A stretch of DNA of 64,000 bases from a virus. Lineage: Duplodnaviria; Heunggongvirae; Uroviricota; Caudoviricetes. The position numbers and the translations under genes are program-made. Below, in pieces: positions 1 to 64,000 of the stretch (position 1 is its first letter; each line of letters starts with the position of its first letter). Location: the IMG/VR virus record IMGVR_UViG_3300028454_000679, one strand, 5' to 3'. The notes under the pieces were generated by a model. The model searched no databases. It saw only the letters and a program-made list of their open reading frames with translations, and had not been told where the DNA came from.

Positions 1-1
1 A

Positions 2-88
2 GGCACAGATGAGAGTATGGTAGAGTATGCCAAGAGAATAAAGTTACTCACAAATCTAGCCCCAGAATTTTTGTCTAAAGTCAACTAA
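2..88 (+). CDS. Possible C-terminal end of a plus-strand gene entering from the left edge
   Basis: Open frame GTDESMVEYAKRIKLLTNLAPEFLSKVN* from the window edge, followed by a hairpin at 146-171; too short to assign. Confidence 0.3.
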   Translation, partial: GTDESMVEYAKRIKLLTNLAPEFLSKVN

Positions 89-145
89 ATACCTGAAAAC
101 ACAAGAGTAAGTCTTTTTATGATTACCACGCAGACATATCTGCAA

Positions 146-171
146 AAGGAGGAGTCGTGAGACTCCTCCTT
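146..171. terminator. Intrinsic terminator-like hairpin, possibly bidirectional
   Basis: aaggaggagtc-gtga-gactcctcctt, 11-bp stem, A-tract on the left side. Confidence 0.6.
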
Positions 172-229
172 AGATTCTAAATGTGAAAGTTCTGTAAAGA
201 GCAATAAACATGATACAAATAGTCCGGAC

Positions 230-316
230 GAGAAAGGATAACCTAGTAAAGTTTACTTGATAAGGGTGTTACAACTATTCACTTATCAAGTAAACTTTAC
301 TAAGTTACCCTTTCTC
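230..316. repeat. Long inverted repeat (35-bp arms, 17-nt loop)
   Basis: Arms 230-264 and 282-316 match at 33/35; both mismatches become G.U pairs on the minus strand. Confidence 0.85.
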
Positions 317-325
317 TGTTGCCGT

Positions 326-358
326 TATTAAGAGGATCCCTATGGGATCCTCTTAATA
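326..358 (-). terminator. Terminator-like hairpin after the 363..1514 gene
   Basis: tattaagaggatccc-tat-gggatcctcttaata, 15-bp perfect stem 4 nt past the stop codon. Confidence 0.7.
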
Positions 359-362
359 GCGT

Positions 363-1514
363 TTATGGTCTGAGGTCTGCCGGGAGGTCTTTGTTAGCCT
401 TTTCATACGCTTTATGTTTAGCAGCTGATGAGAATTCATCAATATCTTTAAGATAACCAGCCTCATTATCCGTCATACGCCAAAAGGAAGCAAGTCCTCC
501 GCCATTCTTGAAGTCCTTTTTTGTGATGTTTTTTGGGTCAAAATCTTCTGGAAATCTTTTTTCATAAAGATTTCCTGTCTCAAAGTTTCCATTGTCATCA
601 AGAATCCATTTACCATTTAATTTGTAAAGACAGATTTCATGGTTGTACTTATAAGAACTAAGAAGACAAGTTTCTAAGCCGAGCATATGGGCCATAAGGA
701 AAGCTCTAACTGAGTAGTGTTTGCATACACCGGTGTAGCCATCTGCGAAGGATTCTTCTGCCATAGTTACTCTTGGAATTTGCTGACCATACTTGTCGTA
801 ATGAGGTTTTGTAAATTCATCAAGAAGATCGTATTGCTTTTCCTCAGTAGCATCCTTCGCACGTACTCCGTCAAACACAAACCAATCTGGCAAATACTTA
901 TATGCTGTTTTCGGTAAATATGGATTCGGGGTATAGTAGACAATAGGATTATCGAGATCGTTATCAGATTCTTTGCAGTAGAGTTCATATGGACTGTTTA
1001 GTTCACCTTCCCATTCATGGAAGTTAAAGAGTACCTTTTCTGGGCTTGTTTTTCCCGGGGTAGTGATATCCTTAATAAACTGTTCTAAATCCCTTCTTGC
1101 AGTCTTCGCCGAGTAAAAGCAAGATGGAGTCTCGTGTTTACAGTATTGGCACCCTTCGTTAGGATAGTGGTAATCAAATAAATGTTTATGAACGTAAACT
1201 CTCTTCTTGAGCGTCTTCTTACCAACTTTTGCAATAACACGGAGACATCCTGATTTACGTGGTTTTAGTAGACCTTTGGAGGTAATTGTGGCAACTTTTT
1301 TGTTGGAAGACTTCCAAGTAACCTTTTTGCCATTGGCGTTCTTTACCTTAAACTGAAGACCATGTCCTTTTAAGCCAAAAGACGCCCTGCACACATAACT
1401 CTCACCTACTATCTTTGGAGATGCCTTTGCCTGTGCTGGGATTGTCTGTACTGTTGTGGTTAGTAAAGTTAGTGCTAGAGTTAATGCTAAACTTTTAATT
1501 GTAAACTTTTTCAT
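363..1514 (-). CDS. Secreted protein: bacterial Ig-like (Big_2) domain plus transglutaminase-like C-terminal domain
   Basis: Signal peptide MKKFTIKSLALTLAL...AQAKA; VTWKSSNKKVATITSKG Ig motif; C(KHY)...H(EIC)...W-I-L-D-D putative Cys-His-Asp triad. Start set at ATG 1514 behind the RBS. Confidence 0.7.
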   Translation of the reverse strand: MKKFTIKSLALTLALTLLTTTVQTIPAQAKASPKIVGESYVCRASFGLKGHGLQFKVKNANGKKVTWKSSNKKVATITSKGLLKPRKSGCLRVIAKVGKKTLKKRVYVHKHLFDYHYPNEGCQYCKHETPSCFYSAKTARRDLEQFIKDITTPGKTSPEKVLFNFHEWEGELNSPYELYCKESDNDLDNPIVYYTPNPYLPKTAYKYLPDWFVFDGVRAKDATEEKQYDLLDEFTKPHYDKYGQQIPRVTMAEESFADGYTGVCKHYSVRAFLMAHMLGLETCLLSSYKYNHEICLYKLNGKWILDDNGNFETGNLYEKRFPEDFDPKNITKKDFKNGGGLASFWRMTDNEAGYLKDIDEFSSAAKHKAYEKANKDLPADLRP

Positions 1515-1571
1515 AATAATCACCTTTTCCTCTCTGGGGTAATAATTGGTTACTACTCCCTGCTCTTTTTT

Positions 1572-1600
1572 ATTCTACACTATGTTATAGGAAATTGCAA
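1572..1600 (-). promoter_or_regulatory. sigmaA-type promoter (repeat copy 1)
   Basis: Minus strand TTGCAA-N17-TAGAAT; near-identical block at 21412-21440. Confidence 0.7.
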
Positions 1601-1692
1601 AAGATTTCTTTGTAGCCAAGTGATGGGGTGGTTAAAAGGGTGTATAGGATTTTCTGGTGTTTTGTTTTCTAATTAAAAATCTATATAGACCT

Positions 1693-1749
1693 AAAAAGGA
1701 GACTATGAATTTTTTAAGGTGTTAAAATTCCTTAAATTCATAGTCTCCT
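1693..1749 (-). terminator. Long-stem terminator, family B copy 1
   Basis: aggagactatgaattt...aaattcatagtctcct, 16-bp stem, U-tract on the minus strand; second copy at 20107-20163. Confidence 0.65.
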
Positions 1750-1879
1750 GTAATACTACTTATTTGAATACACATGGTGTATTTATTGAAAAATGGATGA
1801 CTGATTTGCTGTGATTATTTCAGCACTACAACTGGTCGTTGCACATTAGAATTCAGCTTAAGTGTAAATTGGCTTCGCA

Positions 1880-2122
1880 TTACAGACCTCCTACAAGTCC
1901 TAAAGGTGCCAAGTTGTCTGGCGTGGTGTAAATACTGAAAAAATTACGGTCCCTTAATTGAATACGCAGTAACTCACTAGACGAGTTATCTATATACTTT
2001 ACTATTGCAGACTTGACATTTGAGGGATCTTCCCATTCAACATCTATTAAACCAACCCATTTGTCAGGGTAAGCTTCAACAATCTCTTCCCAGGTCATGC
2101 GTTTACTATTTACTTCTTTCAT
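1880..2122 (-). CDS. Small hypothetical protein, tandem paralog of 2185..2427
   Basis: Shared N-terminus KRMTW(E/D)EIVEAYPD(K/Q)WVG; RBS present. Confidence 0.75.
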   Translation of the reverse strand: MKEVNSKRMTWEEIVEAYPDKWVGLIDVEWEDPSNVKSAIVKYIDNSSSELLRIQLRDRNFFSIYTTPDNLAPLGLVGGL

Positions 2123-2184
2123 AGAAACACCCCTTGAATGCTTTTTATCTGATACCTTTTAATATGAAATGAGAGACAATGCTT

Positions 2185-2427
2185 TCATGATATGCACCCC
2201 ACAACATTTTCTGAATGACTGTAGCTGTTTAATGCTGTATGAATACTTATTATGTTTCCAGCTGTGAATTGTATTGCAGCAAGTTCATCTCTACTTATGC
2301 CATAATACTTTACAACACCCGAACGAATAGTTGAGCCATCTAATTCAGCATCTGCTATACCTACCCATTGATCAGGATATGCTTCTACTATTTCATCCCA
2401 TGTCATTCTTTTATTTGCTTCCTGCAT
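2185..2427 (-). CDS. Small hypothetical protein, tandem paralog of 1880..2122
   Basis: KRMTWDEIVEAYPDQWVG; GGAGG RBS. Confidence 0.75.
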   Translation of the reverse strand: MQEANKRMTWDEIVEAYPDQWVGIADAELDGSTIRSGVVKYYGISRDELAAIQFTAGNIISIHTALNSYSHSENVVGCIS

Positions 2428-2506
2428 AGGAACACCTCCTTAGTGAAGAAACCATAGCCATGAGCAAAACTCCACACTGCCGTATATACAGCTAATATTC
2501 ATAGAC

Positions 2507-2950
2507 CTAAGCTCGTACAAAATTTAAAAACTCGTAGATATTAGTAAAGTGTTTATCTTGATACACAATATCGCAACCTTCATAGTCATCTTCTGGAAAC
2601 ATATTAATTACAGGCCACAACACTATCCCGTTTGTTATATACCGAAAGAAATCTACAGCATTAATACCGCATTCTGTAACATTGAAGCATATATCAGGAT
2701 GCGTTATTATATTGAGAAGTGTTTTAGTACCTGTGGATAGGCATGTCCTATACAGATTACCCATTTCTTTTGTTCTGCTAGTAAAAGCCTGTTCACTATA
2801 ATACCCAGCTTTGTCAACAGTTTTTAAAATCTCTTTTGCCAAATCTGTGTCTGGTATCATTGTGTGCATATCGAAAAAGGCACCATTATTGTCAACAATC
2901 CGTAGTTTCTCGGGGACACACTCTCGGCTATTGTAAACTATTAAACTCAT
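2507..2950 (-). CDS. DUF4869-like protein
   Basis: LAKEILKTVDK...LSTGTKTLL...FNVTECG pattern recalls DUF4869 (from memory, not searched); ATG 2950 behind GGAG. Confidence 0.5.
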   Translation of the reverse strand: MSLIVYNSRECVPEKLRIVDNNGAFFDMHTMIPDTDLAKEILKTVDKAGYYSEQAFTSRTKEMGNLYRTCLSTGTKTLLNIITHPDICFNVTECGINAVDFFRYITNGIVLWPVINMFPEDDYEGCDIVYQDKHFTNIYEFLNFVRA

Positions 2951-3094
2951 ATCTATCACTCCAAATACTATTGAATAATTTTGCTCTATTACTCAACGTA
3001 CTCTCTCCTACCATTTGGGTACTCTAAGTAAGCTTTTCTGACTTCTCTGTCATACTTGGCAACGGGTACCCCTTAAATTATATTTTGTAAGCTA

Positions 3095-3118
3095 AAGGAG
3101 ACCCTCGAAGGTCTCCTT
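3095..3118 (-). terminator. Terminator hairpin
   Basis: aaggagacc-ctcgaa-ggtctcctt directly after the 3123 stop. Confidence 0.65.
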
Positions 3119-3122
3119 GTTA

Positions 3123-4802
3123 TTATCTATTAAAAATACAGCTTGTAGACACTATATCACCATTATCTTTAACTGTTTCCGGTAATGTTTTGGTTGGTAA
3201 GTCTTTTAACAAAGATCCCATAGCCTGCTCTGCATTCTTGTAATGGTCAATAGCTTTTAGAAATTCAGCAACATTTAAATAGACTAAGCTATCTGATGTC
3301 TTAAATGAGTCGCCTCTGTAAAGGACGCTCAAGCCATCACACCTACCATAATTTGATTCAATAACTTGGTTTATATGATTGTTCTTCAAGTTCTTGTATT
3401 GATTAACATGTGGAGTCTTGGTGTGTTTCACTTCAAAACCATAATGAGAATGTGTGTCTGTATTGTAAATGATCATGTCATACTCCCCCACGTTACTCCC
3501 GTCTATGAGAACTTCTGACTTAAATACATTATACCTCTTAGAATCAAGCGCATTCTTAGAATCAAATAATGTAATTTTTTCTAGCATGTCACCCAAAATA
3601 CTTTCTTCTAATTTTTTTGACAGTAAACGTTGTTCTGGTGGGCTTAATTCATTCAAATAAGGCGATTCCATATACATTTTCTGTGCTTCCAAAAGTTGAA
3701 AATATTTGATAGCGGGCTGTACGATGTGATACTCGTGCAATTCCTCCCAGTGATCCCACTTTCCTCTAATAATGTAATGTTTGTGCACATCTGTTGTTGA
3801 TAATAAATTAAGATAGATTAGTGCATCTCTTAATTCATCAACAAATACTGATGTTGCTGGTTTCGACAGATAGCATTCAGCATTTATTTTCTTAACATAT
3901 TCCAAATTTACGTCATCTCTATTCTGTGCTAGTTGGTTCTTAAATGCTGTGCTAAAACCACGATTATATCTTTTTAGTGGGAAATCAATACCGTAACGTA
4001 GAGGCATATTATTTATTTTTGATACATCGAACTTTCCGCTGTAGTCTTCCACAAAACGGTTAATGACTTGACTTATATCATCTTCGGTGTAGTCCATTAT
4101 TGAATCGTAGTTTGTTCGTTCTTTATTATACCTCTCATATCTTTTTAAACTCCTTGAAATATTACTAGACACAGCACTATCTAAATATCGTTTCTGCGAA
4201 ATAATATCATCTATCACATCGCTATCAGATAACCCGCGGTGCATTAAGCCACCATATCTAATATATTCATCAGTGTCCATCATATTCAAAACTCGACTGT
4301 GCTCCGCAAACGAAATATAAGTCATTTTAATGGTAGATGCCCTACCAAATAATGGATTATTTCCGGCAAGTAGCAAACCTAGTGAGTCTGTTCCAGCAAG
4401 TACAATAGAAATGCCCTTTTTAGCATAAAAATCAGCAAGTAATTCAGAATCATAAGTAAAATCTTCTACATTTGTTATTTCATCTAGTAGAATTATAGTC
4501 TTTCCATGTTCAATACATTCATCCATAGCATCATACACATCACTCATATGAAAAGATGTAACCAATCCATCTTCTGTCTTAAGTGGAAATTCCAAATGCT
4601 CTACACAATCACCATATTTATATTTGACCTGTCCTAGTAAGAATGTCTTTCCAGTACGGCGTAAACCATGCAATATGAGCACTTTACCATAAAGACATAA
4701 CTTACCATCTATAAACTCGCATACTTTGTCAAAGCAATCTCTTTCTTGCGCGGATTTCATTATTGCGTCATCATGGACAACTCTCTTTATATTTTGATTC
4801 AT
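3123..4802 (-). CDS. AAA ATPase (AAA_14/DUF4143-like) with C-terminal PD-(D/E)xK-like domain
   Basis: Walker A GLRRTGKT, Walker B ILLDE, C-terminal EYDMII...FEVKH; paralog of 7150 and 21563. Confidence 0.8.
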   Translation of the reverse strand: MNQNIKRVVHDDAIMKSAQERDCFDKVCEFIDGKLCLYGKVLILHGLRRTGKTFLLGQVKYKYGDCVEHLEFPLKTEDGLVTSFHMSDVYDAMDECIEHGKTIILLDEITNVEDFTYDSELLADFYAKKGISIVLAGTDSLGLLLAGNNPLFGRASTIKMTYISFAEHSRVLNMMDTDEYIRYGGLMHRGLSDSDVIDDIISQKRYLDSAVSSNISRSLKRYERYNKERTNYDSIMDYTEDDISQVINRFVEDYSGKFDVSKINNMPLRYGIDFPLKRYNRGFSTAFKNQLAQNRDDVNLEYVKKINAECYLSKPATSVFVDELRDALIYLNLLSTTDVHKHYIIRGKWDHWEELHEYHIVQPAIKYFQLLEAQKMYMESPYLNELSPPEQRLLSKKLEESILGDMLEKITLFDSKNALDSKRYNVFKSEVLIDGSNVGEYDMIIYNTDTHSHYGFEVKHTKTPHVNQYKNLKNNHINQVIESNYGRCDGLSVLYRGDSFKTSDSLVYLNVAEFLKAIDHYKNAEQAMGSLLKDLPTKTLPETVKDNGDIVSTSCIFNR

Positions 4803-4985
4803 TATATCACCTCGCTAAGATATTTAGCTTCAATGCCATAACCATTCACTTGTTGCTATCTTGATATTCTGTATATCCACATCCTTTAAATGTTACTACC
4901 CTATGTAGTCTCTCTGCTGGTTAAACATCATCTGTGAGACCATAGAGCATATTAATATCGTTTTCAATTGGCATACGGTTACCTC

Positions 4986-5977
4986 TTAAAATACTTTAGA
5001 GTGTTTTATTGTCTTTGCATTTCCTAGTACGTCCTCATATGCAGGCAAAAGGATATCCTCAAACCTAATGTGTAACTGTCGTTTGTAAATATGTTTTCTA
5101 ATATCTGAGCAGACTGTAATCTCCTCATTCCCTTTGGTTTTAAATGAAGTCGGTATTTCATCAATCATACTCTCAATAGTATCTAGTTGCTTCTGAACAA
5201 CAGGTACTACCTTAATCAGAGCTTTTTGCAATCTGGCATCATCTTTTAAAATACGCAGAAACTCTTTAGCTGGGTAACGATGATCTTTTTCACCAAAAGC
5301 AGTTATGACATTTGTAGTGTTTTGTCTAAAGTTAGGATTCAATAGTAGCTTCTGCAATCGGTCATCAGAAGCATTTGGTAAAAACTACTACCATTAGCAA
5401 ATACTGGTGCTAGACAATCTGTATTGTTCCTAGTCCTTAAAATTCCCCAGTTACCATTATTACGGTCATTGTTGTTTATTAGAATATCCACAATAGATTG
5501 CTCAAAGAACCTACTCTGAATACCATCTACATTTAGCAGTATTTGGTTCTGGTCCAAATGAGCAAGAAGTCTCTGTAAGTCAACTATATGGTTTGACGTT
5601 GAGCTAAATGTGGGCTGTGAAAGAAATTCTGCTAAACCACCCTCTGTGTGATTTAAAATGGTGCGAATTTCAAGTAACATAGCATCTACTGCAAAATCCT
5701 TGCAGGCTACTATGAGTTTATTATCACGTTCCCCAAGTACTGTTTCATGCACAGGATACCCAAGTATGTCATAAACATGACTGCCTATAAACTCTGACAA
5801 CGGTGCATTTGAATAGGAGGGTATACCCTTCCCATCAACACCCTGTAAATTCTTTGGATACTTAATCATCCACAATTCATCATTGAACAGTATACCAGTT
5901 TTATCACCTGCCAAGCCACCGTAAGTTCCATTTTTATAGCTCAGAGGACAATCATCAAAGTCTTCTATTTTAATCAT
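4986..5977 (-). pseudogene. HipA-like kinase, frameshifted
   Basis: Gly loop YGGLAG, lysine WMIKYP, catalytic NDRNNGN; one extra T in the T5 run at 5380-5384 would join the two ORFs (SFLPNASDDRLQKLLL); metal-binding Asp appears as Ala (APVFANG). Confidence 0.75.
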
Positions 5978-6085
5978 GGTACACCTCTTTACACATTCTG
6001 CTACTTTAATAATATCTATATAGCACCTATCATTGAAAGAAGTATTCACTTTCAGTCAGCATTGTATGCTGGTTGACTGCTGAGA

Positions 6086-7087
6086 CTATTTAGAAAAAGT
6101 TGAAGATGATTGAATAGTCTCTATACCTAACCCATTGTCCTGTAAAACTTCAATTTCTATACTCTGACCATGCTGGATTGCTAAGTTGTCTTCCACTCGC
6201 TTTAATAGGTGCTCAATCTTTTTAGAACCACTTACTGTATACCTTGATTCTAAAAGATCGATCAACTCATTCTTCTGCTCTGTGCTCAGTTTTAAATTCT
6301 GTGAGAATGTTACCAATGCTGAATCTACAACACCAATACTTATAAAGTCTCCCTGTATAAGAAAACTGTCTATAAGCAGTGAAAGAGTAGAAAATGTGTC
6401 TCTATCATAGGAAGTAAATGAAAGTTGCTGCAAGGCTGTGAATATTTCAATCTTACTAAAATCTAGGTCTAAATCACTGGTATAAAGGTCTCGTATATAA
6501 GTATCGCATGCATCTATCAAGGATCATTCTATCTCCCAATAACTAACGATATACACGCCATCTAAATACTTCTTACCAAGTAATATCACTGGAAATACCT
6601 TTAGTCCACGTTGAATAAATACCTTGATTGCATACTTATCACTAGTCTCCGAATACCCCTCTTCTTCCTCAGCGAAAACGGGTACATTTAAAGTTGTCCG
6701 GTTAGAAGGAATCTTATTTGTACTAGCAATTCCTCTTTTATTGCTCTCATGAAAGCTAACAATCACTTCTTCAAACTGCTTAGCATCCACCTTAATATAA
6801 ACTGAAACTCTGTAAAGGTTGTCAATGACGCAAATAACTCCCTTTTCACATTCCTGGTCTGATGCTCTTTCAATCATATAAGGTTGCAGATTAGATAGAT
6901 AATTCTTGACGAAAGACAATACATCACTACCGGAATGCTCTATATAAGCAAACAGACGTTTATTAAGTTCGCTCTTATGTTCTGTTTCATCAATTCTAAT
7001 CCTGTCAAGTTTACCCAATCTCCGTAGCTTTCGGCATATATCAATATTGTCAAAATTTACGATGTCACGCTGCTCTATTTTAGGCAT
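6086..7087 (-). pseudogene. Hypothetical protein interrupted by an in-frame TGA
   Basis: ORFs 6524..7099 and 6086..6520 share a frame: YWEIE-TGA-SLIDAC. Confidence 0.65.
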
Positions 7088-7149
7088 AATTACCTCCAAT
7101 TCATGAAACTCTTTCAGCCAAGATACTTAATTTTGCGTAGCATAATCTA

Positions 7150-8769
7150 CTAGGAGATTTGACTATTATTAAAGGTACAAGAGGTCTTGGTAATGTGAGC
7201 ATTTGCAGAGTGGCTGATTAACATGTCCATTGTTGTCTGAATGTCTCTAGTCTCAAATATGGATGTAAGAAAATCAGTGATATTCAAATAATGAATTCCT
7301 TCCTCGGCTTTAAAGGATTTTCCATTATATAAAACGCAAGCACAAACTCTTTCCCCATAAAAGTAATCCATAGCAGACCTAAACTCGGGATTTATAAGAT
7401 GTTTGGTTTGTTCTGGATAAGGGTTTGATGTATGCTTAATCTCATAAGCGTAGTACTCATTGCTCTCTTTATTGTAAATAAGCATATCATACTCTCCTTG
7501 TACGACCCCATTAATTTTGAACTGTGGCTTTACTGCAAGATATTTCTCAGGTGATAAGGATCGCCGTGTGTCAAAGAGAACAATTTGTTCTGTCATATCC
7601 CCCTTTATTTTTTGGTCTAACTTTGACTTAATAATTTGTTTCGCTCTTTCATTAAATCTTTTGTAGTGGACCTCGTTTTCAATAAAATCAAGCCCTTGTT
7701 TAAGGTGATAATATTTTATGGCTGGTTGGATAACATAGGCATCATTTATGGACTTTTGCGATTCCCATTCGTCTGCATCAGTTTTTTCAAATTCAACTCT
7801 AGGGACTGTAGACAGTAAATTCATATCGAACAACATCTTTTGCAGTTCCTCTATCATAACCTTTGTTAGATGATGCTCTATCGTTACATCAGCATTTATT
7901 CTTTTAGCAAAATCTTCTGTAATTACACTCCGTTTTTTGATAACTTCATTCCTAATATCTATTGAAACATCCAGGTCATTCAATTGCGTTTCTGACATAG
8001 CAAGTGCACCGTTTACGGAAACGGACTTAAGTTTATCATTCACCTGTTTCTCGTTCCACTGACCACTATAAATTTCAACCATTTTCTCTACAATGCACAG
8101 TATTTCCTTGCTACTAAGTTCACTAAGAGAACTATCCTGAATGCTTCTTTGAATACTATTTGTTATGTTAGAACTTACAGCGCTGTCAAGATACTTACAA
8201 ACACTGTTATAGTCATTAACAATGCGACTCTCATGCTCACCCTTTCGCATAAGTCCGCCATATTCTATAAAATCATCCAAGGAATCTGTGTTTAACACTC
8301 TATTGTGCTCAGCGAAAGGAATGTATGTTGTATTAACGTGAGTAGTTCTGTCATATAGCTCTGTTCGCTCTGCATTTAAAAAACCTAAGGAGTCTGTTCC
8401 TGCCACTACAATTCGCATACCTCTTTTGGCAAATACATCTGAGAGGACGGATGCCTGCTCATCTAAATCACACACTCTGGTCAGTTCATCAATAAATACA
8501 TATTTTATATCTGACTTCGACTCTTCAATGAGTGCCCCAGTCAGAATTCTCATACAATCTCCGTCATTCATTTCATAGTAAGCGTAAGGTTCTTCCAGTG
8601 CATACATAACTTGCTCCATAATAGTTGTTTTCCCTGTTCTACGAAGACCATAAAGTATAAGTATTCTACCCTCATAACACTGATTACTATTTATAAACTG
8701 GACAACATCGTTATAGGCATTTCTTTGTCTGGGTTTGATATTTTCTGGTAAAATCTGTTTCCTTATCAT
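7150..8769 (-). CDS. AAA ATPase (AAA_14/DUF4143-like) with C-terminal PD-(D/E)xK-like domain
   Basis: GLRRTGKT, VFIDE, EYDMLI...YEIKH. Confidence 0.8.
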   Translation of the reverse strand: MIRKQILPENIKPRQRNAYNDVVQFINSNQCYEGRILILYGLRRTGKTTIMEQVMYALEEPYAYYEMNDGDCMRILTGALIEESKSDIKYVFIDELTRVCDLDEQASVLSDVFAKRGMRIVVAGTDSLGFLNAERTELYDRTTHVNTTYIPFAEHNRVLNTDSLDDFIEYGGLMRKGEHESRIVNDYNSVCKYLDSAVSSNITNSIQRSIQDSSLSELSSKEILCIVEKMVEIYSGQWNEKQVNDKLKSVSVNGALAMSETQLNDLDVSIDIRNEVIKKRSVITEDFAKRINADVTIEHHLTKVMIEELQKMLFDMNLLSTVPRVEFEKTDADEWESQKSINDAYVIQPAIKYYHLKQGLDFIENEVHYKRFNERAKQIIKSKLDQKIKGDMTEQIVLFDTRRSLSPEKYLAVKPQFKINGVVQGEYDMLIYNKESNEYYAYEIKHTSNPYPEQTKHLINPEFRSAMDYFYGERVCACVLYNGKSFKAEEGIHYLNITDFLTSIFETRDIQTTMDMLISHSANAHITKTSCTFNNSQIS

Positions 8770-8918
8770 AATACCACCTCACGAAACCGATAATCTTAAA
8801 ATACTTTTTTTTTATTGACTTACAATTATTATAACACAGGGTTTCTTAAAATAAATATTTTCTTTGATTGCTATTCCTCTTTTAGCTGAATACACTGGGT
8901 ATTTAATCCTAATTCTTG

Positions 8919-8962
8919 AAAAGGCGTATAGGATTTGACCCCTACACACCCTGGTTAGTTTT
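8919..8962 (-). terminator. Repeated terminator, family A
   Basis: ggcgtatagg-atttgacc-cctacacacc; the variants are G.U pairs on the minus strand, followed by a U-tract. Confidence 0.75.
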
Positions 8963-8964
8963 AC

Positions 8965-9222
8965 TTAGTCCTCAGGCTCTACAGTATCTGCAAGAAACAT
9001 CCACATGTCCTCAAATTCAGTCAAACTGATTAAGTGTCCCACCGTCATACACATTTTCAAATCCTGATACACCTTTTGAAAAGAAGCCTTTAAAACTATT
9101 CTATTTTCAATAGTCTTATCTTTATTATAAACATCTCTGCTTCTTTTAAAACTCTCATAATCTTCTTCAAAAAAGCTACCATCTTGTAAAAGAGACTCTA
9201 TTTTGTTTAATAAATCTGCCAT
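8965..9222 (-). CDS. Small hypothetical protein downstream of HipA-like kinase
   Basis: 85 aa, GAGGTG RBS, 12 nt after the upstream stop. Confidence 0.7.
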   Translation of the reverse strand: MADLLNKIESLLQDGSFFEEDYESFKRSRDVYNKDKTIENRIVLKASFQKVYQDLKMCMTVGHLISLTEFEDMWMFLADTVEPED

Positions 9223-9244
9223 AAGTCCACCTCTCTAAAGTTGT
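9202..9244. repeat. 43-nt direct repeat, copy 1 (copy 2 at 10651-10693)
   Basis: 41/43 identical; spans last codons, stop, RBS and next start. Confidence 0.85.
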
Positions 9245-10475
9245 TTAAAGATATTACTATTCTTTACGCTTGCTTTGCTCTTATTAGATTCCTCATTCAG
9301 CAGATAGATGCCTGATTGTTGCAAAAAATATATAGCCCTTCTGATCTCATCATTATTACTACTAATAGGAAATATCCCGGAACACTCATCGTTTTTCAAC
9401 ATTATGGCATACTTATTTGAAATCCGCATAGTGCATAACTTCCTGCCGTTTATATCGAAGTCTTGCTTTCTATACAACGGAAAACCATGAATAGGCTTTA
9501 TATACTGCTTATATAAATCATATAACTGCGAACTGTCTTCAATGTGAGCTTTTTGCAATGGAAAAATTCTTAGTAATGCTTTTATGAAGATTTTGTTATA
9601 TCTTATCTTAATACTATCAATGTAAAACTGTTTACGCTTTTCCGATAAAAATGGTGTGGCTCTTATAATTTCTTCTATTTGAACTATATTTATCTTCGGT
9701 ATCATGCAAACTAAAGCACTGTCAATATTGGTATGAGATTGCATGAAATAATCAGCATATCTGATTTTATTCTTTTTACCATTGCTGGAATTCTCACACA
9801 GCACACTGTCAACAGATAATGCTGTTTGGTTAACATTTATAGTATCCAGTTCACTATCATCCACTTCTAGAGATAGAGAAGATCCACAATCATATACTGG
9901 GGCAATCCGCTTAAAAGTAGACAGGTCATCCAAAATAATACCAATATTCCCAGGATGTCGATCAGTATTACCTATTAAAGTATCTAGAATAAATAAGTCA
10001 TAAAAGAAATGTCTTAAGTCCTTTAGGTCCTCTTCTGTCATTCCAGTTCTATCCTTCACCAACATAACAGCTGTTCCATTTCAGAGAACGTTATCCTGCC
10101 TTGAGAGTCCAGAACATCTGATCCTAGAACGGCCTTTTCTAAGTCACCCAGAATTTCCCCAGCACCTCTAAAGTCCTTACAGAGACATACAATCTTGGTC
10201 ATTATCTGGTTCCTACTGTTTGGAGTATCGTATTCCCAAAGAGATACATCCTGTGTAGGAAATCCCATACTTTTACTTATTTTACACCCAACATATTCTG
10301 AGAATGGATTATTCTGATATGGGCAAAGTTCTTTTCTTTTGTGCTCCCTAGTTGGGTCAGGTTTCTTCAGAAGATACTTTTCGTTATTCTCAAATATAAT
10401 AGTTTCTTTCTTTTCCGAGCCACCATACTCATTAAGCAACACTCTAGCTATATGATTATTTAACTTTTCATTCAT
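9235..10475 (-). pseudogene. HipA-like kinase split into N-lobe (10056..10475) and C-lobe (9235..10065) ORFs
   Basis: YGGSEKK loop and KYLLK in the first ORF; NTDRHPGN and APVYDCG in the second; ORFs overlap by 10 nt (ATGTTGGTGA). Confidence 0.7.
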
Positions 10476-10530
10476 ACTTGTTATCTCACATATAATCTCA
10501 GAAACATTGATATATTCTCCAACTACTTCA

Positions 10531-10559
10531 ATTCTAACAACTTATTGTTGGAAAGTAAA
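10531..10559 (-). promoter_or_regulatory. sigmaA-type promoter (diverged repeat copy)
   Basis: Minus strand TTTACT-N17-TAGAAT next to the shared tttctttgtagccaagtgatg block. Confidence 0.5.
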
Positions 10560-10591
10560 GGTTTCTTTGTAGCCAAGTGATGATAGATAAA

Positions 10592-10621
10592 GGGTGTATA
10601 GGATTTGACCCCTATACACCC
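10592..10621 (-). terminator. Repeated terminator, family A (perfect copy)
   Basis: gggtgtatagg-atttgacc-cctatacaccc. Confidence 0.8.
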
Positions 10622-10650
10622 TGGTTAGTTTTGATTTGAATAGAGAGTAA

Positions 10651-10693
10651 TTTGTCTAATAAATCTGCCACAAGTCCACCTCTCTAAAGTTGT
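10651..10693. repeat. 43-nt direct repeat, copy 2
   Basis: Matches 9202-9244 at 41/43. Confidence 0.85.
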
Positions 10694-10845
10694 CTAGCAA
10701 TTTCAACTTTTTGAGCCTGCTGAGCCGACACTTTTTGGATTTCTTTGCTTTTTCTATCCATTTTACCACATTTCGCACATACTTCAGCCTCAAAATATGG
10801 ATCATAATTCATAATACTCCCACATGCTGTACATATCTTACACAT
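10684..10845 (-). CDS. 53-aa zinc-ribbon protein (absent from the ORF track)
   Basis: GGAGGTG RBS; MCKICTACGSIMNYDPYFEAEVCAKCGKMDRKSKEIQKVSAQQAQKVEIARQL*, two CxxC pairs. Confidence 0.7.
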   Translation of the reverse strand: MCKICTACGSIMNYDPYFEAEVCAKCGKMDRKSKEIQKVSAQQAQKVEIARQL

Positions 10846-10997
10846 TAAAACAACACCTCCATTGCCCTACAATATCCATTATACATAATACCTCAAATGG
10901 CGCCTTTGAATGCTTAAATAGTGTTGCAGGCAGTTGCGTAAGGATGTATGACAAGTTTGTCTACTCAAATCTTTGTGCAGTAGACACATAAATACAA

Positions 10998-11021
10998 AGA
11001 GGGAGAGCGAACTCTCCCTCT
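10998..11021 (-). terminator. Terminator hairpin
   Basis: agagggagag-cgaa-ctctccctct after the 11034 stop. Confidence 0.65.
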
Positions 11022-11033
11022 GCTTGTGATTAA

Positions 11034-11609
11034 CTACTCTTCGGAGTCATGATCTACTTCCCCGACTGTGTATGGGTCATACTCTGTAAGTTTGATAAGT
11101 GGGTCAAGCGCATCTGCAAGTGCTTGTGCACCTATTGCAATCTCCTCACGCAACTTCTTTTCTCTCTCAGTGTAGTGACCATCCCAATTAGGTAAAGAAT
11201 ACGTATTATAGTGAAACTTGGTTATAATTGGTGCGATCACTTCACGCCCTGTTGCCTTATTAACAACTGTACGCTCTAGACTCACCTCAACCTCATCAGC
11301 CAATACTGCCAATGCCTCGTAAATATCGGTTATAGCTTTTCTTGTGGATGCTAAGCAAGCAGCTTCAACCCAAGATTCACCTTCCCGATAGTCCTCACTG
11401 AGAATAGTATCGGTTTTAAAAATTGGATAGTACTCACACCCCGCAACCTTATTTATGGTATTATAAACTTTCTCTAATTTCTGATGGTCCAGTGTATTGC
11501 ACATTTGCTTTTGAATAATGGACTCCTTTAATGCTGCAAGAGTCACATTATGTTGCTTCTTATTTGCTACTTTAGCTTTTTTAAAAACGTCGCTATTGCT
11601 TATTGTCAT
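11034..11609 (-). CDS. Hypothetical protein
   Basis: 191 aa, GGAGGT RBS, own terminator. Confidence 0.7.
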   Translation of the reverse strand: MTISNSDVFKKAKVANKKQHNVTLAALKESIIQKQMCNTLDHQKLEKVYNTINKVAGCEYYPIFKTDTILSEDYREGESWVEAACLASTRKAITDIYEALAVLADEVEVSLERTVVNKATGREVIAPIITKFHYNTYSLPNWDGHYTEREKKLREEIAIGAQALADALDPLIKLTEYDPYTVGEVDHDSEE

Positions 11610-11767
11610 GTTATGACCTCCTGATGGTTGATTTGATAATACTACACATAATTATAGTGTTATTTTGAGTCCAAATTTGTATCTGGCACTGCCTGTAAAT
11701 TCGAAGAAAGTTATATGACATGGCGCTAAAGTAACTTGATATCGGAAAACGTCAAGCGATAAAGTAC

Positions 11768-12919
11768 TTAATAAGTGCGAAATATACCACTCTGGTTTAC
11801 TATGTTCTCGCCAGTTGCGATACTACCACTACACCTTGGAACCCCCATTTTCTCAAAATTAAAAGGTATTATAACATTAACAAAATTATCCATAATGTCA
11901 AAAGCCTGTTTTCCGTAATCCTTTATAATAAGTGGGATACCATGTCCGGTCTGCTCTACATATCCAAGTTGTCCAAAAATCTTTTGGAGTTTAGCATTTA
12001 CTGGTCGACTTATTCCTCTGTAAAACTCATCTTTCTCTAAATCAACTGGCAATCCACCAGTTGAAATAATTTCTATCCTATTAGAGAAAACATAAACTGC
12101 AGGTGGGTTCAGCCGTTCCCACTTTGTATGAATACAAGCGTTTAACCAAGCCTCTCTAAAGGCTGACTGACTAAACAATGATTCTTCTACACGTCTCGCT
12201 GAATCAAGATTAACTTTTGTTTCGTTAATAGACTCCACATAATCCAAAACTTTATTCACAGCCAGGATAAGACATGTTTCACCAAATTCTTTTCTCATAG
12301 TCATTTTAGTCTTATCCCTACCTTCAAAAGTTACTACTTTTATGGATACATCATTTGAATCCGCCAATAGAAAAGCCATTAGATTGTAATTACCATCACT
12401 GTTTCGTAAACCAAGGTTTTCTTCAAAGGTCTCCTGACTGATTGTAAGACCTGCATTTGCATACTCCATTCTTAATTTGTTAAAAGTTAGGGATTGCGTT
12501 TGTGCAGGAGTAATAGTTATGGTATCGCTTGAAACTTGCTTATCTAGGAATTCCTTAAGCATTGATGGATTTAAGATTAAATCCTCATCAGCTGATCGTA
12601 TATAATAACGACCATAGGCAGAGTAAGGTCTTTCTGTTCCATGAACATCAATCTTGATCACATCCCTATCATCAAGTAAGCTATGTTCAATTGTTGGTAT
12701 AACTTGAGGAGAAATATGTCTGCTAATAGCCTGAGATATGTCCCTAAGCGTCCTCTCCCCTATTGGTTGCCCAAGTACTTCGCCATCATCTTTAACACCA
12801 AAGTACAGTGTACCATATCCGTGTTTGTTCAACATAGAAGCTAAGGATATTATACCTTTGTTTAATTCCCCTGTTGTTTTTTTAAATTCAAGCTTTTCTG
12901 TTTCTACACCAATATTCAC
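11768..12919 (-). CDS. AlbA_2 (Schlafen-like) DNA-binding domain plus HATPase_c_4 (RecG-C-like) protein
   Basis: ETEKLEFKK...SLASMLN...GTLYFGVKDDG N-terminus; REAWLNACIH...RIEIISTGGLP...EQTGHGI C-terminal half. Confidence 0.8.
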   Translation of the reverse strand: MNIGVETEKLEFKKTTGELNKGIISLASMLNKHGYGTLYFGVKDDGEVLGQPIGERTLRDISQAISRHISPQVIPTIEHSLLDDRDVIKIDVHGTERPYSAYGRYYIRSADEDLILNPSMLKEFLDKQVSSDTITITPAQTQSLTFNKLRMEYANAGLTISQETFEENLGLRNSDGNYNLMAFLLADSNDVSIKVVTFEGRDKTKMTMRKEFGETCLILAVNKVLDYVESINETKVNLDSARRVEESLFSQSAFREAWLNACIHTKWERLNPPAVYVFSNRIEIISTGGLPVDLEKDEFYRGISRPVNAKLQKIFGQLGYVEQTGHGIPLIIKDYGKQAFDIMDNFVNVIIPFNFEKMGVPRCSGSIATGENIVNQSGIFRTY

Positions 12920-12972
12920 AGTTGCACCTCCTCAGTTGGATAGTAATTAGTTATTACCCCTTGCTCTTTTTT

Positions 12973-13001
12973 ATTCTACACTACATTATAGGAAATTGGA
13001 A
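12973..13001 (-). promoter_or_regulatory. sigmaA-type promoter (repeat copy)
   Basis: Minus strand TTCCAA-N17-TAGAAT within the same gctcttttttattctacacta block as 1572 and 21412. Confidence 0.6.
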
Positions 13002-13166
13002 GCGGTTTCTTTGTTGCCAGATGGTGGTGGGTAAATTGCAACAAAAAAATATGTAAAGATTATGCTCTGCACACCCATCCTGTAAATCTGGCTCTACAAA
13101 ATCATATCCAAGATTAAAATGACAGCTAACTATCAGCTTAATCTTGAGTATGGGTATATTTGCAAA

Positions 13167-13188
13167 AAGGGGAGCCTTGGCTCCCCTT
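13167..13188 (-). terminator. Terminator after cold-shock gene
   Basis: aaggggagcc-tt-ggctcccctt with U-tract on the minus strand. Confidence 0.7.
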
Positions 13189-13199
13189 CAGGTGTTTGA

Positions 13200-13406
13200 T
13201 TAGTCTAATACTGTTACATTGGTTGCAATACGACCACGAGAATTTGTTGATTCTTCATACTCAACATTCATACCCTGGTCAAGGCTTCTATAACCGTCAG
13301 CATTGATTCCGGTAAAGTGTACAAAGATATCTTTACCATCTTCATCGCCGATTATGTAGCCATAACCTTTTTCAGCACTGAACCACTTAACAACTCCATG
13401 CTTCAA
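13200..13406 (-). CDS. csp: Cold-shock domain protein
   Basis: GVVKWFSAEKGYGYI (RNP1) and DIFVHF (RNP2); TTG start behind AGGAGG. Confidence 0.92.
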   Translation of the reverse strand: MKHGVVKWFSAEKGYGYIIGDEDGKDIFVHFTGINADGYRSLDQGMNVEYEESTNSRGRIATNVTVLD

Positions 13407-13430
13407 TGTTGTAATCCTCCTTCTTAAATT

Positions 13431-16400
13431 CTAATGTGTTCCACCCGATGTATAGGCGGACTTGGCGGAAGCATCTCTGCTTTCTTTAATATCATACATG
13501 ACAACATCACCGGTCTTAAAATTCCAGTGCTTGCCATCGATATCCTTTTTGTCAACTTGGAATCCTTCATGATTCCACATATTACAGGTTCCTAAAGTTA
13601 CCAAGTCATAAGGTACTGTGCCACCGTAACCAGAGGTGTCCAGACCTGTACCATAGTGTAGACCGAACTCCTCACCGTAAGCATTACCATAATCCTTGTA
13701 GGTATTATCGTAACCAATATACGGTTTGCCACCATCGTTAGCAATAATCTCAAAGTTCACTACAAGGTAGCCATCCTGTTTCCAGATACTCTCCTTGCCT
13801 GTAAACTCATCTGAAGTTGCTGTTTTGACTTGGGCATCTGTTGCATCAGTTACGTAAATATCTGAAGGCAAGTAGTACTCACCATACCAATCCTGTACAG
13901 AGGTGTAAATATCATTCCTTGTGACGACACTACCCTCGGAGGCGTAAACCTTACCCTGCTCTCCAAATTGTGCGACTGCCTCTTTAAGACTTGTAAAGGT
14001 CTCTTGTGGAGCATTGAGTCCAAAGTCAGCTTTGGAAGCATTTACATCAAAGTCAGCTCTCTCGCCACCTACAAGATTGCTCTTATGATACCAACCATCG
14101 TAGGTGTGCAGAGTCCACGGTAAGTGGATAGTACTTGGGCAGAACAACTCTGTCTTGATACTGGTAAACTTCTCTGTCTCAGCATAACCATTGGCTTTGG
14201 CGGTACTATCAAGTGTATCCTGTCCAATACCGTACTGACTGATTGAGAATGGTTTACGGTTGGTTTTATCCAGAGAACTACCTACTTTAACAAGATGCTT
14301 GTAACTATCGCCTATCTTATCATTGTAGTAAACTGACACACTGGTACGATTCTTACCATCCTTATCAACCCATGAGAACTTAGGTACAATAGTAATACTA
14401 TCATTCTTATCCTCAAAGTCTCCTACGGTCTCAAAACTGTACCGGAAGGCATAACCTGTATTGAGTGCGGTCTGATTCGGATGCTCGTCGTTAGTTCCAG
14501 TCACAGGCACAAGGGTTTGCAGTGGGTCAGAGTAGCGTTGGAAATCATCCCTGTCGTAAAGACCGGAGTGCAAAGAGTTCCAACGAAGTTTACCCTCGCT
14601 ATCCCTAAACTCCTTCTTCCATACCGGGTAGTCGGTAATATCATCAATCTTAAAGTTGTAGATACGACCAGTTAGTGCCCAGTCTTCGGTAGTGGTGCCG
14701 ACATAATTGTCATTCTGCAGGTTAGCAACATCCTCCACCCTGCTTACACGTTTCTTATAAAAGATTTGTGTATTCCTATCCGTTGAAGTTACGCCTGTGG
14801 CAACAGATTTGTCGTAAGCATCTGTTATCCAACTGTTTTCTGCACGTGTTTGATATGTTACCGTAGCGGAGTCAACCATATGGTCAGTCGTCGGAAGATA
14901 GAACAGAGTGTCTCCCAAACGGCATGGAATCCAGACATTCGGATTGTAGTAAGACCACTTTCCACTGTCTTGGCGTAAAACTGCAAAGTCAAACCTAACA
15001 TAGCCTACTTTGCAAATCTGACCATCCACAACACCGTCATTTAAGTATCGGGAGTAGTCCTGCTCACCGTAACCTGGGTCGTCAATATTGTCACCTGTTG
15101 CGTCAATATGGACATAGAACCAACGGTCAAGAGGAAGTCCCGGCTTGTAATCCAAGGTCTGTACCTGAGATTGGTCAGAGATAATCCAAGCATTACAAAC
15201 GGTTGGTGTATGAACTCTCACATCATTGACAGGTACGGCGTATGCGTAGTCATTATGGAAAAACTTCTCCTGCTTCGGTGATGATACTGCAACACCCTGA
15301 TGCCCTCTAGGTGACAAGGTGTAATGAACTGTTGCTGTAGGGTCGTAGTAATCCACACCACCATGTGCAGCGTCGTTATCACCCCAGTAAATATCTGCTT
15401 TATTACCAAGACTGTACTTACTTGCGTAATAATTGGAATTATGCAAGCCGTTGTAACTGTCTTTCGGAATCTTGATACCATCCTTAACAAGGTACTTCTT
15501 ATCGCAAGGGTCAGACAGTTTCTTAAGCCAGCCAGGAACGTAACAATACTTGTAAGTAGTCTGATTTGCTAAAGACTGTGTATGTCCCTCACCATCGTTG
15601 AAGATAATCTTACCATTCTGAGCAGCCTCATCATTGGCGATTGCTTGGTTGATACGGGCATCCGCTTCGGCTTTGGTGTATAATGGATCTTTTTTACAGT
15701 TATTGCACCAGAAGCACTTCCAACGGTCTGCAAGGTACGGAACCACGCATTTTCGGTCATCGTCCTGTGTCTTTCCACCACCGCTGCAGCCAGGATTACC
15801 ACCACCTGCTGAAGGAGATACCCACCATACAGCGTGGTTTGACGGCTCCCAGGAGTGCCCCTTTGTGTAAGAGAATCCAAGATTCTGCTTCCAAGAGATT
15901 GGTTCACCTTGTCCACCCTTGTCATGTTCAAAAACAGTCTGCTGTCCCGGGTCACCTAAAACATCATTCCAAACAGTGTAGTCGGACGGATAGTAGGCGG
16001 CACCATCAGCTAGTTCATAGTAAATAGTGTCACGTTTCTGCTCACCTGTGATGGTGTAAATATGCTTTTCCCAGTTGCATTGACAGCCACCTGAGTGATG
16101 ATGATACCAGGTGTAAGAACCATTCTTAGTGACCACAACGTGTCCCTGACAGTCTGGACATACACCACTATCATTGCAATCCAGAATCTGTTTACACTCA
16201 GCACGGCACGTTTTGGTATGCTGGTGGCATTCCCATCGTACATAGGTAAAGGTTCCGGAGTAACGGTACGTAGTCTTAATCTTCTTAATCTCGATATTGA
16301 CCTCATACTTGTTCAGTTCCCCGTAGGTCTTTAAATACTCCGAGGTTGCAATATTCTTCTCAGCGTCAAAGGTATTGCCGTTTTTGTCCTTAGAGCTTCG

Positions 16401-19400
16401 CTTCTCGTCGGTTTTGATGGATATCTTGGCATTCCGCTGCATGCCAACTAAAGGTAAAGCCACGTCGGAGGTTTTGGAGTAAATCCAGGGTTGTCCATCA
16501 TTGTAGTCCCATCGTTCATCCATATACGTCCATGGCTTGCCTTGGTGGTTATGATAATAGGACTTATTCGCTGTACCGTACTTCTCTAACTTGGAAAGGT
16601 CGAAGTAGGTCACCTCTGTTTTGGTTTGACGAGAACCATTGAAGTCATTATGTCCACTATGGATAACAGTTGGGTTATCCGATAAGTTTGGTCCGGGGAA
16701 GCCTGGGTCGTTGTCTGTGTAAGTCTTTTCCTGTAAAGGAGGTTGTCCCGGATGATAGGTTGGTGTAATCGACTGTGGCTCTGTGGACTCGAACGGTTCA
16801 GGTTCTGTTGGCGGTGGGACTGAGTTGTCCTCTTCTGAATCCGCAAGTAAGAAAAGAACTGCTAAAGTGGAACGCTTCGGCATAATAAAGCTGTCACCAT
16901 TTTCAAAAGGTTTGCCATTTCTGCGCCAGGAATCAATTTCTTCTGTAGTAAAGTTGTAATTATCCTCTTTATGACTATGTGAGGTGCTGGTGGAGCCGGA
17001 GGTATCAGAGGAGTCGTCATCGTCATCGTCGAAGTCTGTATCATCATCTACATCGTTTACAATTCCAGGCTCATCATCAACTTCTCCCTCACCCTCGTCT
17101 TCATCTGTATCAGCAACATCACTATTGTCCTCACTTCCTTCGTCAGTGTCATCAGCATCAACATCGACGGCGTCATCTTCGTCCCCCAGATCCACAGCAA
17201 GATCATCCGAATCAGGTTCACCATCACTAAATTCACCGTCATCCTCGTCATTATCATCAATGTCTTCATTTTTGTAATTCTTGTAGGCATCACCGGTGAA
17301 GGGTTCGCCGTCGTAGTCCTCTACCTTCCACTTATCCACATAACGTGCAACTTTGCTGACTGGGGCGGAGTTTGGAAGAAGCTCTCGCTTTACAACAGTG
17401 CCATTCTTCTTTGTCTCCTTAATACCTGTAACAGTATATTTGGAGATGTCGCCGAAGTTTGGCTTTACTGTGGCACCATTTAAATAGTAGGTAGGTTTTG
17501 TAAAACCAAGTTCCTTCTTCCAATAGTAGGTTCCATCCTCTTTGTAATGCTGTGTAAAGACAGCTGTTACAACTGGAGGGACAATAGCATAAAAGAGGTC
17601 TTCGGTGTGGCCCTTTGTGCAATGCTTTTTCAGTGGTGTAATCCACTGGTCAGTTGCATCAAGGGACTTATTCCATGGAGAGTCTGCCGAAAGCTTTATG
17701 GCGTCGACTTTCGTAAACTCAGAACCCTTCATCTTCACACTCTGAATATTGTAGCCATGCAGGGAGTAAACGATACCGTTCTCGTCATAGTTATCCTCCC
17801 GTATCTTTGCCGGGAAGTCTTCGTTACCCAGATCGTCTCTCTCGAAAGACTTAATAAGCTTATGCGACTGTGGAAGTTTCACCCCAATAGGGAGTTCAAG
17901 TTTTGGTGTCTTGCCTGGGTCTTTGATACGCGGTAAAGATTTAATGCTGGTAATGGAAGTGTTGTCGCCGAGATACCAGCATTTGAAGGCTTTTGGCTTC
18001 ATTTGATTTGTTGGTGGTTTTGCACCAAGGTAGTAAAGGGTGACGACATACTGCGGAAATTTATTGGAATTTTTATCAATAAAGGAATGCTCGTAATCCC
18101 AAAACTTCATACCAGTTTTTGCTATAACAAAGTTTATATTAGTGTTTGACATTTTTCTCTCTCGATTTATAAAAGAGTCGAATTCTTCACTTGTTATATC
18201 CTCACTGATATTCAGATAATCCTCATCCCAGTCTCGATCAATCATCTTCCCATTTTTATTTTTATAAAACTCAGGATAAAGTCTATATGTCCATCCCTTG
18301 TATTTGTCCTGTTTTACATAGAGTTTCTTACCGTCGCTAATCCATTTAGCATTTTCCTCACTTATCATTGCATCACCATTATAGTAATACGCCCAATGAC
18401 CATACAATGGGTAACTGGGAAATGTTGACCCGTAATCAGGATCCTTACAATAAGCCATATCTTCGATAGCCTTTGGATAAAGTGTTCTGGAGTACTTTTT
18501 CGTTTTATTTGAAGAACTCGGTGAAAAATCATTCAAGTTAGATACACATGCATCTATTCCAACAGGGATGTACTCCTTCTTCCCATCCTCCAGCTTCTTA
18601 TTGTCCAGTTTGTCTAATGGACCATTCTTAGTTTCAACATACTTTTTAAATGATCTAATCAGATATCTAATGTTCCTATGTTTTGGGTCTGCTGAGAGTT
18701 TTGTATCTGGTAAGGTCTTCTCCTGAACTTTCTCGCCATCTTTTTGCCATCTAACTTTAACTGTCCAATCTAGCTCCTTCGCTGTCTTTACACTCCTTGA
18801 CTGAAAATACTGGGCATCGTAAACAAGCTGCCCACTGGTGGTTACCTGTATTTTATCATCACCATAAATCTTCTTGTCTGAGTGATATCTCTTGTCATTC
18901 TTTTTAAGATATGCCAAGAAATTCTTGTCAAGCTTTATAACCTTATTGGTCGAGAGGTCAACAGCTCGAATACGCACTGTTGGAAAGAGAGGAATCAAAA
19001 TAGGCTGATTCCATGCTCTAGTAATCTCACCTTTTGAAGTCGTAAGATTGTGAGCATCAGTATACTCATAATAAGGATGTGGTTCCTTTGGTTTACTTTT
19101 AACCTGTGTTTTCTTAGCAGGAATCGCATGTATGTACGCCTTAACATACCCAAATGGGTAGCGCTTCTGAAGTTCCGTCTTTGTTAATCCATTTGTACCA
19201 TTCTTCGGATAGTTCTTTGGTGAAACCTTTTTATAGTTATTCTCCATTACCTGACCCATTAGACAATTGCTGGTGTCCTTAGGATTGTACAAACAATGAT
19301 AGTGTAATACAACACCATAGTCATTTCGGCGTTTTTTAGGATCCTTCCAAATCTGTGTATGTCCACAAACAGTCTTAGGGTTTGTATGCAGACTTGGTAA

Positions 19401-20012
19401 ATTGACATACAAGCCACTGCCAGACTTTTGTTTTTCTGTACTAGAATATTTTCCAAGGCCATTTGTTGTAAGATTAACATAAAAATGTTTCTTACCCTTA
19501 GTTAAGTCATCTCCTAATTTGACTTTTTCGGAAGTTACAACATAACCGCATGTCTCCCAGCTACCGGAGTGTGTATTAAATTTGTGATTATCCACAGATT
19601 TTACGCCATCCGTTGCTGGGTCAGTCAAGTCATTAACAATAATCCAGCAAAGGTAGAATGCATAAGAATCTCCCATCTTTTTCTTCACAATAAAAGTCTT
19701 TTTGTTCTTAACTACTCCGGGGATACTGTCGTTCAAGTACACGTATTTTTTGTTCTTTTTCTTAAGTAGAAATTTCCTGCCTCTGTACACACGCTGCACG
19801 ACGGTCTCGTTATCCTTGCAGGTTAGTTCAGCATTCCACCAACCATAAATATTCTTATTTTTATTTGTTCCCTTGGCTTTCCCTTTCTGCTTTCCCTTGG
19901 AGGCCGCCTTGACTGTTTTTGCAGTTTGTGCAGGTATTAGTGGTTCTGCTATTGGTATTGTCATAGAGACTATCAATAGAAATACTAGCAAATGCTTAAA
20001 ATATTTTCGCAT
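13431..20012 (-). CDS. Very large secreted/surface protein (2193 aa)
   Basis: Signal peptide, Lys-rich N-terminus, long Asp/Glu tract, Cys/His-rich segment, C-terminus ending GGTH (recalls DUF5704-type proteins of Firmicutes Tad-like loci; not verified). Confidence 0.85.
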   Translation of the reverse strand: MRKYFKHLLVFLLIVSMTIPIAEPLIPAQTAKTVKAASKGKQKGKAKGTNKNKNIYGWWNAELTCKDNETVVQRVYRGRKFLLKKKNKKYVYLNDSIPGVVKNKKTFIVKKKMGDSYAFYLCWIIVNDLTDPATDGVKSVDNHKFNTHSGSWETCGYVVTSEKVKLGDDLTKGKKHFYVNLTTNGLGKYSSTEKQKSGSGLYVNLPSLHTNPKTVCGHTQIWKDPKKRRNDYGVVLHYHCLYNPKDTSNCLMGQVMENNYKKVSPKNYPKNGTNGLTKTELQKRYPFGYVKAYIHAIPAKKTQVKSKPKEPHPYYEYTDAHNLTTSKGEITRAWNQPILIPLFPTVRIRAVDLSTNKVIKLDKNFLAYLKKNDKRYHSDKKIYGDDKIQVTTSGQLVYDAQYFQSRSVKTAKELDWTVKVRWQKDGEKVQEKTLPDTKLSADPKHRNIRYLIRSFKKYVETKNGPLDKLDNKKLEDGKKEYIPVGIDACVSNLNDFSPSSSNKTKKYSRTLYPKAIEDMAYCKDPDYGSTFPSYPLYGHWAYYYNGDAMISEENAKWISDGKKLYVKQDKYKGWTYRLYPEFYKNKNGKMIDRDWDEDYLNISEDITSEEFDSFINRERKMSNTNINFVIAKTGMKFWDYEHSFIDKNSNKFPQYVVTLYYLGAKPPTNQMKPKAFKCWYLGDNTSITSIKSLPRIKDPGKTPKLELPIGVKLPQSHKLIKSFERDDLGNEDFPAKIREDNYDENGIVYSLHGYNIQSVKMKGSEFTKVDAIKLSADSPWNKSLDATDQWITPLKKHCTKGHTEDLFYAIVPPVVTAVFTQHYKEDGTYYWKKELGFTKPTYYLNGATVKPNFGDISKYTVTGIKETKKNGTVVKRELLPNSAPVSKVARYVDKWKVEDYDGEPFTGDAYKNYKNEDIDDNDEDDGEFSDGEPDSDDLAVDLGDEDDAVDVDADDTDEGSEDNSDVADTDEDEGEGEVDDEPGIVNDVDDDTDFDDDDDDSSDTSGSTSTSHSHKEDNYNFTTEEIDSWRRNGKPFENGDSFIMPKRSTLAVLFLLADSEEDNSVPPPTEPEPFESTEPQSITPTYHPGQPPLQEKTYTDNDPGFPGPNLSDNPTVIHSGHNDFNGSRQTKTEVTYFDLSKLEKYGTANKSYYHNHQGKPWTYMDERWDYNDGQPWIYSKTSDVALPLVGMQRNAKISIKTDEKRSSKDKNGNTFDAEKNIATSEYLKTYGELNKYEVNIEIKKIKTTYRYSGTFTYVRWECHQHTKTCRAECKQILDCNDSGVCPDCQGHVVVTKNGSYTWYHHHSGGCQCNWEKHIYTITGEQKRDTIYYELADGAAYYPSDYTVWNDVLGDPGQQTVFEHDKGGQGEPISWKQNLGFSYTKGHSWEPSNHAVWWVSPSAGGGNPGCSGGGKTQDDDRKCVVPYLADRWKCFWCNNCKKDPLYTKAEADARINQAIANDEAAQNGKIIFNDGEGHTQSLANQTTYKYCYVPGWLKKLSDPCDKKYLVKDGIKIPKDSYNGLHNSNYYASKYSLGNKADIYWGDNDAAHGGVDYYDPTATVHYTLSPRGHQGVAVSSPKQEKFFHNDYAYAVPVNDVRVHTPTVCNAWIISDQSQVQTLDYKPGLPLDRWFYVHIDATGDNIDDPGYGEQDYSRYLNDGVVDGQICKVGYVRFDFAVLRQDSGKWSYYNPNVWIPCRLGDTLFYLPTTDHMVDSATVTYQTRAENSWITDAYDKSVATGVTSTDRNTQIFYKKRVSRVEDVANLQNDNYVGTTTEDWALTGRIYNFKIDDITDYPVWKKEFRDSEGKLRWNSLHSGLYDRDDFQRYSDPLQTLVPVTGTNDEHPNQTALNTGYAFRYSFETVGDFEDKNDSITIVPKFSWVDKDGKNRTSVSVYYNDKIGDSYKHLVKVGSSLDKTNRKPFSISQYGIGQDTLDSTAKANGYAETEKFTSIKTELFCPSTIHLPWTLHTYDGWYHKSNLVGGERADFDVNASKADFGLNAPQETFTSLKEAVAQFGEQGKVYASEGSVVTRNDIYTSVQDWYGEYYLPSDIYVTDATDAQVKTATSDEFTGKESIWKQDGYLVVNFEIIANDGGKPYIGYDNTYKDYGNAYGEEFGLHYGTGLDTSGYGGTVPYDLVTLGTCNMWNHEGFQVDKKDIDGKHWNFKTGDVVMYDIKESRDASAKSAYTSGGTH

Positions 20013-20046
20013 TTTGTGTCCTTTCTCCAGATTTTCTGGTGTTTTG

Positions 20047-20066
20047 GACTTTTCCTAGGAAAAGTC
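20047..20066. promoter_or_regulatory. Perfect 20-bp palindrome upstream of the giant gene; candidate operator
   Basis: gacttttcct|aggaaaagtc, no spacer. Confidence 0.4.
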
Positions 20067-20106
20067 ACTGGTTTTGGTTTTTCTTTGATAAAGTTGCTAT
20101 AACCGC

Positions 20107-20163
20107 AAAAAGGAGACTATGAAATTTTTAAGGGTTTAAAATTCCTTAAATTCATAGTCTCCT
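20107..20163 (-). terminator. Long-stem terminator, family B copy 2
   Basis: Near-identical to 1693-1749. Confidence 0.65.
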
Positions 20164-20234
20164 GTAATACTATTGCTCTGACACACTGGGTGTATTGGTT
20201 TCATAATTTGTAATGATTAAACTTCTACTACTCC

Positions 20235-21354
20235 TTACCATCCCTTAGGGAAGTTTTCATTTTCTTCCTGGTAGTCATAAACATCGTTGATTTCTCCGAT
20301 ATTATAGAGTGCTATAGCTTCATCTTCTGAACAACGAGTTGTTTTATTGATCGCCCCCCACTCTTCAAGAGTCTCTGAACACTCGGACGGTTCGAGACTA
20401 TAATATGATTTCCCTTTTTTAGAATAGAACCGGATGTCCCTGGTGTTAAACCAGCGTCCATCCACATAGACTAAGCAGTTACTGTGAAGGTTGTTTTCAT
20501 CAACATCAACGACTGTCTTCAATCCAAGTAAATGGAAAAATAGAAATGCTCTTTGGGAAACATCACCACACGTTTGTGAAGGGACCTGAGACTGTACGTA
20601 ACTTGTTGAAAGAAATTCCGTTGCATTAGAAACAAATGGAATACGCTGACCATGGCTGTCAAAAGAAGAAAGATCAACATTATATTTAGTACGATTAGAA
20701 AAGTACGGGATGTACTTATCAGCTGTTGCTGGTAAAAAATCATGGCAAACGTCCCAGCCCATCACATTATATGGCTTAACTATGCTACATTGCTCCCATG
20801 CGGCGTAGGATGCTACCTTATCTATGTCAGACATATCTGGTGTAGTAATTGTATTGATAAGGTTAAGCACTCCTTGTTTCTCGTCTGCTCTTGAACGCAA
20901 CCATTCTGGTTTCTCAACTCCACAGTATTTGCAAGTGTCCCTGTCGTAGCAGTATGGAACATCTTCGTTTTTATCTGTGCCCATGCGATAGTACCAGAGG
21001 AGTTGTTTCTTGCCGAAGTTATGTTCGCAGATGCGGAAATATTTACTTACAGTCTTCTTACCAACCTTTGCAGAAATTGTAACGTCACCTCTTTTAAGTG
21101 CTTTTACTAAACCAGTTTTAGAAACTGTGGCAACTTTTTTGTTGGAAGACTTCCAAGTAACCTTTTTGCCATTGGCGTTCTTTACTTTTAACTGTACTGG
21201 TTCTCTTCCGGCAGTTTCATATGAAGTTACACAAATATGGTTGTCACTTAATCCTGTAGCTACAATCTCTGGTTTACTCTTTGCTTCTGCTGGGATTGTC
21301 TGTACTGTTGTGGTTAGTAAAGTTAGTGCTAGAGTTAATGCTAAACTTTTTCAT
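20235..21354 (-). pseudogene. Ig-like plus transglutaminase-like surface protein with frameshifted signal peptide
   Basis: Paralog of 363..1514; lacks 14 nt between AAAAGTTT repeats just after the ATG; the other frame runs open through the Ig domain into ORF 20235..20984 (TCGD...LHSNC...GRWF). Confidence 0.8.
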
Positions 21355-21411
21355 AATAATCACCTTTCCCTCTCTGGGGTAATAATTGGTTACTACTCCC
21401 TGCTCTTTTTT

Positions 21412-21440
21412 ATTCTACACTATGTTATAGGAAATTGCAA
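21412..21440 (-). promoter_or_regulatory. sigmaA-type promoter (repeat copy)
   Basis: TTGCAA-N17-TAGAAT identical to 1572-1600. Confidence 0.7.
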
Positions 21441-21477
21441 GAGATTTCTTTGTAGCCAAGTGATGGGGTGGTTAAAA

Positions 21478-21507
21478 GGGTGTGTAGGATTTGACCCCTA
21501 TACACCC
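21478..21507 (-). terminator. Repeated terminator, family A
   Basis: gggtgtgtagg-atttgacc-cctatacaccc. Confidence 0.75.
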
Positions 21508-21525
21508 TGGTTGTTTTTGATTTGA

Positions 21526-21585
21526 ATAGGGGGTGGTTTGGTTCCCTATTTAATGGAGGCCTCTACTGCTGAAAGATTGATGATT
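21526..21585. repeat. 60-nt direct repeat, copy 1 (copy 2 at 23096-23155)
   Basis: 41-nt perfect core 21536-21576 = 23106-23146, covering the stop codon and last codons (FQQ*). Confidence 0.85.
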
Positions 21586-23020
21586 GCTTAACATCAGATT
21601 TACTCACCTCGTACCGTTGTTTTAAACCCTCAAAATTATAATACTTATATAATTCATCCGTTTGATTGACAACCGCAACCTCTCTGCCGGAGGTATGGGT
21701 TTGCCAACTGGATTTACCTGGGTGTACAATAAATCTTCCGCAGATTTCGCTGTCCGGAAATTTTTCTCTTAATGCAGTATCTACTCTACCGTTTACGATT
21801 GACCAATTCTCATTCTGTACATTAACCTTGTAACGATGTTTACACTCAATAAGGTAGAACTGTTTTTTGCAAGTATTGTCATTACTCACAATGACTATAT
21901 CAACCTCGTAGTTATTGGATTCTTTTGACTCGATGTAGTAAATAGAATCCGCCGCCTGTTTCTTAAAGAACAGATCAACCATACAGTTTGCCTCATATAC
22001 AAGTCCAAGGATACTATTCATATTATCATAGTCGGGGAAAATTGCCTTAATAAACTGGTATGTTAGTGATGGGTTCACAACATAGGTTTTGTATCCTTTA
22101 AATAAGCCATCTTCTGACCGCTCCGAATGTTCAAGCAGATTCGGTACTTTCACTAAAACCCCCGCACAACATAGTAATTCCGCAACACCTTGCAGTTCAC
22201 TAAGACTTATTTCAACTCCTTCAAGATCAATCCCAAATCTTTGAAGTGCCTGTTGGGTATCAATGTTGTCAGCGCTTTTTAAAAGCGAAGGATTATTTCT
22301 CATTAAATCCCAGATAGCACGATATAGTAACGTGTAAATAATGTTGGAAATTTTCGTGTCATCAAACAATAGTTTATAATCCCTTGCATATCCTTTCAAA
22401 TTATCAATGATAGCAGACTCAATATAGGTGGTCATGGTGTATTTATTCTTAATAACGTAGTTCTCAAAGATACCGCCTTGAGTTAAGTATTCATCACAAA
22501 CAATCTGTGTCATAGATTTATTATATATCCTACAGTATTCCGGAAAAGACATGTGTGTGGTGTGAAGTGTAATCGCACGGTGAATAAGAGGACCAGATTT
22601 TAATGCTTCTAAGCTTAAGGATTCTGTTCCGGTTACAATGATTCTTTTCCCGCGATTAGCAAGTGTATACAAGAAACCATCCAATTCAGAATCCTTTCTT
22701 TTTTCAACCCAGGTGTACTCATCTAAAACAATAACGTTTTCTTTTCGTGATTTTAAAACATCAAGTAATTCATCAGCTGTGATGCTAACTCCTTGCTCCA
22801 TAGTAATATACACTGCATCTCTATTCCGAATCGCTTGTAAAACACCAACACTCTTACCAGTCCCGCGTAAACCGCTTACAAGAAGGACTTTACTTAATGA
22901 TGACTTAATGTACTTTTCAACCTCAAAGACAAAGTCACGTTTTTCCATAATCGGAAAAATTTCATTATCTTCTAAGTATTTATCATAATGATTTTTATCT
23001 ATAATCAGCATATGCATCAT
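21563..23020 (-). CDS. AAA ATPase (AAA_14/DUF4143-like) with C-terminal PD-(D/E)xK-like domain
   Basis: GLRGTGKS, IVLDE, YEVDIVI...LIECKH. Confidence 0.8.
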   Translation of the reverse strand: MMHMLIIDKNHYDKYLEDNEIFPIMEKRDFVFEVEKYIKSSLSKVLLVSGLRGTGKSVGVLQAIRNRDAVYITMEQGVSITADELLDVLKSRKENVIVLDEYTWVEKRKDSELDGFLYTLANRGKRIIVTGTESLSLEALKSGPLIHRAITLHTTHMSFPEYCRIYNKSMTQIVCDEYLTQGGIFENYVIKNKYTMTTYIESAIIDNLKGYARDYKLLFDDTKISNIIYTLLYRAIWDLMRNNPSLLKSADNIDTQQALQRFGIDLEGVEISLSELQGVAELLCCAGVLVKVPNLLEHSERSEDGLFKGYKTYVVNPSLTYQFIKAIFPDYDNMNSILGLVYEANCMVDLFFKKQAADSIYYIESKESNNYEVDIVIVSNDNTCKKQFYLIECKHRYKVNVQNENWSIVNGRVDTALREKFPDSEICGRFIVHPGKSSWQTHTSGREVAVVNQTDELYKYYNFEGLKQRYEVSKSDVKQSSIFQQ

Positions 23021-23095
23021 CTCCTAATCCTATTGTTGCCTGCGTGGAAACTATCTATTCAAGCAGTAGCTTATGTTTATTATACTTTGATTTAC

Positions 23096-23155
23096 ATAGG
23101 GAGTAGTTTGGTTCCCTATTTAATGGAGGCCTCTACTGCTGAAAGACTGATGACT
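23096..23155. repeat. 60-nt direct repeat, copy 2
   Basis: See 21526-21585; offset 1570 bp. Confidence 0.85.
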
Positions 23156-24227
23156 GGTTTATTGTACACTTATCATGTGTTAGTGACATTATTTTGTTCC
23201 ACCTTGCACTACACTCTTCTGGAATTGTATTATTCCACTCAATTGTATGCAAATGTCCAATATTAGCAATCGTCTCAATTACTGTTTTTCCAAATGGAAC
23301 ATAGATCAAATCATCAAATTCATCTATCCCTCCTAAATCGAAAGCTAAGAAAGCCTGGTTATGATCAAATAAAGGTGCAACACCTTTTACACTATTAGTG
23401 CTGTTATCCACAAAGAATCCAATATTACCCAAGTGGCGGTCAGTGTTTGCAATCAAATAGTCAATCACTGCCATATTTGCAAAATCTGACACATACAGAC
23501 TACGTAACTTTTCATACAGTGCCTGTGGTAAATCCTCTGCGGCTACAAACGAAGTATTATCATCTGTCATGCAGGCACACTTACAACAAAGAAAACCATC
23601 CAATTTTGCAGATATGTACTGCACGTGTGAGACATTAGTTTTATCCAATAATTCTGAAGCCTTTAATTCAGCTTTGGTGTTCACAAACCCAGACGTAGAG
23701 TCTGACTTGTACATGAACAACCTATCCCCCTCTCGCTTCCAACATTTTCTAAACATCCCAGATGTTGTTAATTCTGCATCCATCAAACTATGTTCGACAC
23801 TTACAGAGCGGCCTCGCAATGCTATATCAAATACAACATCAGATAAATACCTATGTCTGATATTAACATCAGCAAATTGTATACACTCGTTGTCCCCTTT
23901 CACCCAAATATTATCAAGCACTGATACACCTCTACAGGATAATGATAATTGAAACATTGTCTCAGTACTTGCTTTTTGTGAAGCTCCAACTGAATGTAAG
24001 ATAGCTTTGGCGTTCTCTCTACTCAGTAGGAGTGTTCTATTTGCGAAGAAATAGCGCAAAGTGTCGTAATTGCGTAATATTTCCTTAGCTGTTATCAAAG
24101 TTTTAGAGTTTTTGATAATACTTTGGAGCTGCAGTGGCAAGAATTTGAAATTCAGAATTTCCACAGTGTAGGATTCATCATCAAAATATAACACCTCTCT
24201 ATCACCATTCATCAATACCATGTGCAC
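23133..24227 (-). CDS. HipA-like kinase (intact)
   Basis: TTSGMFRKCW, FMYK, NTDRHLGN, APLFDHN. Confidence 0.8.
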   Translation of the reverse strand: MHMVLMNGDREVLYFDDESYTVEILNFKFLPLQLQSIIKNSKTLITAKEILRNYDTLRYFFANRTLLLSRENAKAILHSVGASQKASTETMFQLSLSCRGVSVLDNIWVKGDNECIQFADVNIRHRYLSDVVFDIALRGRSVSVEHSLMDAELTTSGMFRKCWKREGDRLFMYKSDSTSGFVNTKAELKASELLDKTNVSHVQYISAKLDGFLCCKCACMTDDNTSFVAAEDLPQALYEKLRSLYVSDFANMAVIDYLIANTDRHLGNIGFFVDNSTNSVKGVAPLFDHNQAFLAFDLGGIDEFDDLIYVPFGKTVIETIANIGHLHTIEWNNTIPEECSARWNKIMSLTHDKCTINQSSVFQQ

Positions 24228-24307
24228 TCATCTCCTTGCTCATTGAAAATTACACGCTTAGGTTTATTATAGCATAAAATAGACTTTGTTGATAGCTTAT
24301 TCTAGAA

Positions 24308-24339
24308 AAGGTGTATAGGATTTGACCCCTATACACCTT
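24308..24339 (-). terminator. Repeated terminator, family A, with compensatory stem changes
   Basis: aaggtgtatagg-atttgacc-cctatacacctt. Confidence 0.8.
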
Positions 24340-24348
24340 GGTTAGTAC

Positions 24349-25128
24349 TTAATGACTTTTGCTTTCTTTAGATTCTGTAAATAGGTTACTCGTGCCAAGA
24401 GTTATATTGCGCTCTTCATAGTCTAAAACATCATGGAAATCATCCAAATAAGAAAGCGCCGTCTCAATATTTGTGTTTAGTTCCGGCTGTTCCTTTAGCA
24501 TAGCCGTCAATGCGCTTTTATTTTGTTTTTCTATATCTGCTACTTGATAGTACAATTCTTCCAAGTCATCCACTTTTAACACATCATTCAAAAACTGCCA
24601 CATTTTCTCTGAAACTGTATCCAAGTTACCATATAATTCTTTTACCGCATCCTCTATACGCTCTTTGGAAATAGGTGTCTGTTTCTGATAATTCTCTGTC
24701 AGGATGCCGATAATATCTGATCTGTCGTGTTTGTAAGCACGTCCAGAAACCATTTTCATAGCGATAAGGTATTCGTCTGGCACAATTCGTACCTCTAAGC
24801 AATTACAGAACGTCTTATAGAATTTACTGTGCAAAACTAATTCTTTACTGTAAGAGTTCGTTTTGGAAAACTCGCTGTTTAACCATCCGTTTGCCAATCC
24901 GTTTTTATCACCCACATGATTTGCTACCTCCTTGATAAGAGAGGAAGAACCACGAATGATAGCATCTAAGTCCTCTGTGGTATTTCTAAAGTTATAGCCT
25001 AACATAATCGCACCGCCACCCACAAGAATGAGTTCCGCGTGTGGATTTGTGCGGTTTGTCTTCTTATATTCTTTTGCTACTTCGTACAAATAATGGTCGA
25101 TTTCACTCTTTGATAACTGTTTCGGCAT
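24349..25128 (-). CDS. Nucleotidyltransferase (DUF6036/AbiEii-like), putative toxin
   Basis: LILVGGGAI...RNTTEDLDA, LIAMK...R-HD-SD motifs. Confidence 0.75.
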   Translation of the reverse strand: MPKQLSKSEIDHYLYEVAKEYKKTNRTNPHAELILVGGGAIMLGYNFRNTTEDLDAIIRGSSSLIKEVANHVGDKNGLANGWLNSEFSKTNSYSKELVLHSKFYKTFCNCLEVRIVPDEYLIAMKMVSGRAYKHDRSDIIGILTENYQKQTPISKERIEDAVKELYGNLDTVSEKMWQFLNDVLKVDDLEELYYQVADIEKQNKSALTAMLKEQPELNTNIETALSYLDDFHDVLDYEERNITLGTSNLFTESKESKSH

Positions 25129-25141
25129 TATAGTCCTCCCT

Positions 25142-25558
25142 TTAACTCACATTTCTTATATCCATTTCTATGATATTATACTTTATGAAATATTTTCCAA
25201 CTGGATCTTTTTTAGCAATTTCTACTACTTCTGCAAGTTTGTCATTAGCAGAAACGATGGACTCTGCCAATACATCCCGTGGATAAACGATTGCTGATAG
25301 GGTAAGACTGCGATAACACTCATATCCAGGGAAGGGTTGAAGCCCATGCAGGTGTGCAAGATAGTCCAAAAGAGCCAGGGTATAAAACGCCTTTACGTTC
25401 ATATTCGCTTCCCAAAAGATAGGCACCCACTTCTCGGAAATAGCAAGAAACATAAAGTCTCGGTCGCCAAGGCGTTTTAGAAAATGACACATATCGGATT
25501 TGAAGTTTTCAAAGTCTTCTTCATAGAAAAGAGGCTCTAAGTAAATGTACTCCTTCAT
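25142..25558 (-). CDS. Partner of the nucleotidyltransferase (putative antitoxin-like protein)
   Basis: FENFKSDMCHFLK...FYTLALLDYL pattern; 13 nt upstream of the NTase; no N-terminal HTH visible. Confidence 0.55.
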   Translation of the reverse strand: MKEYIYLEPLFYEEDFENFKSDMCHFLKRLGDRDFMFLAISEKWVPIFWEANMNVKAFYTLALLDYLAHLHGLQPFPGYECYRSLTLSAIVYPRDVLAESIVSANDKLAEVVEIAKKDPVGKYFIKYNIIEMDIRNVS

Positions 25559-25703
25559 AGCTTCTCCTTTAACTAAATCTGATGATGCTTATATTATACC
25601 ATACAGTTAAATTTTTCTCTACTGCTATACATCGCTCTTCTTTATTTATTGCTTAACCAGTTTCGTAATTTATTCCCGAAGTGCTGAATGGAGTGTGATG
25701 AAA

Positions 25704-25734
25704 AAGGCGTATAGGATTTGACCCCTACACACCC
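25704..25734 (-). terminator. Repeated terminator, family A, ending the Tad-like operon
   Basis: ggcgtatagg-atttgacc-cctacacacc 13 nt past the 25748 stop. Confidence 0.75.
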
Positions 25735-25747
25735 TGATTTGTTATGG

Positions 25748-26656
25748 TTATTTACGCCACTGTTTGATAATATTATCAAATGATGCTGCATCAGTCAATG
25801 ACAGCAATTTCTTTACAAGAAGCACAATAACATACTTCGCCGGTAAAAGTACACTTGCCAGTAAACACACGCCTATGACAACCTGTACACAAGCAAGTAT
25901 TCGGTTAGCGAAGTAATGGTATCCTCTTAAGAAGAAGAAAAAGGAAAATCCCATACAGACAAGCACAAAAGCTTGTTGCTGTACTTGTGTGTACTTGAAA
26001 AGAAAGCAAACAAGTCCTAAAGCAAAGCAGACACCCGAGAGAGCATACCAGAAAATAGACTTCCAAGCATACTCGAAATGTGTCCCCTTGTACTCATTAT
26101 CCTCATCTTGATCCTTATGTACTTCTAGAATCTTCTGTTGCACTGCTGGAACTGCAGCGTATGGTACACCCATCTCATAAAGCGAGGCAACATCTGTTGG
26201 TAACTGAGCGGCTAACTCACATGCCAAAGCTTCCCCTACACCTAAGTTTACCAGTTCTCGTACAAAAGGTGACAAATGGTCAGGTGGGTCGTAGAAGCAG
26301 TCGATAATCTCAGTTAGCTCCTTAATAGTGTAACGCGCCTTTATAGACCCCATAATAATTAACAGCAGTTCTTCGAAGTGCTCTACATCCGTCTGCAGAA
26401 CAAATCGATCTTCAGCTGTCTCCCAAAGGGACATAGGGTCAATATCAATAGGCTGCTTAGACCAACACACAACACATGAATCCTTCTCTGGAATATCTAA
26501 GTTCTTCAGAAGGTTCTTGGCGTAGTTAAAATCAGTATGGGCGATATCGTGCTTAGAAACAAGTAAGATAATATTAGTGTCCAAGCACAAGTAAAATTCG
26601 CCAATATTGATAGTGGTATAAAAATACTTTGAAAAATCTTTTACAATAACTCCCAT
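25748..26656 (-). CDS. Hypothetical membrane protein (C-terminal TM helices)
   Basis: Three hydrophobic segments at the C-terminus; TAATG overlap with upstream gene. Confidence 0.7.
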   Translation of the reverse strand: MGVIVKDFSKYFYTTINIGEFYLCLDTNIILLVSKHDIAHTDFNYAKNLLKNLDIPEKDSCVVCWSKQPIDIDPMSLWETAEDRFVLQTDVEHFEELLLIIMGSIKARYTIKELTEIIDCFYDPPDHLSPFVRELVNLGVGEALACELAAQLPTDVASLYEMGVPYAAVPAVQQKILEVHKDQDEDNEYKGTHFEYAWKSIFWYALSGVCFALGLVCFLFKYTQVQQQAFVLVCMGFSFFFFLRGYHYFANRILACVQVVIGVCLLASVLLPAKYVIVLLVKKLLSLTDAASFDNIIKQWRK

Positions 26657-27357
26657 TAATTTAATTCCTGTCTAAATGTGATAACATACTCTCCATTATC
26701 CTTTGTTGTGTAAGCAAAGAAGTCACCATCAGGGTTAATCCAGTAAGGGTTAACTACAGAAACTTCAGAGTCAATAGCTGCAGGTTTATGTCCTGCGGCT
26801 ATCGCCTGTTCATCAGTTAGATTCTGTCCTGCATGGTCATGCTGAGCATGCTCTTTTGTTAAAGGTACTGTTCCCTTGGTAGGGTCTTTGTCAACATAGC
26901 AGTTAATATCATACTCCTGTACAACACCATCGCCATCCATATCAGCCTTGATAAAAGTGTCGAAAGTTGAACCTTCCCTAAGACTCACTGAAGCTGTTGG
27001 GACTTTCTTGTGCTCCGGGTCATCACTCTGCTCCGTTGGGCTAAAGTCACCGTAAACGAAGTAGTCCTTAGTCACACCTGAAGCATCAGCCGCATTCTGC
27101 ATAGCAAAGGTCTGTACACGAATCTCGTAGTGATCACTGTACTGTCTACAGCACTGTAGAACATCCTCGCCTTTTACAGACTTGTTGTTGTACATGGTTA
27201 AAGGTGCTCGTTCTATCTCCTCAACACCAAATCCCTCGTTAGCTGCTTTCGTTACTAAATTCTCACCGACATTGTAAAACTTCATAACAGCCGCAATAAC
27301 TAAAGCCGTTACAGCAAGGGCAACACCTGCTTTTACAATCTCTAAAACATGGTCCAC
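26656..27357 (-). CDS. Pilin-like paralog
   Basis: N-terminal hydrophobic helix, VKGEDVLQCCRQY and WINPDGDF motifs; DMDGDG Ca-binding-like loop. Confidence 0.6.
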   Translation of the reverse strand: MDHVLEIVKAGVALAVTALVIAAVMKFYNVGENLVTKAANEGFGVEEIERAPLTMYNNKSVKGEDVLQCCRQYSDHYEIRVQTFAMQNAADASGVTKDYFVYGDFSPTEQSDDPEHKKVPTASVSLREGSTFDTFIKADMDGDGVVQEYDINCYVDKDPTKGTVPLTKEHAQHDHAGQNLTDEQAIAAGHKPAAIDSEVSVVNPYWINPDGDFFAYTTKDNGEYVITFRQELN

Positions 27358-27368
27358 CTAATCACCTC

Positions 27369-28358
27369 CTATGGATTGCAGTAAGGACATGGGAAGGCTC
27401 CTGTCTCTGCGGCACTCCGAGTAGTATAGTAAACAGAGCTAGTATCTGCACCATCCACCTGACACTGCTCTGTATGGTAATACTTGATATGACCCGTATG
27501 TGGTCTTACGTAAAATGCTGTACCTTTGTATGCTCTTGCACCTGCTACGGTCATTTTAGAGTAATACTTGTCACTCTTAAGCACATTAGAGTATCCTTGG
27601 AATACAGTCACAAGTGAAAGGTCTGTAACAGCACGTGCCAAGTCCGACTTAGCATTCGCAGGCAAGTTAAAAGAGTAAGAGATACCAAAGTCCTGCGCAA
27701 TAATATTATTCTGCTGAATATAATACTGCATATACTTGACAATACAATCAGCTATTGCATTCTGTTTTACCTGCTCGTAGTCACTTGATCCATTTGCGTA
27801 AAGAATGCTCTCCTTGTAGTCCTTTTCAAAGTCAGTATAGTTCGGAGTATTTCCACTATTGTAGACCTCTAGTAACTTATCATACTTACCATGGTACTCA
27901 TCGTAAGGTGTAATAAACTGTACAGTGTCATCCAAATGGAAGTTAACCGTGTACTTTGGACAACTGTAACGGTAAGGATACTTCACACTCCAAACAGACT
28001 TTACAATATTATTCTCTAAAACATTGTACCTGAGGTAGAACCCATCATTCTCAGTGAGAACAACAACTGGCAGGTAAATATTGAATTTGCTCTGTTGTTC
28101 TGGGTCATCAATAATACCGAATGAGGAGTACATAGAATTGTAGAATGTACTGATAATCTGGTCCTCATCCACATTAACGCTACCATCGTCAGCTACAACG
28201 ATATTAGACAATGCATCCTGTGAGGCATTGTCCACGTTAATATTAGCCTGCTCAATAATAGACTGGGCATGTCCTGTCCTAGTTATACTGATTCTTAGAA
28301 AAACAAACCCTGTAACAAGAATAAGTATAAAAATAGGAATATAACTAGTAATTTTCAT
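27369..28358 (-). CDS. Tad-locus membrane-anchored protein (TadE/G-like) with C-terminal Ada-like metal-binding motif
   Basis: N-terminal TM, NVDNASQDA; ends YYHTEQC...GAFPCPYCNP. Confidence 0.55.
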   Translation of the reverse strand: MKITSYIPIFILILVTGFVFLRISITRTGHAQSIIEQANINVDNASQDALSNIVVADDGSVNVDEDQIISTFYNSMYSSFGIIDDPEQQSKFNIYLPVVVLTENDGFYLRYNVLENNIVKSVWSVKYPYRYSCPKYTVNFHLDDTVQFITPYDEYHGKYDKLLEVYNSGNTPNYTDFEKDYKESILYANGSSDYEQVKQNAIADCIVKYMQYYIQQNNIIAQDFGISYSFNLPANAKSDLARAVTDLSLVTVFQGYSNVLKSDKYYSKMTVAGARAYKGTAFYVRPHTGHIKYYHTEQCQVDGADTSSVYYTTRSAAETGAFPCPYCNP

Positions 28359-28896
28359 CGGTTATTGTACCTCCGTAAACTACATTAATGGCACTAGAGC
28401 CACGTGATGACCCAAAGAAGATACCCCGAAAGAAGTCAGAAAGAGTTTGGTCAGTGTTAGTGACCTGAACAGTGAGGTAGTCACCTTTTTTCATATGATA
28501 CTCACCACTCTTCTGCCCTGCCTTTTTCTCTTCCGTAGTTACTTCCTTTGTAAACAATGCATTCTTTATATCATTTGAGTAAAAATGGTCTTCGTTACTT
28601 ACTGTACCCTTAACCTCATCAGACCCCGCGTCAAAAATGGGAGTAACATAGGTGTGTACATGGGTAAAATCCACCTTGTAAGTATGACCTGTAGTACCCA
28701 ACTCATTTTCAAATTCATTATACATGCTCTGCGTAATTTTACCTTGCTTCTTAACATTCTCTACAAAGTCAACAGTGAACGCTTGGACGGCTTGCTGGGA
28801 TACAGCGTCAGAGTTCTCGGCATGTAAAAATGTTGGCACAACAAACACAAATACAGTCAGTAATACAACTGCCACAAATTTTCCTATAGTCTCCAT
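28345..28896 (-). CDS. Tad-locus pseudopilin-like protein
   Basis: Start moved to METIGKF (ATG 28896, AGGGGG RBS); single N-terminal TM. Confidence 0.6.
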   Translation of the reverse strand: METIGKFVAVVLLTVFVFVVPTFLHAENSDAVSQQAVQAFTVDFVENVKKQGKITQSMYNEFENELGTTGHTYKVDFTHVHTYVTPIFDAGSDEVKGTVSNEDHFYSNDIKNALFTKEVTTEEKKAGQKSGEYHMKKGDYLTVQVTNTDQTLSDFFRGIFFGSSRGSSAINVVYGGTITDENY

Positions 28897-28897
28897 G

Positions 28898-29392
28898 CTA
28901 TTCAGCCCCCTTGAAAATAAATAGAATATTGGTTCGTCCATTAGTTTCACTGTACTCATACTTGGCAGCATAGTGACCAGGCGTGAGCTTTGTGAATGCG
29001 TCAGCAATAACACTGTCTGGCACAGTATCTGAGCTTGCACCAGAAAAAATCGTGTGGTAGTTAGAGTCGCCAACTGCCGAACCCTCTTCCACAATAAAAG
29101 AACCTAAAGTCCTGGTGAACCTGTAATTTTTAACCTGACTATGAACTTCTATAGAAACATTAACATTATCCGTAGTGTATAAAAGACTTTTAATATCATC
29201 AGGAGTGTAGAGAATCTCCTCTACACCCCTGGATGACTCTGTGGCACTTAAAGAATAAGTGTCTTCCAAAAGATTCTGGACAGCAGTATTAGATCTACTA
29301 ACACTATTCTGCAGAATAAGTGCTAAGGCTATAGCTCCTGTCACAATCATAGGGCCTATAGCCCTGTAAATCATTCTTATAACTGTGTCCAT
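28898..29392 (-). CDS. Pilin-like protein (diverged)
   Basis: N-terminal hydrophobic helix; tightly packed in the operon. Confidence 0.55.
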   Translation of the reverse strand: MDTVIRMIYRAIGPMIVTGAIALALILQNSVSRSNTAVQNLLEDTYSLSATESSRGVEEILYTPDDIKSLLYTTDNVNVSIEVHSQVKNYRFTRTLGSFIVEEGSAVGDSNYHTIFSGASSDTVPDSVIADAFTKLTPGHYAAKYEYSETNGRTNILFIFKGAE

Positions 29393-29402
29393 AATTTACT
29401 CC

Positions 29403-30023
29403 TTACTGCTGCACAAAGGTGATAAAACGTACAGCGTTGTTCTGGTCTTTCTGCAGAGTTGACTTAAACTGAGCAGATGGTGCAATATACCACTGTGCAG
29501 AAGAATCAGTAGTTGCATCGTATCCACCGGTTTCATTAGATGCACCAGCGGCACTTACAGAAGCATCTAAAATGCCAGCAAGAGCCTCTGCCACGGCTTT
29601 AGAGTCAGCATCAGCCGCTCCAATCGGCTGTCCTAATGCATCTGTGGTTGGGAAACCAACACAGCTTTTCATAGTGGTAGTAAATGTGGTCATTGTGGAA
29701 CTAATACCTCCACCTTTGAAGGTATCACTGTACATCTGCCAGCAAGCGGTACCAGAAGTACCCTTTGTGCACACAATTACTTTACACTGTGGGTCAGCTA
29801 AATACTTACCGATAGCAGCAATAACCTGGTCACCACTAGAAACAGTGTTATCATAAAGTGACTTATCGGAGTCATCCAAACCTTCCAAAGAAGACTGAAG
29901 GCTTGAACCTGCCTTATTTGTAAGGTCAGTACCGATATTAGTAAACTTCATAATGACACCAACCAATACTGCTACTACCATAAGTGAAACACCTGCTAAG
30001 ATAAGTTTTGTCGAGTTCTCCAT
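29403..30023 (-). CDS. Pilin-like paralog (candidate major subunit)
   Basis: MENSTKLILAGVSLMVVAVLVG..., SSGDQVIAAIGKY, YIAPSAQF; Ala/Gly/Ser-rich. Confidence 0.65.
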   Translation of the reverse strand: MENSTKLILAGVSLMVVAVLVGVIMKFTNIGTDLTNKAGSSLQSSLEGLDDSDKSLYDNTVSSGDQVIAAIGKYLADPQCKVIVCTKGTSGTACWQMYSDTFKGGGISSTMTTFTTTMKSCVGFPTTDALGQPIGAADADSKAVAEALAGILDASVSAAGASNETGGYDATTDSSAQWYIAPSAQFKSTLQKDQNNAVRFITFVQQ

Positions 30024-30039
30024 AAAATTATAATCCTCC

Positions 30040-30975
30040 TTATTCGTATGCGGTTACTCTCAGTACAGAATTTGCTGTACCATTGAAAAAGTAGAAGACT
30101 CCGTCAACCTGTAAAACATCGAAGTCAGTTGTTGGAACAAGTCCTTGCTCCGTAGATATCCACCCTGCAGCAGTTTTGATAAACATTTCTGTACTGTGCT
30201 CTTGCGTGACTATCACAAATGATGGGTTAAATCCAATCTTACAAAAGTCAAGCACATCTGCAGCTGTGCTAGCTTTGTAGTTTGGTGAGACTTCGAGGTT
30301 AACAACAGCCCTCTTTTTGGAATTCTCATTTTGCAATTCCTTGATTCTATCTGAAGCTGCGGTGGCTAATTTGTTGATATTCTCCGTTTCTGCTATGCGG
30401 CCATCAACAGCTTTAGAAAGCGTGGTTTTAGCATCCAATGATGCATTATCCTTTATCTTCTGTATAATCTCAGCCCATGAAGACGTTGGTGTAATTCCAA
30501 ACTGATTGAGTAAGTCCACCATAATTGTCTTCGCTTGGTCGACAGTTGTTACTGCTGTAATATCATCTGCGTTCTCTTGTTGTGTGAAGGTGATACCAGC
30601 GACATTACCAGCTGAGTTTACATTTAAAGAGCCTGAGTAAATATTCTCAGGCTTTACAGAAGATTCATGTTTAGAAAAAGCAGTGTTAGAATCGTAAGAC
30701 TCTATCACTGCTCCTGTATGTGCTGCGGCTATATGAATAGTATAGTCATCCTTGTACTTTCGTATGGCTGAAATAACCTGTGTACCTGTCAGAGTATCAA
30801 CACACAGCGATTCTAGACCGCCTGATGCGAACTCCGCTCGTTCCTCCTCCATACTCTTGTTGTTAGACTTTACTAAATCACCAGTAACATTCTTTGTGTA
30901 AATGACATAGCCAACCAGAATGGACAACACAATAAGGTCTACACCGATGATAATAAGTTCAAAGCCTTTCCTCAT
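30040..30975 (-). CDS. Pilin-like paralog with C-terminal extension
   Basis: N-terminal TM, LTGTQVISAIRKY. Confidence 0.6.
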   Translation of the reverse strand: MRKGFELIIIGVDLIVLSILVGYVIYTKNVTGDLVKSNNKSMEEERAEFASGGLESLCVDTLTGTQVISAIRKYKDDYTIHIAAAHTGAVIESYDSNTAFSKHESSVKPENIYSGSLNVNSAGNVAGITFTQQENADDITAVTTVDQAKTIMVDLLNQFGITPTSSWAEIIQKIKDNASLDAKTTLSKAVDGRIAETENINKLATAASDRIKELQNENSKKRAVVNLEVSPNYKASTAADVLDFCKIGFNPSFVIVTQEHSTEMFIKTAAGWISTEQGLVPTTDFDVLQVDGVFYFFNGTANSVLRVTAYE

Positions 30976-32075
30976 TATTCAAACACCTCCAAGCCACTTG
31001 CTATAGCTTCTAGAAGTGTGTAAGATTGCTTGAGAGCTTCCTGTGTATCCTCTAATTGTGCGATATAGTCAGTTAAACCAAGTGATTCTGCGGCTGACTT
31101 AAGTGACTGTGTAATACTGGTTAACTGTGCTTCTGTAGACTTCGCTTGTGTTAAAGCAGTCTTGACTTTGTTGAATACCTGAGCAAAGTCAGATGATGCA
31201 CTACCACCATCACTATGACCTGCAGGTAAATTGTCAAGCTTTGCCTCAATCTCCTCAAGCTTCTTACTAATCTCTTGATTACTTCCTGCACTCTCCTCAA
31301 ACAGACGGAGCACAGTTCGTAAATCGCTTGTTATGCCTGCGTAACCTTCACTGATTGTACTTATCTGACTATCCAACTGAGTTAGGTATGTTAGCACTTC
31401 CTGAGTAGAATTACTATTGTCTGATACCCGTGTCTTCAGATTCTGAATCTCAGCGAGTAAATCCTGTACATCCTGCTTGGTTGCGGCAGAGGAACTAGAG
31501 TTAGCTAATGCTGTAATGATACTCTGTAAATCCTGCTCAAGCTTGTCAAGTCTATTCTTGATAGTATCAGTGTTCAAATCACCTGCACCTGGGTCTACAC
31601 CAATAACCTGTGTAGAATCTCCGGAATTGTTCAAAGCCTTTGTTTGAGTAAAACTAATACTTGTTATTGCATCATTAGCATTTCTACCTACACTGGCAGT
31701 GAACTCTGCGGCTGGGTTAATATAAAAACTACTGTTACTCGGTAAATTCTTAAAATCAGCGGCTGATTCTCCTGCGGCTCCAAAAGTCTTTGGAGGTATG
31801 GAACCGGTCGGTAAAAGTGTCTGTACATGAATCTGAATTTTATCATCCCCATGCTTACGCATAAATGACAGCACGTCAGAACCTGAGACCGTAGTATTCA
31901 AGAACTTGGTGTACTCAGAGTCCTCAATAGCTTTTGCAGTTAGATTCATAGTATCAGACGTTGTAGTACTTAGCTTTCTTCCTGATGCAAACAGAAAGAC
32001 GGCTATAGTGATAACACTGGCTGTGAGGAACAATCCAACACCGCCTTTGATAAAATCAATAACTGAATCAAACAA
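30975..32075 (-). CDS. Pilin-like paralog with long C-terminal coiled coil
   Basis: Probable TTG start at 32075 (LFDSVIDF); VSGSDVLSFMRKH, YINPAAEF; heptad-rich tail. Confidence 0.6.
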   Translation of the reverse strand: MFDSVIDFIKGGVGLFLTASVITIAVFLFASGRKLSTTTSDTMNLTAKAIEDSEYTKFLNTTVSGSDVLSFMRKHGDDKIQIHVQTLLPTGSIPPKTFGAAGESAADFKNLPSNSSFYINPAAEFTASVGRNANDAITSISFTQTKALNNSGDSTQVIGVDPGAGDLNTDTIKNRLDKLEQDLQSIITALANSSSSAATKQDVQDLLAEIQNLKTRVSDNSNSTQEVLTYLTQLDSQISTISEGYAGITSDLRTVLRLFEESAGSNQEISKKLEEIEAKLDNLPAGHSDGGSASSDFAQVFNKVKTALTQAKSTEAQLTSITQSLKSAAESLGLTDYIAQLEDTQEALKQSYTLLEAIASGLEVFE

Positions 32076-32076
32076 A

Positions 32077-32784
32077 TTACCACCCCCTATAGTTGTAGAA
32101 TGAAGGGTTATCCTTGAGTAAATTATCAAAAACATCCCTACGACTGACTGTTCTATCTGTCCAATACTTAGCATCTTGAGCTTCGCCACGTGTTAGCAAA
32201 TCCCTCAACTCAATCATGGACACATCACGTAATGCTTCTAACATTGTGTTATAAGCAAACTTCTCATTAGTCACATTCTTAGCATTATTTATCTGTAGGG
32301 CAACGCTATTCATTTGACTGTCTGCTTTATTGTAATCACACTCTGTTAATCTGCTTGTACTTAAAGAATCCTGTACAAACTTTAAGAATGGCTTTTCACC
32401 ACTCTTATCCACAACAAAGTAAAATTTGTATGTGTCAGCCACATAGTTGTCATTATTAGTGATATTGCAACCATTGTAGCTGTAAAAGGGTCCTGGTGGA
32501 GTTGCTGTTGCAGAATCATCGTAACTATTCTCCGTAATATACGCATACGGTAAATATCCATTGTAGTGATAAATAATAGCCTTCATACGGGCACCACTTA
32601 CAAAGGAATCAATCTCATTCTGAACATACTGCAAGTCATCCACTGCATACCCTTCAATAACACTAAAACTTTTGTTGGCATACTTCTTAGCAGTACTCAT
32701 CATCTTAAAGGATGCACCGATAAGTATGGCTGAAACTGCGAGACAGACACCTGAGATAATTAACTTACCAACATTCTCGTTCAT
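32077..32784 (-). CDS. Pilin-like paralog
   Basis: N-terminal TM, VSGARMKAIIYHY. Confidence 0.6.
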   Translation of the reverse strand: MNENVGKLIISGVCLAVSAILIGASFKMMSTAKKYANKSFSVIEGYAVDDLQYVQNEIDSFVSGARMKAIIYHYNGYLPYAYITENSYDDSATATPPGPFYSYNGCNITNNDNYVADTYKFYFVVDKSGEKPFLKFVQDSLSTSRLTECDYNKADSQMNSVALQINNAKNVTNEKFAYNTMLEALRDVSMIELRDLLTRGEAQDAKYWTDRTVSRRDVFDNLLKDNPSFYNYRGW

Positions 32785-33371
32785 TATGTACCTCCAAGAA
32801 CTCTGTCCATAACTCCAAAGTATTGATAATAAAAGTAACTATTTGCTAAGTCCTCTGGAACAACACGCTGAATAGATGGTAAAGTGGCAGCCTTATCAGA
32901 AAGCTTCTCTGCCTCTTGCAAAAACTTTGAAGGCAGGTCAGGATTTGTTTGTATTGCAGCTTGTGCATCCACACCAACCTGTGTACAACAAATCTGAATA
33001 ATCTGCATATCAGTGTCATGTAATAATGTCAAAAAGAAGTCAGCTGCTGGGTTGATGTAAAAACTCGAATCCAACTCTGTGACATGTGAGTTTAAAAAGA
33101 ACCCTTCAGGACACTTCTTTGTAAAGACAGTAACACTACAGTTATTGTTCAGCTTGTAATCATCCAAAAGTGAACGAACTTCGCTACCGGAAACACGAGT
33201 ATTGTTCTTTGCCTCCAGACCAGAGGTTGTACTCATATACTCCTGTAGCCCATTCTTTCCAGGGTTGACAAGATCACCACCAATAGATGCAACCGCGACA
33301 ACAAATGCAATAAAGGAAGCAGTCAGCACACCGACTGCTCCCATAGTAATCATCTGTAACATATTCTGCAT
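32784..33371 (-). CDS. Pilin-like paralog
   Basis: N-terminal TM, VSGSEVRSLLDDY, YINPAADF. Confidence 0.6.
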   Translation of the reverse strand: MQNMLQMITMGAVGVLTASFIAFVVAVASIGGDLVNPGKNGLQEYMSTTSGLEAKNNTRVSGSEVRSLLDDYKLNNNCSVTVFTKKCPEGFFLNSHVTELDSSFYINPAADFFLTLLHDTDMQIIQICCTQVGVDAQAAIQTNPDLPSKFLQEAEKLSDKAATLPSIQRVVPEDLANSYFYYQYFGVMDRVLGGT

Positions 33372-33381
33372 TCTCTTTCAC

Positions 33382-35637
33382 CTACAATCCTGATAAAGAT
33401 GATGTCATAGTAGACATACCCTCTGCGATAAACGGGTATGCCCAGTATGCGGCGATAGAAGCTGAGAACGGAATCATAGAGAAGAAGTTAGCTAAAGCTG
33501 CTTTTTTATCCAAAGAGATTGATCTATCCTGTGCACGCTTCTCTACGGCATTCTTACGCTCTACTTCAGTCTCGTCAAACGCAGCACGAATACCAATCTT
33601 ATCGCACATCATAAAGTTCTGCACAATACGACGGAACGGTTCATAGGTCTCTGCATCGTAAAGAGCCTGTAATGCTTCCATATCACCAGTTGTAAAATCA
33701 CCAATACACGTTTGAATAGACTCTTGAAAGATTTTAGCAAACTTGCAAATCTCTTCCAAAATTGTCTGTACTGACATATTGTCAATATACATAAGGATAA
33801 GAATAATACCCTGGAACTGAATAACCTCATCCTCCATAACCTCTTGCAGGCTGTTAAAACGAATACGTCTTGAAACGTACGGGAACTCATAGCCAAACAG
33901 AGCTGCAAATATCATAAAAATAATGTAGTACCACTTAAAGTAAGCGTTCTGATACTTATCCACATGGCTCAAAGCATTTTTTGCAATCTCTAAATAGTGA
34001 GCAGGATTCTGCATAGCATCAGGCTCTAAGAACCCCTTGACCTTCTTGAAATCATCATTGAAGTAAAACTCAGTTACTGGGTCATCAAACTTTGGTATAC
34101 CGCCAGAGGTACCAAGCTGTGTAATGTAAAGCTTGGAGTCACCTGAGAAGTACTTATTGTAGAGATGCAAGTACTCAATAAGCTCTTCATCAGTACACTG
34201 CAATCCTTTCTCTCTAATCATACTTCCCAACCAAGCTTGACGCAGGTCAGGCATTTCCGTCATATCCCACTCTTCTGGGGTTGTCGTAAAGCCTTCGCTA
34301 AGTGCCGGGATATCCTCGCCTTTTAAGAGGTTCATATAATGCACTGTCATAACGAATGCTGCAGCTGATTCTGCCTCTACATCATATTTGTACTGTGCAT
34401 TAGAGAATTCCTTGGATTCCAAGTTCCGCGTGTTCATATTCAATCCCACAATAAGTCCAAACATAAGTACAAACCCAACTACACCCATACTCAGTCGGTG
34501 AAGAAGAAAAGTTTGGGTATTGTAAGAAGAACCTGTATTTTTCAGCAACTTGTTAATTTTGTACGTCTTATGGGCGTACTTAAATTCGTAGTTTTCTACG
34601 AATCGCTTAATGGGCTTAATTTTAGTGAGATTCTTTAAAACAAGTCGTTCAGCGTTATCAGCTACAACTGGTTTCTTCATAGTGCTGATAATCTTGTAAA
34701 CAACAAAGGAGATTGCGAAACACGCAATCTCCAAAAGAACACCTGTGGAACCCATATAAAATCGCTGTAACATAGGCATAGTTTCTACAGCCCATGAACG
34801 TATAACACCCAGAATAAATACTGGAATAACACTGATAGGGATAAGAGCCATAAACTTACTTTTCCTTAAGTTACGAGAAAGTAAGTCATCTTCCAGGGAT
34901 TGCTTCAAATCCTTAATGTCTAAAAGGAACAATGATTGGTCATGCACCTTTCTATCACCATACCGCATTGTGATGGCACAGATAGAGAGGAACTGAAGCA
35001 TATACTTGCTAGGACACGTACGAGAATACTTGAAAATAGCCTCCTCTTGGTCATCACTGACAAGAATACGATGCATCTGCATAGCGTGTCCTAAAATAAG
35101 TGGGTCAAGATGATCGTAGGTTTCAGCTAAAGCCTCGTCAACCATGTTATTCATAACAAAAGCATGTCTCATTTCTGAAACAAGCTTAGAGAATTGTGCA
35201 AGTAGCTTATTATTTACCTTATCCATTGAGGTTTCCATAATTTCACTAGCACCTATATACACAGTCCACATAGCAAGTAACAGACCGTAAAGGTCTGGAG
35301 ACAGAATAGCCATAGTTGTGATAACAACTACAGCTAAACCGAAAATAACCAATTCAAGTTTTACAGTCTTCTCCTTACACTGTCTCTCAGCGTCGGGGAA
35401 GAGAATATTATACCGATTGTAAATATTGTCCTGAAAATGCTTGAAAATAGCTATGGAATTCAAAACATTGAAAATATTATTGAAAACAGAGTAACCTGCT
35501 TTCGTTTGCAAAAGGGCTTGTGATGGTTCACTGTTCTTGTCTCTCGACAACTTTGTCATAAACGTGGATACAACAAGTAAAGCGATGCCAATAGCAGCAA
35601 CCACCACAATAAGAACAACTAAAAATTGTTTTGTCAT
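33382..35637 (-). CDS. Fused TadB/TadC-like (T2SS F-type) platform membrane protein
   Basis: Multiple TM pairs with two cytoplasmic helical domains (LLAQFSKL...VDEAL; EDEVIQFQGII...TILE); follows the TadA ATPase. Confidence 0.65.
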   Translation of the reverse strand: MTKQFLVVLIVVVAAIGIALLVVSTFMTKLSRDKNSEPSQALLQTKAGYSVFNNIFNVLNSIAIFKHFQDNIYNRYNILFPDAERQCKEKTVKLELVIFGLAVVVITTMAILSPDLYGLLLAMWTVYIGASEIMETSMDKVNNKLLAQFSKLVSEMRHAFVMNNMVDEALAETYDHLDPLILGHAMQMHRILVSDDQEEAIFKYSRTCPSKYMLQFLSICAITMRYGDRKVHDQSLFLLDIKDLKQSLEDDLLSRNLRKSKFMALIPISVIPVFILGVIRSWAVETMPMLQRFYMGSTGVLLEIACFAISFVVYKIISTMKKPVVADNAERLVLKNLTKIKPIKRFVENYEFKYAHKTYKINKLLKNTGSSYNTQTFLLHRLSMGVVGFVLMFGLIVGLNMNTRNLESKEFSNAQYKYDVEAESAAAFVMTVHYMNLLKGEDIPALSEGFTTTPEEWDMTEMPDLRQAWLGSMIREKGLQCTDEELIEYLHLYNKYFSGDSKLYITQLGTSGGIPKFDDPVTEFYFNDDFKKVKGFLEPDAMQNPAHYLEIAKNALSHVDKYQNAYFKWYYIIFMIFAALFGYEFPYVSRRIRFNSLQEVMEDEVIQFQGIILILMYIDNMSVQTILEEICKFAKIFQESIQTCIGDFTTGDMEALQALYDAETYEPFRRIVQNFMMCDKIGIRAAFDETEVERKNAVEKRAQDRSISLDKKAALANFFSMIPFSASIAAYWAYPFIAEGMSTMTSSLSGL

Positions 35638-35754
35638 AATACTCTCCACTAAACAAGTTGTGCTGACACAAACTTGTTCGTTCTAAAATCTTTAAATACC
35701 AGAGTAGTCCTGTCGTACTCTATACTGGTAGCAGATACACCCAAGACACAAATC

Positions 35755-35976
35755 TTACTCCTTAGAGTCATCCTGTACAATCATAGCATCACGTAAGTAT
35801 TTGATAAAATCTCTTGGGTCCTTTGCGTGATGAGTGAATACTGGAGGATTGGGCTCAAACCTACTCAAATCCAATGCAGAGGTATACTCTTTTGAAACCG
35901 CACCAATTAAAGATTCGTAAGCACTATCCTTGTTAGTCTCAAGCTGACCATTTCCTGTAAATACTGTACTCTTCAT
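35755..35976 (-). CDS. 73-aa protein carrying a copy of the TadA His-box segment
   Basis: VFTHHAKDPRDFIKYLRDAMIVQ vs TadA VFTHHAKNPRDLVTYFRDAMIVQ; TAATG coupling to tadA. Confidence 0.75.
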   Translation of the reverse strand: MKSTVFTGNGQLETNKDSAYESLIGAVSKEYTSALDLSRFEPNPPVFTHHAKDPRDFIKYLRDAMIVQDDSKE

Positions 35977-37973
35977 TATGCACTCTCCAATTCACTTAAA
36001 TCCATGATGGTTGATGGTACACCTACAGCAGGGTTTACAACCTTGTCACTATTCATAATAGAGCTGTCAAGAACACCTTTTGCAACACTTGCATTCTTGT
36101 TAATGTCTCTAAATGGGTCTTTGTATGTAGCTAAGGCATGATTTACAACAGCACCCTGATGCATCTTCTCGCACAATTCATCAAACCGTTTGACAAGTCC
36201 TTCTGGTAACTTACTACGAATTGTAGCCTTCAACTCTGGTGAAAACTCTCCACAGAAACGGAAGCCGTTCTCAACGTCACCAACAATAAGATCTTGAGCT
36301 ACAAATGTAGGTCTATCAGTCTGTCGTCTGTAGTATTCAATTGTAGCTGCCGTTAAATCTGTCGGGTAATCCTCAATAGGTGTTGGGATAATCTCAGTTA
36401 CACGGTCGATAATACGTTTACCTTCAGGGGTACGAATAATATTAACATTGATTCTAAGCACATTAACAACGGTGTTCTCTGCAAGCTTCTCGTTGTTAAA
36501 ACCTCCCTGAACAATCATAGCATCACGGAAGTATGTAACAAGGTCTCTAGGATTTTTCGCATGGTGGGTAAATACAGTCTGAGCGGAACCAACCATACCG
36601 GTCTGAATACCAAGCATAGCCATGATATAATCAGCAACCTCTCCGATAAGGTTAATATCACCATCAGTCTTTTTCTGGAAGTCGATACCCATCTGACCCG
36701 TTACAGTAGGAGTCTCCCTAAATGCAATGATATTACGTCGTGGGTAAATCTTCTGTAAGTTCAACTCAAATGCAGCCTCCTGTGTTCTTACAGAGTAGGA
36801 AGACTGGAAGAAACGGCACATATTCATAAGGAACGTTGTTTTACCTGTAGCCTGCTGTCCTGTTACCGCAGTATTACAACAACCAGACATAATCATCTGA
36901 CACAGTAGTTCCAAATCACCTACACCAGCGTAAGGGTACATATCAGAAAACGCCATCTTAGAGGCTGTATCAAACTTACGAACACAGAATACCCAAGAGG
37001 AGGTAAATGGGGGTCGAGCAACAGTAATACGGCAACCGTCCTGACCTTCTGCAATAATCTTAGGTGCACTCATGGAAAGTGTTCCAGGGTCTCCGTAGCG
37101 GTAAATATTCTTAGATACTCTCTCAAGTTCTCTCTGGGAACCAAATCCAATACAAGCCAGGCGAATTTTCTTACCATGAAGCATAAGCCAAACAGCATTG
37201 TATGTCGCTAAAGGGAGTTCATCTTTTTCAGCACCGAAAGTAGCAGAACGTCCATGCTCATAGGTAGCCGTAGAAATTCCAGAGGTTCCGCAGTTAAAAC
37301 CATCGACAACCATATCACGAATATCATCAACAACGCCATTACCATAAGTTTCCTGATACACACGCTGTGCCAGAATATCTAACTTATCAGTAAAGGACAG
37401 TGCCTGCACTGCCTTACTATGTTTGATAAAAGCTGAGTTTAAGTCTGTAACTGAAATTTCGTAGTAAATATCACCATCTGCAGTATGCTTAGGTTCCGCA
37501 AGACCACGCTTGTCAATAAACACCTGTACTGCCTTTAAACCGAAGTTTTTCTTGTAAATATAAATAAGAATCTCCCACTTGTCTTGCGACGTGAGGAGAT
37601 TCCAACTATCAAATGGTATAAAGTTATTGATATTCTCTTCCGATACACCAAACTTACGACTAAGCAAATCACGAATATAATCTTTCACATACAATTTTGC
37701 TGCGTAATTACCAAACTTACACAATTTCATATTCTTACGAAGCTTGGTTTTATTCGTCTCTGCCTTTTCTATCTCATCCTTGTGAAGATTCATTTCAGCA
37801 TAGTTAGTCTTAAGAATATCATCAAAGGTTTTCATAACACCCCTCTTGAGATACTCAATTGTATCCTTGTCCTCAACAACCTCAACGAATTCTTTTGCTT
37901 TTCTAAAGAATAGGAAGTACACAACTAATGCGAAGACAAGTAATAAACCAGCTATAATAACGGAATTCATCAT
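35976..37973 (-). CDS. tadA: TadA/CpaF (VirB11-family) ATPase with N-terminal TM
   Basis: Walker A GQQATGKT, Walker B LIGEV, His-box FTHHAK, RITVARPP. Confidence 0.85.
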   Translation of the reverse strand: MMNSVIIAGLLLVFALVVYFLFFRKAKEFVEVVEDKDTIEYLKRGVMKTFDDILKTNYAEMNLHKDEIEKAETNKTKLRKNMKLCKFGNYAAKLYVKDYIRDLLSRKFGVSEENINNFIPFDSWNLLTSQDKWEILIYIYKKNFGLKAVQVFIDKRGLAEPKHTADGDIYYEISVTDLNSAFIKHSKAVQALSFTDKLDILAQRVYQETYGNGVVDDIRDMVVDGFNCGTSGISTATYEHGRSATFGAEKDELPLATYNAVWLMLHGKKIRLACIGFGSQRELERVSKNIYRYGDPGTLSMSAPKIIAEGQDGCRITVARPPFTSSWVFCVRKFDTASKMAFSDMYPYAGVGDLELLCQMIMSGCCNTAVTGQQATGKTTFLMNMCRFFQSSYSVRTQEAAFELNLQKIYPRRNIIAFRETPTVTGQMGIDFQKKTDGDINLIGEVADYIMAMLGIQTGMVGSAQTVFTHHAKNPRDLVTYFRDAMIVQGGFNNEKLAENTVVNVLRINVNIIRTPEGKRIIDRVTEIIPTPIEDYPTDLTAATIEYYRRQTDRPTFVAQDLIVGDVENGFRFCGEFSPELKATIRSKLPEGLVKRFDELCEKMHQGAVVNHALATYKDPFRDINKNASVAKGVLDSSIMNSDKVVNPAVGVPSTIMDLSELESA

Positions 37974-37976
37974 AGT

Positions 37977-38747
37977 CTACACCTCCTTAGATAGATACTG
38001 CATAAATGTTACATACAGATTATCTAAAGACTTGAAAAAAGACTTTGATGCTTTCGGTGGATTTGACATAAACCTAGGTACCTTTGCAGAGGAAAGAGCA
38101 TCCTTAAAGTTTGTGTCATACTCAACAAAGTAAGTATTATGTTTATTAAACGTTGTGCTCTTATGCGTAATAGACTTAAGGGATACAAGTGAAGCTGGGT
38201 CGTAAGCACCAATAATAAAGAATAATGATTTCGCTTGTATCTTGAATGCCTTCACAAAGAGGTCAAGAGCAGGGCGGCTCTGTGGTAAAGAGATAACTAA
38301 AGTATCTGCTCTACCTATTGCTATTGAAACAGTCTTATTCTGCCCTGCACCTATATCAACAACTACGAATTCATAAGCAGTGTTAAGAGCTTCTAGAGCC
38401 TTATCCAGTGTCTCATTCATAGTCTTCTGGTAGATATCAATAGATGTACCCAAGGTAGGGATAAAGTAGCTTAACTTGCCACCTAAGTAGGCTAATGAGC
38501 CACTAGCAATATCGGACTTGTCAGCGGAGCCACCTTTTACAGTTCGGAAGAGAGAATCAATACCTAAATCCTGCAGGTACGTCCCAGGCTTCTCGTCCAT
38601 AAAAGCACGCTCCATAAAGTTTCCTGAAAATTGCAACTGCAACAGAGCAACTTTCTTTCCATGTTTTGCTAAAGTACAAGCAAAGGCTATTGCATTTGCT
38701 GTACATCCGGACTTACCCGGAAAAGGAGTCCAAAATTCAATAATCAT
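37977..38747 (-). CDS. ParA/MinD-like protein (TadZ/CpaE-like)
   Basis: Deviant P-loop PFPGKSGCT, VVVDIG; directly upstream of tadA. Confidence 0.65.
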   Translation of the reverse strand: MIIEFWTPFPGKSGCTANAIAFACTLAKHGKKVALLQLQFSGNFMERAFMDEKPGTYLQDLGIDSLFRTVKGGSADKSDIASGSLAYLGGKLSYFIPTLGTSIDIYQKTMNETLDKALEALNTAYEFVVVDIGAGQNKTVSIAIGRADTLVISLPQSRPALDLFVKAFKIQAKSLFFIIGAYDPASLVSLKSITHKSTTFNKHNTYFVEYDTNFKDALSSAKVPRFMSNPPKASKSFFKSLDNLYVTFMQYLSKEV

Positions 38748-38777
38748 AATTACCTCTTTAAGGGGCTAGACAGCCCC

Positions 38778-39398
38778 CTACTTTTTATTCTTCTTAAATA
38801 CATTATTTAACTCTTTCTTATCGAAGTCACAAGCAAGGATGCCTGTTAGCAACTTCGCTACACTACTCGGCACCTTGGAAAAATCCATCTTCGACGTATT
38901 CTGTAAATCAAACATAAATGGATAACGCCATTCTGTACTGATAGTGTATTTGTCCTCATCCCGCACGTTAATACCTCTTAAAAGTTCTGTAAGACCTTCC
39001 TCAGGTATAGACACGTCAGGACTGGTAGATACTGTTAAGAACCGTGCTACATGAGCAGGCACTTTTATATTCCGACAGAAGTTCATATTCTGTAATTGAA
39101 AATCAGTGAACATCCAGATTTCTGAACACTTTGACAAAAGAGGAGCCCTTAAATTTTCATTGGCAAGGACAACAACATACTCAGAAAGATCATCTTCAGT
39201 TAATTGTCCTCTTACAACAAGGCAATCATGGAAAACAGCAGAGCCTTGCCCTGTGAGTCCTGCACAGCAAGCCAAATCCCCTTTCGGCGTAGCATCCACA
39301 ACAGTAAGATTGGAACCAAGTTTTTCAAGCAAGGTTCCAAGGAGTACTGCTACATCGTAACTTTCGGTGCCAATAAATCCTAAATACTTAATATCCAT
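38778..39398 (-). CDS. Degenerate ParA-like Tad accessory protein
   Basis: LGFIG...LTVVDAT P-loop-like topology without the Walker lysine; position in operon. Confidence 0.4.
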   Translation of the reverse strand: MDIKYLGFIGTESYDVAVLLGTLLEKLGSNLTVVDATPKGDLACCAGLTGQGSAVFHDCLVVRGQLTEDDLSEYVVVLANENLRAPLLSKCSEIWMFTDFQLQNMNFCRNIKVPAHVARFLTVSTSPDVSIPEEGLTELLRGINVRDEDKYTISTEWRYPFMFDLQNTSKMDFSKVPSSVAKLLTGILACDFDKKELNNVFKKNKK

Positions 39399-40492
39399 TA
39401 ATTCCCTCCTGTTCCAGCTGTGTTGCTTGTACCAGAAGTTGAATCCGTTGTACTATTAGTGGTTCCTGAGGAGTCTCCTGTATTTCCTGTTGCTCCGGCG
39501 TCCGTGGTTGTGCCTGCATTGGAAGTTGTATCACCAGACCCATTAGTAGCACTGTCTATGGAGTCATTAGGAGTAGTTGCAATACCAGAACCAGTCTCAC
39601 CTGTATTCTGTGTACCTGTACCTGTTCCGTCGGAAACACTGCTCTCAGGACCCGTTACATATGGACCAGATGTAGCGTCAGGATACATCTCAAGATACTT
39701 GTCAATACGATTCTCCATAAGTCTACGTGCTGAAGTACTTAACTGAAGTTCAGATGTTGCCACAATATTAGGATTACTATCCATAAGTGTAATAACACTC
39801 TCAGGTGGCTGATAGTTTACATGGGAAGCGGCTGTTAAACCTGGGTCAACATACTTGGTTACATAAATAGTAGCACCACGATTGTTTGCATCCACGATAG
39901 CGGCTGAAAGTAAATCAATGTCAGCCTCAGTCAGCCACAGATAGCATGACGCTATGGATGGCATTGGACTTTTGATAACCTTCTTGGAGCAGATAATCAT
40001 ATCCTCACCATTGGGGAACATAATACGAACATCCACAAGGTCATTTTCTTTTGTGTTACCATTTAATACAATAAAGTTACACTCACGCTCATGCACATCC
40101 TTTAACTCTCCTGTACTTACCTCAAACGTATAAACAGGAGTTCCTGTTGCAATAGAAACTACTGCCTGCTTACCAAAGTCAGCCGCTTGAATAAACAGGG
40201 AGGCATCAACATCGGAAGCAATAGTTGAACTGAAGGTAACATTGCTTTCCGAAATAACATCGCCCTGTGCTATTTCCTTTGTTGCAACATAGCCCGAACG
40301 TAACTTAGCAGACTGTTGCATATTCAACTGTGCTATCTGCTCTTCGTAACTTGCTGAATTATTCTTTATCTTTCGTATGAAGAGAAAGGAGCCTACGCCC
40401 ATAATAACTAAGCTAACAGCTATTGTAACAATAAGAGCGATAGGGCTGACCTTCTTCAGCTTCTTCATACTTCCTTTAATTCTCTTAGCCAT
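39398..40492 (-). CDS. SAF-domain / CpaB(RcpC)-like protein
   Basis: TM then YVATKEIAQGDVI SAF motif, DLVDVRIMFPNG; Gly/Thr/Ser-rich tail. Confidence 0.7.
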   Translation of the reverse strand: MAKRIKGSMKKLKKVSPIALIVTIAVSLVIMGVGSFLFIRKIKNNSASYEEQIAQLNMQQSAKLRSGYVATKEIAQGDVISESNVTFSSTIASDVDASLFIQAADFGKQAVVSIATGTPVYTFEVSTGELKDVHERECNFIVLNGNTKENDLVDVRIMFPNGEDMIICSKKVIKSPMPSIASCYLWLTEADIDLLSAAIVDANNRGATIYVTKYVDPGLTAASHVNYQPPESVITLMDSNPNIVATSELQLSTSARRLMENRIDKYLEMYPDATSGPYVTGPESSVSDGTGTGTQNTGETGSGIATTPNDSIDSATNGSGDTTSNAGTTTDAGATGNTGDSSGTTNSTTDSTSGTSNTAGTGGN

Positions 40493-40493
40493 T

Positions 40494-41573
40494 CTAATCC
40501 TCCAAAATTCGTTTAGCTTTGTAAACCTTATTCCAATTCAAATCAGTTATACAGATACCAAATGCCCTACCTTTTGCTTCAACACACTTTCCGTCACCCT
40601 TGTACATGGCAACATGACCAACACGGCCAACATCATTGTGCCAATAGAAAAGTAAGTCCCCAGGTTTTAGATCCTCTTGCTTTGTAACAGGAGTGCCCTC
40701 ATTAACCTGGGCGTAAGACACTCTAGGCAAATCATAGCCAAAGTGCTTGTAAACGTACCTAACAAAACCAGAGCAGTCAGCTCCTACATTAGGATTAGTA
40801 CCGCCCCAGATATAGGGATTGCCAACAAATTGGCAGGCGTATTCCACAATACTATCCCGTATTTGTGAATTGGTCTTACCTAAAGTTGGCATCGTAAAGT
40901 TCTTAATAATTTTATTTAACTTTTTTGTACTTGCAAAGATTTTAGGGAATCTGTTTTTGATCTTATGAGTAGTGAATTGATATATCGGCTTACAGCAACT
41001 CTTTGGTATAAGTATACTGTGCTCATCGTCAACAAGTGATTGATAGTGCCGTAGTTGCTCAGATTCAACCTCCAAGACAGCACCTTTCTCCAAATCCTGA
41101 ACACAATCAAGAGTTTCAGCATCAAGTGCAAAAGTGTCCTCAGTTACTGCAACATACAATGGACACCCTGACTCTTGTAAAACACTAAGAACATCTCCAG
41201 TTATACATGTATCACTCTTGATACGATACTTACCCAACTTGATACCAGACTTAGTTACCTTATCATACTTAAAGTACTCACCAGTATCAATAATGTCATA
41301 TGGCTCTCCACTCTTGTAAACTATTGTAGGTTCTGTGGTATACCCATATGCGGCATGTACATCCTTATGGACCAAAAGCAAGCCTGCTAACAACCCGATA
41401 ACGAACAAATGGCTCATAGAGAACATCATGTTGCTCCGGCTCTGGACGGGTATCGTCATAGGTCGGCTCATACTCCGATTCGTAAAACTGTTCTTTCTGT
41501 GGGTGCACAGGCTGTACACGTTGATTCTGTATGTATCTATTCTTCTGAACAGATGTTTTAGATTCTTGCTCAT
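40494..41573 (-). CDS. NlpC/P60 peptidoglycan endopeptidase
   Basis: PYIWGG...DCSGFV...GHVAMY...VEA; signal-like segment; start may be 41573 or 41429. Confidence 0.88.
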   Translation of the reverse strand: MSKNLKHLFRRIDTYRINVYSLCTHRKNSFTNRSMSRPMTIPVQSRSNMMFSMSHLFVIGLLAGLLLVHKDVHAAYGYTTEPTIVYKSGEPYDIIDTGEYFKYDKVTKSGIKLGKYRIKSDTCITGDVLSVLQESGCPLYVAVTEDTFALDAETLDCVQDLEKGAVLEVESEQLRHYQSLVDDEHSILIPKSCCKPIYQFTTHKIKNRFPKIFASTKKLNKIIKNFTMPTLGKTNSQIRDSIVEYACQFVGNPYIWGGTNPNVGADCSGFVRYVYKHFGYDLPRVSYAQVNEGTPVTKQEDLKPGDLLFYWHNDVGRVGHVAMYKGDGKCVEAKGRAFGICITDLNWNKVYKAKRILED

Positions 41574-41598
41574 TTGTAATACCTCGGTTATACATCAT
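41365..41598 (-). CDS. Possible 77-aa Gln/Glu/Pro-rich protein overlapping the NlpC/P60 5' end
   Basis: AAGGAGG 9 nt before ATG 41598, coupled to the upstream stop. Confidence 0.4.
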   Translation of the reverse strand: MMYNRGITNEQESKTSVQKNRYIQNQRVQPVHPQKEQFYESEYEPTYDDTRPEPEQHDVLYEPFVRYRVVSRLAFGP

Positions 41599-42211
41599 TG
41601 TAAAGAACCTCCTTGTATTTAATATGCACGAATGTATTCACATCCACAAGGACGCATTCGATCTCCAATACACCTACACGCTTTGCTCCATTGTAGATAA
41701 AGTAAGACAAGTAGTTTGGTAGACAGTCAAGCTGATGCGCACTATACTTAGTACCAAGAAACTCCTCCAAAAAATTATCTTGGAACTCCTTAAGGCTACA
41801 TGGCGTTTCTGCAAACAACTCGAAATTATTATCTTTCATCACATATAGCCCTGTTGGGGTTATCTGCGTTATAGGGTAATCAGTTATATCAAATACTTCT
41901 TCTCCAAAGGCATACTGACGGTTTGGCATTCTATCCAGAATACCAGACAATTCTGCTGCTACTAAACTGTACTCACTCTCTGTTAGAGTTTTTGCACACG
42001 TGATACCTAAGGTTACACTTGGTAAGAAAAGTACAAACTTGCACAGTCCATCGTGGAACCTGCCTAACAGATTGGAGTAAAGATAAATGTATAGATTAGC
42101 AGGCTCATACTCATAAACAATCTCCTTGAATTCAAGATTACACCCTAAACTCAGAATGGAGATCTTATCATTGTCTATACTGCAATTTTTACTTGTTGAA
42201 TACAGCATCAA
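41588..42211 (-). CDS. Hypothetical protein
   Basis: 207 aa, packed against neighbours. Confidence 0.7.
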   Translation of the reverse strand: MMLYSTSKNCSIDNDKISILSLGCNLEFKEIVYEYEPANLYIYLYSNLLGRFHDGLCKFVLFLPSVTLGITCAKTLTESEYSLVAAELSGILDRMPNRQYAFGEEVFDITDYPITQITPTGLYVMKDNNFELFAETPCSLKEFQDNFLEEFLGTKYSAHQLDCLPNYLSYFIYNGAKRVGVLEIECVLVDVNTFVHIKYKEVLYNDV

Positions 42212-43105
42212 TTACTCCTTGATTACTCTAACTCTTGTTCTACTTCCAATTGTTTCAAATGTTGCACCGTCTGCCAAATCTTCTACTAAGGCAGTTGTAG
42301 ATGCATCAACTCCATCAGAGTATGACAGAATAACTGCCTCTACACATGCTGGTTTTGTACCGGTCCAACCATTCATAGTAGAATGATGTGAAGCAACACA
42401 ATTCAGCAACTTTAGCTTACGTTCTTTTGACATGCCGATTGCTTCAGCTGCCTGGCTAAACATAGCAAACCCAACCATAAGATGGTCAGCTGATGCATTA
42501 GTTACATTGTAAGAGACAGTGTAATTTGTATAATCCATGCACTGCACTTTTCCAACATCATGTAAAAGGCAAGCTGCTATAAGAAGTGGTAAATCCACCC
42601 CTGCGTAAAGACCGGCACAGGTTTTAGCGATAGTTGTAACATGTACAATGTGCTCTAACAATCCATGGCGATAATCCTGATGCATTCTTGCACCTGCAGG
42701 AATCTCAAAAAACTTACTCAGGCATTCATCTGTAAGAAGATACTGCATAAACTGCTTAATCTCCTGGTCAGAGTCTGCCATATGAACGAGATTCTGAAAT
42801 TCCTGTAAAAGTGTATCAAAAGGAACGGGGGAAGTTTGAACAAAGTCATCAATACACGCCTCCGGCATTTCTATTGCTGATGACACATGTAACTCTTGCT
42901 TACTATTGTATGTTTTACACTGAACTGATAAATGATAAACTTTGCCTGGCTCCATACTTAAAACATTCCATACTTTTATTGGGAATGAGGATTCTTTATC
43001 ACACACTACACCAGTGTAATAACGTTTACCTGTAGATGCTGTTTGCTGTTCAAAAGAACGACATAGCATATCACAGATAACAGTTTGTCCTTCTACGTAA
43101 TTCAT
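42212..43105 (-). CDS. yhaM: YhaM-like OB-fold/HD-domain 3'-5' exoribonuclease
   Basis: N-terminal OB-like region; HQDYRHGLLEH, LLHDVGK, SHH, D-x-x-D. Confidence 0.8.
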   Translation of the reverse strand: MNYVEGQTVICDMLCRSFEQQTASTGKRYYTGVVCDKESSFPIKVWNVLSMEPGKVYHLSVQCKTYNSKQELHVSSAIEMPEACIDDFVQTSPVPFDTLLQEFQNLVHMADSDQEIKQFMQYLLTDECLSKFFEIPAGARMHQDYRHGLLEHIVHVTTIAKTCAGLYAGVDLPLLIAACLLHDVGKVQCMDYTNYTVSYNVTNASADHLMVGFAMFSQAAEAIGMSKERKLKLLNCVASHHSTMNGWTGTKPACVEAVILSYSDGVDASTTALVEDLADGATFETIGSRTRVRVIKE

Positions 43106-43299
43106 AATTCTTATTTGTAGTGCCTAAGCATCTACACTCCTTCCTAAAATTCAAGAAAGCCAAGTAGATTTTCCTTGACTTCCAAATTATTATAACTTTC
43201 AAGACTAAATGGTTATGTAAGGTTAAAATTTACGATACCAGATTTTAATAAAGGTAGATTGGTAAAATCTGGAATTTAACCGAAGCTTTCAGGGTTGAA

Positions 43300-43821
43300 T
43301 TACACAATAATAACAACTAGGGCGAAGATGACAACGCATACTAAAGCTATTCGTGCGTTAGATGAAGCAATATCATAATACTTTCCATAAATCTGGTCTT
43401 TGCTTACATCACCAAAGTAGCGACTGTCAGTACTCTCATTTCTGTTATCACCTAGAAGATAGTAATCACCAACAACAGTATGCCTTGTATCTCCGTCTGT
43501 TTCAAAGTGCCATTCAGAGACAACACCGTTTATATAACAATCACTACCCTGCAATTTAATAGAGTCCCCACACTTGCCCATAACTCGTTTAATAATTTCA
43601 TGCTCTTTACCGTCTATAGTGACTTTAGCAAGCACGACATCACCATAGTCATAACTAGACTGTCGTAAACTTATACCAAAAGTACCATCCCTAAAAGTTG
43701 GTCTCATTGATGAGCCTGATACCCTGGCAATTGTTAGTGTTCCTGTAGCTATCAGAACAAGTAAAATAAATGTGATGGCTATTTTCTTCACTAAACCAAA
43801 TCTTCTTTTCTTATCACTCAT
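43300..43821 (-). CDS. lepB: Signal peptidase I
   Basis: VSGSSMRPT (Ser), IIKRV (Lys), LGDNRNESTDSRYFG. Confidence 0.9.
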   Translation of the reverse strand: MSDKKRRFGLVKKIAITFILLVLIATGTLTIARVSGSSMRPTFRDGTFGISLRQSSYDYGDVVLAKVTIDGKEHEIIKRVMGKCGDSIKLQGSDCYINGVVSEWHFETDGDTRHTVVGDYYLLGDNRNESTDSRYFGDVSKDQIYGKYYDIASSNARIALVCVVIFALVVIIV

Positions 43822-44299
43822 AATTGCCTCCACACTCGTAACTTTCTAGCACAAAAACATAACAGCAGTCTTTTGTAGCTATACCAAGGTAATTATCACC
43901 TCTTGACAAAATTTGATTAATCTCTAAATTCCCACAAGGTGCTATACATTCTGAAAGACTGTAGTGTAATTTGCACCCCGCAATACTAACTTCTACAGAA
44001 TCCTTCTTTATAAAGTCATTGCATGTCACAACTGTTGAGGCACCCGTACCCGGTATTGCAGACCCAACAGCTACTCCACAGTCACCAGTTTTGTAAAAGA
44101 TGTCATACTCATCATCTATAGAACAAACATAGTCCCCATATTTGATAGTGTCAAAGAACTGTATACACTGCTTAAGCTGAATTGGTTCTTTCTCTGTGTC
44201 TGTGACAGTACTCTTTTGTGGATTTGTAGCACCTTGTGGTGTTGCAGAGCACCCCGTAAGAATAAGGGTACATAAAAGTAGAGCTAAAATTTTTCTCAT
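43814..44299 (-). CDS. Lipoprotein
   Basis: MRKILALLLCTLILTGC lipobox. Confidence 0.7.
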   Translation of the reverse strand: MRKILALLLCTLILTGCSATPQGATNPQKSTVTDTEKEPIQLKQCIQFFDTIKYGDYVCSIDDEYDIFYKTGDCGVAVGSAIPGTGASTVVTCNDFIKKDSVEVSIAGCKLHYSLSECIAPCGNLEINQILSRGDNYLGIATKDCCYVFVLESYECGGNYE

Positions 44300-44301
44300 A
44301 A

Positions 44302-44670
44302 TCACTTACCAAAAATATTAGATTTTCCTAAAACACCAAGAAGTCCAGACTTACTGCTTGAGCTCTCAGCGGTTGCGGATTCCATCTTTTCTGATGCACG
44401 CTTCTTCTTAACACGATTGCGTATCTTTTTAAAGATCTTAAAAAGTAAAACGAGTATAAGAGCTGCAGCAAAAATATAAAACAGGAAACCAATAAAGTTT
44501 AGAGCAGTTCCAAGCAACTTAAAAGGTGCACCTGCAACTGCTCCAACTAACTTACCAACAACAGGTACACTTCCGCATGCAGAATTGATTCCTGCACTCA
44601 TGGCAAGAAGTTTAGACCCTGCAAACTTACATGCACCTGTAACAGCTGTGCCTATTATGAGATGTTTCAT
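44302..44670 (-). CDS. Small membrane protein
   Basis: Hydrophobic Gly/Ala-rich segments, basic cytoplasmic tail ending KSNIFGK. Confidence 0.7.
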   Translation of the reverse strand: MKHLIIGTAVTGACKFAGSKLLAMSAGINSACGSVPVVGKLVGAVAGAPFKLLGTALNFIGFLFYIFAAALILVLLFKIFKKIRNRVKKKRASEKMESATAESSSSKSGLLGVLGKSNIFGK

Positions 44671-45872
44671 GATACCACCTCTTCAACTTTCTCACATACT
44701 TTTATAGTTGCACCCGCAATAGCACCTGTAATAAGACTCTGGTCGCACGCAAACCATAAAACATCACATGTCAGACCATCGAATGCATCCTTGGCGATGT
44801 ATGACACACTCGCAGGTATAATAAGCTTTGAGCATGTAACACCTTTAAATGCACCCCTGTCGATATGAGTAATAGTCTTAGGTAAGTAAACATAGTCCAA
44901 TTTCAGCTTAGTGCCTGTGATACTTTTCATTGCATCAGAAATAGAAGTTGACATAGCACCGCCTAAAATGCCCTTGACAGGAATATTATCAACAAAGGCA
45001 GGTATCATAAGCTTATTAGTTCTCATATTTGCCTTTATAACATACAACTCATTATCCACATAACCAAAGGTAAAACCATCTGCAGTAAAGGAGTCTTTAT
45101 TAGCTACCCACTTATTCTTCTTTGCAATAGCGGAAGTTACAAGATCCTCTGCTAGCGTTGTAGTGGTTATCTTAGCATGCTGCACCTTCGGAGCATCAGA
45201 AGGTGCCTTAGGTTTGGAGGATGCAGGTGGCTTTGGTGTGGTACTAAAGTAAGCCTTGTCCCTCTGCTCTAACTTAGTAACACGATTAGAGACATCGCCA
45301 ACAGCTGCGGCTAATGCACCAATCTCTTCGTCCTCTTGTATCTTCTTTACAGAGGCATCAATTCGTTCCGCCTGACTCATACGCCTCTTTGGTTTTGAGT
45401 CCAAAACAGTATTCTGTGTTTGTGCGGTTTGATTCTGCTTTAATTGCTTTTCCATAAACTCAATCTTTAAGTCCTTAGACTTTAATTGCGTTTTCAGAGC
45501 CTCATTAGTAGCTTTTAGTTCATTAATAGTCTGCTTTGATTCCTCATAGAGTCTCTTGTACATATCTGCTTCACTAGAATCAGAGGACTCTTTGGAACCT
45601 TCAAGAACATCACTAAGACTTGGAAGCTCACTTAAATTAGGTTTCAATGCTGGTGCACTCTGTTCTGTGACTGATTTGGCAGGATGTGATGTATCAGTAG
45701 ATTGAGGTGTAGTAGGCTCTGAGGACACCTGTTTAGGCTGAGCACTACTAAAAACACTTGAACCCTTGGCGGTTTGCCCCTGTACACTGATAGCCTGTCT
45801 TTTGGCATTAAATTCTAAATCCTTAAGATCTACGTCACTGAAAATATCAGTTGTTGAAATAGATGTATCCAT
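44667..45872 (-). CDS. Coiled-coil protein with C-terminal BspA-type leucine-rich repeats
   Basis: YLPKTITHIDRGAF and IIPASVSYIAKDAF repeats; Ser/Pro-rich and heptad regions. Confidence 0.7.
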   Translation of the reverse strand: MDTSISTTDIFSDVDLKDLEFNAKRQAISVQGQTAKGSSVFSSAQPKQVSSEPTTPQSTDTSHPAKSVTEQSAPALKPNLSELPSLSDVLEGSKESSDSSEADMYKRLYEESKQTINELKATNEALKTQLKSKDLKIEFMEKQLKQNQTAQTQNTVLDSKPKRRMSQAERIDASVKKIQEDEEIGALAAAVGDVSNRVTKLEQRDKAYFSTTPKPPASSKPKAPSDAPKVQHAKITTTTLAEDLVTSAIAKKNKWVANKDSFTADGFTFGYVDNELYVIKANMRTNKLMIPAFVDNIPVKGILGGAMSTSISDAMKSITGTKLKLDYVYLPKTITHIDRGAFKGVTCSKLIIPASVSYIAKDAFDGLTCDVLWFACDQSLITGAIAGATIKVCEKVEEVVS

Positions 45873-45873
45873 A

Positions 45874-47070
45874 TCACAAAGCTCCTTCCTTGTTAACATA
45901 CTCGGTGTATGAAGGCACTCTATGCTTCTTCACCTTCCCTTGTACAACTAGGTAACGTGTTTTAAGATTTAAGATTTCCCTAGTTGTGTGTAATGCTTGT
46001 GATTCTTCTGGAAATTCTAAATAAAACCTTACATACTTTGGACTCTGTGCAACAGTTGGTATTTCCCATGCTTGTATAGAACTCTCTGTTCTACCAAAGT
46101 TCACGACCTCATCCATCTCCGTTGTAAAGTATTCGTACTCATCACTGTTTAAATACAAGTGCCGCTGAGCATCTGTTAGCTTATTACCTAATACTTCATT
46201 AAACCCGTTTGTTTGGATTTTCATATCCTGTTTGGTGTACATGTACCCCTTCTTCATATCAAATCGAAGAACTTTAGCCTTTTTAGTAGGTTTGGAGATA
46301 TACTTGATACGTTGTCTAAAGCAAATTGCATTAAGGTCTGCAGTACTGTCGCTATAGAGTGAATCATACTCTAGCTTATCAAACCTTATTGAGTACTTTG
46401 CACCTGAAACACTCTTAACCACTACTGGTTTTGATGCATTAAGAATACCTCCGGCATGCTTAGCCTTCTTAAAGATACTGTGAGCTATGTATACATCATC
46501 AATCTCCAAACCATCGCTGGAAGAAAACTTCAGTACGATTTTAGTACCTTTATTCAGCTTATATGTTGGCTGCATCGCCCTCTCAATAGTCACATGTTTT
46601 ATACCATTCAAAAACTCTGCTGACTCTGGAAATCCAGACCACCCAACGTACGCAGGCTTGCCCACAACCTTGCCCTTGCTATTCATAAGATATGGGTCGG
46701 CATAAATAATACAATCGCCACTTTGCTCTAACTGTTCTGTTGGAGTTATAGTAAAGTTGATTGCATAACTGTGGTTCACACTATTCTTAACTGCTAACTT
46801 ATTTGTCCAATCCTGTATGTTAAGTTTTGTTAATTGATTTATCTGTAAAAATGCTATAACCTTACCTTTAGACAGTAAAGGGATATTCTCGTTATACTTA
46901 TATACTACCTTATCAGTTGACTTATAAGTAAACTGATAAGATTCAGTAACATCAGTTGTAGCTACTTCTGGCTCTGGTGCAGGCTCTTCTGCATCTTTTT
47001 TACTGCCAGGTAAAGAACACGCTGTCAGTAAAGTGCAGGCAGCTAAAGCACACAATAAAACTTTCTTCAT
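45874..47070 (-). CDS. Lipoprotein
   Basis: MKKVLLCALAACTLLTAC lipobox. Confidence 0.75.
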   Translation of the reverse strand: MKKVLLCALAACTLLTACSLPGSKKDAEEPAPEPEVATTDVTESYQFTYKSTDKVVYKYNENIPLLSKGKVIAFLQINQLTKLNIQDWTNKLAVKNSVNHSYAINFTITPTEQLEQSGDCIIYADPYLMNSKGKVVGKPAYVGWSGFPESAEFLNGIKHVTIERAMQPTYKLNKGTKIVLKFSSSDGLEIDDVYIAHSIFKKAKHAGGILNASKPVVVKSVSGAKYSIRFDKLEYDSLYSDSTADLNAICFRQRIKYISKPTKKAKVLRFDMKKGYMYTKQDMKIQTNGFNEVLGNKLTDAQRHLYLNSDEYEYFTTEMDEVVNFGRTESSIQAWEIPTVAQSPKYVRFYLEFPEESQALHTTREILNLKTRYLVVQGKVKKHRVPSYTEYVNKEGAL

Positions 47071-47071
47071 A

Positions 47072-47971
47072 CTACTCCACCACCTGTACATTATTTGAAA
47101 TATTCTTAGATGTAAAGTAAAGTTTAGCTTCCTTAGGACCTCTCAAAGCTACAGTAAGAGTTACTGTCTGCCCTTTTTTGCACTCTAACTTCTGAGTAAG
47201 CCCTACAATACTATCACCTGACGAGTAGGAAACACCTTCGTCAGCATCACCTAGTACAAAATGATTACAAGCTAAACCTTCTCCCGGACTCAATGCAGTT
47301 ACATCATAGGAAATAAATACATAGTCAGACCCTACAGCATTATTCAGTGAGCTAAGGTTGTTAATCTGCTTTACTGCATCCTCACCATGGTAAATGCACA
47401 AGTTAGAAACAAGATACTTTTTCTTAAATTCTGTGTACACAAAAGCAGAGTCAGCTTTCTGTTGCTTCATAACCTCTACAGTCTCTAACTCAGAAAACGT
47501 GCCTGCTTCTGCTCTCTTAACCATTTCATCTAAAGCAGTGGTGAAACGAGAGTAAACGTCATTTAGCTGTTGACTGTAATCCCAGTTGTTGTTCACATAA
47601 AGTGGGGTTACAGTTTCAGATACAACGCCGCTTCCAGAAGCTATGTAAGCACACATAGCACTTTCCAGAATCTTCTTAACATCATCTGAATGGGTCAATT
47701 CTGTTTGAAGTCCTGTGTCAGCGACTAAAGCTGATTTGCATGCATCAACATCAGGTACAGACCATACACACTCAAAAGTGGAGCCGTTGTCAGAAACAGA
47801 CTCCACTTTAATAGCACTATTTATGCAATTTTTCAACTGCTCATCATAACTCTGTGCATGAACAAAGTCAGAAAATTGTGTCGTGTAATCAACTTCAGAA
47901 AATGGCATTGAGCATCCTGAGAGAAAAGTACAGAGTAACAGAATAGTTAGGCACTTAACTCGCATTCTCAT
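47072..47971 (-). CDS. Lipoprotein
   Basis: MRMRVKCLTILLLCTFLSGC lipobox; start moved to 47971 behind GGAGGGGG. Confidence 0.7.
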   Translation of the reverse strand: MRMRVKCLTILLLCTFLSGCSMPFSEVDYTTQFSDFVHAQSYDEQLKNCINSAIKVESVSDNGSTFECVWSVPDVDACKSALVADTGLQTELTHSDDVKKILESAMCAYIASGSGVVSETVTPLYVNNNWDYSQQLNDVYSRFTTALDEMVKRAEAGTFSELETVEVMKQQKADSAFVYTEFKKKYLVSNLCIYHGEDAVKQINNLSSLNNAVGSDYVFISYDVTALSPGEGLACNHFVLGDADEGVSYSSGDSIVGLTQKLECKKGQTVTLTVALRGPKEAKLYFTSKNISNNVQVVE

Positions 47972-48674
47972 ACCCCCTCCAAGTTTCTGCTGAGAAGATA
48001 TCATAAATGCTTCTTTGCTCAGAGCCATACACAACAATATTACCATGAATACTGTAGTTGCCAGGTGCAAGCTTGTACCAAAGGTTATCAGCTATCTCCT
48101 CAAGATTCATATCCTTCTCAATCATTGAGAGGACGTTATCCAAAAGCGGGCATCCTAAAGCTGCTACAAGCATAGTATTCCCTGAAATTTTACTCAACAT
48201 AACGTTCAGTAACTGCCTAGCTTGCTCCTCATCAATGATTGTATCAACACCTATATCAGACAACACTTGCTGCATCATAGGCTGAATGCATCCATGTGCA
48301 CTTGGTGGGATGCTAGGTAAACCTAGAGCCCTATCAAACCATGGCTGATACTGACCTACAATAAGTGTAGTTGCTGAGAAATAATACTCATTTAATGGTC
48401 CACCAAAGGGATTGCTAAACTTTCCATCCAAATAGTCAAAAATTGTGTAGTAATCAACCTTATTGGAGGTCATGATAAATACATGCTCTAACCCCAGCTT
48501 GGAGTTAAGTAACTCCATATTATCAATACCGAAATCACGTAGCAACCTCGCCACAAATGGATTACGGCAGTAGGAACCAAAGTCCTCATCGACTAGCTTG
48601 CTGTAATTCCCTCTGTAAATGTCTAGATTACTACCATAAAGGTTTAGCAAATCTTCTGTTTCTTTTCTTGTCAT
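47955..48674 (-). CDS. Hypothetical protein
   Basis: 239 aa, ATGA overlap with the sigma gene. Confidence 0.7.
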   Translation of the reverse strand: MTRKETEDLLNLYGSNLDIYRGNYSKLVDEDFGSYCRNPFVARLLRDFGIDNMELLNSKLGLEHVFIMTSNKVDYYTIFDYLDGKFSNPFGGPLNEYYFSATTLIVGQYQPWFDRALGLPSIPPSAHGCIQPMMQQVLSDIGVDTIIDEEQARQLLNVMLSKISGNTMLVAALGCPLLDNVLSMIEKDMNLEEIADNLWYKLAPGNYSIHGNIVVYGSEQRSIYDIFSAETWRGYENAS

Positions 48675-49174
48675 AGTAACTCCTTATAATTTCTTAATCT
48701 CTCTAATGCCCTATAGTATCGCTTACTAGCAGCACTCTTAGTTATTCCAAAAATCTCTGCTATCTCTGTAAAAGTTGCATCACACTTAAATCTCAACCAC
48801 AACAGAAATGCAGTGTCATCCCCTACGATAGCCTGTACACTCTCCCACAGTTCTAAAGATTCTGTAGAAACATCAGAAGATGCTGTGAGAGAGTCGTAAG
48901 GTACATATCCAGTATAATTATCAGTACCAGATTTAAATCCGCTATAAGTCAGTTTACAGACATACTTATTATTCAGACAATGTAAAAACCATCTATGCTT
49001 GACAGCCATGCGGAGAATTGATACAGTTGAGTATTCTCCTGCTTCCAGAGCTTCCTTAGATTCTACAACACTTAAAAATGCTTCCTGTAGAAAATCATCC
49101 ATATCTTCTCTTGGCACACCTAATTGTTTTGCAAAGACATAAAATAGTCCAACATTATCAAAATACTCTTGCAT
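48671..49174 (-). CDS. Sigma-70 family (ECF-like) RNA polymerase sigma factor
   Basis: Region 2 DDFLQEAFL; region 4 HTH TFTEIAEIFGITKSAASKRYYRALERLR. Confidence 0.8.
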   Translation of the reverse strand: MQEYFDNVGLFYVFAKQLGVPREDMDDFLQEAFLSVVESKEALEAGEYSTVSILRMAVKHRWFLHCLNNKYVCKLTYSGFKSGTDNYTGYVPYDSLTASSDVSTESLELWESVQAIVGDDTAFLLWLRFKCDATFTEIAEIFGITKSAASKRYYRALERLRNYKELL

Positions 49175-49213
49175 CTAATCACCTCTATGTACAGTGATTA
49201 GACATTTACCAAA

Positions 49214-50464
49214 TTATGACAAAAATCCGTAAGATGCTATCATATCATCATACGACTCTTTATCTGTAAAGATAATCTCAAACGTGTCACCCACATTAAG
49301 GATACAGTAAGAATTTTTAGAGTATTCACGTAAATGTGGAAATTGAAGTCCCAACTCTTTGTAAGGCATACTAAAAGGATTTCCATCAGGTGGGAAGACA
49401 GTTATCTGTGAATCTCTTAAACGATGCTGTGCATATTCCTGTCTATTCACAAAGTAACACATTTTCTGTATCACCAACTTCAGCACGTAGATCTCTGCTT
49501 CCAAAATATCATGAGATTCTATTAACTCATATGCATGTAGTATGTTCTCTACAGGGAATTTCAATGCAAAGAAACCATTGTACAAAAATGACTTTGCTCT
49601 AAGTACCCTAATATAAGAATCCTCTAAATAAAAGTTATTCGTAAAGTATGTTAGACCCTCTACAGATTGTCCAAAGTTCAAAACAAACTCCTTATCGTAA
49701 GAGGGGTATGCAGAACGTGCCCATGCATCAATAGATGTATGTACATATGGTTTACTGTAAAGTTTGCCTGACAATGCACTGTAAACAGAAGCACCCGTTG
49801 GCTCAGCTATTGCAATACCCAGAGTTTCATGTGCAAACTTTGTAATCTTCTCCGCAGGGGAGAGATGTACAGTTGGTTTAGGCTTCTGCGATACTTGAGC
49901 TAACTTTTGTTGTACATGCTGTGATTGCACTTGAGATGGAGCGGCTGGGGCAGGTGTTGGCTGTTTAACTAATTGCTGTTGTGATTGTGACTGAGATGTA
50001 GTGCCAAAAACACTAGAGGTAGCCAGTGGTGTTTCAGTAGCAGAGGTGGTTCCTAGAACAGAAGCTGCACCGGTAACAACTGGAGGGACAGCAGGTTCAG
50101 GAGTTGGTTCTGCCTTAATACCATGTAAGCCATTGTAAAAATCCTCGTAAGTCGGGTTCTCAATCTTCTCATTCAAACACCTACGTGCTAAAGCCTGCAG
50201 TATCTCCTTTGATGTCATATCTGTTGGATTGCAGTCACGCATAAATTCTGAGTACGAGTACCTTGCAAGCCCAATTGGAAATTGAAAGTTCAACAATTCA
50301 AAAACTTTTCTAAGCACTTTTGTATCTTCATCCACATTGGATTGTGTTGGAACATCTATAGTGATATTACTGATACCTTTAATATCATGAGCAGCACTAT
50401 TAGAGACACTACCTGTTGATTCTAACAAACTTTTTTGTAATGCTTTAAACTCCTCTACTGTCAT
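49214..50464 (-). CDS. Hypothetical protein with Pro/Gln/Thr-rich linker
   Basis: 416 aa; low-complexity middle segment containing ASVL and SSVF. Confidence 0.75.
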   Translation of the reverse strand: MTVEEFKALQKSLLESTGSVSNSAAHDIKGISNITIDVPTQSNVDEDTKVLRKVFELLNFQFPIGLARYSYSEFMRDCNPTDMTSKEILQALARRCLNEKIENPTYEDFYNGLHGIKAEPTPEPAVPPVVTGAASVLGTTSATETPLATSSVFGTTSQSQSQQQLVKQPTPAPAAPSQVQSQHVQQKLAQVSQKPKPTVHLSPAEKITKFAHETLGIAIAEPTGASVYSALSGKLYSKPYVHTSIDAWARSAYPSYDKEFVLNFGQSVEGLTYFTNNFYLEDSYIRVLRAKSFLYNGFFALKFPVENILHAYELIESHDILEAEIYVLKLVIQKMCYFVNRQEYAQHRLRDSQITVFPPDGNPFSMPYKELGLQFPHLREYSKNSYCILNVGDTFEIIFTDKESYDDMIASYGFLS

Positions 50465-50983
50465 CTATTTATCCTCCAAATAAAATACTTCTGTTGCATT
50501 TGGTATAGTATCATAGGATGACCCAATAAAATCACCATTATTATAAAACACTTTCATACGACCATCTTTCTTTCTCTTAGACATACTCAACTCCCGGCAC
50601 TTTGCATACTCCACCTTTATAGTATTACCCTTTGAATAACATGTAGGCACACTTAAAGACATGGACTCATCTGGTGGCAAGTAGTCATAATGAAACTTCT
50701 TTTTGCCTTCCTTAGTTGTGAATGTTATAGTTACATCTGAGTAAGGTGTACTAGCACTGGAGCAGTAGACAACAAAGTAGTCACCTAGGAAATCTGCAGC
50801 AAAGAAGTTAATACCGCCAAGAGTGGTATCCATATTTAAGAAATCAACATCACTCTCTTGCGAGGTTTCAGATGCCTTTGGAAGCTTATAGTCATACTTG
50901 CAAAAGAATTGGGCAATAACTACCCCCAAAGATACAGTCGCCATTAATGAAAGTGTAACGATAAATAACTTTTTCATCCTCAT
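50465..50983 (-). CDS. Membrane-anchored hypothetical protein
   Basis: N-terminal basic plus hydrophobic segment. Confidence 0.65.
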   Translation of the reverse strand: MRMKKLFIVTLSLMATVSLGVVIAQFFCKYDYKLPKASETSQESDVDFLNMDTTLGGINFFAADFLGDYFVVYCSSASTPYSDVTITFTTKEGKKKFHYDYLPPDESMSLSVPTCYSKGNTIKVEYAKCRELSMSKRKKDGRMKVFYNNGDFIGSSYDTIPNATEVFYLEDK

Positions 50984-52289
50984 TCCTAACTAAATAAATT
51001 GAATTTAAATCTCGATAAAAGGTCGCCTTACCATACTCAATACCTAAGCCGAAGTTCTCATGGTAGACAATAGTTCTTGAAGGATTCATATAAATCTCAA
51101 GATACTCATTCAGTGCCTTAGCATAAATATTATCTAAGTCCACATGGAAATATGCGAGGATACTAGTGTATTTCTCGCCAACCTGAGTATGTAAAATGCG
51201 GTCTATCATAACGCCATTAAAGAGGTTCTGAATCCAATCACTGTCCTGCATAAGTCTGACCTGTGATGGGTACTGACAATTGCGGTACTCTTCTGGATTA
51301 TCCACTTTCAATAAAGCTGGGATAATCTTATTATTGAAATGCTGCTTTTGTAACTCAACAGACTTATCAAGCATACGTGTTTGTACAGTAGACACCATAT
51401 TACCTAAAACAATATCTGGTAGGTTAGAATTAAGAATACTCTCATATGGGGCATTATACTCCTCGGACAACTTGACAAGGTCTAGCAGGGTTTGAGTAAA
51501 GTTAGCCTGTACAAGATTCTCAGTTAACTGTATATTGTAACTCAACAGTGTTCTATGAAACTGAGAACGCAAGGATGGATTCTTCAAGTAGAGCGTAGGA
51601 TTCTTGGCACTATCTACAATCTCTTGTAAGTCATACCATTCCTGTACAGTATTACATAAATCAGCAATACGGTTCGTTATGCCATTCTCTTGAATTTTTG
51701 CAGTGTCCAATGAACCAGAAGAAATATTCTCAGCACCAACTGCAGCGTGAATCTTTCCCATCTGGCACAGAGATACAAACTCTTCTAAGCTACAGAATGG
51801 GTAAAGGTCTTTACCATCTACAAGTTCTACCGCAGATGCCTCTGGCGTTATAACATACTGGTAGCACTGAGGGTCTCCCTCAATACGGAAGTGTGAGGTA
51901 TGACGCTCAAGAGGCGTTTCATCAAGAACCCTAAATCCATTAGTGTATCTTGGTAGCGTTTTACACCCCTTAATTCTCTCCTCTGGTGGTAACTCAGGGA
52001 ACCGATTTATACTGCTTACAAAGTTCTTAACAACATTCTCTTGCGTTTCTTTTGGGTAAGTGTCATAGTTGGACATATACTTATCAGCCTTACCGACAGA
52101 TAATACATAATGTCCATACTCTACTTGCCAAGATGATCGTAAAATATTTACAATGGAAGCCTGTTTTGTTATATGCTTCTGCCGTGTATCAGCTAAAAAC
52201 CAGCATCCATTCTTAAAAAACACCTTAGGTTCTACTTCTTTCCAATCAAGAGCTAGAAGTGCTTCTCGTAAATCTCCGTAAAAACTCAT
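50892..52289 (-). CDS. Hypothetical protein
   Basis: 465 aa, AGGAGAG RBS. Confidence 0.75.
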   Translation of the reverse strand: MSFYGDLREALLALDWKEVEPKVFFKNGCWFLADTRQKHITKQASIVNILRSSWQVEYGHYVLSVGKADKYMSNYDTYPKETQENVVKNFVSSINRFPELPPEERIKGCKTLPRYTNGFRVLDETPLERHTSHFRIEGDPQCYQYVITPEASAVELVDGKDLYPFCSLEEFVSLCQMGKIHAAVGAENISSGSLDTAKIQENGITNRIADLCNTVQEWYDLQEIVDSAKNPTLYLKNPSLRSQFHRTLLSYNIQLTENLVQANFTQTLLDLVKLSEEYNAPYESILNSNLPDIVLGNMVSTVQTRMLDKSVELQKQHFNNKIIPALLKVDNPEEYRNCQYPSQVRLMQDSDWIQNLFNGVMIDRILHTQVGEKYTSILAYFHVDLDNIYAKALNEYLEIYMNPSRTIVYHENFGLGIEYGKATFYRDLNSIYLVRNEDEKVIYRYTFINGDCIFGGSYCPILLQV

Positions 52290-52303
52290 TGCTCTCCTCC
52301 CGA

Positions 52304-52537
52304 TTAATCTTTTAGACTAAATTCTACGTCTGCGCCACAATTGTTACACTTTAAGTAGGATACGATACCATCACCGTCTCCGAAAATCTCATCATAGTTA
52401 AAATCACTCTGCCAAACCAGACGATGACCACAGAACCAACAAATAGGCTCACCCAGTGTTCTATTCTTGTAGTTCACTATCGTCCTTTTCCGTCTCTTCA
52501 GACTCCTCGGTTTCTTCTTCGTTGACTTGCTGTTCAA
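52304..52537 (-). CDS. Small zinc-ribbon protein
   Basis: CWFCG...CNNCG; TTG start behind AGGAGG inside the upstream gene. Confidence 0.6.
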   Translation of the reverse strand: MNSKSTKKKPRSLKRRKRTIVNYKNRTLGEPICWFCGHRLVWQSDFNYDEIFGDGDGIVSYLKCNNCGADVEFSLKD

Positions 52538-53399
52538 ATTCGTCTCCTCCTATTGCGCTAATTTTCTGAATAATAGGTGCGAAAGATGTTTCATTCATTA
52601 CCTCAGTGACAATAGATTCGTCTTTCAACTCAAGGTCAACTGCTTTCATAAGAATAGTGTTGACATTGAACGGGTTTATAATTGCATCACAGACAAACAT
52701 GGCCAGACCTGTTGCAAATGCGTAGCACAGTATAACTGCTTGTAAATCAATAGCGAAGAATCTATTAAAAAGAACTAATGATACAATAAACCCTGTCACC
52801 TGTAGGAACACTCTCACGACAACGGCTGTGTAGACAACCTGTATAAAGGTTCTTGCTCCATTTATAATAAAGTTTATAGTGTATTTACATGCCTCCAAGT
52901 AAGACTGCGTCTTGCACAAGTAAAGTACAAAAATAACATTTACAAACTCAGTTGATGACCTAAATACAAAACCCAATGCATTCACAAGCATCTTTATTGG
53001 CCCTAACTCAGTCAAGTTAGAAAGTAACTTAGACTCTGGCAGAACGATAGACTCTTCTATACTGGTAGATAACATCCCAAGCAACTTAAACAGTGTGAAA
53101 CCAACAGTTGCATTTTTGATAACCTCACCATATGTGGGGTCATGCTCAAAGTACTCAGAAGCGACCTCGTCAATATGCATACACAGTACAAGGAACTTGG
53201 TGAACCTAAAAAGGTAACCAAGTCCCAGAAAGACAAGCATAAAAGTTGCCAGCAGTACAGCATACCATGCAATAACATGTGGCACATCAAGAAAAGCGTA
53301 AACAATGTTAGCAATCTCAATAGTTGCAAAAGCACCTATCATAACATAAAGCACATCGAGAAGTGACCTAATAATTGAAAACTTAATTTTATTCTCCAT
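52461..53399 (-). CDS. Multi-pass membrane protein with acidic tail
   Basis: Several TM-length hydrophobic segments; EEETEESEETEKDD tail. Confidence 0.7.
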   Translation of the reverse strand: MENKIKFSIIRSLLDVLYVMIGAFATIEIANIVYAFLDVPHVIAWYAVLLATFMLVFLGLGYLFRFTKFLVLCMHIDEVASEYFEHDPTYGEVIKNATVGFTLFKLLGMLSTSIEESIVLPESKLLSNLTELGPIKMLVNALGFVFRSSTEFVNVIFVLYLCKTQSYLEACKYTINFIINGARTFIQVVYTAVVVRVFLQVTGFIVSLVLFNRFFAIDLQAVILCYAFATGLAMFVCDAIINPFNVNTILMKAVDLELKDESIVTEVMNETSFAPIIQKISAIGGDEFEQQVNEEETEESEETEKDDSELQE

Positions 53400-54399
53400 A
53401 AATCACCTCGTTCATTGGGAATAATTTTTCCAGAATATTCATATCACTCCGTGATACATCTGAGGCTCTCATAAGTAAAGCTACTAGGTGGGAGCCTTCT
53501 GGAAAATCAAACTTCCAATGCAGATTCTCTACTTCCTTATCAGGCACTAGTGTAATGACACCAAGATTATTGGAAGTTGCTATTCTAACATTTTTTGACC
53601 AATTATACCGGGTATTGCACAATGCAAAGGAAGACTTTGCTATACAGGTCATAGTTGTCATAGCACCTAAACGATCAAAGATTTTCTGTAAAAAGTCCTC
53701 GTTCTCTGTAAAGTCCTGATAAATCACAATTGTGTTATGACGCTTCTCTAAAGTACCATGAATCTGAGGGTAACCCTCTTCTGTAAAAGCTGAACGTAGG
53801 TAGCCTAGTAGAATACCAAGTGAGTCAAAAGAGTCAAAATCAGTGAATGGGTACTCCTCCCAGTACTTACGAAGACCCGGGTAAATGGAGACAATATCCA
53901 GAGCAATCATACTCTTAGAGAGCGTCTTCTTGTTGGAATGAGTATTCTTGATTACATAGGACTTCCATGTCTGTGGGAGTAGAGATTCAGTGTAAGTGTT
54001 ATTTAATTCTGGTATATCCCTAATCCACTCTTCTAAGCGACCTTTTAACTCAAACAAAACATTCTGCGCTGAGCGAAAGGCGGCTTTGGGAATAGGGCGC
54101 TCGTAAGTAAGAGTAGTAACACGGATACCTTTAAACAGACGCTTTAGCAGCGCCTTGAGCTCTATGTAGTAATTGTAGGAGTCCATGGTCTTGTCACGCC
54201 ACACATCAAGTAAGATAAAGTAAGGTCCATCCGCTGGAAACAGAGTGATTCCTGTACACGATGTAGACTGGTCTATACTCACGTACCATTCATACTGATT
54301 GTCCAATTCTAACTCAAACTGAGTCAGAAAAGTTCGCTCAATAGACACAGCATTAGGTTCTTCCTTAGCACAAAGTACTCCACAGATAATATTAGCCAT
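53389..54399 (-). CDS. RuvC-like (RNase H fold) nuclease / Holliday-junction resolvase with C-terminal extension
   Basis: YVSIDQSTSCTG, LTYERP, DSFDSLGI acidic motifs in RuvC order. Confidence 0.6.
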   Translation of the reverse strand: MANIICGVLCAKEEPNAVSIERTFLTQFELELDNQYEWYVSIDQSTSCTGITLFPADGPYFILLDVWRDKTMDSYNYYIELKALLKRLFKGIRVTTLTYERPIPKAAFRSAQNVLFELKGRLEEWIRDIPELNNTYTESLLPQTWKSYVIKNTHSNKKTLSKSMIALDIVSIYPGLRKYWEEYPFTDFDSFDSLGILLGYLRSAFTEEGYPQIHGTLEKRHNTIVIYQDFTENEDFLQKIFDRLGAMTTMTCIAKSSFALCNTRYNWSKNVRIATSNNLGVITLVPDKEVENLHWKFDFPEGSHLVALLMRASDVSRSDMNILEKLFPMNEVIYGE

Positions 54400-54400
54400 T

Positions 54401-54976
54401 TTAATCCTCCAAAGATGCATGCACTACAGCTGGGTCTATACCCTGTTGTAAAAGTGCAAGGTAATTCAATTGTTCTACTTTTGGAAGCTTCTTTATTTCC
54501 AAAAGTACGTAATTCATTGTGACAGGGATCTCAACATCCCTGGAATGTCTATTAAAGACAAGGCTCTCGATAGGTTTGAAGTTCTTCTTCTCAACAAAGC
54601 AAGATACAAATCCAACAGAACTACGTAAACTTGGAACCTCATTAAGTAACTCGTTAGCCTTTTGCACCTTATTAATTTTCTTGCCATTTCGGATATCAAG
54701 CCTTACAAGGAAATCAAGGAAATCTCCACGTGCAAGACATCCGTAGCAATACCATGTACGACGCTCCTCACTGATAGACAAAGAAGGGTCGTCATCATCA
54801 TGGAAAGGGCACTTTATAAAGTGATACTCTCCATGAGTGGTATCCATATCCGAATCCAAAGCATTCTCTTTAATAACACTCTCATAAGTAAAAGAACTGT
54901 CCACTAAGGACAAGGTGTCCAAGGCTTTGACAACCTTAGACACCCTTTCATATGTTTCCTTATTGTAATTATTCAT
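54401..54976 (-). CDS. Stand-alone CHC2 primase-type zinc finger protein
   Basis: CPFHDDDDPSLSI...WYCYGC; no TOPRIM domain in 191 aa. Confidence 0.8.
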   Translation of the reverse strand: MNNYNKETYERVSKVVKALDTLSLVDSSFTYESVIKENALDSDMDTTHGEYHFIKCPFHDDDDPSLSISEERRTWYCYGCLARGDFLDFLVRLDIRNGKKINKVQKANELLNEVPSLRSSVGFVSCFVEKKNFKPIESLVFNRHSRDVEIPVTMNYVLLEIKKLPKVEQLNYLALLQQGIDPAVVHASLED

Positions 54977-56690
54977 TTAAAGCCCTCATAATAACACCAG
55001 CTTTTACTCTACCTGCACGATACTCGTCACACAACTCGCAGATATAATTATACTTATCCTCTGGCAATGAAGCTGCCATTTCAAGCCATCCTGCGATACT
55101 ATGTTCCTTCCGAGCGTCCTTAGAAGACTTTGCACCTTTCAGGTCAAGGAACATTTCTTTCTCCTGTCCGTCAACAGCTACAAACAGCCGAAGAGTGTTT
55201 GTAATATCAACAGATACCTTAACTCTGATAGGAACTGTCTGTTTTGCCTGAGGCTTAATACCTTCAATATGAAGAACTCCTAACTGTGTACAAGCCTCCG
55301 GTCGCTCTGAGCCACCCTGTAAAACTGTAACATCAATAGCAGTCTGATTATCTCTGTTGGTGGTAAACATTCTCTCGCCGGAGCAAGGTATTGGTGTCTT
55401 TCTTGGAATTATAATATTATTGGATTCTGCAGATGCAATTCCAATAGCCTGCGGAATAATATCAAATACATGAGCATCACCTGTACCAAACTTAACTGTC
55501 TTACCAAACACAGCTGCTCCACCAGAAACAGATAAGTCTGGCTCAAAGCCACTGTTAATCTCGATATCAGGATACTTCTCTGCAAGCCATGCACGCAAGA
55601 GTGGGTGCTTTGTAGAGCCACCTACAAGAACAAGCACAGACGGTTTCTGCTCATTATCCTTAATAACTTTGTCAACAAGTGCAATAGTCTTATCAAAGGT
55701 CGGTTTAAGTGCAGCTGCTAAATCCTCTGCGGAGATATCAATAGTAACCTCCACATGCTCTCCATTCTCATTTACAAAGGAAGACGTGTTCCTAGAAATC
55801 TTCGCCAAATCCTGCGGTCCAGTTAAACTATTCTTAATAGTAACAAGTGCTGCTCTTACCTTAATCTGAAAGTCCTTAGGTGTACTGTAAAAATCAATAT
55901 CGTATCTCTGTTTTAAACGGTTGACATAGATATCTACTAAATTATTGTCAATGTCATCACCGCCCAGACGAGTATCACCATTGGTATCATACACGGTAAT
56001 AACACGCTCACTAGAACTATCAGAAGACAATCCGTAAATATCGTCGATACTTGAAACATCACTACACTCAATACCAGCTAAGGTTACATCAAATGTACCT
56101 CCGCCAAGGTCATAAAACAGTGCTGTGATACTCTTGGTGGTTGGGTACAGCATAGATGCGGCAGTAGGCTCATTGATAATATTGATAGGATTCAAACCTG
56201 CCAAAAGGCACGCTTCCTTAGTATTATCTCTACCAATCTGTGAAAAGTAGGCAGGCACTGTAACAATAACATCTTTTACCTCTCCATACTTACCATCTGT
56301 CTTATCAACAAGTCCACGAAGGATCTTAGCTGATACCTCAACAGGGGACAATGTGACACAATCCCCGTTGTCATCCAAAGTCACGGTGTAGTCATCATCT
56401 TCCATATGACGCTTGATAGAGTAAACCACGTTAGGTTCATTTTTATGGGCATATGCTTCGTCTCCCACAATAAATTCACCATTACGATACATAACGCAGC
56501 TTGGCATTGTCATCTTACCACTATTAAGCTTAATAGTATCTGCAGTGTTACCTGAACGCACCACACTAATTGCAGAGTTGGTGGTTCCAAGGTCTATACC
56601 AAAAACTGGTGTTTTATCTTTTGCAGCACTACCTGCAGCTTTGATGGTATCTGTAAACACACTTGATTTAGAAACTCCTGACTTTTTCAT
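54969..56690 (-). CDS. dnaK: Hsp70/DnaK-family chaperone (diverged, short lid)
   Basis: GIDLGTTNS, ITVPAYF-like IVTVPAYF, NEPTAA, YDLGGGTFD, LVGGST, FTTNRDNQ; start at ATG 56690. Confidence 0.88.
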   Translation of the reverse strand: MKKSGVSKSSVFTDTIKAAGSAAKDKTPVFGIDLGTTNSAISVVRSGNTADTIKLNSGKMTMPSCVMYRNGEFIVGDEAYAHKNEPNVVYSIKRHMEDDDYTVTLDDNGDCVTLSPVEVSAKILRGLVDKTDGKYGEVKDVIVTVPAYFSQIGRDNTKEACLLAGLNPINIINEPTAASMLYPTTKSITALFYDLGGGTFDVTLAGIECSDVSSIDDIYGLSSDSSSERVITVYDTNGDTRLGGDDIDNNLVDIYVNRLKQRYDIDFYSTPKDFQIKVRAALVTIKNSLTGPQDLAKISRNTSSFVNENGEHVEVTIDISAEDLAAALKPTFDKTIALVDKVIKDNEQKPSVLVLVGGSTKHPLLRAWLAEKYPDIEINSGFEPDLSVSGGAAVFGKTVKFGTGDAHVFDIIPQAIGIASAESNNIIIPRKTPIPCSGERMFTTNRDNQTAIDVTVLQGGSERPEACTQLGVLHIEGIKPQAKQTVPIRVKVSVDITNTLRLFVAVDGQEKEMFLDLKGAKSSKDARKEHSIAGWLEMAASLPEDKYNYICELCDEYRAGRVKAGVIMRALNE

Positions 56691-56709
56691 TACATATATC
56701 CTTTCTCTA

Positions 56710-56934
56710 CTAAATACTCTTACTGTAAACAATTGGACACGAGTCGCCGTCGCACAACTTCTGTAACGTTATAAGGTCTGCTGGTTCCATTGTTTTATCT
56801 AAGACAACTCTCTTATCCTGTAAAACTTTGTAATGTGAACCTAAACCCATAAGAAGACACTCAGTCCAGTTCGTGATAAGCTCAGGCTTCGTTTCTGCAG
56901 AAATATGGCTGTCATCAAAACATAATTCGAACAT
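56710..56934 (-). CDS. Small hypothetical protein
   Basis: 74 aa, GGAGGAG RBS. Confidence 0.6.
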   Translation of the reverse strand: MFELCFDDSHISAETKPELITNWTECLLMGLGSHYKVLQDKRVVLDKTMEPADLITLQKLCDGDSCPIVYSKSI

Positions 56935-56942
56935 AACTCCTC

Positions 56943-57479
56943 CTACTTCGTAAAGATTGCAAGCTCTGTTACTCGTCTATTCTCGATTCCCTTAAAGGTA
57001 AATGTCTCAGGGCTGCCTGGTGGCATAGAATAGAACTTACACATTGTTAAATCAATAAATGGAATAAAGTAAATGTCAGACCCCGGTGCTTCCCCTACAT
57101 GTAATGATTGCTGAAGCAGACGCTGAGTTATAGAATCATCAGGGTCCTGCTCCAAAGCATTAGATGCCTCCAAAAGTACATCTGTACGTGCTGAGACAAC
57201 CATATCATCCGGAATGGATAACTGGAACAATACACTATCTTTGTAATTGTAAGCAATACCTGTTCCAACAATATCATCAAGTGTAGTAATTCCAGAGTTA
57301 GCAGTAAGGCAGGCAATAGGTAAATTCTCGAATCCAACATTATCAATCATAAATTCTCGAATAACGGAAATAACTTTTTCTCCCATGTTAGGAATAGAAT
57401 TATACTCCGGTTGCTGCCCTGTAATAATCTGTTGTGCTATTGACACTGGGACAACAGCAACTATATTCATATCAGACAT
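56943..57479 (-). CDS. Hypothetical protein
   Basis: 178 aa, AGGAGG RBS. Confidence 0.7.
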   Translation of the reverse strand: MSDMNIVAVVPVSIAQQIITGQQPEYNSIPNMGEKVISVIREFMIDNVGFENLPIACLTANSGITTLDDIVGTGIAYNYKDSVLFQLSIPDDMVVSARTDVLLEASNALEQDPDDSITQRLLQQSLHVGEAPGSDIYFIPFIDLTMCKFYSMPPGSPETFTFKGIENRRVTELAIFTK

Positions 57480-57526
57480 AAAGACAATCCTCCTTAATTA
57501 AGATTTCACTTAAATAACGCCTGTTG

Positions 57527-58363
57527 CTATAATTCAAGAATCCCCTCAACATATGAGATAAACTCATCTGCTCTACTGAAAACAAGACCAGAATCCTCTT
57601 GTGCATTTACTGTAGTTGTAAAGACTGTGGAGTCATCAACAGCAATATCGTTAACAGCAGGCTCAAAGTCGTCTCGGCTCTCTTCTTCCAAAACACGGTC
57701 AAGGACAGCATGGGATTCCTCTGGCTCTTCTTGTGGTTCAGGTTGTTCCGGAGCAGTCTCCTCAACCTCTGGCTCTTCATACATACCCTCATACATAAGA
57801 GTTGCCGCATCAATCTTACATGGTAAAGCTAGGACATGGAAGGGGAAGTGTCTGCCATTCATAAAACCTGTGTAAATAGCGTAGAGGGTCGCAGGGGAAA
57901 TTCTATCAAAACCATACTCCTTTAAAGTCTCCATAAGCAAATCCAAGTCCTCATTAGGCACATAATAGTACCGAGTCTTGGCGTAATGAAGATCTTCTAG
58001 AAGTGCAGTAATACGCTCTGATGTACACTCCTCTACACAAGGGTACTGGCAAACACGGTCATTCTCTAAAAGCTCCTCAAAAGTTCCTGGAAACGACCCT
58101 GTTTGTGGGTACTCACTATAATGCAAGTACGCACGTAAGTAAACTGGGAGTGGAACACACAGTGAAACGACATCCTGCGACTCTACTGATGTGATAAAGC
58201 ATTTGAAACCCTCTGCTTTGTAAACCAGTCCCGGTGTTTCAGCATAACTCTCAGCAACAATTACAAAAGGTGCTGTAAATACAACACCATCTGTGGATTC
58301 CACTTCTGCTATTGGTTGGGACTCTCTTGTAAAGTAAGAGAGTCCTTCATAGACGTATAACAT
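57527..58363 (-). CDS. Hypothetical acidic protein
   Basis: 278 aa, Glu/Pro-rich linker. Confidence 0.7.
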   Translation of the reverse strand: MLYVYEGLSYFTRESQPIAEVESTDGVVFTAPFVIVAESYAETPGLVYKAEGFKCFITSVESQDVVSLCVPLPVYLRAYLHYSEYPQTGSFPGTFEELLENDRVCQYPCVEECTSERITALLEDLHYAKTRYYYVPNEDLDLLMETLKEYGFDRISPATLYAIYTGFMNGRHFPFHVLALPCKIDAATLMYEGMYEEPEVEETAPEQPEPQEEPEESHAVLDRVLEEESRDDFEPAVNDIAVDDSTVFTTTVNAQEDSGLVFSRADEFISYVEGILEL

Positions 58364-58371
58364 AAATCCTC

Positions 58372-59970
58372 CTATAAGTATGAAGAAATACTAAAGTTAC
58401 TCAACTCTTCAAGTACTGCACTCTCTTCTACACTCATTTGGTCTGCCCTAGACTGATCCTCTGCACGGTACTCGAATGTAGATACACTGAAACGTTTGCG
58501 TAAGTAAACATACTCTGTGAGTCTGGCTGCATTTCTTCGTTTGGTATTTTCTAAAATAGCCAATCCCTGCTTTTGCAAGGTTGGGTTGTCTCTTAAGTAA
58601 AAGACATCATCTGCATCTGCTGACAAATTCTGAGAACCCCTAGTTGGGGAGTTCACGGTAGCTTTTCCCTCTGAATCCGAAGCCTTTGCTGTGCTTGATG
58701 GATGTGAGGTCACCATAATATACACTGGATACTTTTTTCTAAATCGTCTGACAGCCTCTGAAAGTGCATTCACTTTAGCTTTTTCTGAGCCATCCCCAAC
58801 AGTTCCTGCCAATGCACAAGAATGGTCAATAAACACAGCGTCAAACCCAACAGTCTCATACATACTCTCCATCTCCTCATAGATAGAAGAATAGCTGAAT
58901 GCTTCATGCAGCACAAGACACTTGGAGTTAGTCAGAGTGTCAATAGCAACCATAATCTTTGCTGCTACATCTGGACGTGTCTTAGCTAACTCATCAAGCC
59001 CTGTAATATCCTGCACAGTAACAGCTAAGCCATACTCCTTCCAAACATAGTTGGTTAGTATATCAACAAAGACTGCTGACTTATGAGTCTCACCACACAT
59101 AAATACAACCTTATGTCCAGACCTTATAACATTAACAGCTTGGTCTACTGCGAACTTAGTCTTACCAATATTCTCCTTACCAACAACAACTACCATACGA
59201 TGTTGTAGCATAGGAGTGGCGTCGTCCAACTCAGGAATACCATACTCTGCTATAGGTACAGAGAATTCCTTAAGGTCATTAAGCATAGCCTGTGCAGCGT
59301 CCATAGAGTTCAATGCGACATATTGAGTGTTAACAGTATTGTCCAACTTGTTAGTAATCTCATTCATTGCCTTACTGGAATAAGTCAACCAATCATCACA
59401 ACCACTCAAAGATTTACGACCTATCTTAACTTCGCTAGTTAAGATATCACGTTGTACATTCATAACGAGTGTACTAACATGATTCAGGTATGCTTGGCGT
59501 AGAATAGGCTCCTCTGCAATAACTTGCTCTGAAGGAACTTCTAAAGAGAAAGCATTGTCATAAAGTTCCAAAACACGGGAACTAACTATCTTACACGTTG
59601 CAGAAAAGGTAGCTGGGACATCCAAGTTGGCATCTAATCCGTTGTTCTCTAAAAAAGACTTTACATGTAGATTCTTGTCCGTAACAAGTGAAGATGCACC
59701 TGTAACAAGGTAGTCGTAAAGTGTCTCTCTTGTAAGCTGTGGTGTGTAGTTAGTTCCAAAAGAATTCTTTAAACGTGAATACTGCTGGAGAATCTTAAAA
59801 ACAGCGTAATACTCCATCTCCATAGATTCTAATTCAACGTAATTGAAGACCATCTGTAAAATGGGTAAAAAGAAGTCCTGATTGTAATTCTCATGTGGTA
59901 ACAACCCGCTAAGACACCTGGTCAATACCTCTTGCAGGTCGTCATCATTTAGTAATTCAAGCTTAATCAT
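58372..59970 (-). CDS. dnaB: DnaB-like (SF4) replicative helicase
   Basis: Walker A GKENIGKT, VFIDH, VTSHP, SQNLSADADDV, KRR arginine finger-like segment. Confidence 0.7.
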   Translation of the reverse strand: MIKLELLNDDDLQEVLTRCLSGLLPHENYNQDFFLPILQMVFNYVELESMEMEYYAVFKILQQYSRLKNSFGTNYTPQLTRETLYDYLVTGASSLVTDKNLHVKSFLENNGLDANLDVPATFSATCKIVSSRVLELYDNAFSLEVPSEQVIAEEPILRQAYLNHVSTLVMNVQRDILTSEVKIGRKSLSGCDDWLTYSSKAMNEITNKLDNTVNTQYVALNSMDAAQAMLNDLKEFSVPIAEYGIPELDDATPMLQHRMVVVVGKENIGKTKFAVDQAVNVIRSGHKVVFMCGETHKSAVFVDILTNYVWKEYGLAVTVQDITGLDELAKTRPDVAAKIMVAIDTLTNSKCLVLHEAFSYSSIYEEMESMYETVGFDAVFIDHSCALAGTVGDGSEKAKVNALSEAVRRFRKKYPVYIMVTSHPSSTAKASDSEGKATVNSPTRGSQNLSADADDVFYLRDNPTLQKQGLAILENTKRRNAARLTEYVYLRKRFSVSTFEYRAEDQSRADQMSVEESAVLEELSNFSISSYL

Positions 59971-59987
59971 GCTAATACCTCGTAATA

Positions 59988-61280
59988 CTATAATCTGGAA
60001 GCTATTTGGACCAGTTCACTGTTATTCTGTCCCAACAGTTCCCTAGTAATCTCACTTCTGGCATAGACATTATTTAAAAAGTAATCAATCTCAGGAGAAT
60101 TCCTAGTGATAATATAAATAATATCTATGGTTCTGTCTCTGAATCCACGGTTGACTCTGCCAATCATTTGTTTGCAATCAACAGTGAACTCATAGAAAAT
60201 AACATAATCACTATCCATATCCACAGCTGTGGTTACAGATGTGATAACAACATCAATAGATTTCTCTTCATTAAACTGATAGAGTATATGCTCCCTATCC
60301 TTCTGCTTTGTAAATCCATTTATGCAAGCATACTTTATACCAGCTTTATCAAAATTCTCAGTCACCCACTCTCGTACAGCATGCTGGTTCACATAAACCA
60401 GACCTCGTCCCCTAGACTTAACCTCCTCAATAAGTGCATCAACCTGATTCACTGCTCCTCTGCCTTTCAATGCAAGAAACATATTACCAAGCTGTTTCAG
60501 TTTCAGAGTTTGGTCAAAGGACATGTCAGCCCATTTTATAATTCCACGGTACTCTACTCGCACACCAAAGTCAGAACGATCCCGAACAATAATCTTGCCA
60601 GGGTACTGCTTTACAAAGTCAGGGTTATTCCTGAGAGTGTGATGAAGTGTCTTGGGGTTATCAAAAGTATAAGGGTCTACGATGCACAGTATATTAGCTA
60701 ACTGATTAGCATCTGTAGTTATAGGCGTTGCTGTTAAAGCAAAGCAATACTCAAACTTATAGGTAATCTTAGACAACACAGATGCATTATCAGCACCCAT
60801 AAAATTATTCAATTCATGTGCCTCATCAATAAACAATGCCTTAAACTGACTTGAGTTCTTTCTAAGCCAAGTCAACAATTCATTACTACGTAAGCAATCA
60901 TGTGTAATCATAAGAATATCGTAATCAATTGGATAATTGATAATTCCCTGTACGTTCTTCTGCTCTGCTGTTGTGCCTCGTACACTAAAATGTAAGGCAT
61001 CCTCGAACTTCTTAGGCGTTTGTATAAGTTGGTCTTTCTTACACACAAAAACAAACTTGCTGTCTGGGTATGCGTTCTTTAAAAGTCGCATTAGTGCGGC
61101 AGCTAAAAGAGTCTTGCCGGTGCCAGTTTCATAAACAAAAAGTGACCGTTTCTCAAAAAGTGCTCGCATAACATCAATACACTGAATATCCTTAAGCTGA
61201 TAACCATAAAGAATCTCCTCTATAGCCTTAAAGGAATTCATAGAGTGCAGTCTATTGTAAACCTCTGCTTCATTATACAT
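59988..61280 (-). CDS. Superfamily 2 helicase (SNF2/DEAH-like)
   Basis: ETGTGKT, FIDEAH, LTATP, QMIGRVNR. Confidence 0.8.
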   Translation of the reverse strand: MYNEAEVYNRLHSMNSFKAIEEILYGYQLKDIQCIDVMRALFEKRSLFVYETGTGKTLLAAALMRLLKNAYPDSKFVFVCKKDQLIQTPKKFEDALHFSVRGTTAEQKNVQGIINYPIDYDILMITHDCLRSNELLTWLRKNSSQFKALFIDEAHELNNFMGADNASVLSKITYKFEYCFALTATPITTDANQLANILCIVDPYTFDNPKTLHHTLRNNPDFVKQYPGKIIVRDRSDFGVRVEYRGIIKWADMSFDQTLKLKQLGNMFLALKGRGAVNQVDALIEEVKSRGRGLVYVNQHAVREWVTENFDKAGIKYACINGFTKQKDREHILYQFNEEKSIDVVITSVTTAVDMDSDYVIFYEFTVDCKQMIGRVNRGFRDRTIDIIYIITRNSPEIDYFLNNVYARSEITRELLGQNNSELVQIASRL

Positions 61281-61572
61281 AAGTAAACTCCGGGAAAACT
61301 TCTTCTACAACCTTTCGTATCTCTGGATAGGCACACACAATATAATTGAACATATCCATATAGGTTGAATTCTCTGACAAAATATTTCTAAAGCACTTTG
61401 CAATATCACCCTCTGGGAAGAAGTCAGGAAGGTTGTAAAGCATCTTAAATTGACACAATTCCTTTTTGTTCCTAAATATCTCATACTCCTCACCCTTGAG
61501 TTTAAGCACCATATCGAACTTTTGTATTCTGACAAGACTGTAGTACTCTTGTATAATATTAAATATTTTCAT
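61273..61572 (-). CDS. Hypothetical protein
   Basis: Start moved to ATG 61572 behind GGAGGT; 99 aa. Confidence 0.6.
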   Translation of the reverse strand: MKIFNIIQEYYSLVRIQKFDMVLKLKGEEYEIFRNKKELCQFKMLYNLPDFFPEGDIAKCFRNILSENSTYMDMFNYIVCAYPEIRKVVEEVFPEFTYV

Positions 61573-62011
61573 ACATACCTCCAATCTGTAATTTGAGACA
61601 CTTGAAAAGTTCTCCCTCAAGAATCTCACATTTACAAGCATGCACAAGTAAAATATCCCATAAGAACAAGTACGAGAATGTTCCCTTGTATTTTGGAACA
61701 CTCTCAATAAGCTTATCAATAGTCTCTTCGATGCTATTTAAGCTCTCTGCAAACTCTTTAGGGTAAAAAGAGAAGTCAAACAATGGCTTGGGGTAAAGCG
61801 TAAGTATCCCATTCATAAAAGCCACATGAGAAATAACGCTGTAAAGCTTGTCCTCATCCACAAATTTAAAATCCAACTTTGTCGGATCCTGCACCCTGAC
61901 GCACTCTTTAGTACTAATACCAACAGCTTCACAAAGACACGTATGCACATCCTTAAGGTAGTGCATACGGAACTCTAAGAGCTGCTCTTCAAATTTATTG
62001 GAAAATTCCAC
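61559..62011 (-). CDS. Hypothetical protein
   Basis: 150 aa, short overlaps with both neighbours. Confidence 0.6.
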   Translation of the reverse strand: MEFSNKFEEQLLEFRMHYLKDVHTCLCEAVGISTKECVRVQDPTKLDFKFVDEDKLYSVISHVAFMNGILTLYPKPLFDFSFYPKEFAESLNSIEETIDKLIESVPKYKGTFSYLFLWDILLVHACKCEILEGELFKCLKLQIGGMYENI

Positions 62012-62738
62012 TTTGATTCACCCCAAGACTCTCTGCAGCTTCTGTCTCTTTCTCACTCTGTATAGCACTTTCATGAATACTGAGTAAGTCCTCTGCAGTA
62101 ATAACACCATTTACAATATCCTGCACCTGCTCTAAGGTTAATAAGTTCTCATTGATAAGAGAAGCCTCCGGTCCCATAACACCGTAGAATTCTTCCTCGT
62201 ACATTGGGTAAATCTCGAACAAGTCGAATGACTTTCTGCACCAACAAATCTCCTTGAGGATGGTGTCCATAAACTCTTTAATATCCAAATCCGCTACAGT
62301 AGGAAGAACACAACTCTCAACAAACGGCTGTTCTGCTAAAAAGCCTTCCAGATGAAAGTCGAAATACATAACGGTTGCGTAAACACCACATGCATACATT
62401 GCCAGGTTCGTAAAGTCAGGCAAATTCTTAGTATTCAAGCTAAATGCCTTACCTAACTCTTCCTTGAACAGTTCAAGCTTCGGACGCATAGACTGTAAGG
62501 TGTGATTAAGTATATTGCTAGTTGAGATAAATCTTCCACAGTACAACTCAAAAACATCCATATCAATGTTTATCTCATATGACAAATCCAAAATGCTCTC
62601 ATAGTCCTCTTCTACACAAGAGTCTACTAGGCACTGAAGCAGCTCCCTTGTATCATTCAAAGACTTAAACATTTGAGTAAAGTCAATATCCTCTTTATAA
62701 ATCCAGTTAGAATGCTCATGACTGATTGTCGTTATCAT
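61995..62738 (-). CDS. Hypothetical acidic protein
   Basis: Start moved to ATG 62738 behind GAGGAGG; ends VNQSGIFQ. Confidence 0.7.
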   Translation of the reverse strand: MITTISHEHSNWIYKEDIDFTQMFKSLNDTRELLQCLVDSCVEEDYESILDLSYEINIDMDVFELYCGRFISTSNILNHTLQSMRPKLELFKEELGKAFSLNTKNLPDFTNLAMYACGVYATVMYFDFHLEGFLAEQPFVESCVLPTVADLDIKEFMDTILKEICWCRKSFDLFEIYPMYEEEFYGVMGPEASLINENLLTLEQVQDIVNGVITAEDLLSIHESAIQSEKETEAAESLGVNQSGIFQ

Positions 62739-63090
62739 AGTCGTAATCCTCCTCTTCTTCTTCATCGTAATCGCTGTAATCTCCATCCCTATCAGTATCT
62801 CTATACTTAAAGAAATACATCACACCAAGTAGCACAGACGAAACAGCGAATGTTATAAATTCCATATAATTCTGTGTCAATAAAATCTTGACAGCAAAAA
62901 TAATACCATTACTAATAAGTGCAAGTTTTATAAAGCTAAGCTGTTCTGTTTTAGGAAGTAGTGGCATTTTTCTACCCAACTCCAGAACAAGAACTGGTAC
63001 ACACACAATAACTCCCTTAACAAGCTGCTTTAATGCACTAATAGGGTCTGCTAATTCAACCCTGTCAATATACTTAGAAAATTTTTTCAT
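62716..63090 (-). CDS. Small membrane protein with acidic tail
   Basis: TM segments; DYDEEEEEDYDYD tail. Confidence 0.65.
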   Translation of the reverse strand: MKKFSKYIDRVELADPISALKQLVKGVIVCVPVLVLELGRKMPLLPKTEQLSFIKLALISNGIIFAVKILLTQNYMEFITFAVSSVLLGVMYFFKYRDTDRDGDYSDYDEEEEEDYDYDNDNQS

Positions 63091-63210
63091 ATCGTCATTA
63101 AAACCAATTCAAATAATGCTAATGCACAGTATACTCTTAGACCGTTATCCATTCGGCAATACCTCAAGTAAAATGCAAAAAGAATAGCTAAGAGAACATG
63201 TGCTAAAATC

Positions 63211-63669
63211 CTACTTATTATCTGAATCACTATAATCCATGTAAAAGTCATCAAATTCACCATTATTCACTTCAGTAATCTTCCCCATAAACTCATTGTA
63301 TGCAAAGATAAACTGGACATCAGGATTAACCACCTTGGACTCTAAACTGTAGATAACATACCCGTTACCCTTGTACAGCACTTTTACCTTAGTTTTCTCT
63401 TTGTAGGACATAATGAGTTCGTAGGGTGCTGGCTTATCCTGCTTAGGATAAGTCAGTTCCTTGTAGACACTCTTGGTGCACAATTTACTAAGTGAGTTTA
63501 AGTCCTGCAATTTTTGCTCTGCAGTTGAATATTCATATAGATACTTCAATGCTTTCACTGCCAACCTGTCTGCATGCCTGTTAGACCAGATTCCATAAAA
63601 CACGACAGCTGTGACAAGTGCAACACAAGTAACTAAACACGAATACTTATTAAACTTAAATCGCTTCAT
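63211..63669 (-). CDS. Membrane-anchored hypothetical protein
   Basis: N-terminal TM, 152 aa. Confidence 0.7.
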   Translation of the reverse strand: MKRFKFNKYSCLVTCVALVTAVVFYGIWSNRHADRLAVKALKYLYEYSTAEQKLQDLNSLSKLCTKSVYKELTYPKQDKPAPYELIMSYKEKTKVKVLYKGNGYVIYSLESKVVNPDVQFIFAYNEFMGKITEVNNGEFDDFYMDYSDSDNK

Positions 63670-63999
63670 CTATACACCCTCTTCTGACATAACCTTTTGT
63701 ACAACATAGGTGAAAGAACCACGAGCCTGCACAGTGTAACGACCAGAAGGGTTGTCCAGAATCCTCTTACCCAGCGGGGAACGTGTAGACAGAATTCCAT
63801 CCTTTGTAGTACCTGAGCTATCTATAAGAAAGCTTCCGATACGCTCAATACTCTTGTCATCACACACTCTCGAAACTTCAACACGATCGCCAATGGAGAT
63901 ATACTCAGAGTTGTTAGTTTCTATAACCTCGTAGTTGTTTAAATCAGAACGAATCTTACTTATCTCCTGTTCAAGTGTTTCCTCATTCTGCTTAGCAAT
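63670..63999 (-). CDS. greA: GreA/GreB-like transcription elongation factor (5'-partial)
   Basis: Frame open to the window edge: AKQNEETLEQEISKIRSDL coiled coil, ISIGDRV, ILSTRSPLGKRIL. Confidence 0.7.
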   Translation of the reverse strand: MAKQNEETLEQEISKIRSDLNNYEVIETNNSEYISIGDRVEVSRVCDDKSIERIGSFLIDSSGTTKDGILSTRSPLGKRILDNPSGRYTVQARGSFTYVVQKVMSEEGV

Positions 64000-64000
64000 C

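Follow-up and report, generated by a model that had tools for sequence, protein, structure and literature searches.

A Phe-anchored terminal peptide shared by unrelated proteins in a giant plasmid-like element from gut Clostridia: a putative docking motif for a replication partner

Why would at least 13 otherwise unrelated proteins of a giant plasmid-like element from gut Clostridia end, or in two cases begin, with the same seven-residue peptide? We addressed this question in a stretch of 64,000 nucleotides of the element (hereafter the window), with its flanks and a set of related elements. Our answer, drawn from sequence comparisons and plausible rather than probable, is that the peptide is a putative docking motif that tethers its carriers to one shared replication partner, the likeliest being the host beta sliding clamp.

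Frequency and placement of the peptide

A first-pass annotation of the window had listed 11 C-termini that share the peptide, and all of them read as it reported and lie where it placed them (coordinates of the seven codons checked). The pattern [IVLT]xxSx[IVLT]F was found in the last 16 residues of 11 of the 63 open reading frames (ORFs), whereas the expected number of tail matches was 0.20 with random residues drawn from the same proteins and 0.16 as estimated from internal windows. Shuffling the tails 2000 times gave an expectation of 0.21 and at most 2-3 matches. The odds for this enrichment are inflated, as the pattern was defined on the same data as those tested. The excess over shuffled tails on which the annotation's case turned is thus present (11 against about 0.2). 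In total, the strict pattern had 17 matches in the window (19,743 aa), of which 11 were C-terminal, two at the extreme N-terminus and four internal; the terminal ones are listed in Table 1 with a near-match and a variant tail. Three results are independent of the pattern definition: the orthologues of the protein at 61995 described below, two further C-terminal matches in the same element just past the end of the window (ILKSGTF-Q and VHASSVF-KDRV), and the 8 kb preceding the window start, which contained no strict match and just two near-matches.

Table 1. Terminal copies and variants of the peptide in the window.
Peptide	Placement	Protein	ORF	Peptide coordinates	Strand	Remark
VSTSCIF	tail (+NR, stop)	AAA_14 ATPase	3123..4802	3132..3152	-	PADLOC PDC-S01-like
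IKHSKVF	tail (stop)	123-aa protein	4986..5357	4989..5009	-	probable C-terminal part of a split HipA-like kinase (N-terminal part 5339..6049)
IQSSSTF	tail (+SK)	144-aa protein, no known family	6086..6520	6095..6115	-	
TKTSCTF	tail (+NNSQIS)	AAA_14 ATPase	7150..8769	7171..7191	-	
VKNSNIF	tail (+KQL)	HipA_C-like kinase piece	9235..10065	9247..9267	-	PDC-M03A-like
ISNSDVF	N-terminal copy, residues 3-9	191-aa protein	11034..11609	11583..11603	-	
VNQSGIF	tail (+RTY)	AlbA_2/HATPase_c_4 protein	11768..12919	11780..11800	-	
VKQSSIF	tail (+QQ)	AAA_14-DUF4143 protein	21563..23020	21572..21592	-	within 74-nt repeat 21516-21589
INQSSVF	tail (+QQ)	HipA/PI3_PI4-like kinase	23133..24227	23142..23162	-	within repeat copy 23086-23159
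LGTSNLF	tail (+TESKESKSH)	DUF6036 nucleotidyltransferase	24349..25128	24379..24399	-	
LGKSNIF	tail (+GK)	122-aa hydrophobic protein	44302..44670	44311..44331	-	
ISTTDIF	near-match, residues 14-20	LRR_5 protein	44667..45899	45840..45860	-	Thr for Ser
VSKSSVF	N-terminal copy, residues 6-12 from ATG at 56690	element Hsp70		56655..56675	-	
VTELAIF	variant tail (+TK)	178-aa protein	56943..57479	56952..56972	-	
VNQSGIF	tail (+Q)	core 263-aa protein	61995..62786	62001..62021	-	

The motif lies either 0-9 residues from the C-terminus, with 0, 1, 2, 3, 6 or 9 residues after the Phe, or within the first 12 residues of the chain. Its carriers in the window (122-573 aa) are the Hsp70, core proteins without an assigned function and nine defence- or toxin-like proteins; they are cytoplasmic, and the secreted proteins are untagged. 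Most carriers are of the defence- or toxin-like kind, for which no role at a sliding clamp is known, and this speaks against the clamp as the partner. For the accessory zone, the annotation gave nine tailed genes among 12 cytoplasmic ones longer than 120 aa; the nine were recovered, whereas we counted 16 such ORFs, one of which has an N-terminal copy instead.

The Ser is encoded by AGT, AGC, TCT and TCA among the tails, and the surrounding DNA is dissimilar, as the annotation had argued. The one exception, also noted there, is the pair at 21563 and 23133, the sole tails that share DNA, in the form of a 74-nt repeat with 91% identity. As judged from these sequences, conservation of the tails acts at the protein level. 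Because the two ATPases at 3123 and 7150 are full-length paralogues, the number of independent tails is about 10 rather than 11. Copying of tails between genes by recombination, as at the 74-nt repeat, can make them uniform within an element without any receptor.

Homologues and lineage versions of the motif

Outside these elements, the nearest homologues lack the tail in two families, a point in favour of the annotation's reading: none of the 120 sequences closest to the AlbA_2 carrier has it, nor does any of the 150 nearest representatives of the HipA-like kinase carrier. The homology of the AlbA_2 carrier to its 432-aa relatives ends at residue 357, and the wHTH domain has been lost. Within the element family, the motif is retained. 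Two orthologues of the protein at 61995 (55-57% identity) keep V-x-x-S-x-[IV]-F beyond a diverged linker, and four orthologues of this protein have the same Ser and Phe; across orthologues sharing 20-57% identity the linker drifts, but these two residues do not change. The 178-aa protein has orthologues in nine other elements, all of which end in a Phe-anchored tail.

The element Hsp70, a specialised form without a J-protein, is conserved in every element. Its N-terminal extension contains an invariant Phe in 33 of 33 aligned element-type Hsp70s and has no counterpart in canonical DnaKs. AF2 leaves residues 1-25 disordered (pLDDT below 50) and does not dock the tag in cis, so the peptide is predicted to be free to bind in trans.

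The related elements carry genes for a replisome and an RNA polymerase of their own, and the bulk of their proteins have no family match. Phe-anchored tails occur there on a 5'-3' exonuclease, a clamp-loader-like AAA+ protein, primase parts and an HRDC protein. In the element of assembly G001, the carriers are the 5'-3' exonuclease, a DNA_pol3_delta2 AAA+ protein, and HRDC, Toprim-like (assigned from a DNDEAG motif, not a Pfam match), PDDEXK_2 and Hsp70 proteins, and its C-termini are 4-5 times richer in [MLI]x[AS]F than either internal positions or host contigs. The GC content of this element is 37%, compared with 44-54% for the other contigs sampled, which makes its residence in that host uncertain. 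The annotation had seen in the peptide an element-specific tag on acquired cargo; this did not hold, since a Phe-anchored terminal motif is family-wide, with core replication proteins as its main carriers.

The motif takes a different form in each lineage. Most forms are [LMI]-x-[AS]-F, L008 has I-T-x-F, and the family-wide form can be written [QK]-[LMI]-x-[ASL]-F, as in QMNLF, KLDLF, QKMEAF and KKLNIF, with A, S, L, I, V or single odd residues (K, Y) before the Phe in the relatives. In the clade of the window, S-x-[IV]-F has replaced [LMI]-x-[AS]-F in three orthologous families at once. This was a single lineage event, confined to one clade on the Hsp70 tree, and Fisher tests on it therefore overstate independence.

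Likeness to known docking and signal peptides

The published bacterial beta-clamp-binding consensus is QL[SD]LF or QxxLF (PMC11952451), and the motif is also used by mobile elements, namely by IS transposases (PMC4549789), a group II intron protein (PMC6698660) and MuC of phage Mu (PMC12867686). The peptide shares with this motif its short length, its position in a disordered end or loop (in the window, a flexible terminus), the hydrophobic residue and Phe at positions 4-5 and its many unrelated carriers, and QMNLF, KLDLF and QKMEAF of the relatives fit it well. In the window, all copies have the Phe, whereas position 4 is I, V, L or T (Leu once), with Ile or Val as the rule where the consensus has Leu. 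Gln occupies position 1 in 4 of the 11 C-terminal tails but in no N-terminal copy, the alternatives being T, N, K, H and S. The invariant Ser, two positions beyond that of the Gln, and the additional hydrophobic residue six places before the Phe in the tails have no equivalent in QxxLF. The carriers in the relatives act on DNA at or near the fork, whereas those in the window are mostly defence-like enzymes. The annotation knew of no description of the motif, which is fair for the S-x-[IV]-F form, further from the consensus, but not for the family-wide form, which is close to it.

Other replisomes also use terminal tails. Phage T4 gp43, gp33 and gp55 dock on gp45, and archaeal and eukaryotic PIP boxes are likewise clamp-docking. 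The likeness lies in C-terminal hydrophobic-aromatic tails by which polymerase, flap nuclease, clamp-loader and transcription proteins reach one ring; the sequence pattern differs, and no gp45- or PCNA-like gene was found in assembly G001, where the element has a clamp-loader-like gene and the single clamp gene is the chromosomal dnaN beside dnaA. Of the 234-kb element our analysis covered about 80 kb, and of its G001 relative about half, so that an unrecognised clamp or receptor may lie elsewhere on these elements. In phage T7, the helicase-primase gp4 and the SSB gp2.5 dock on the family A polymerase gp5 through acidic C-terminal tails ending in Phe. The element also replicates with a family A polymerase and has a Phe after a polar or acidic linker on replisome proteins, but T7 requires an acidic run and Phe at the very end, whereas here the Phe can be followed by as many as nine residues, and the linker is just mildly acidic. 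Mycobacterial CFP-10 ends in a seven-residue type VII secretion signal, LSSQMGF, which is read by the EccC ATPase and resembles the peptide in length, Ser content, hydrophobic positions and final Phe. The window carriers, however, are enzymes of folds other than the WXG100-type helical hairpin, and their Phe is not terminal. SsrA-type degrons, PDZ/Tsp ligands and HbYX motifs differ in having a fixed position at the carboxyl end.

Candidate readers of the peptide

Among the functions that the annotation had proposed, a docking site for a hub protein fits best. The peptide would be a disordered, Phe-anchored short linear docking motif at a free protein end, of the form [IT]-[VIL]-x-x-S-x-[IVL]-F with 0-9 polar residues after the Phe, and would tether its carrier to one shared partner within the DNA-replication machinery of the element. 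The giant-element family would place such a handle on replisome proteins, and the lineage of the window, with its own version, may have spread it to acquired defence- or toxin-like proteins (AAA_14 ATPases, HipA-like kinases, AlbA_2 and the nucleotidyltransferase), the AlbA_2 recipient having lost its own DNA-binding domain. We infer both that a single partner reads the peptide and which partner this is; the coordinated switch of three families is expected if one pocket reads all of them. The partner that we consider likeliest is the host beta sliding clamp, which the clamp-loader-like proteins of the element would load. In that case, the tails would be divergent clamp-binding motifs, which can work at either end of a protein, the Hda motif being N-terminal and those of polymerases C-terminal. 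This choice is favoured by the replication-type carriers of the relatives, by the closeness of the family-wide form to the clamp consensus, and by the combination in G001 of an element-borne clamp-loader-like gene with a lone, chromosomal clamp gene. However, because the clamp cleft is highly conserved, the lineage versions (S-x-[IV]-F, [ML]-x-[AS]-F and I-T-x-F) and the joint switch fit a co-evolving element receptor better than the host clamp. It is therefore possible, if somewhat doubtful, that the same kind of motif is read by an element-encoded protein, such as the DnaB-like helicase, the family A polymerase or an unrecognisable clamp or adaptor, with the host clamp uninvolved. The tails on split primase parts would suit such a reader, since primases normally dock on the helicase, as would the elements' own replisome and RNA polymerase, their many proteins without a family and the T7 precedent of docking on a family A polymerase; on the other hand, QMNLF and KLDLF are nearly canonical clamp motifs, and uniformity within an element could stem from the copying of tails between genes. 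A more far-reaching form, which we consider doubtful, is that a divergent element-encoded hub reads a co-evolving Phe-anchored tag as a private address, by which captured defence or toxin genes are plugged into replication. Their targeting domain would have been trimmed and the tag evolved or copied onto the stump, with the AlbA_2 gene and the 74-nt repeat of tail plus stop as examples.

Readings outside the replisome were also weighed. We consider it unlikely that the peptide marks clients for protein handling, whether as a degron for a protease of the host or the element or as a motif recognised by the element's Hsp70. Many carriers are toxin- or defence-like, so that their level might need control, the specialised Hsp70 is always present, and a seven-residue, extended motif with hydrophobic anchors would suit an Hsp70 much as LPPVK on IscU is read by HscA; yet the Hsp70 itself bears the tag and does not dock it in cis, and the replisome proteins of relatives are tagged as well. 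The annotation's suggestions of a degron and of a translocation signal for the Tad-like machine are both disfavoured because some copies are N-terminal and the others vary in their distance from the C-terminus, whereas known terminal degrons differ between the two ends and need the very end of the chain. Export or transfer through a Tad-like, type VII-like or conjugative machine, which would account for the untagged secreted proteins and recalls the known transfer of plasmid primases, is very unlikely: large folded ATPases, Hsp70, a flap exonuclease and a clamp-loader-like protein are among the carriers, WXG and YxxxD/E features are absent from them, and the genes with tails cluster with those for replication rather than with the Tad operon. 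Finally, chance, composition, paralogue ancestry or a DNA repeat at gene ends could produce tails without function, and the inherited tail of the ATPase paralogues and the repeat-sharing pair speak for this, but we find this hardly credible for the whole set, given about 10 independent tails with differing codons against 0.2 expected, their retention in orthologues, the invariant Phe of the Hsp70s and the absence of the tail from 270 outside homologues.

If one partner reads the tails, a seven-residue peptide would define the protein interactions of a large family of hitherto undescribed gut-Clostridia elements of 190-330 kb and would mark which uncharacterised genes work at the replisome. It would also illustrate the domestication of acquired defence-type genes, here candidate defence ATPases, HipA-like kinases and a Schlafen-like AlbA_2 protein without its DNA-binding domain; should the partner be the sliding clamp, we know of no earlier case of candidate defence proteins tethered to it. 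The coordinated change of the motif in one lineage would serve as a natural experiment on the co-evolution of hub and clients. Bench tests may be possible, because one related element belongs to an assembly whose name resembles that of a cultured strain, Lachnospiraceae bacterium 47-T17 (GCA_041223785.1).

C-terminal tails in the window

All eleven of the C-terminal tails that the first-pass annotation had reported on otherwise unrelated proteins were found in the window. The strict pattern [IVLT]xxSx[IVLT]F matched 17 times in the 63 window ORFs: 11 matches fall within the final 16 residues, two at the very start of a protein and four internally. One N-terminal copy is listed in the table; the other is VSKSSVF in Hsp70, numbered from the ATG of the public gene call. 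Shuffled tails and internal windows predicted 0.16-0.21 tail matches, with three or fewer in any of 2000 shuffles, against 11 observed with a pattern derived from the same window data; we therefore sought independent checks in orthologues and in DNA beyond the window. A chance origin of the tails is excluded.

Two orthologues of the core protein starting at 61995 (55-57% identity) have a linker that has diverged but still finish with VGTSEIF-R and VNMSDVF-K, and the Ser and Phe are still invariant in this family when a fourth, 20%-identical orthologue is added. Past the window's end, a further 7 kb of this element contributed two more tails, ILKSGTF-Q and VHASSVF-KDRV, and the 8 kb ahead of its start just two near-matches among 20 small ORFs. 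Because the position ahead of the first hydrophobic residue is usually I, T or V as well, the conserved stretch spans about eight residues and looks strand-like.

Nearly all window genes lie on the minus strand, and three zones follow one another from low to high coordinates: an accessory zone (~1-25.6 kb), a Tad-like operon and a replication module with a sigma-like protein, a Zn-ribbon primase, Hsp70, a DnaB-like helicase and an SNF2 helicase. The accessory zone encodes three AAA_14 ATPases resembling candidate defence family PDC-S01, three or four HipA-like kinases (two split into two genes) resembling PDC-M03A (PADLOC), an AlbA_2/HATPase_c_4 protein, a DUF6036 nucleotidyltransferase and a 2193-aa surface protein. 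Nine of its cytoplasmic genes over 120 aa had been counted as tailed out of 12; the nine hold, and the denominator becomes 16, with one further gene carrying an N-terminal copy. In two-gene units the downstream gene bears the tail, and in the split kinases this is the C-terminal fragment. Paralogy accounts for a common tail only in the AAA ATPases starting at 3123 and 7150.

Coordinates of carriers, repeat copies and neighbouring genes in the window and in related elements
Sequence	Coordinates	Feature	Peptide or remark
Window	4986-6049	HipA-like kinase (PDC-M03A-like, PADLOC), apparently divided between two overlapping genes, one N- and one C-terminal	236 + 123 aa
Window	9235-10475	HipA-like kinase (PDC-M03A-like, PADLOC), apparently split likewise	139 + 276 aa
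Window	11034..11609	ORF	N-terminal ISNSDVF
Window	11768..12919	AlbA_2 carrier	383 aa
Window	21516-21589, 23086-23159	74-nt direct repeat	91% identical
Window	23133..24227	HipA/PI3_PI4-like kinase carrier	
Window	43300-45899	One overlapping gene chain: LRR_5 protein, 122-aa tailed hydrophobic protein, lipoprotein, S26 signal peptidase	Near-motif at N-terminus of LRR_5 protein
Window	53389-54420	336-359-aa protein directly after primase	Conserved C-terminal [FL]PxNE[ED]VYGE
Window	56943..57479	178-aa protein	VTELAIF
Window	61995..62786	Core 263-aa protein	
Related element, L078	2154-3044	Fic protein	C-terminal KPLNAF
Related element, L077	10001-11740	Hsp70	N-terminal KKLDAFGD, C-terminal HRNVFGDVK
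G001 element, contig C12	60364-60963	199-aa RNA polymerase alpha N-terminal-domain look-alike	Adjoins 5'-3' exonuclease and clamp-loader-like AAA+ gene

Gain of the tail by its carriers

The tails are conserved at the protein level, as had been proposed: four Ser codons are used and the DNA is unlike, with the sole exception of the pair starting at 21563 and 23133. These two unrelated genes end in the direct repeat, which takes in their final nine codons and stop and runs on for another 47 nt downstream, making it a possible vehicle for copying the tail and terminator onto another gene.

The closest outside homologues of the two families compared are without the tail. Among the AlbA_2 carrier's 120 closest homologues (61-73% identity) none has it; they are mostly ~432 aa, and nearly all among the matches listed end in a winged-helix domain. 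Homology in the window's protein stops at residue 357, a search of all frames downstream for a winged-helix remnant, frameshifted or not, found none, and the tail occupies the position of the inter-domain linker of the relative P0035 (GENIVNQSGI vs GENTENEVNI). Because of these three features, the gene is read as a shortened version of a 432-aa protein widespread in Clostridia: it has lost the C-terminal winged-helix domain, and its linker was remodelled into the motif. For the kinase starting at 23133, none of the 150 closest representatives (~29-48% identity) carried a strict tail. Judged from these comparisons, the tail appears to have been added to its carriers, not inherited.

Related elements and a lineage-specific version

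A search with Hsp70 ranked element-type relatives first, some forty proteins of 34-47% identity whose contigs reach 415 kb, and canonical DnaKs after them. Nearly all element-type Hsp70s have an N-terminal extension with x-x-x-F-[GD], absent from the DnaKs, and its Phe is invariant in an alignment of 33. Across the neighbourhoods of ten such genes, synteny was kept for a GreA_N-like gene, the SNF2 and DnaB-like helicases, a 180-200-aa protein, Hsp70 and the Zn-ribbon primase; genes in the fetched loci are partly simple ORF calls. A terminal peptide with Phe (F-anchored) was found on the 180-200-aa protein in 10 of 10 elements. Seven elements have one on the 61995 family and several on the primase, and a small HRDC protein carries it too (KLDLF, QKMEAF, KKLNIF). 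The first-pass description of an element-specific tag on acquired cargo thus fails in part, the motif being family-wide and on replication proteins, and holds in that outside homologues of the AlbA_2 and kinase carriers lack it. The Fic protein, a toxin-type gene, is tagged with its own element's version, and YSVF, which resembles the motif, lies close to the N-terminus of a PI3/PI4-kinase-like protein (L006). One related Hsp70 bears an F-anchored peptide at both ends.

The version carried was compared across three orthologous families (Hsp70 N-terminus, 180-200-aa protein, 61995 family). At the third residue ahead of the Phe, S or A occurs in nine of ten cases of the window's clade and in none of 17 elsewhere, where M, L, I or V stands; directly ahead of the Phe, I, V or L occurs in 10 of 10 vs 3 of 17. 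The window's own 178-aa protein has an intermediate form. Since the window groups with L011 and L079 in a single clade of the Hsp70 tree, the switch belongs to one lineage, with three unrelated proteins changing alike, and does not represent many independent events.

The window's element was unmatched in the plasmid, phage, viral-contig and species-genome collections searched. The analysis covered about a third of this element; one window protein is encoded without any difference by a 234,325-bp ENA metagenome contig (ERZ27247021 k141_88331) and by a near-identical 234,317-bp JGI contig (3300021319 Ga0214520_100095). A related element lies in assembly GCA_041223785.1 (Lachnospiraceae bacterium 47-T17, here G001), its host being assigned by co-assembly only, and was present in this genome alone among 401 of its family. 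Its 103-kb contig has 37% GC vs 44-54% for the chromosomal contigs sampled. There, [ML]-x-[AS]-F tails occur on a 5'-3' exonuclease, a DNA_pol3_delta2 AAA+ protein, an HRDC protein, a Toprim-like protein and others, with N-terminal copies on Hsp70 and a PDDEXK_2 protein. At C-termini this pattern has 4-5 times the density seen in the interior of the same proteins or at the C-terminal ends of 368 host ORFs, and the window's form, S-x-[IVL]-F, was not found at the C-termini of this element. Ten of its unannotated proteins had no match in PHROGs.

Candidate readers of the peptide

Because it is disordered, active at either end, present on many unrelated carriers, under selection and changing in step, the peptide is most likely a short linear motif, which would be read by one pocket. 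Among the roles first offered for it, docking at a hub ranks best, and the carriers in related elements point to the replication fork. With such carriers, and with a clamp-loader-like gene on the G001 element whose assembly has only a chromosomal dnaN, the host clamp (DnaN) is tentatively ranked first. Its conserved cleft is, however, hard to square with lineage-specific versions, and compared with the closest known motif, QxxLF of beta-clamp binders, the window's version is without the Gln in seven of its 11 tails and has an invariant Ser in addition. A receptor encoded by the element itself follows close behind, as a possible and only slightly less likely reader. Complex prediction of the C-terminal 48 residues of the 61995 protein with the G001 DnaN dimer, a stand-in clamp from another host, scored 0.00 and counts neither way.

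A degron or Hsp70 client tag is improbable and a translocation signal still more so; both fit less well because copies occur at N-termini, the offset from the end varies, Hsp70 is itself a carrier and others belong to the replisome. If cargo enzymes are tethered to the element's replication machinery, through whatever hub, they would be placed on DNA where replication starts.

Searches for an element-encoded clamp across the whole G001 assembly (Pfam DNA_pol3_beta N, central and C, gp45-slide_C and PCNA_N) returned only the chromosomal dnaN, besides one chance match to a lipoprotein encoded by a host contig of 54% GC, and a DnaN profile matched none of 299 element ORFs. The 199-aa neighbour of the clamp-loader-like gene was rejected as a clamp, being an RNA polymerase alpha N-terminal-domain look-alike. 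Hsp70 as reader of its own N-terminal motif was also rejected, AF2 leaving residues 1-25 disordered. The protein directly after the primase was set aside as a clamp since its motifs (GIDQSTSCTG ... E ... DSFDALGIL) are RuvC-like, not clamp-like; it has no Pfam match and has orthologues in L006, L008, L010, L011, L013 and L077-L080.
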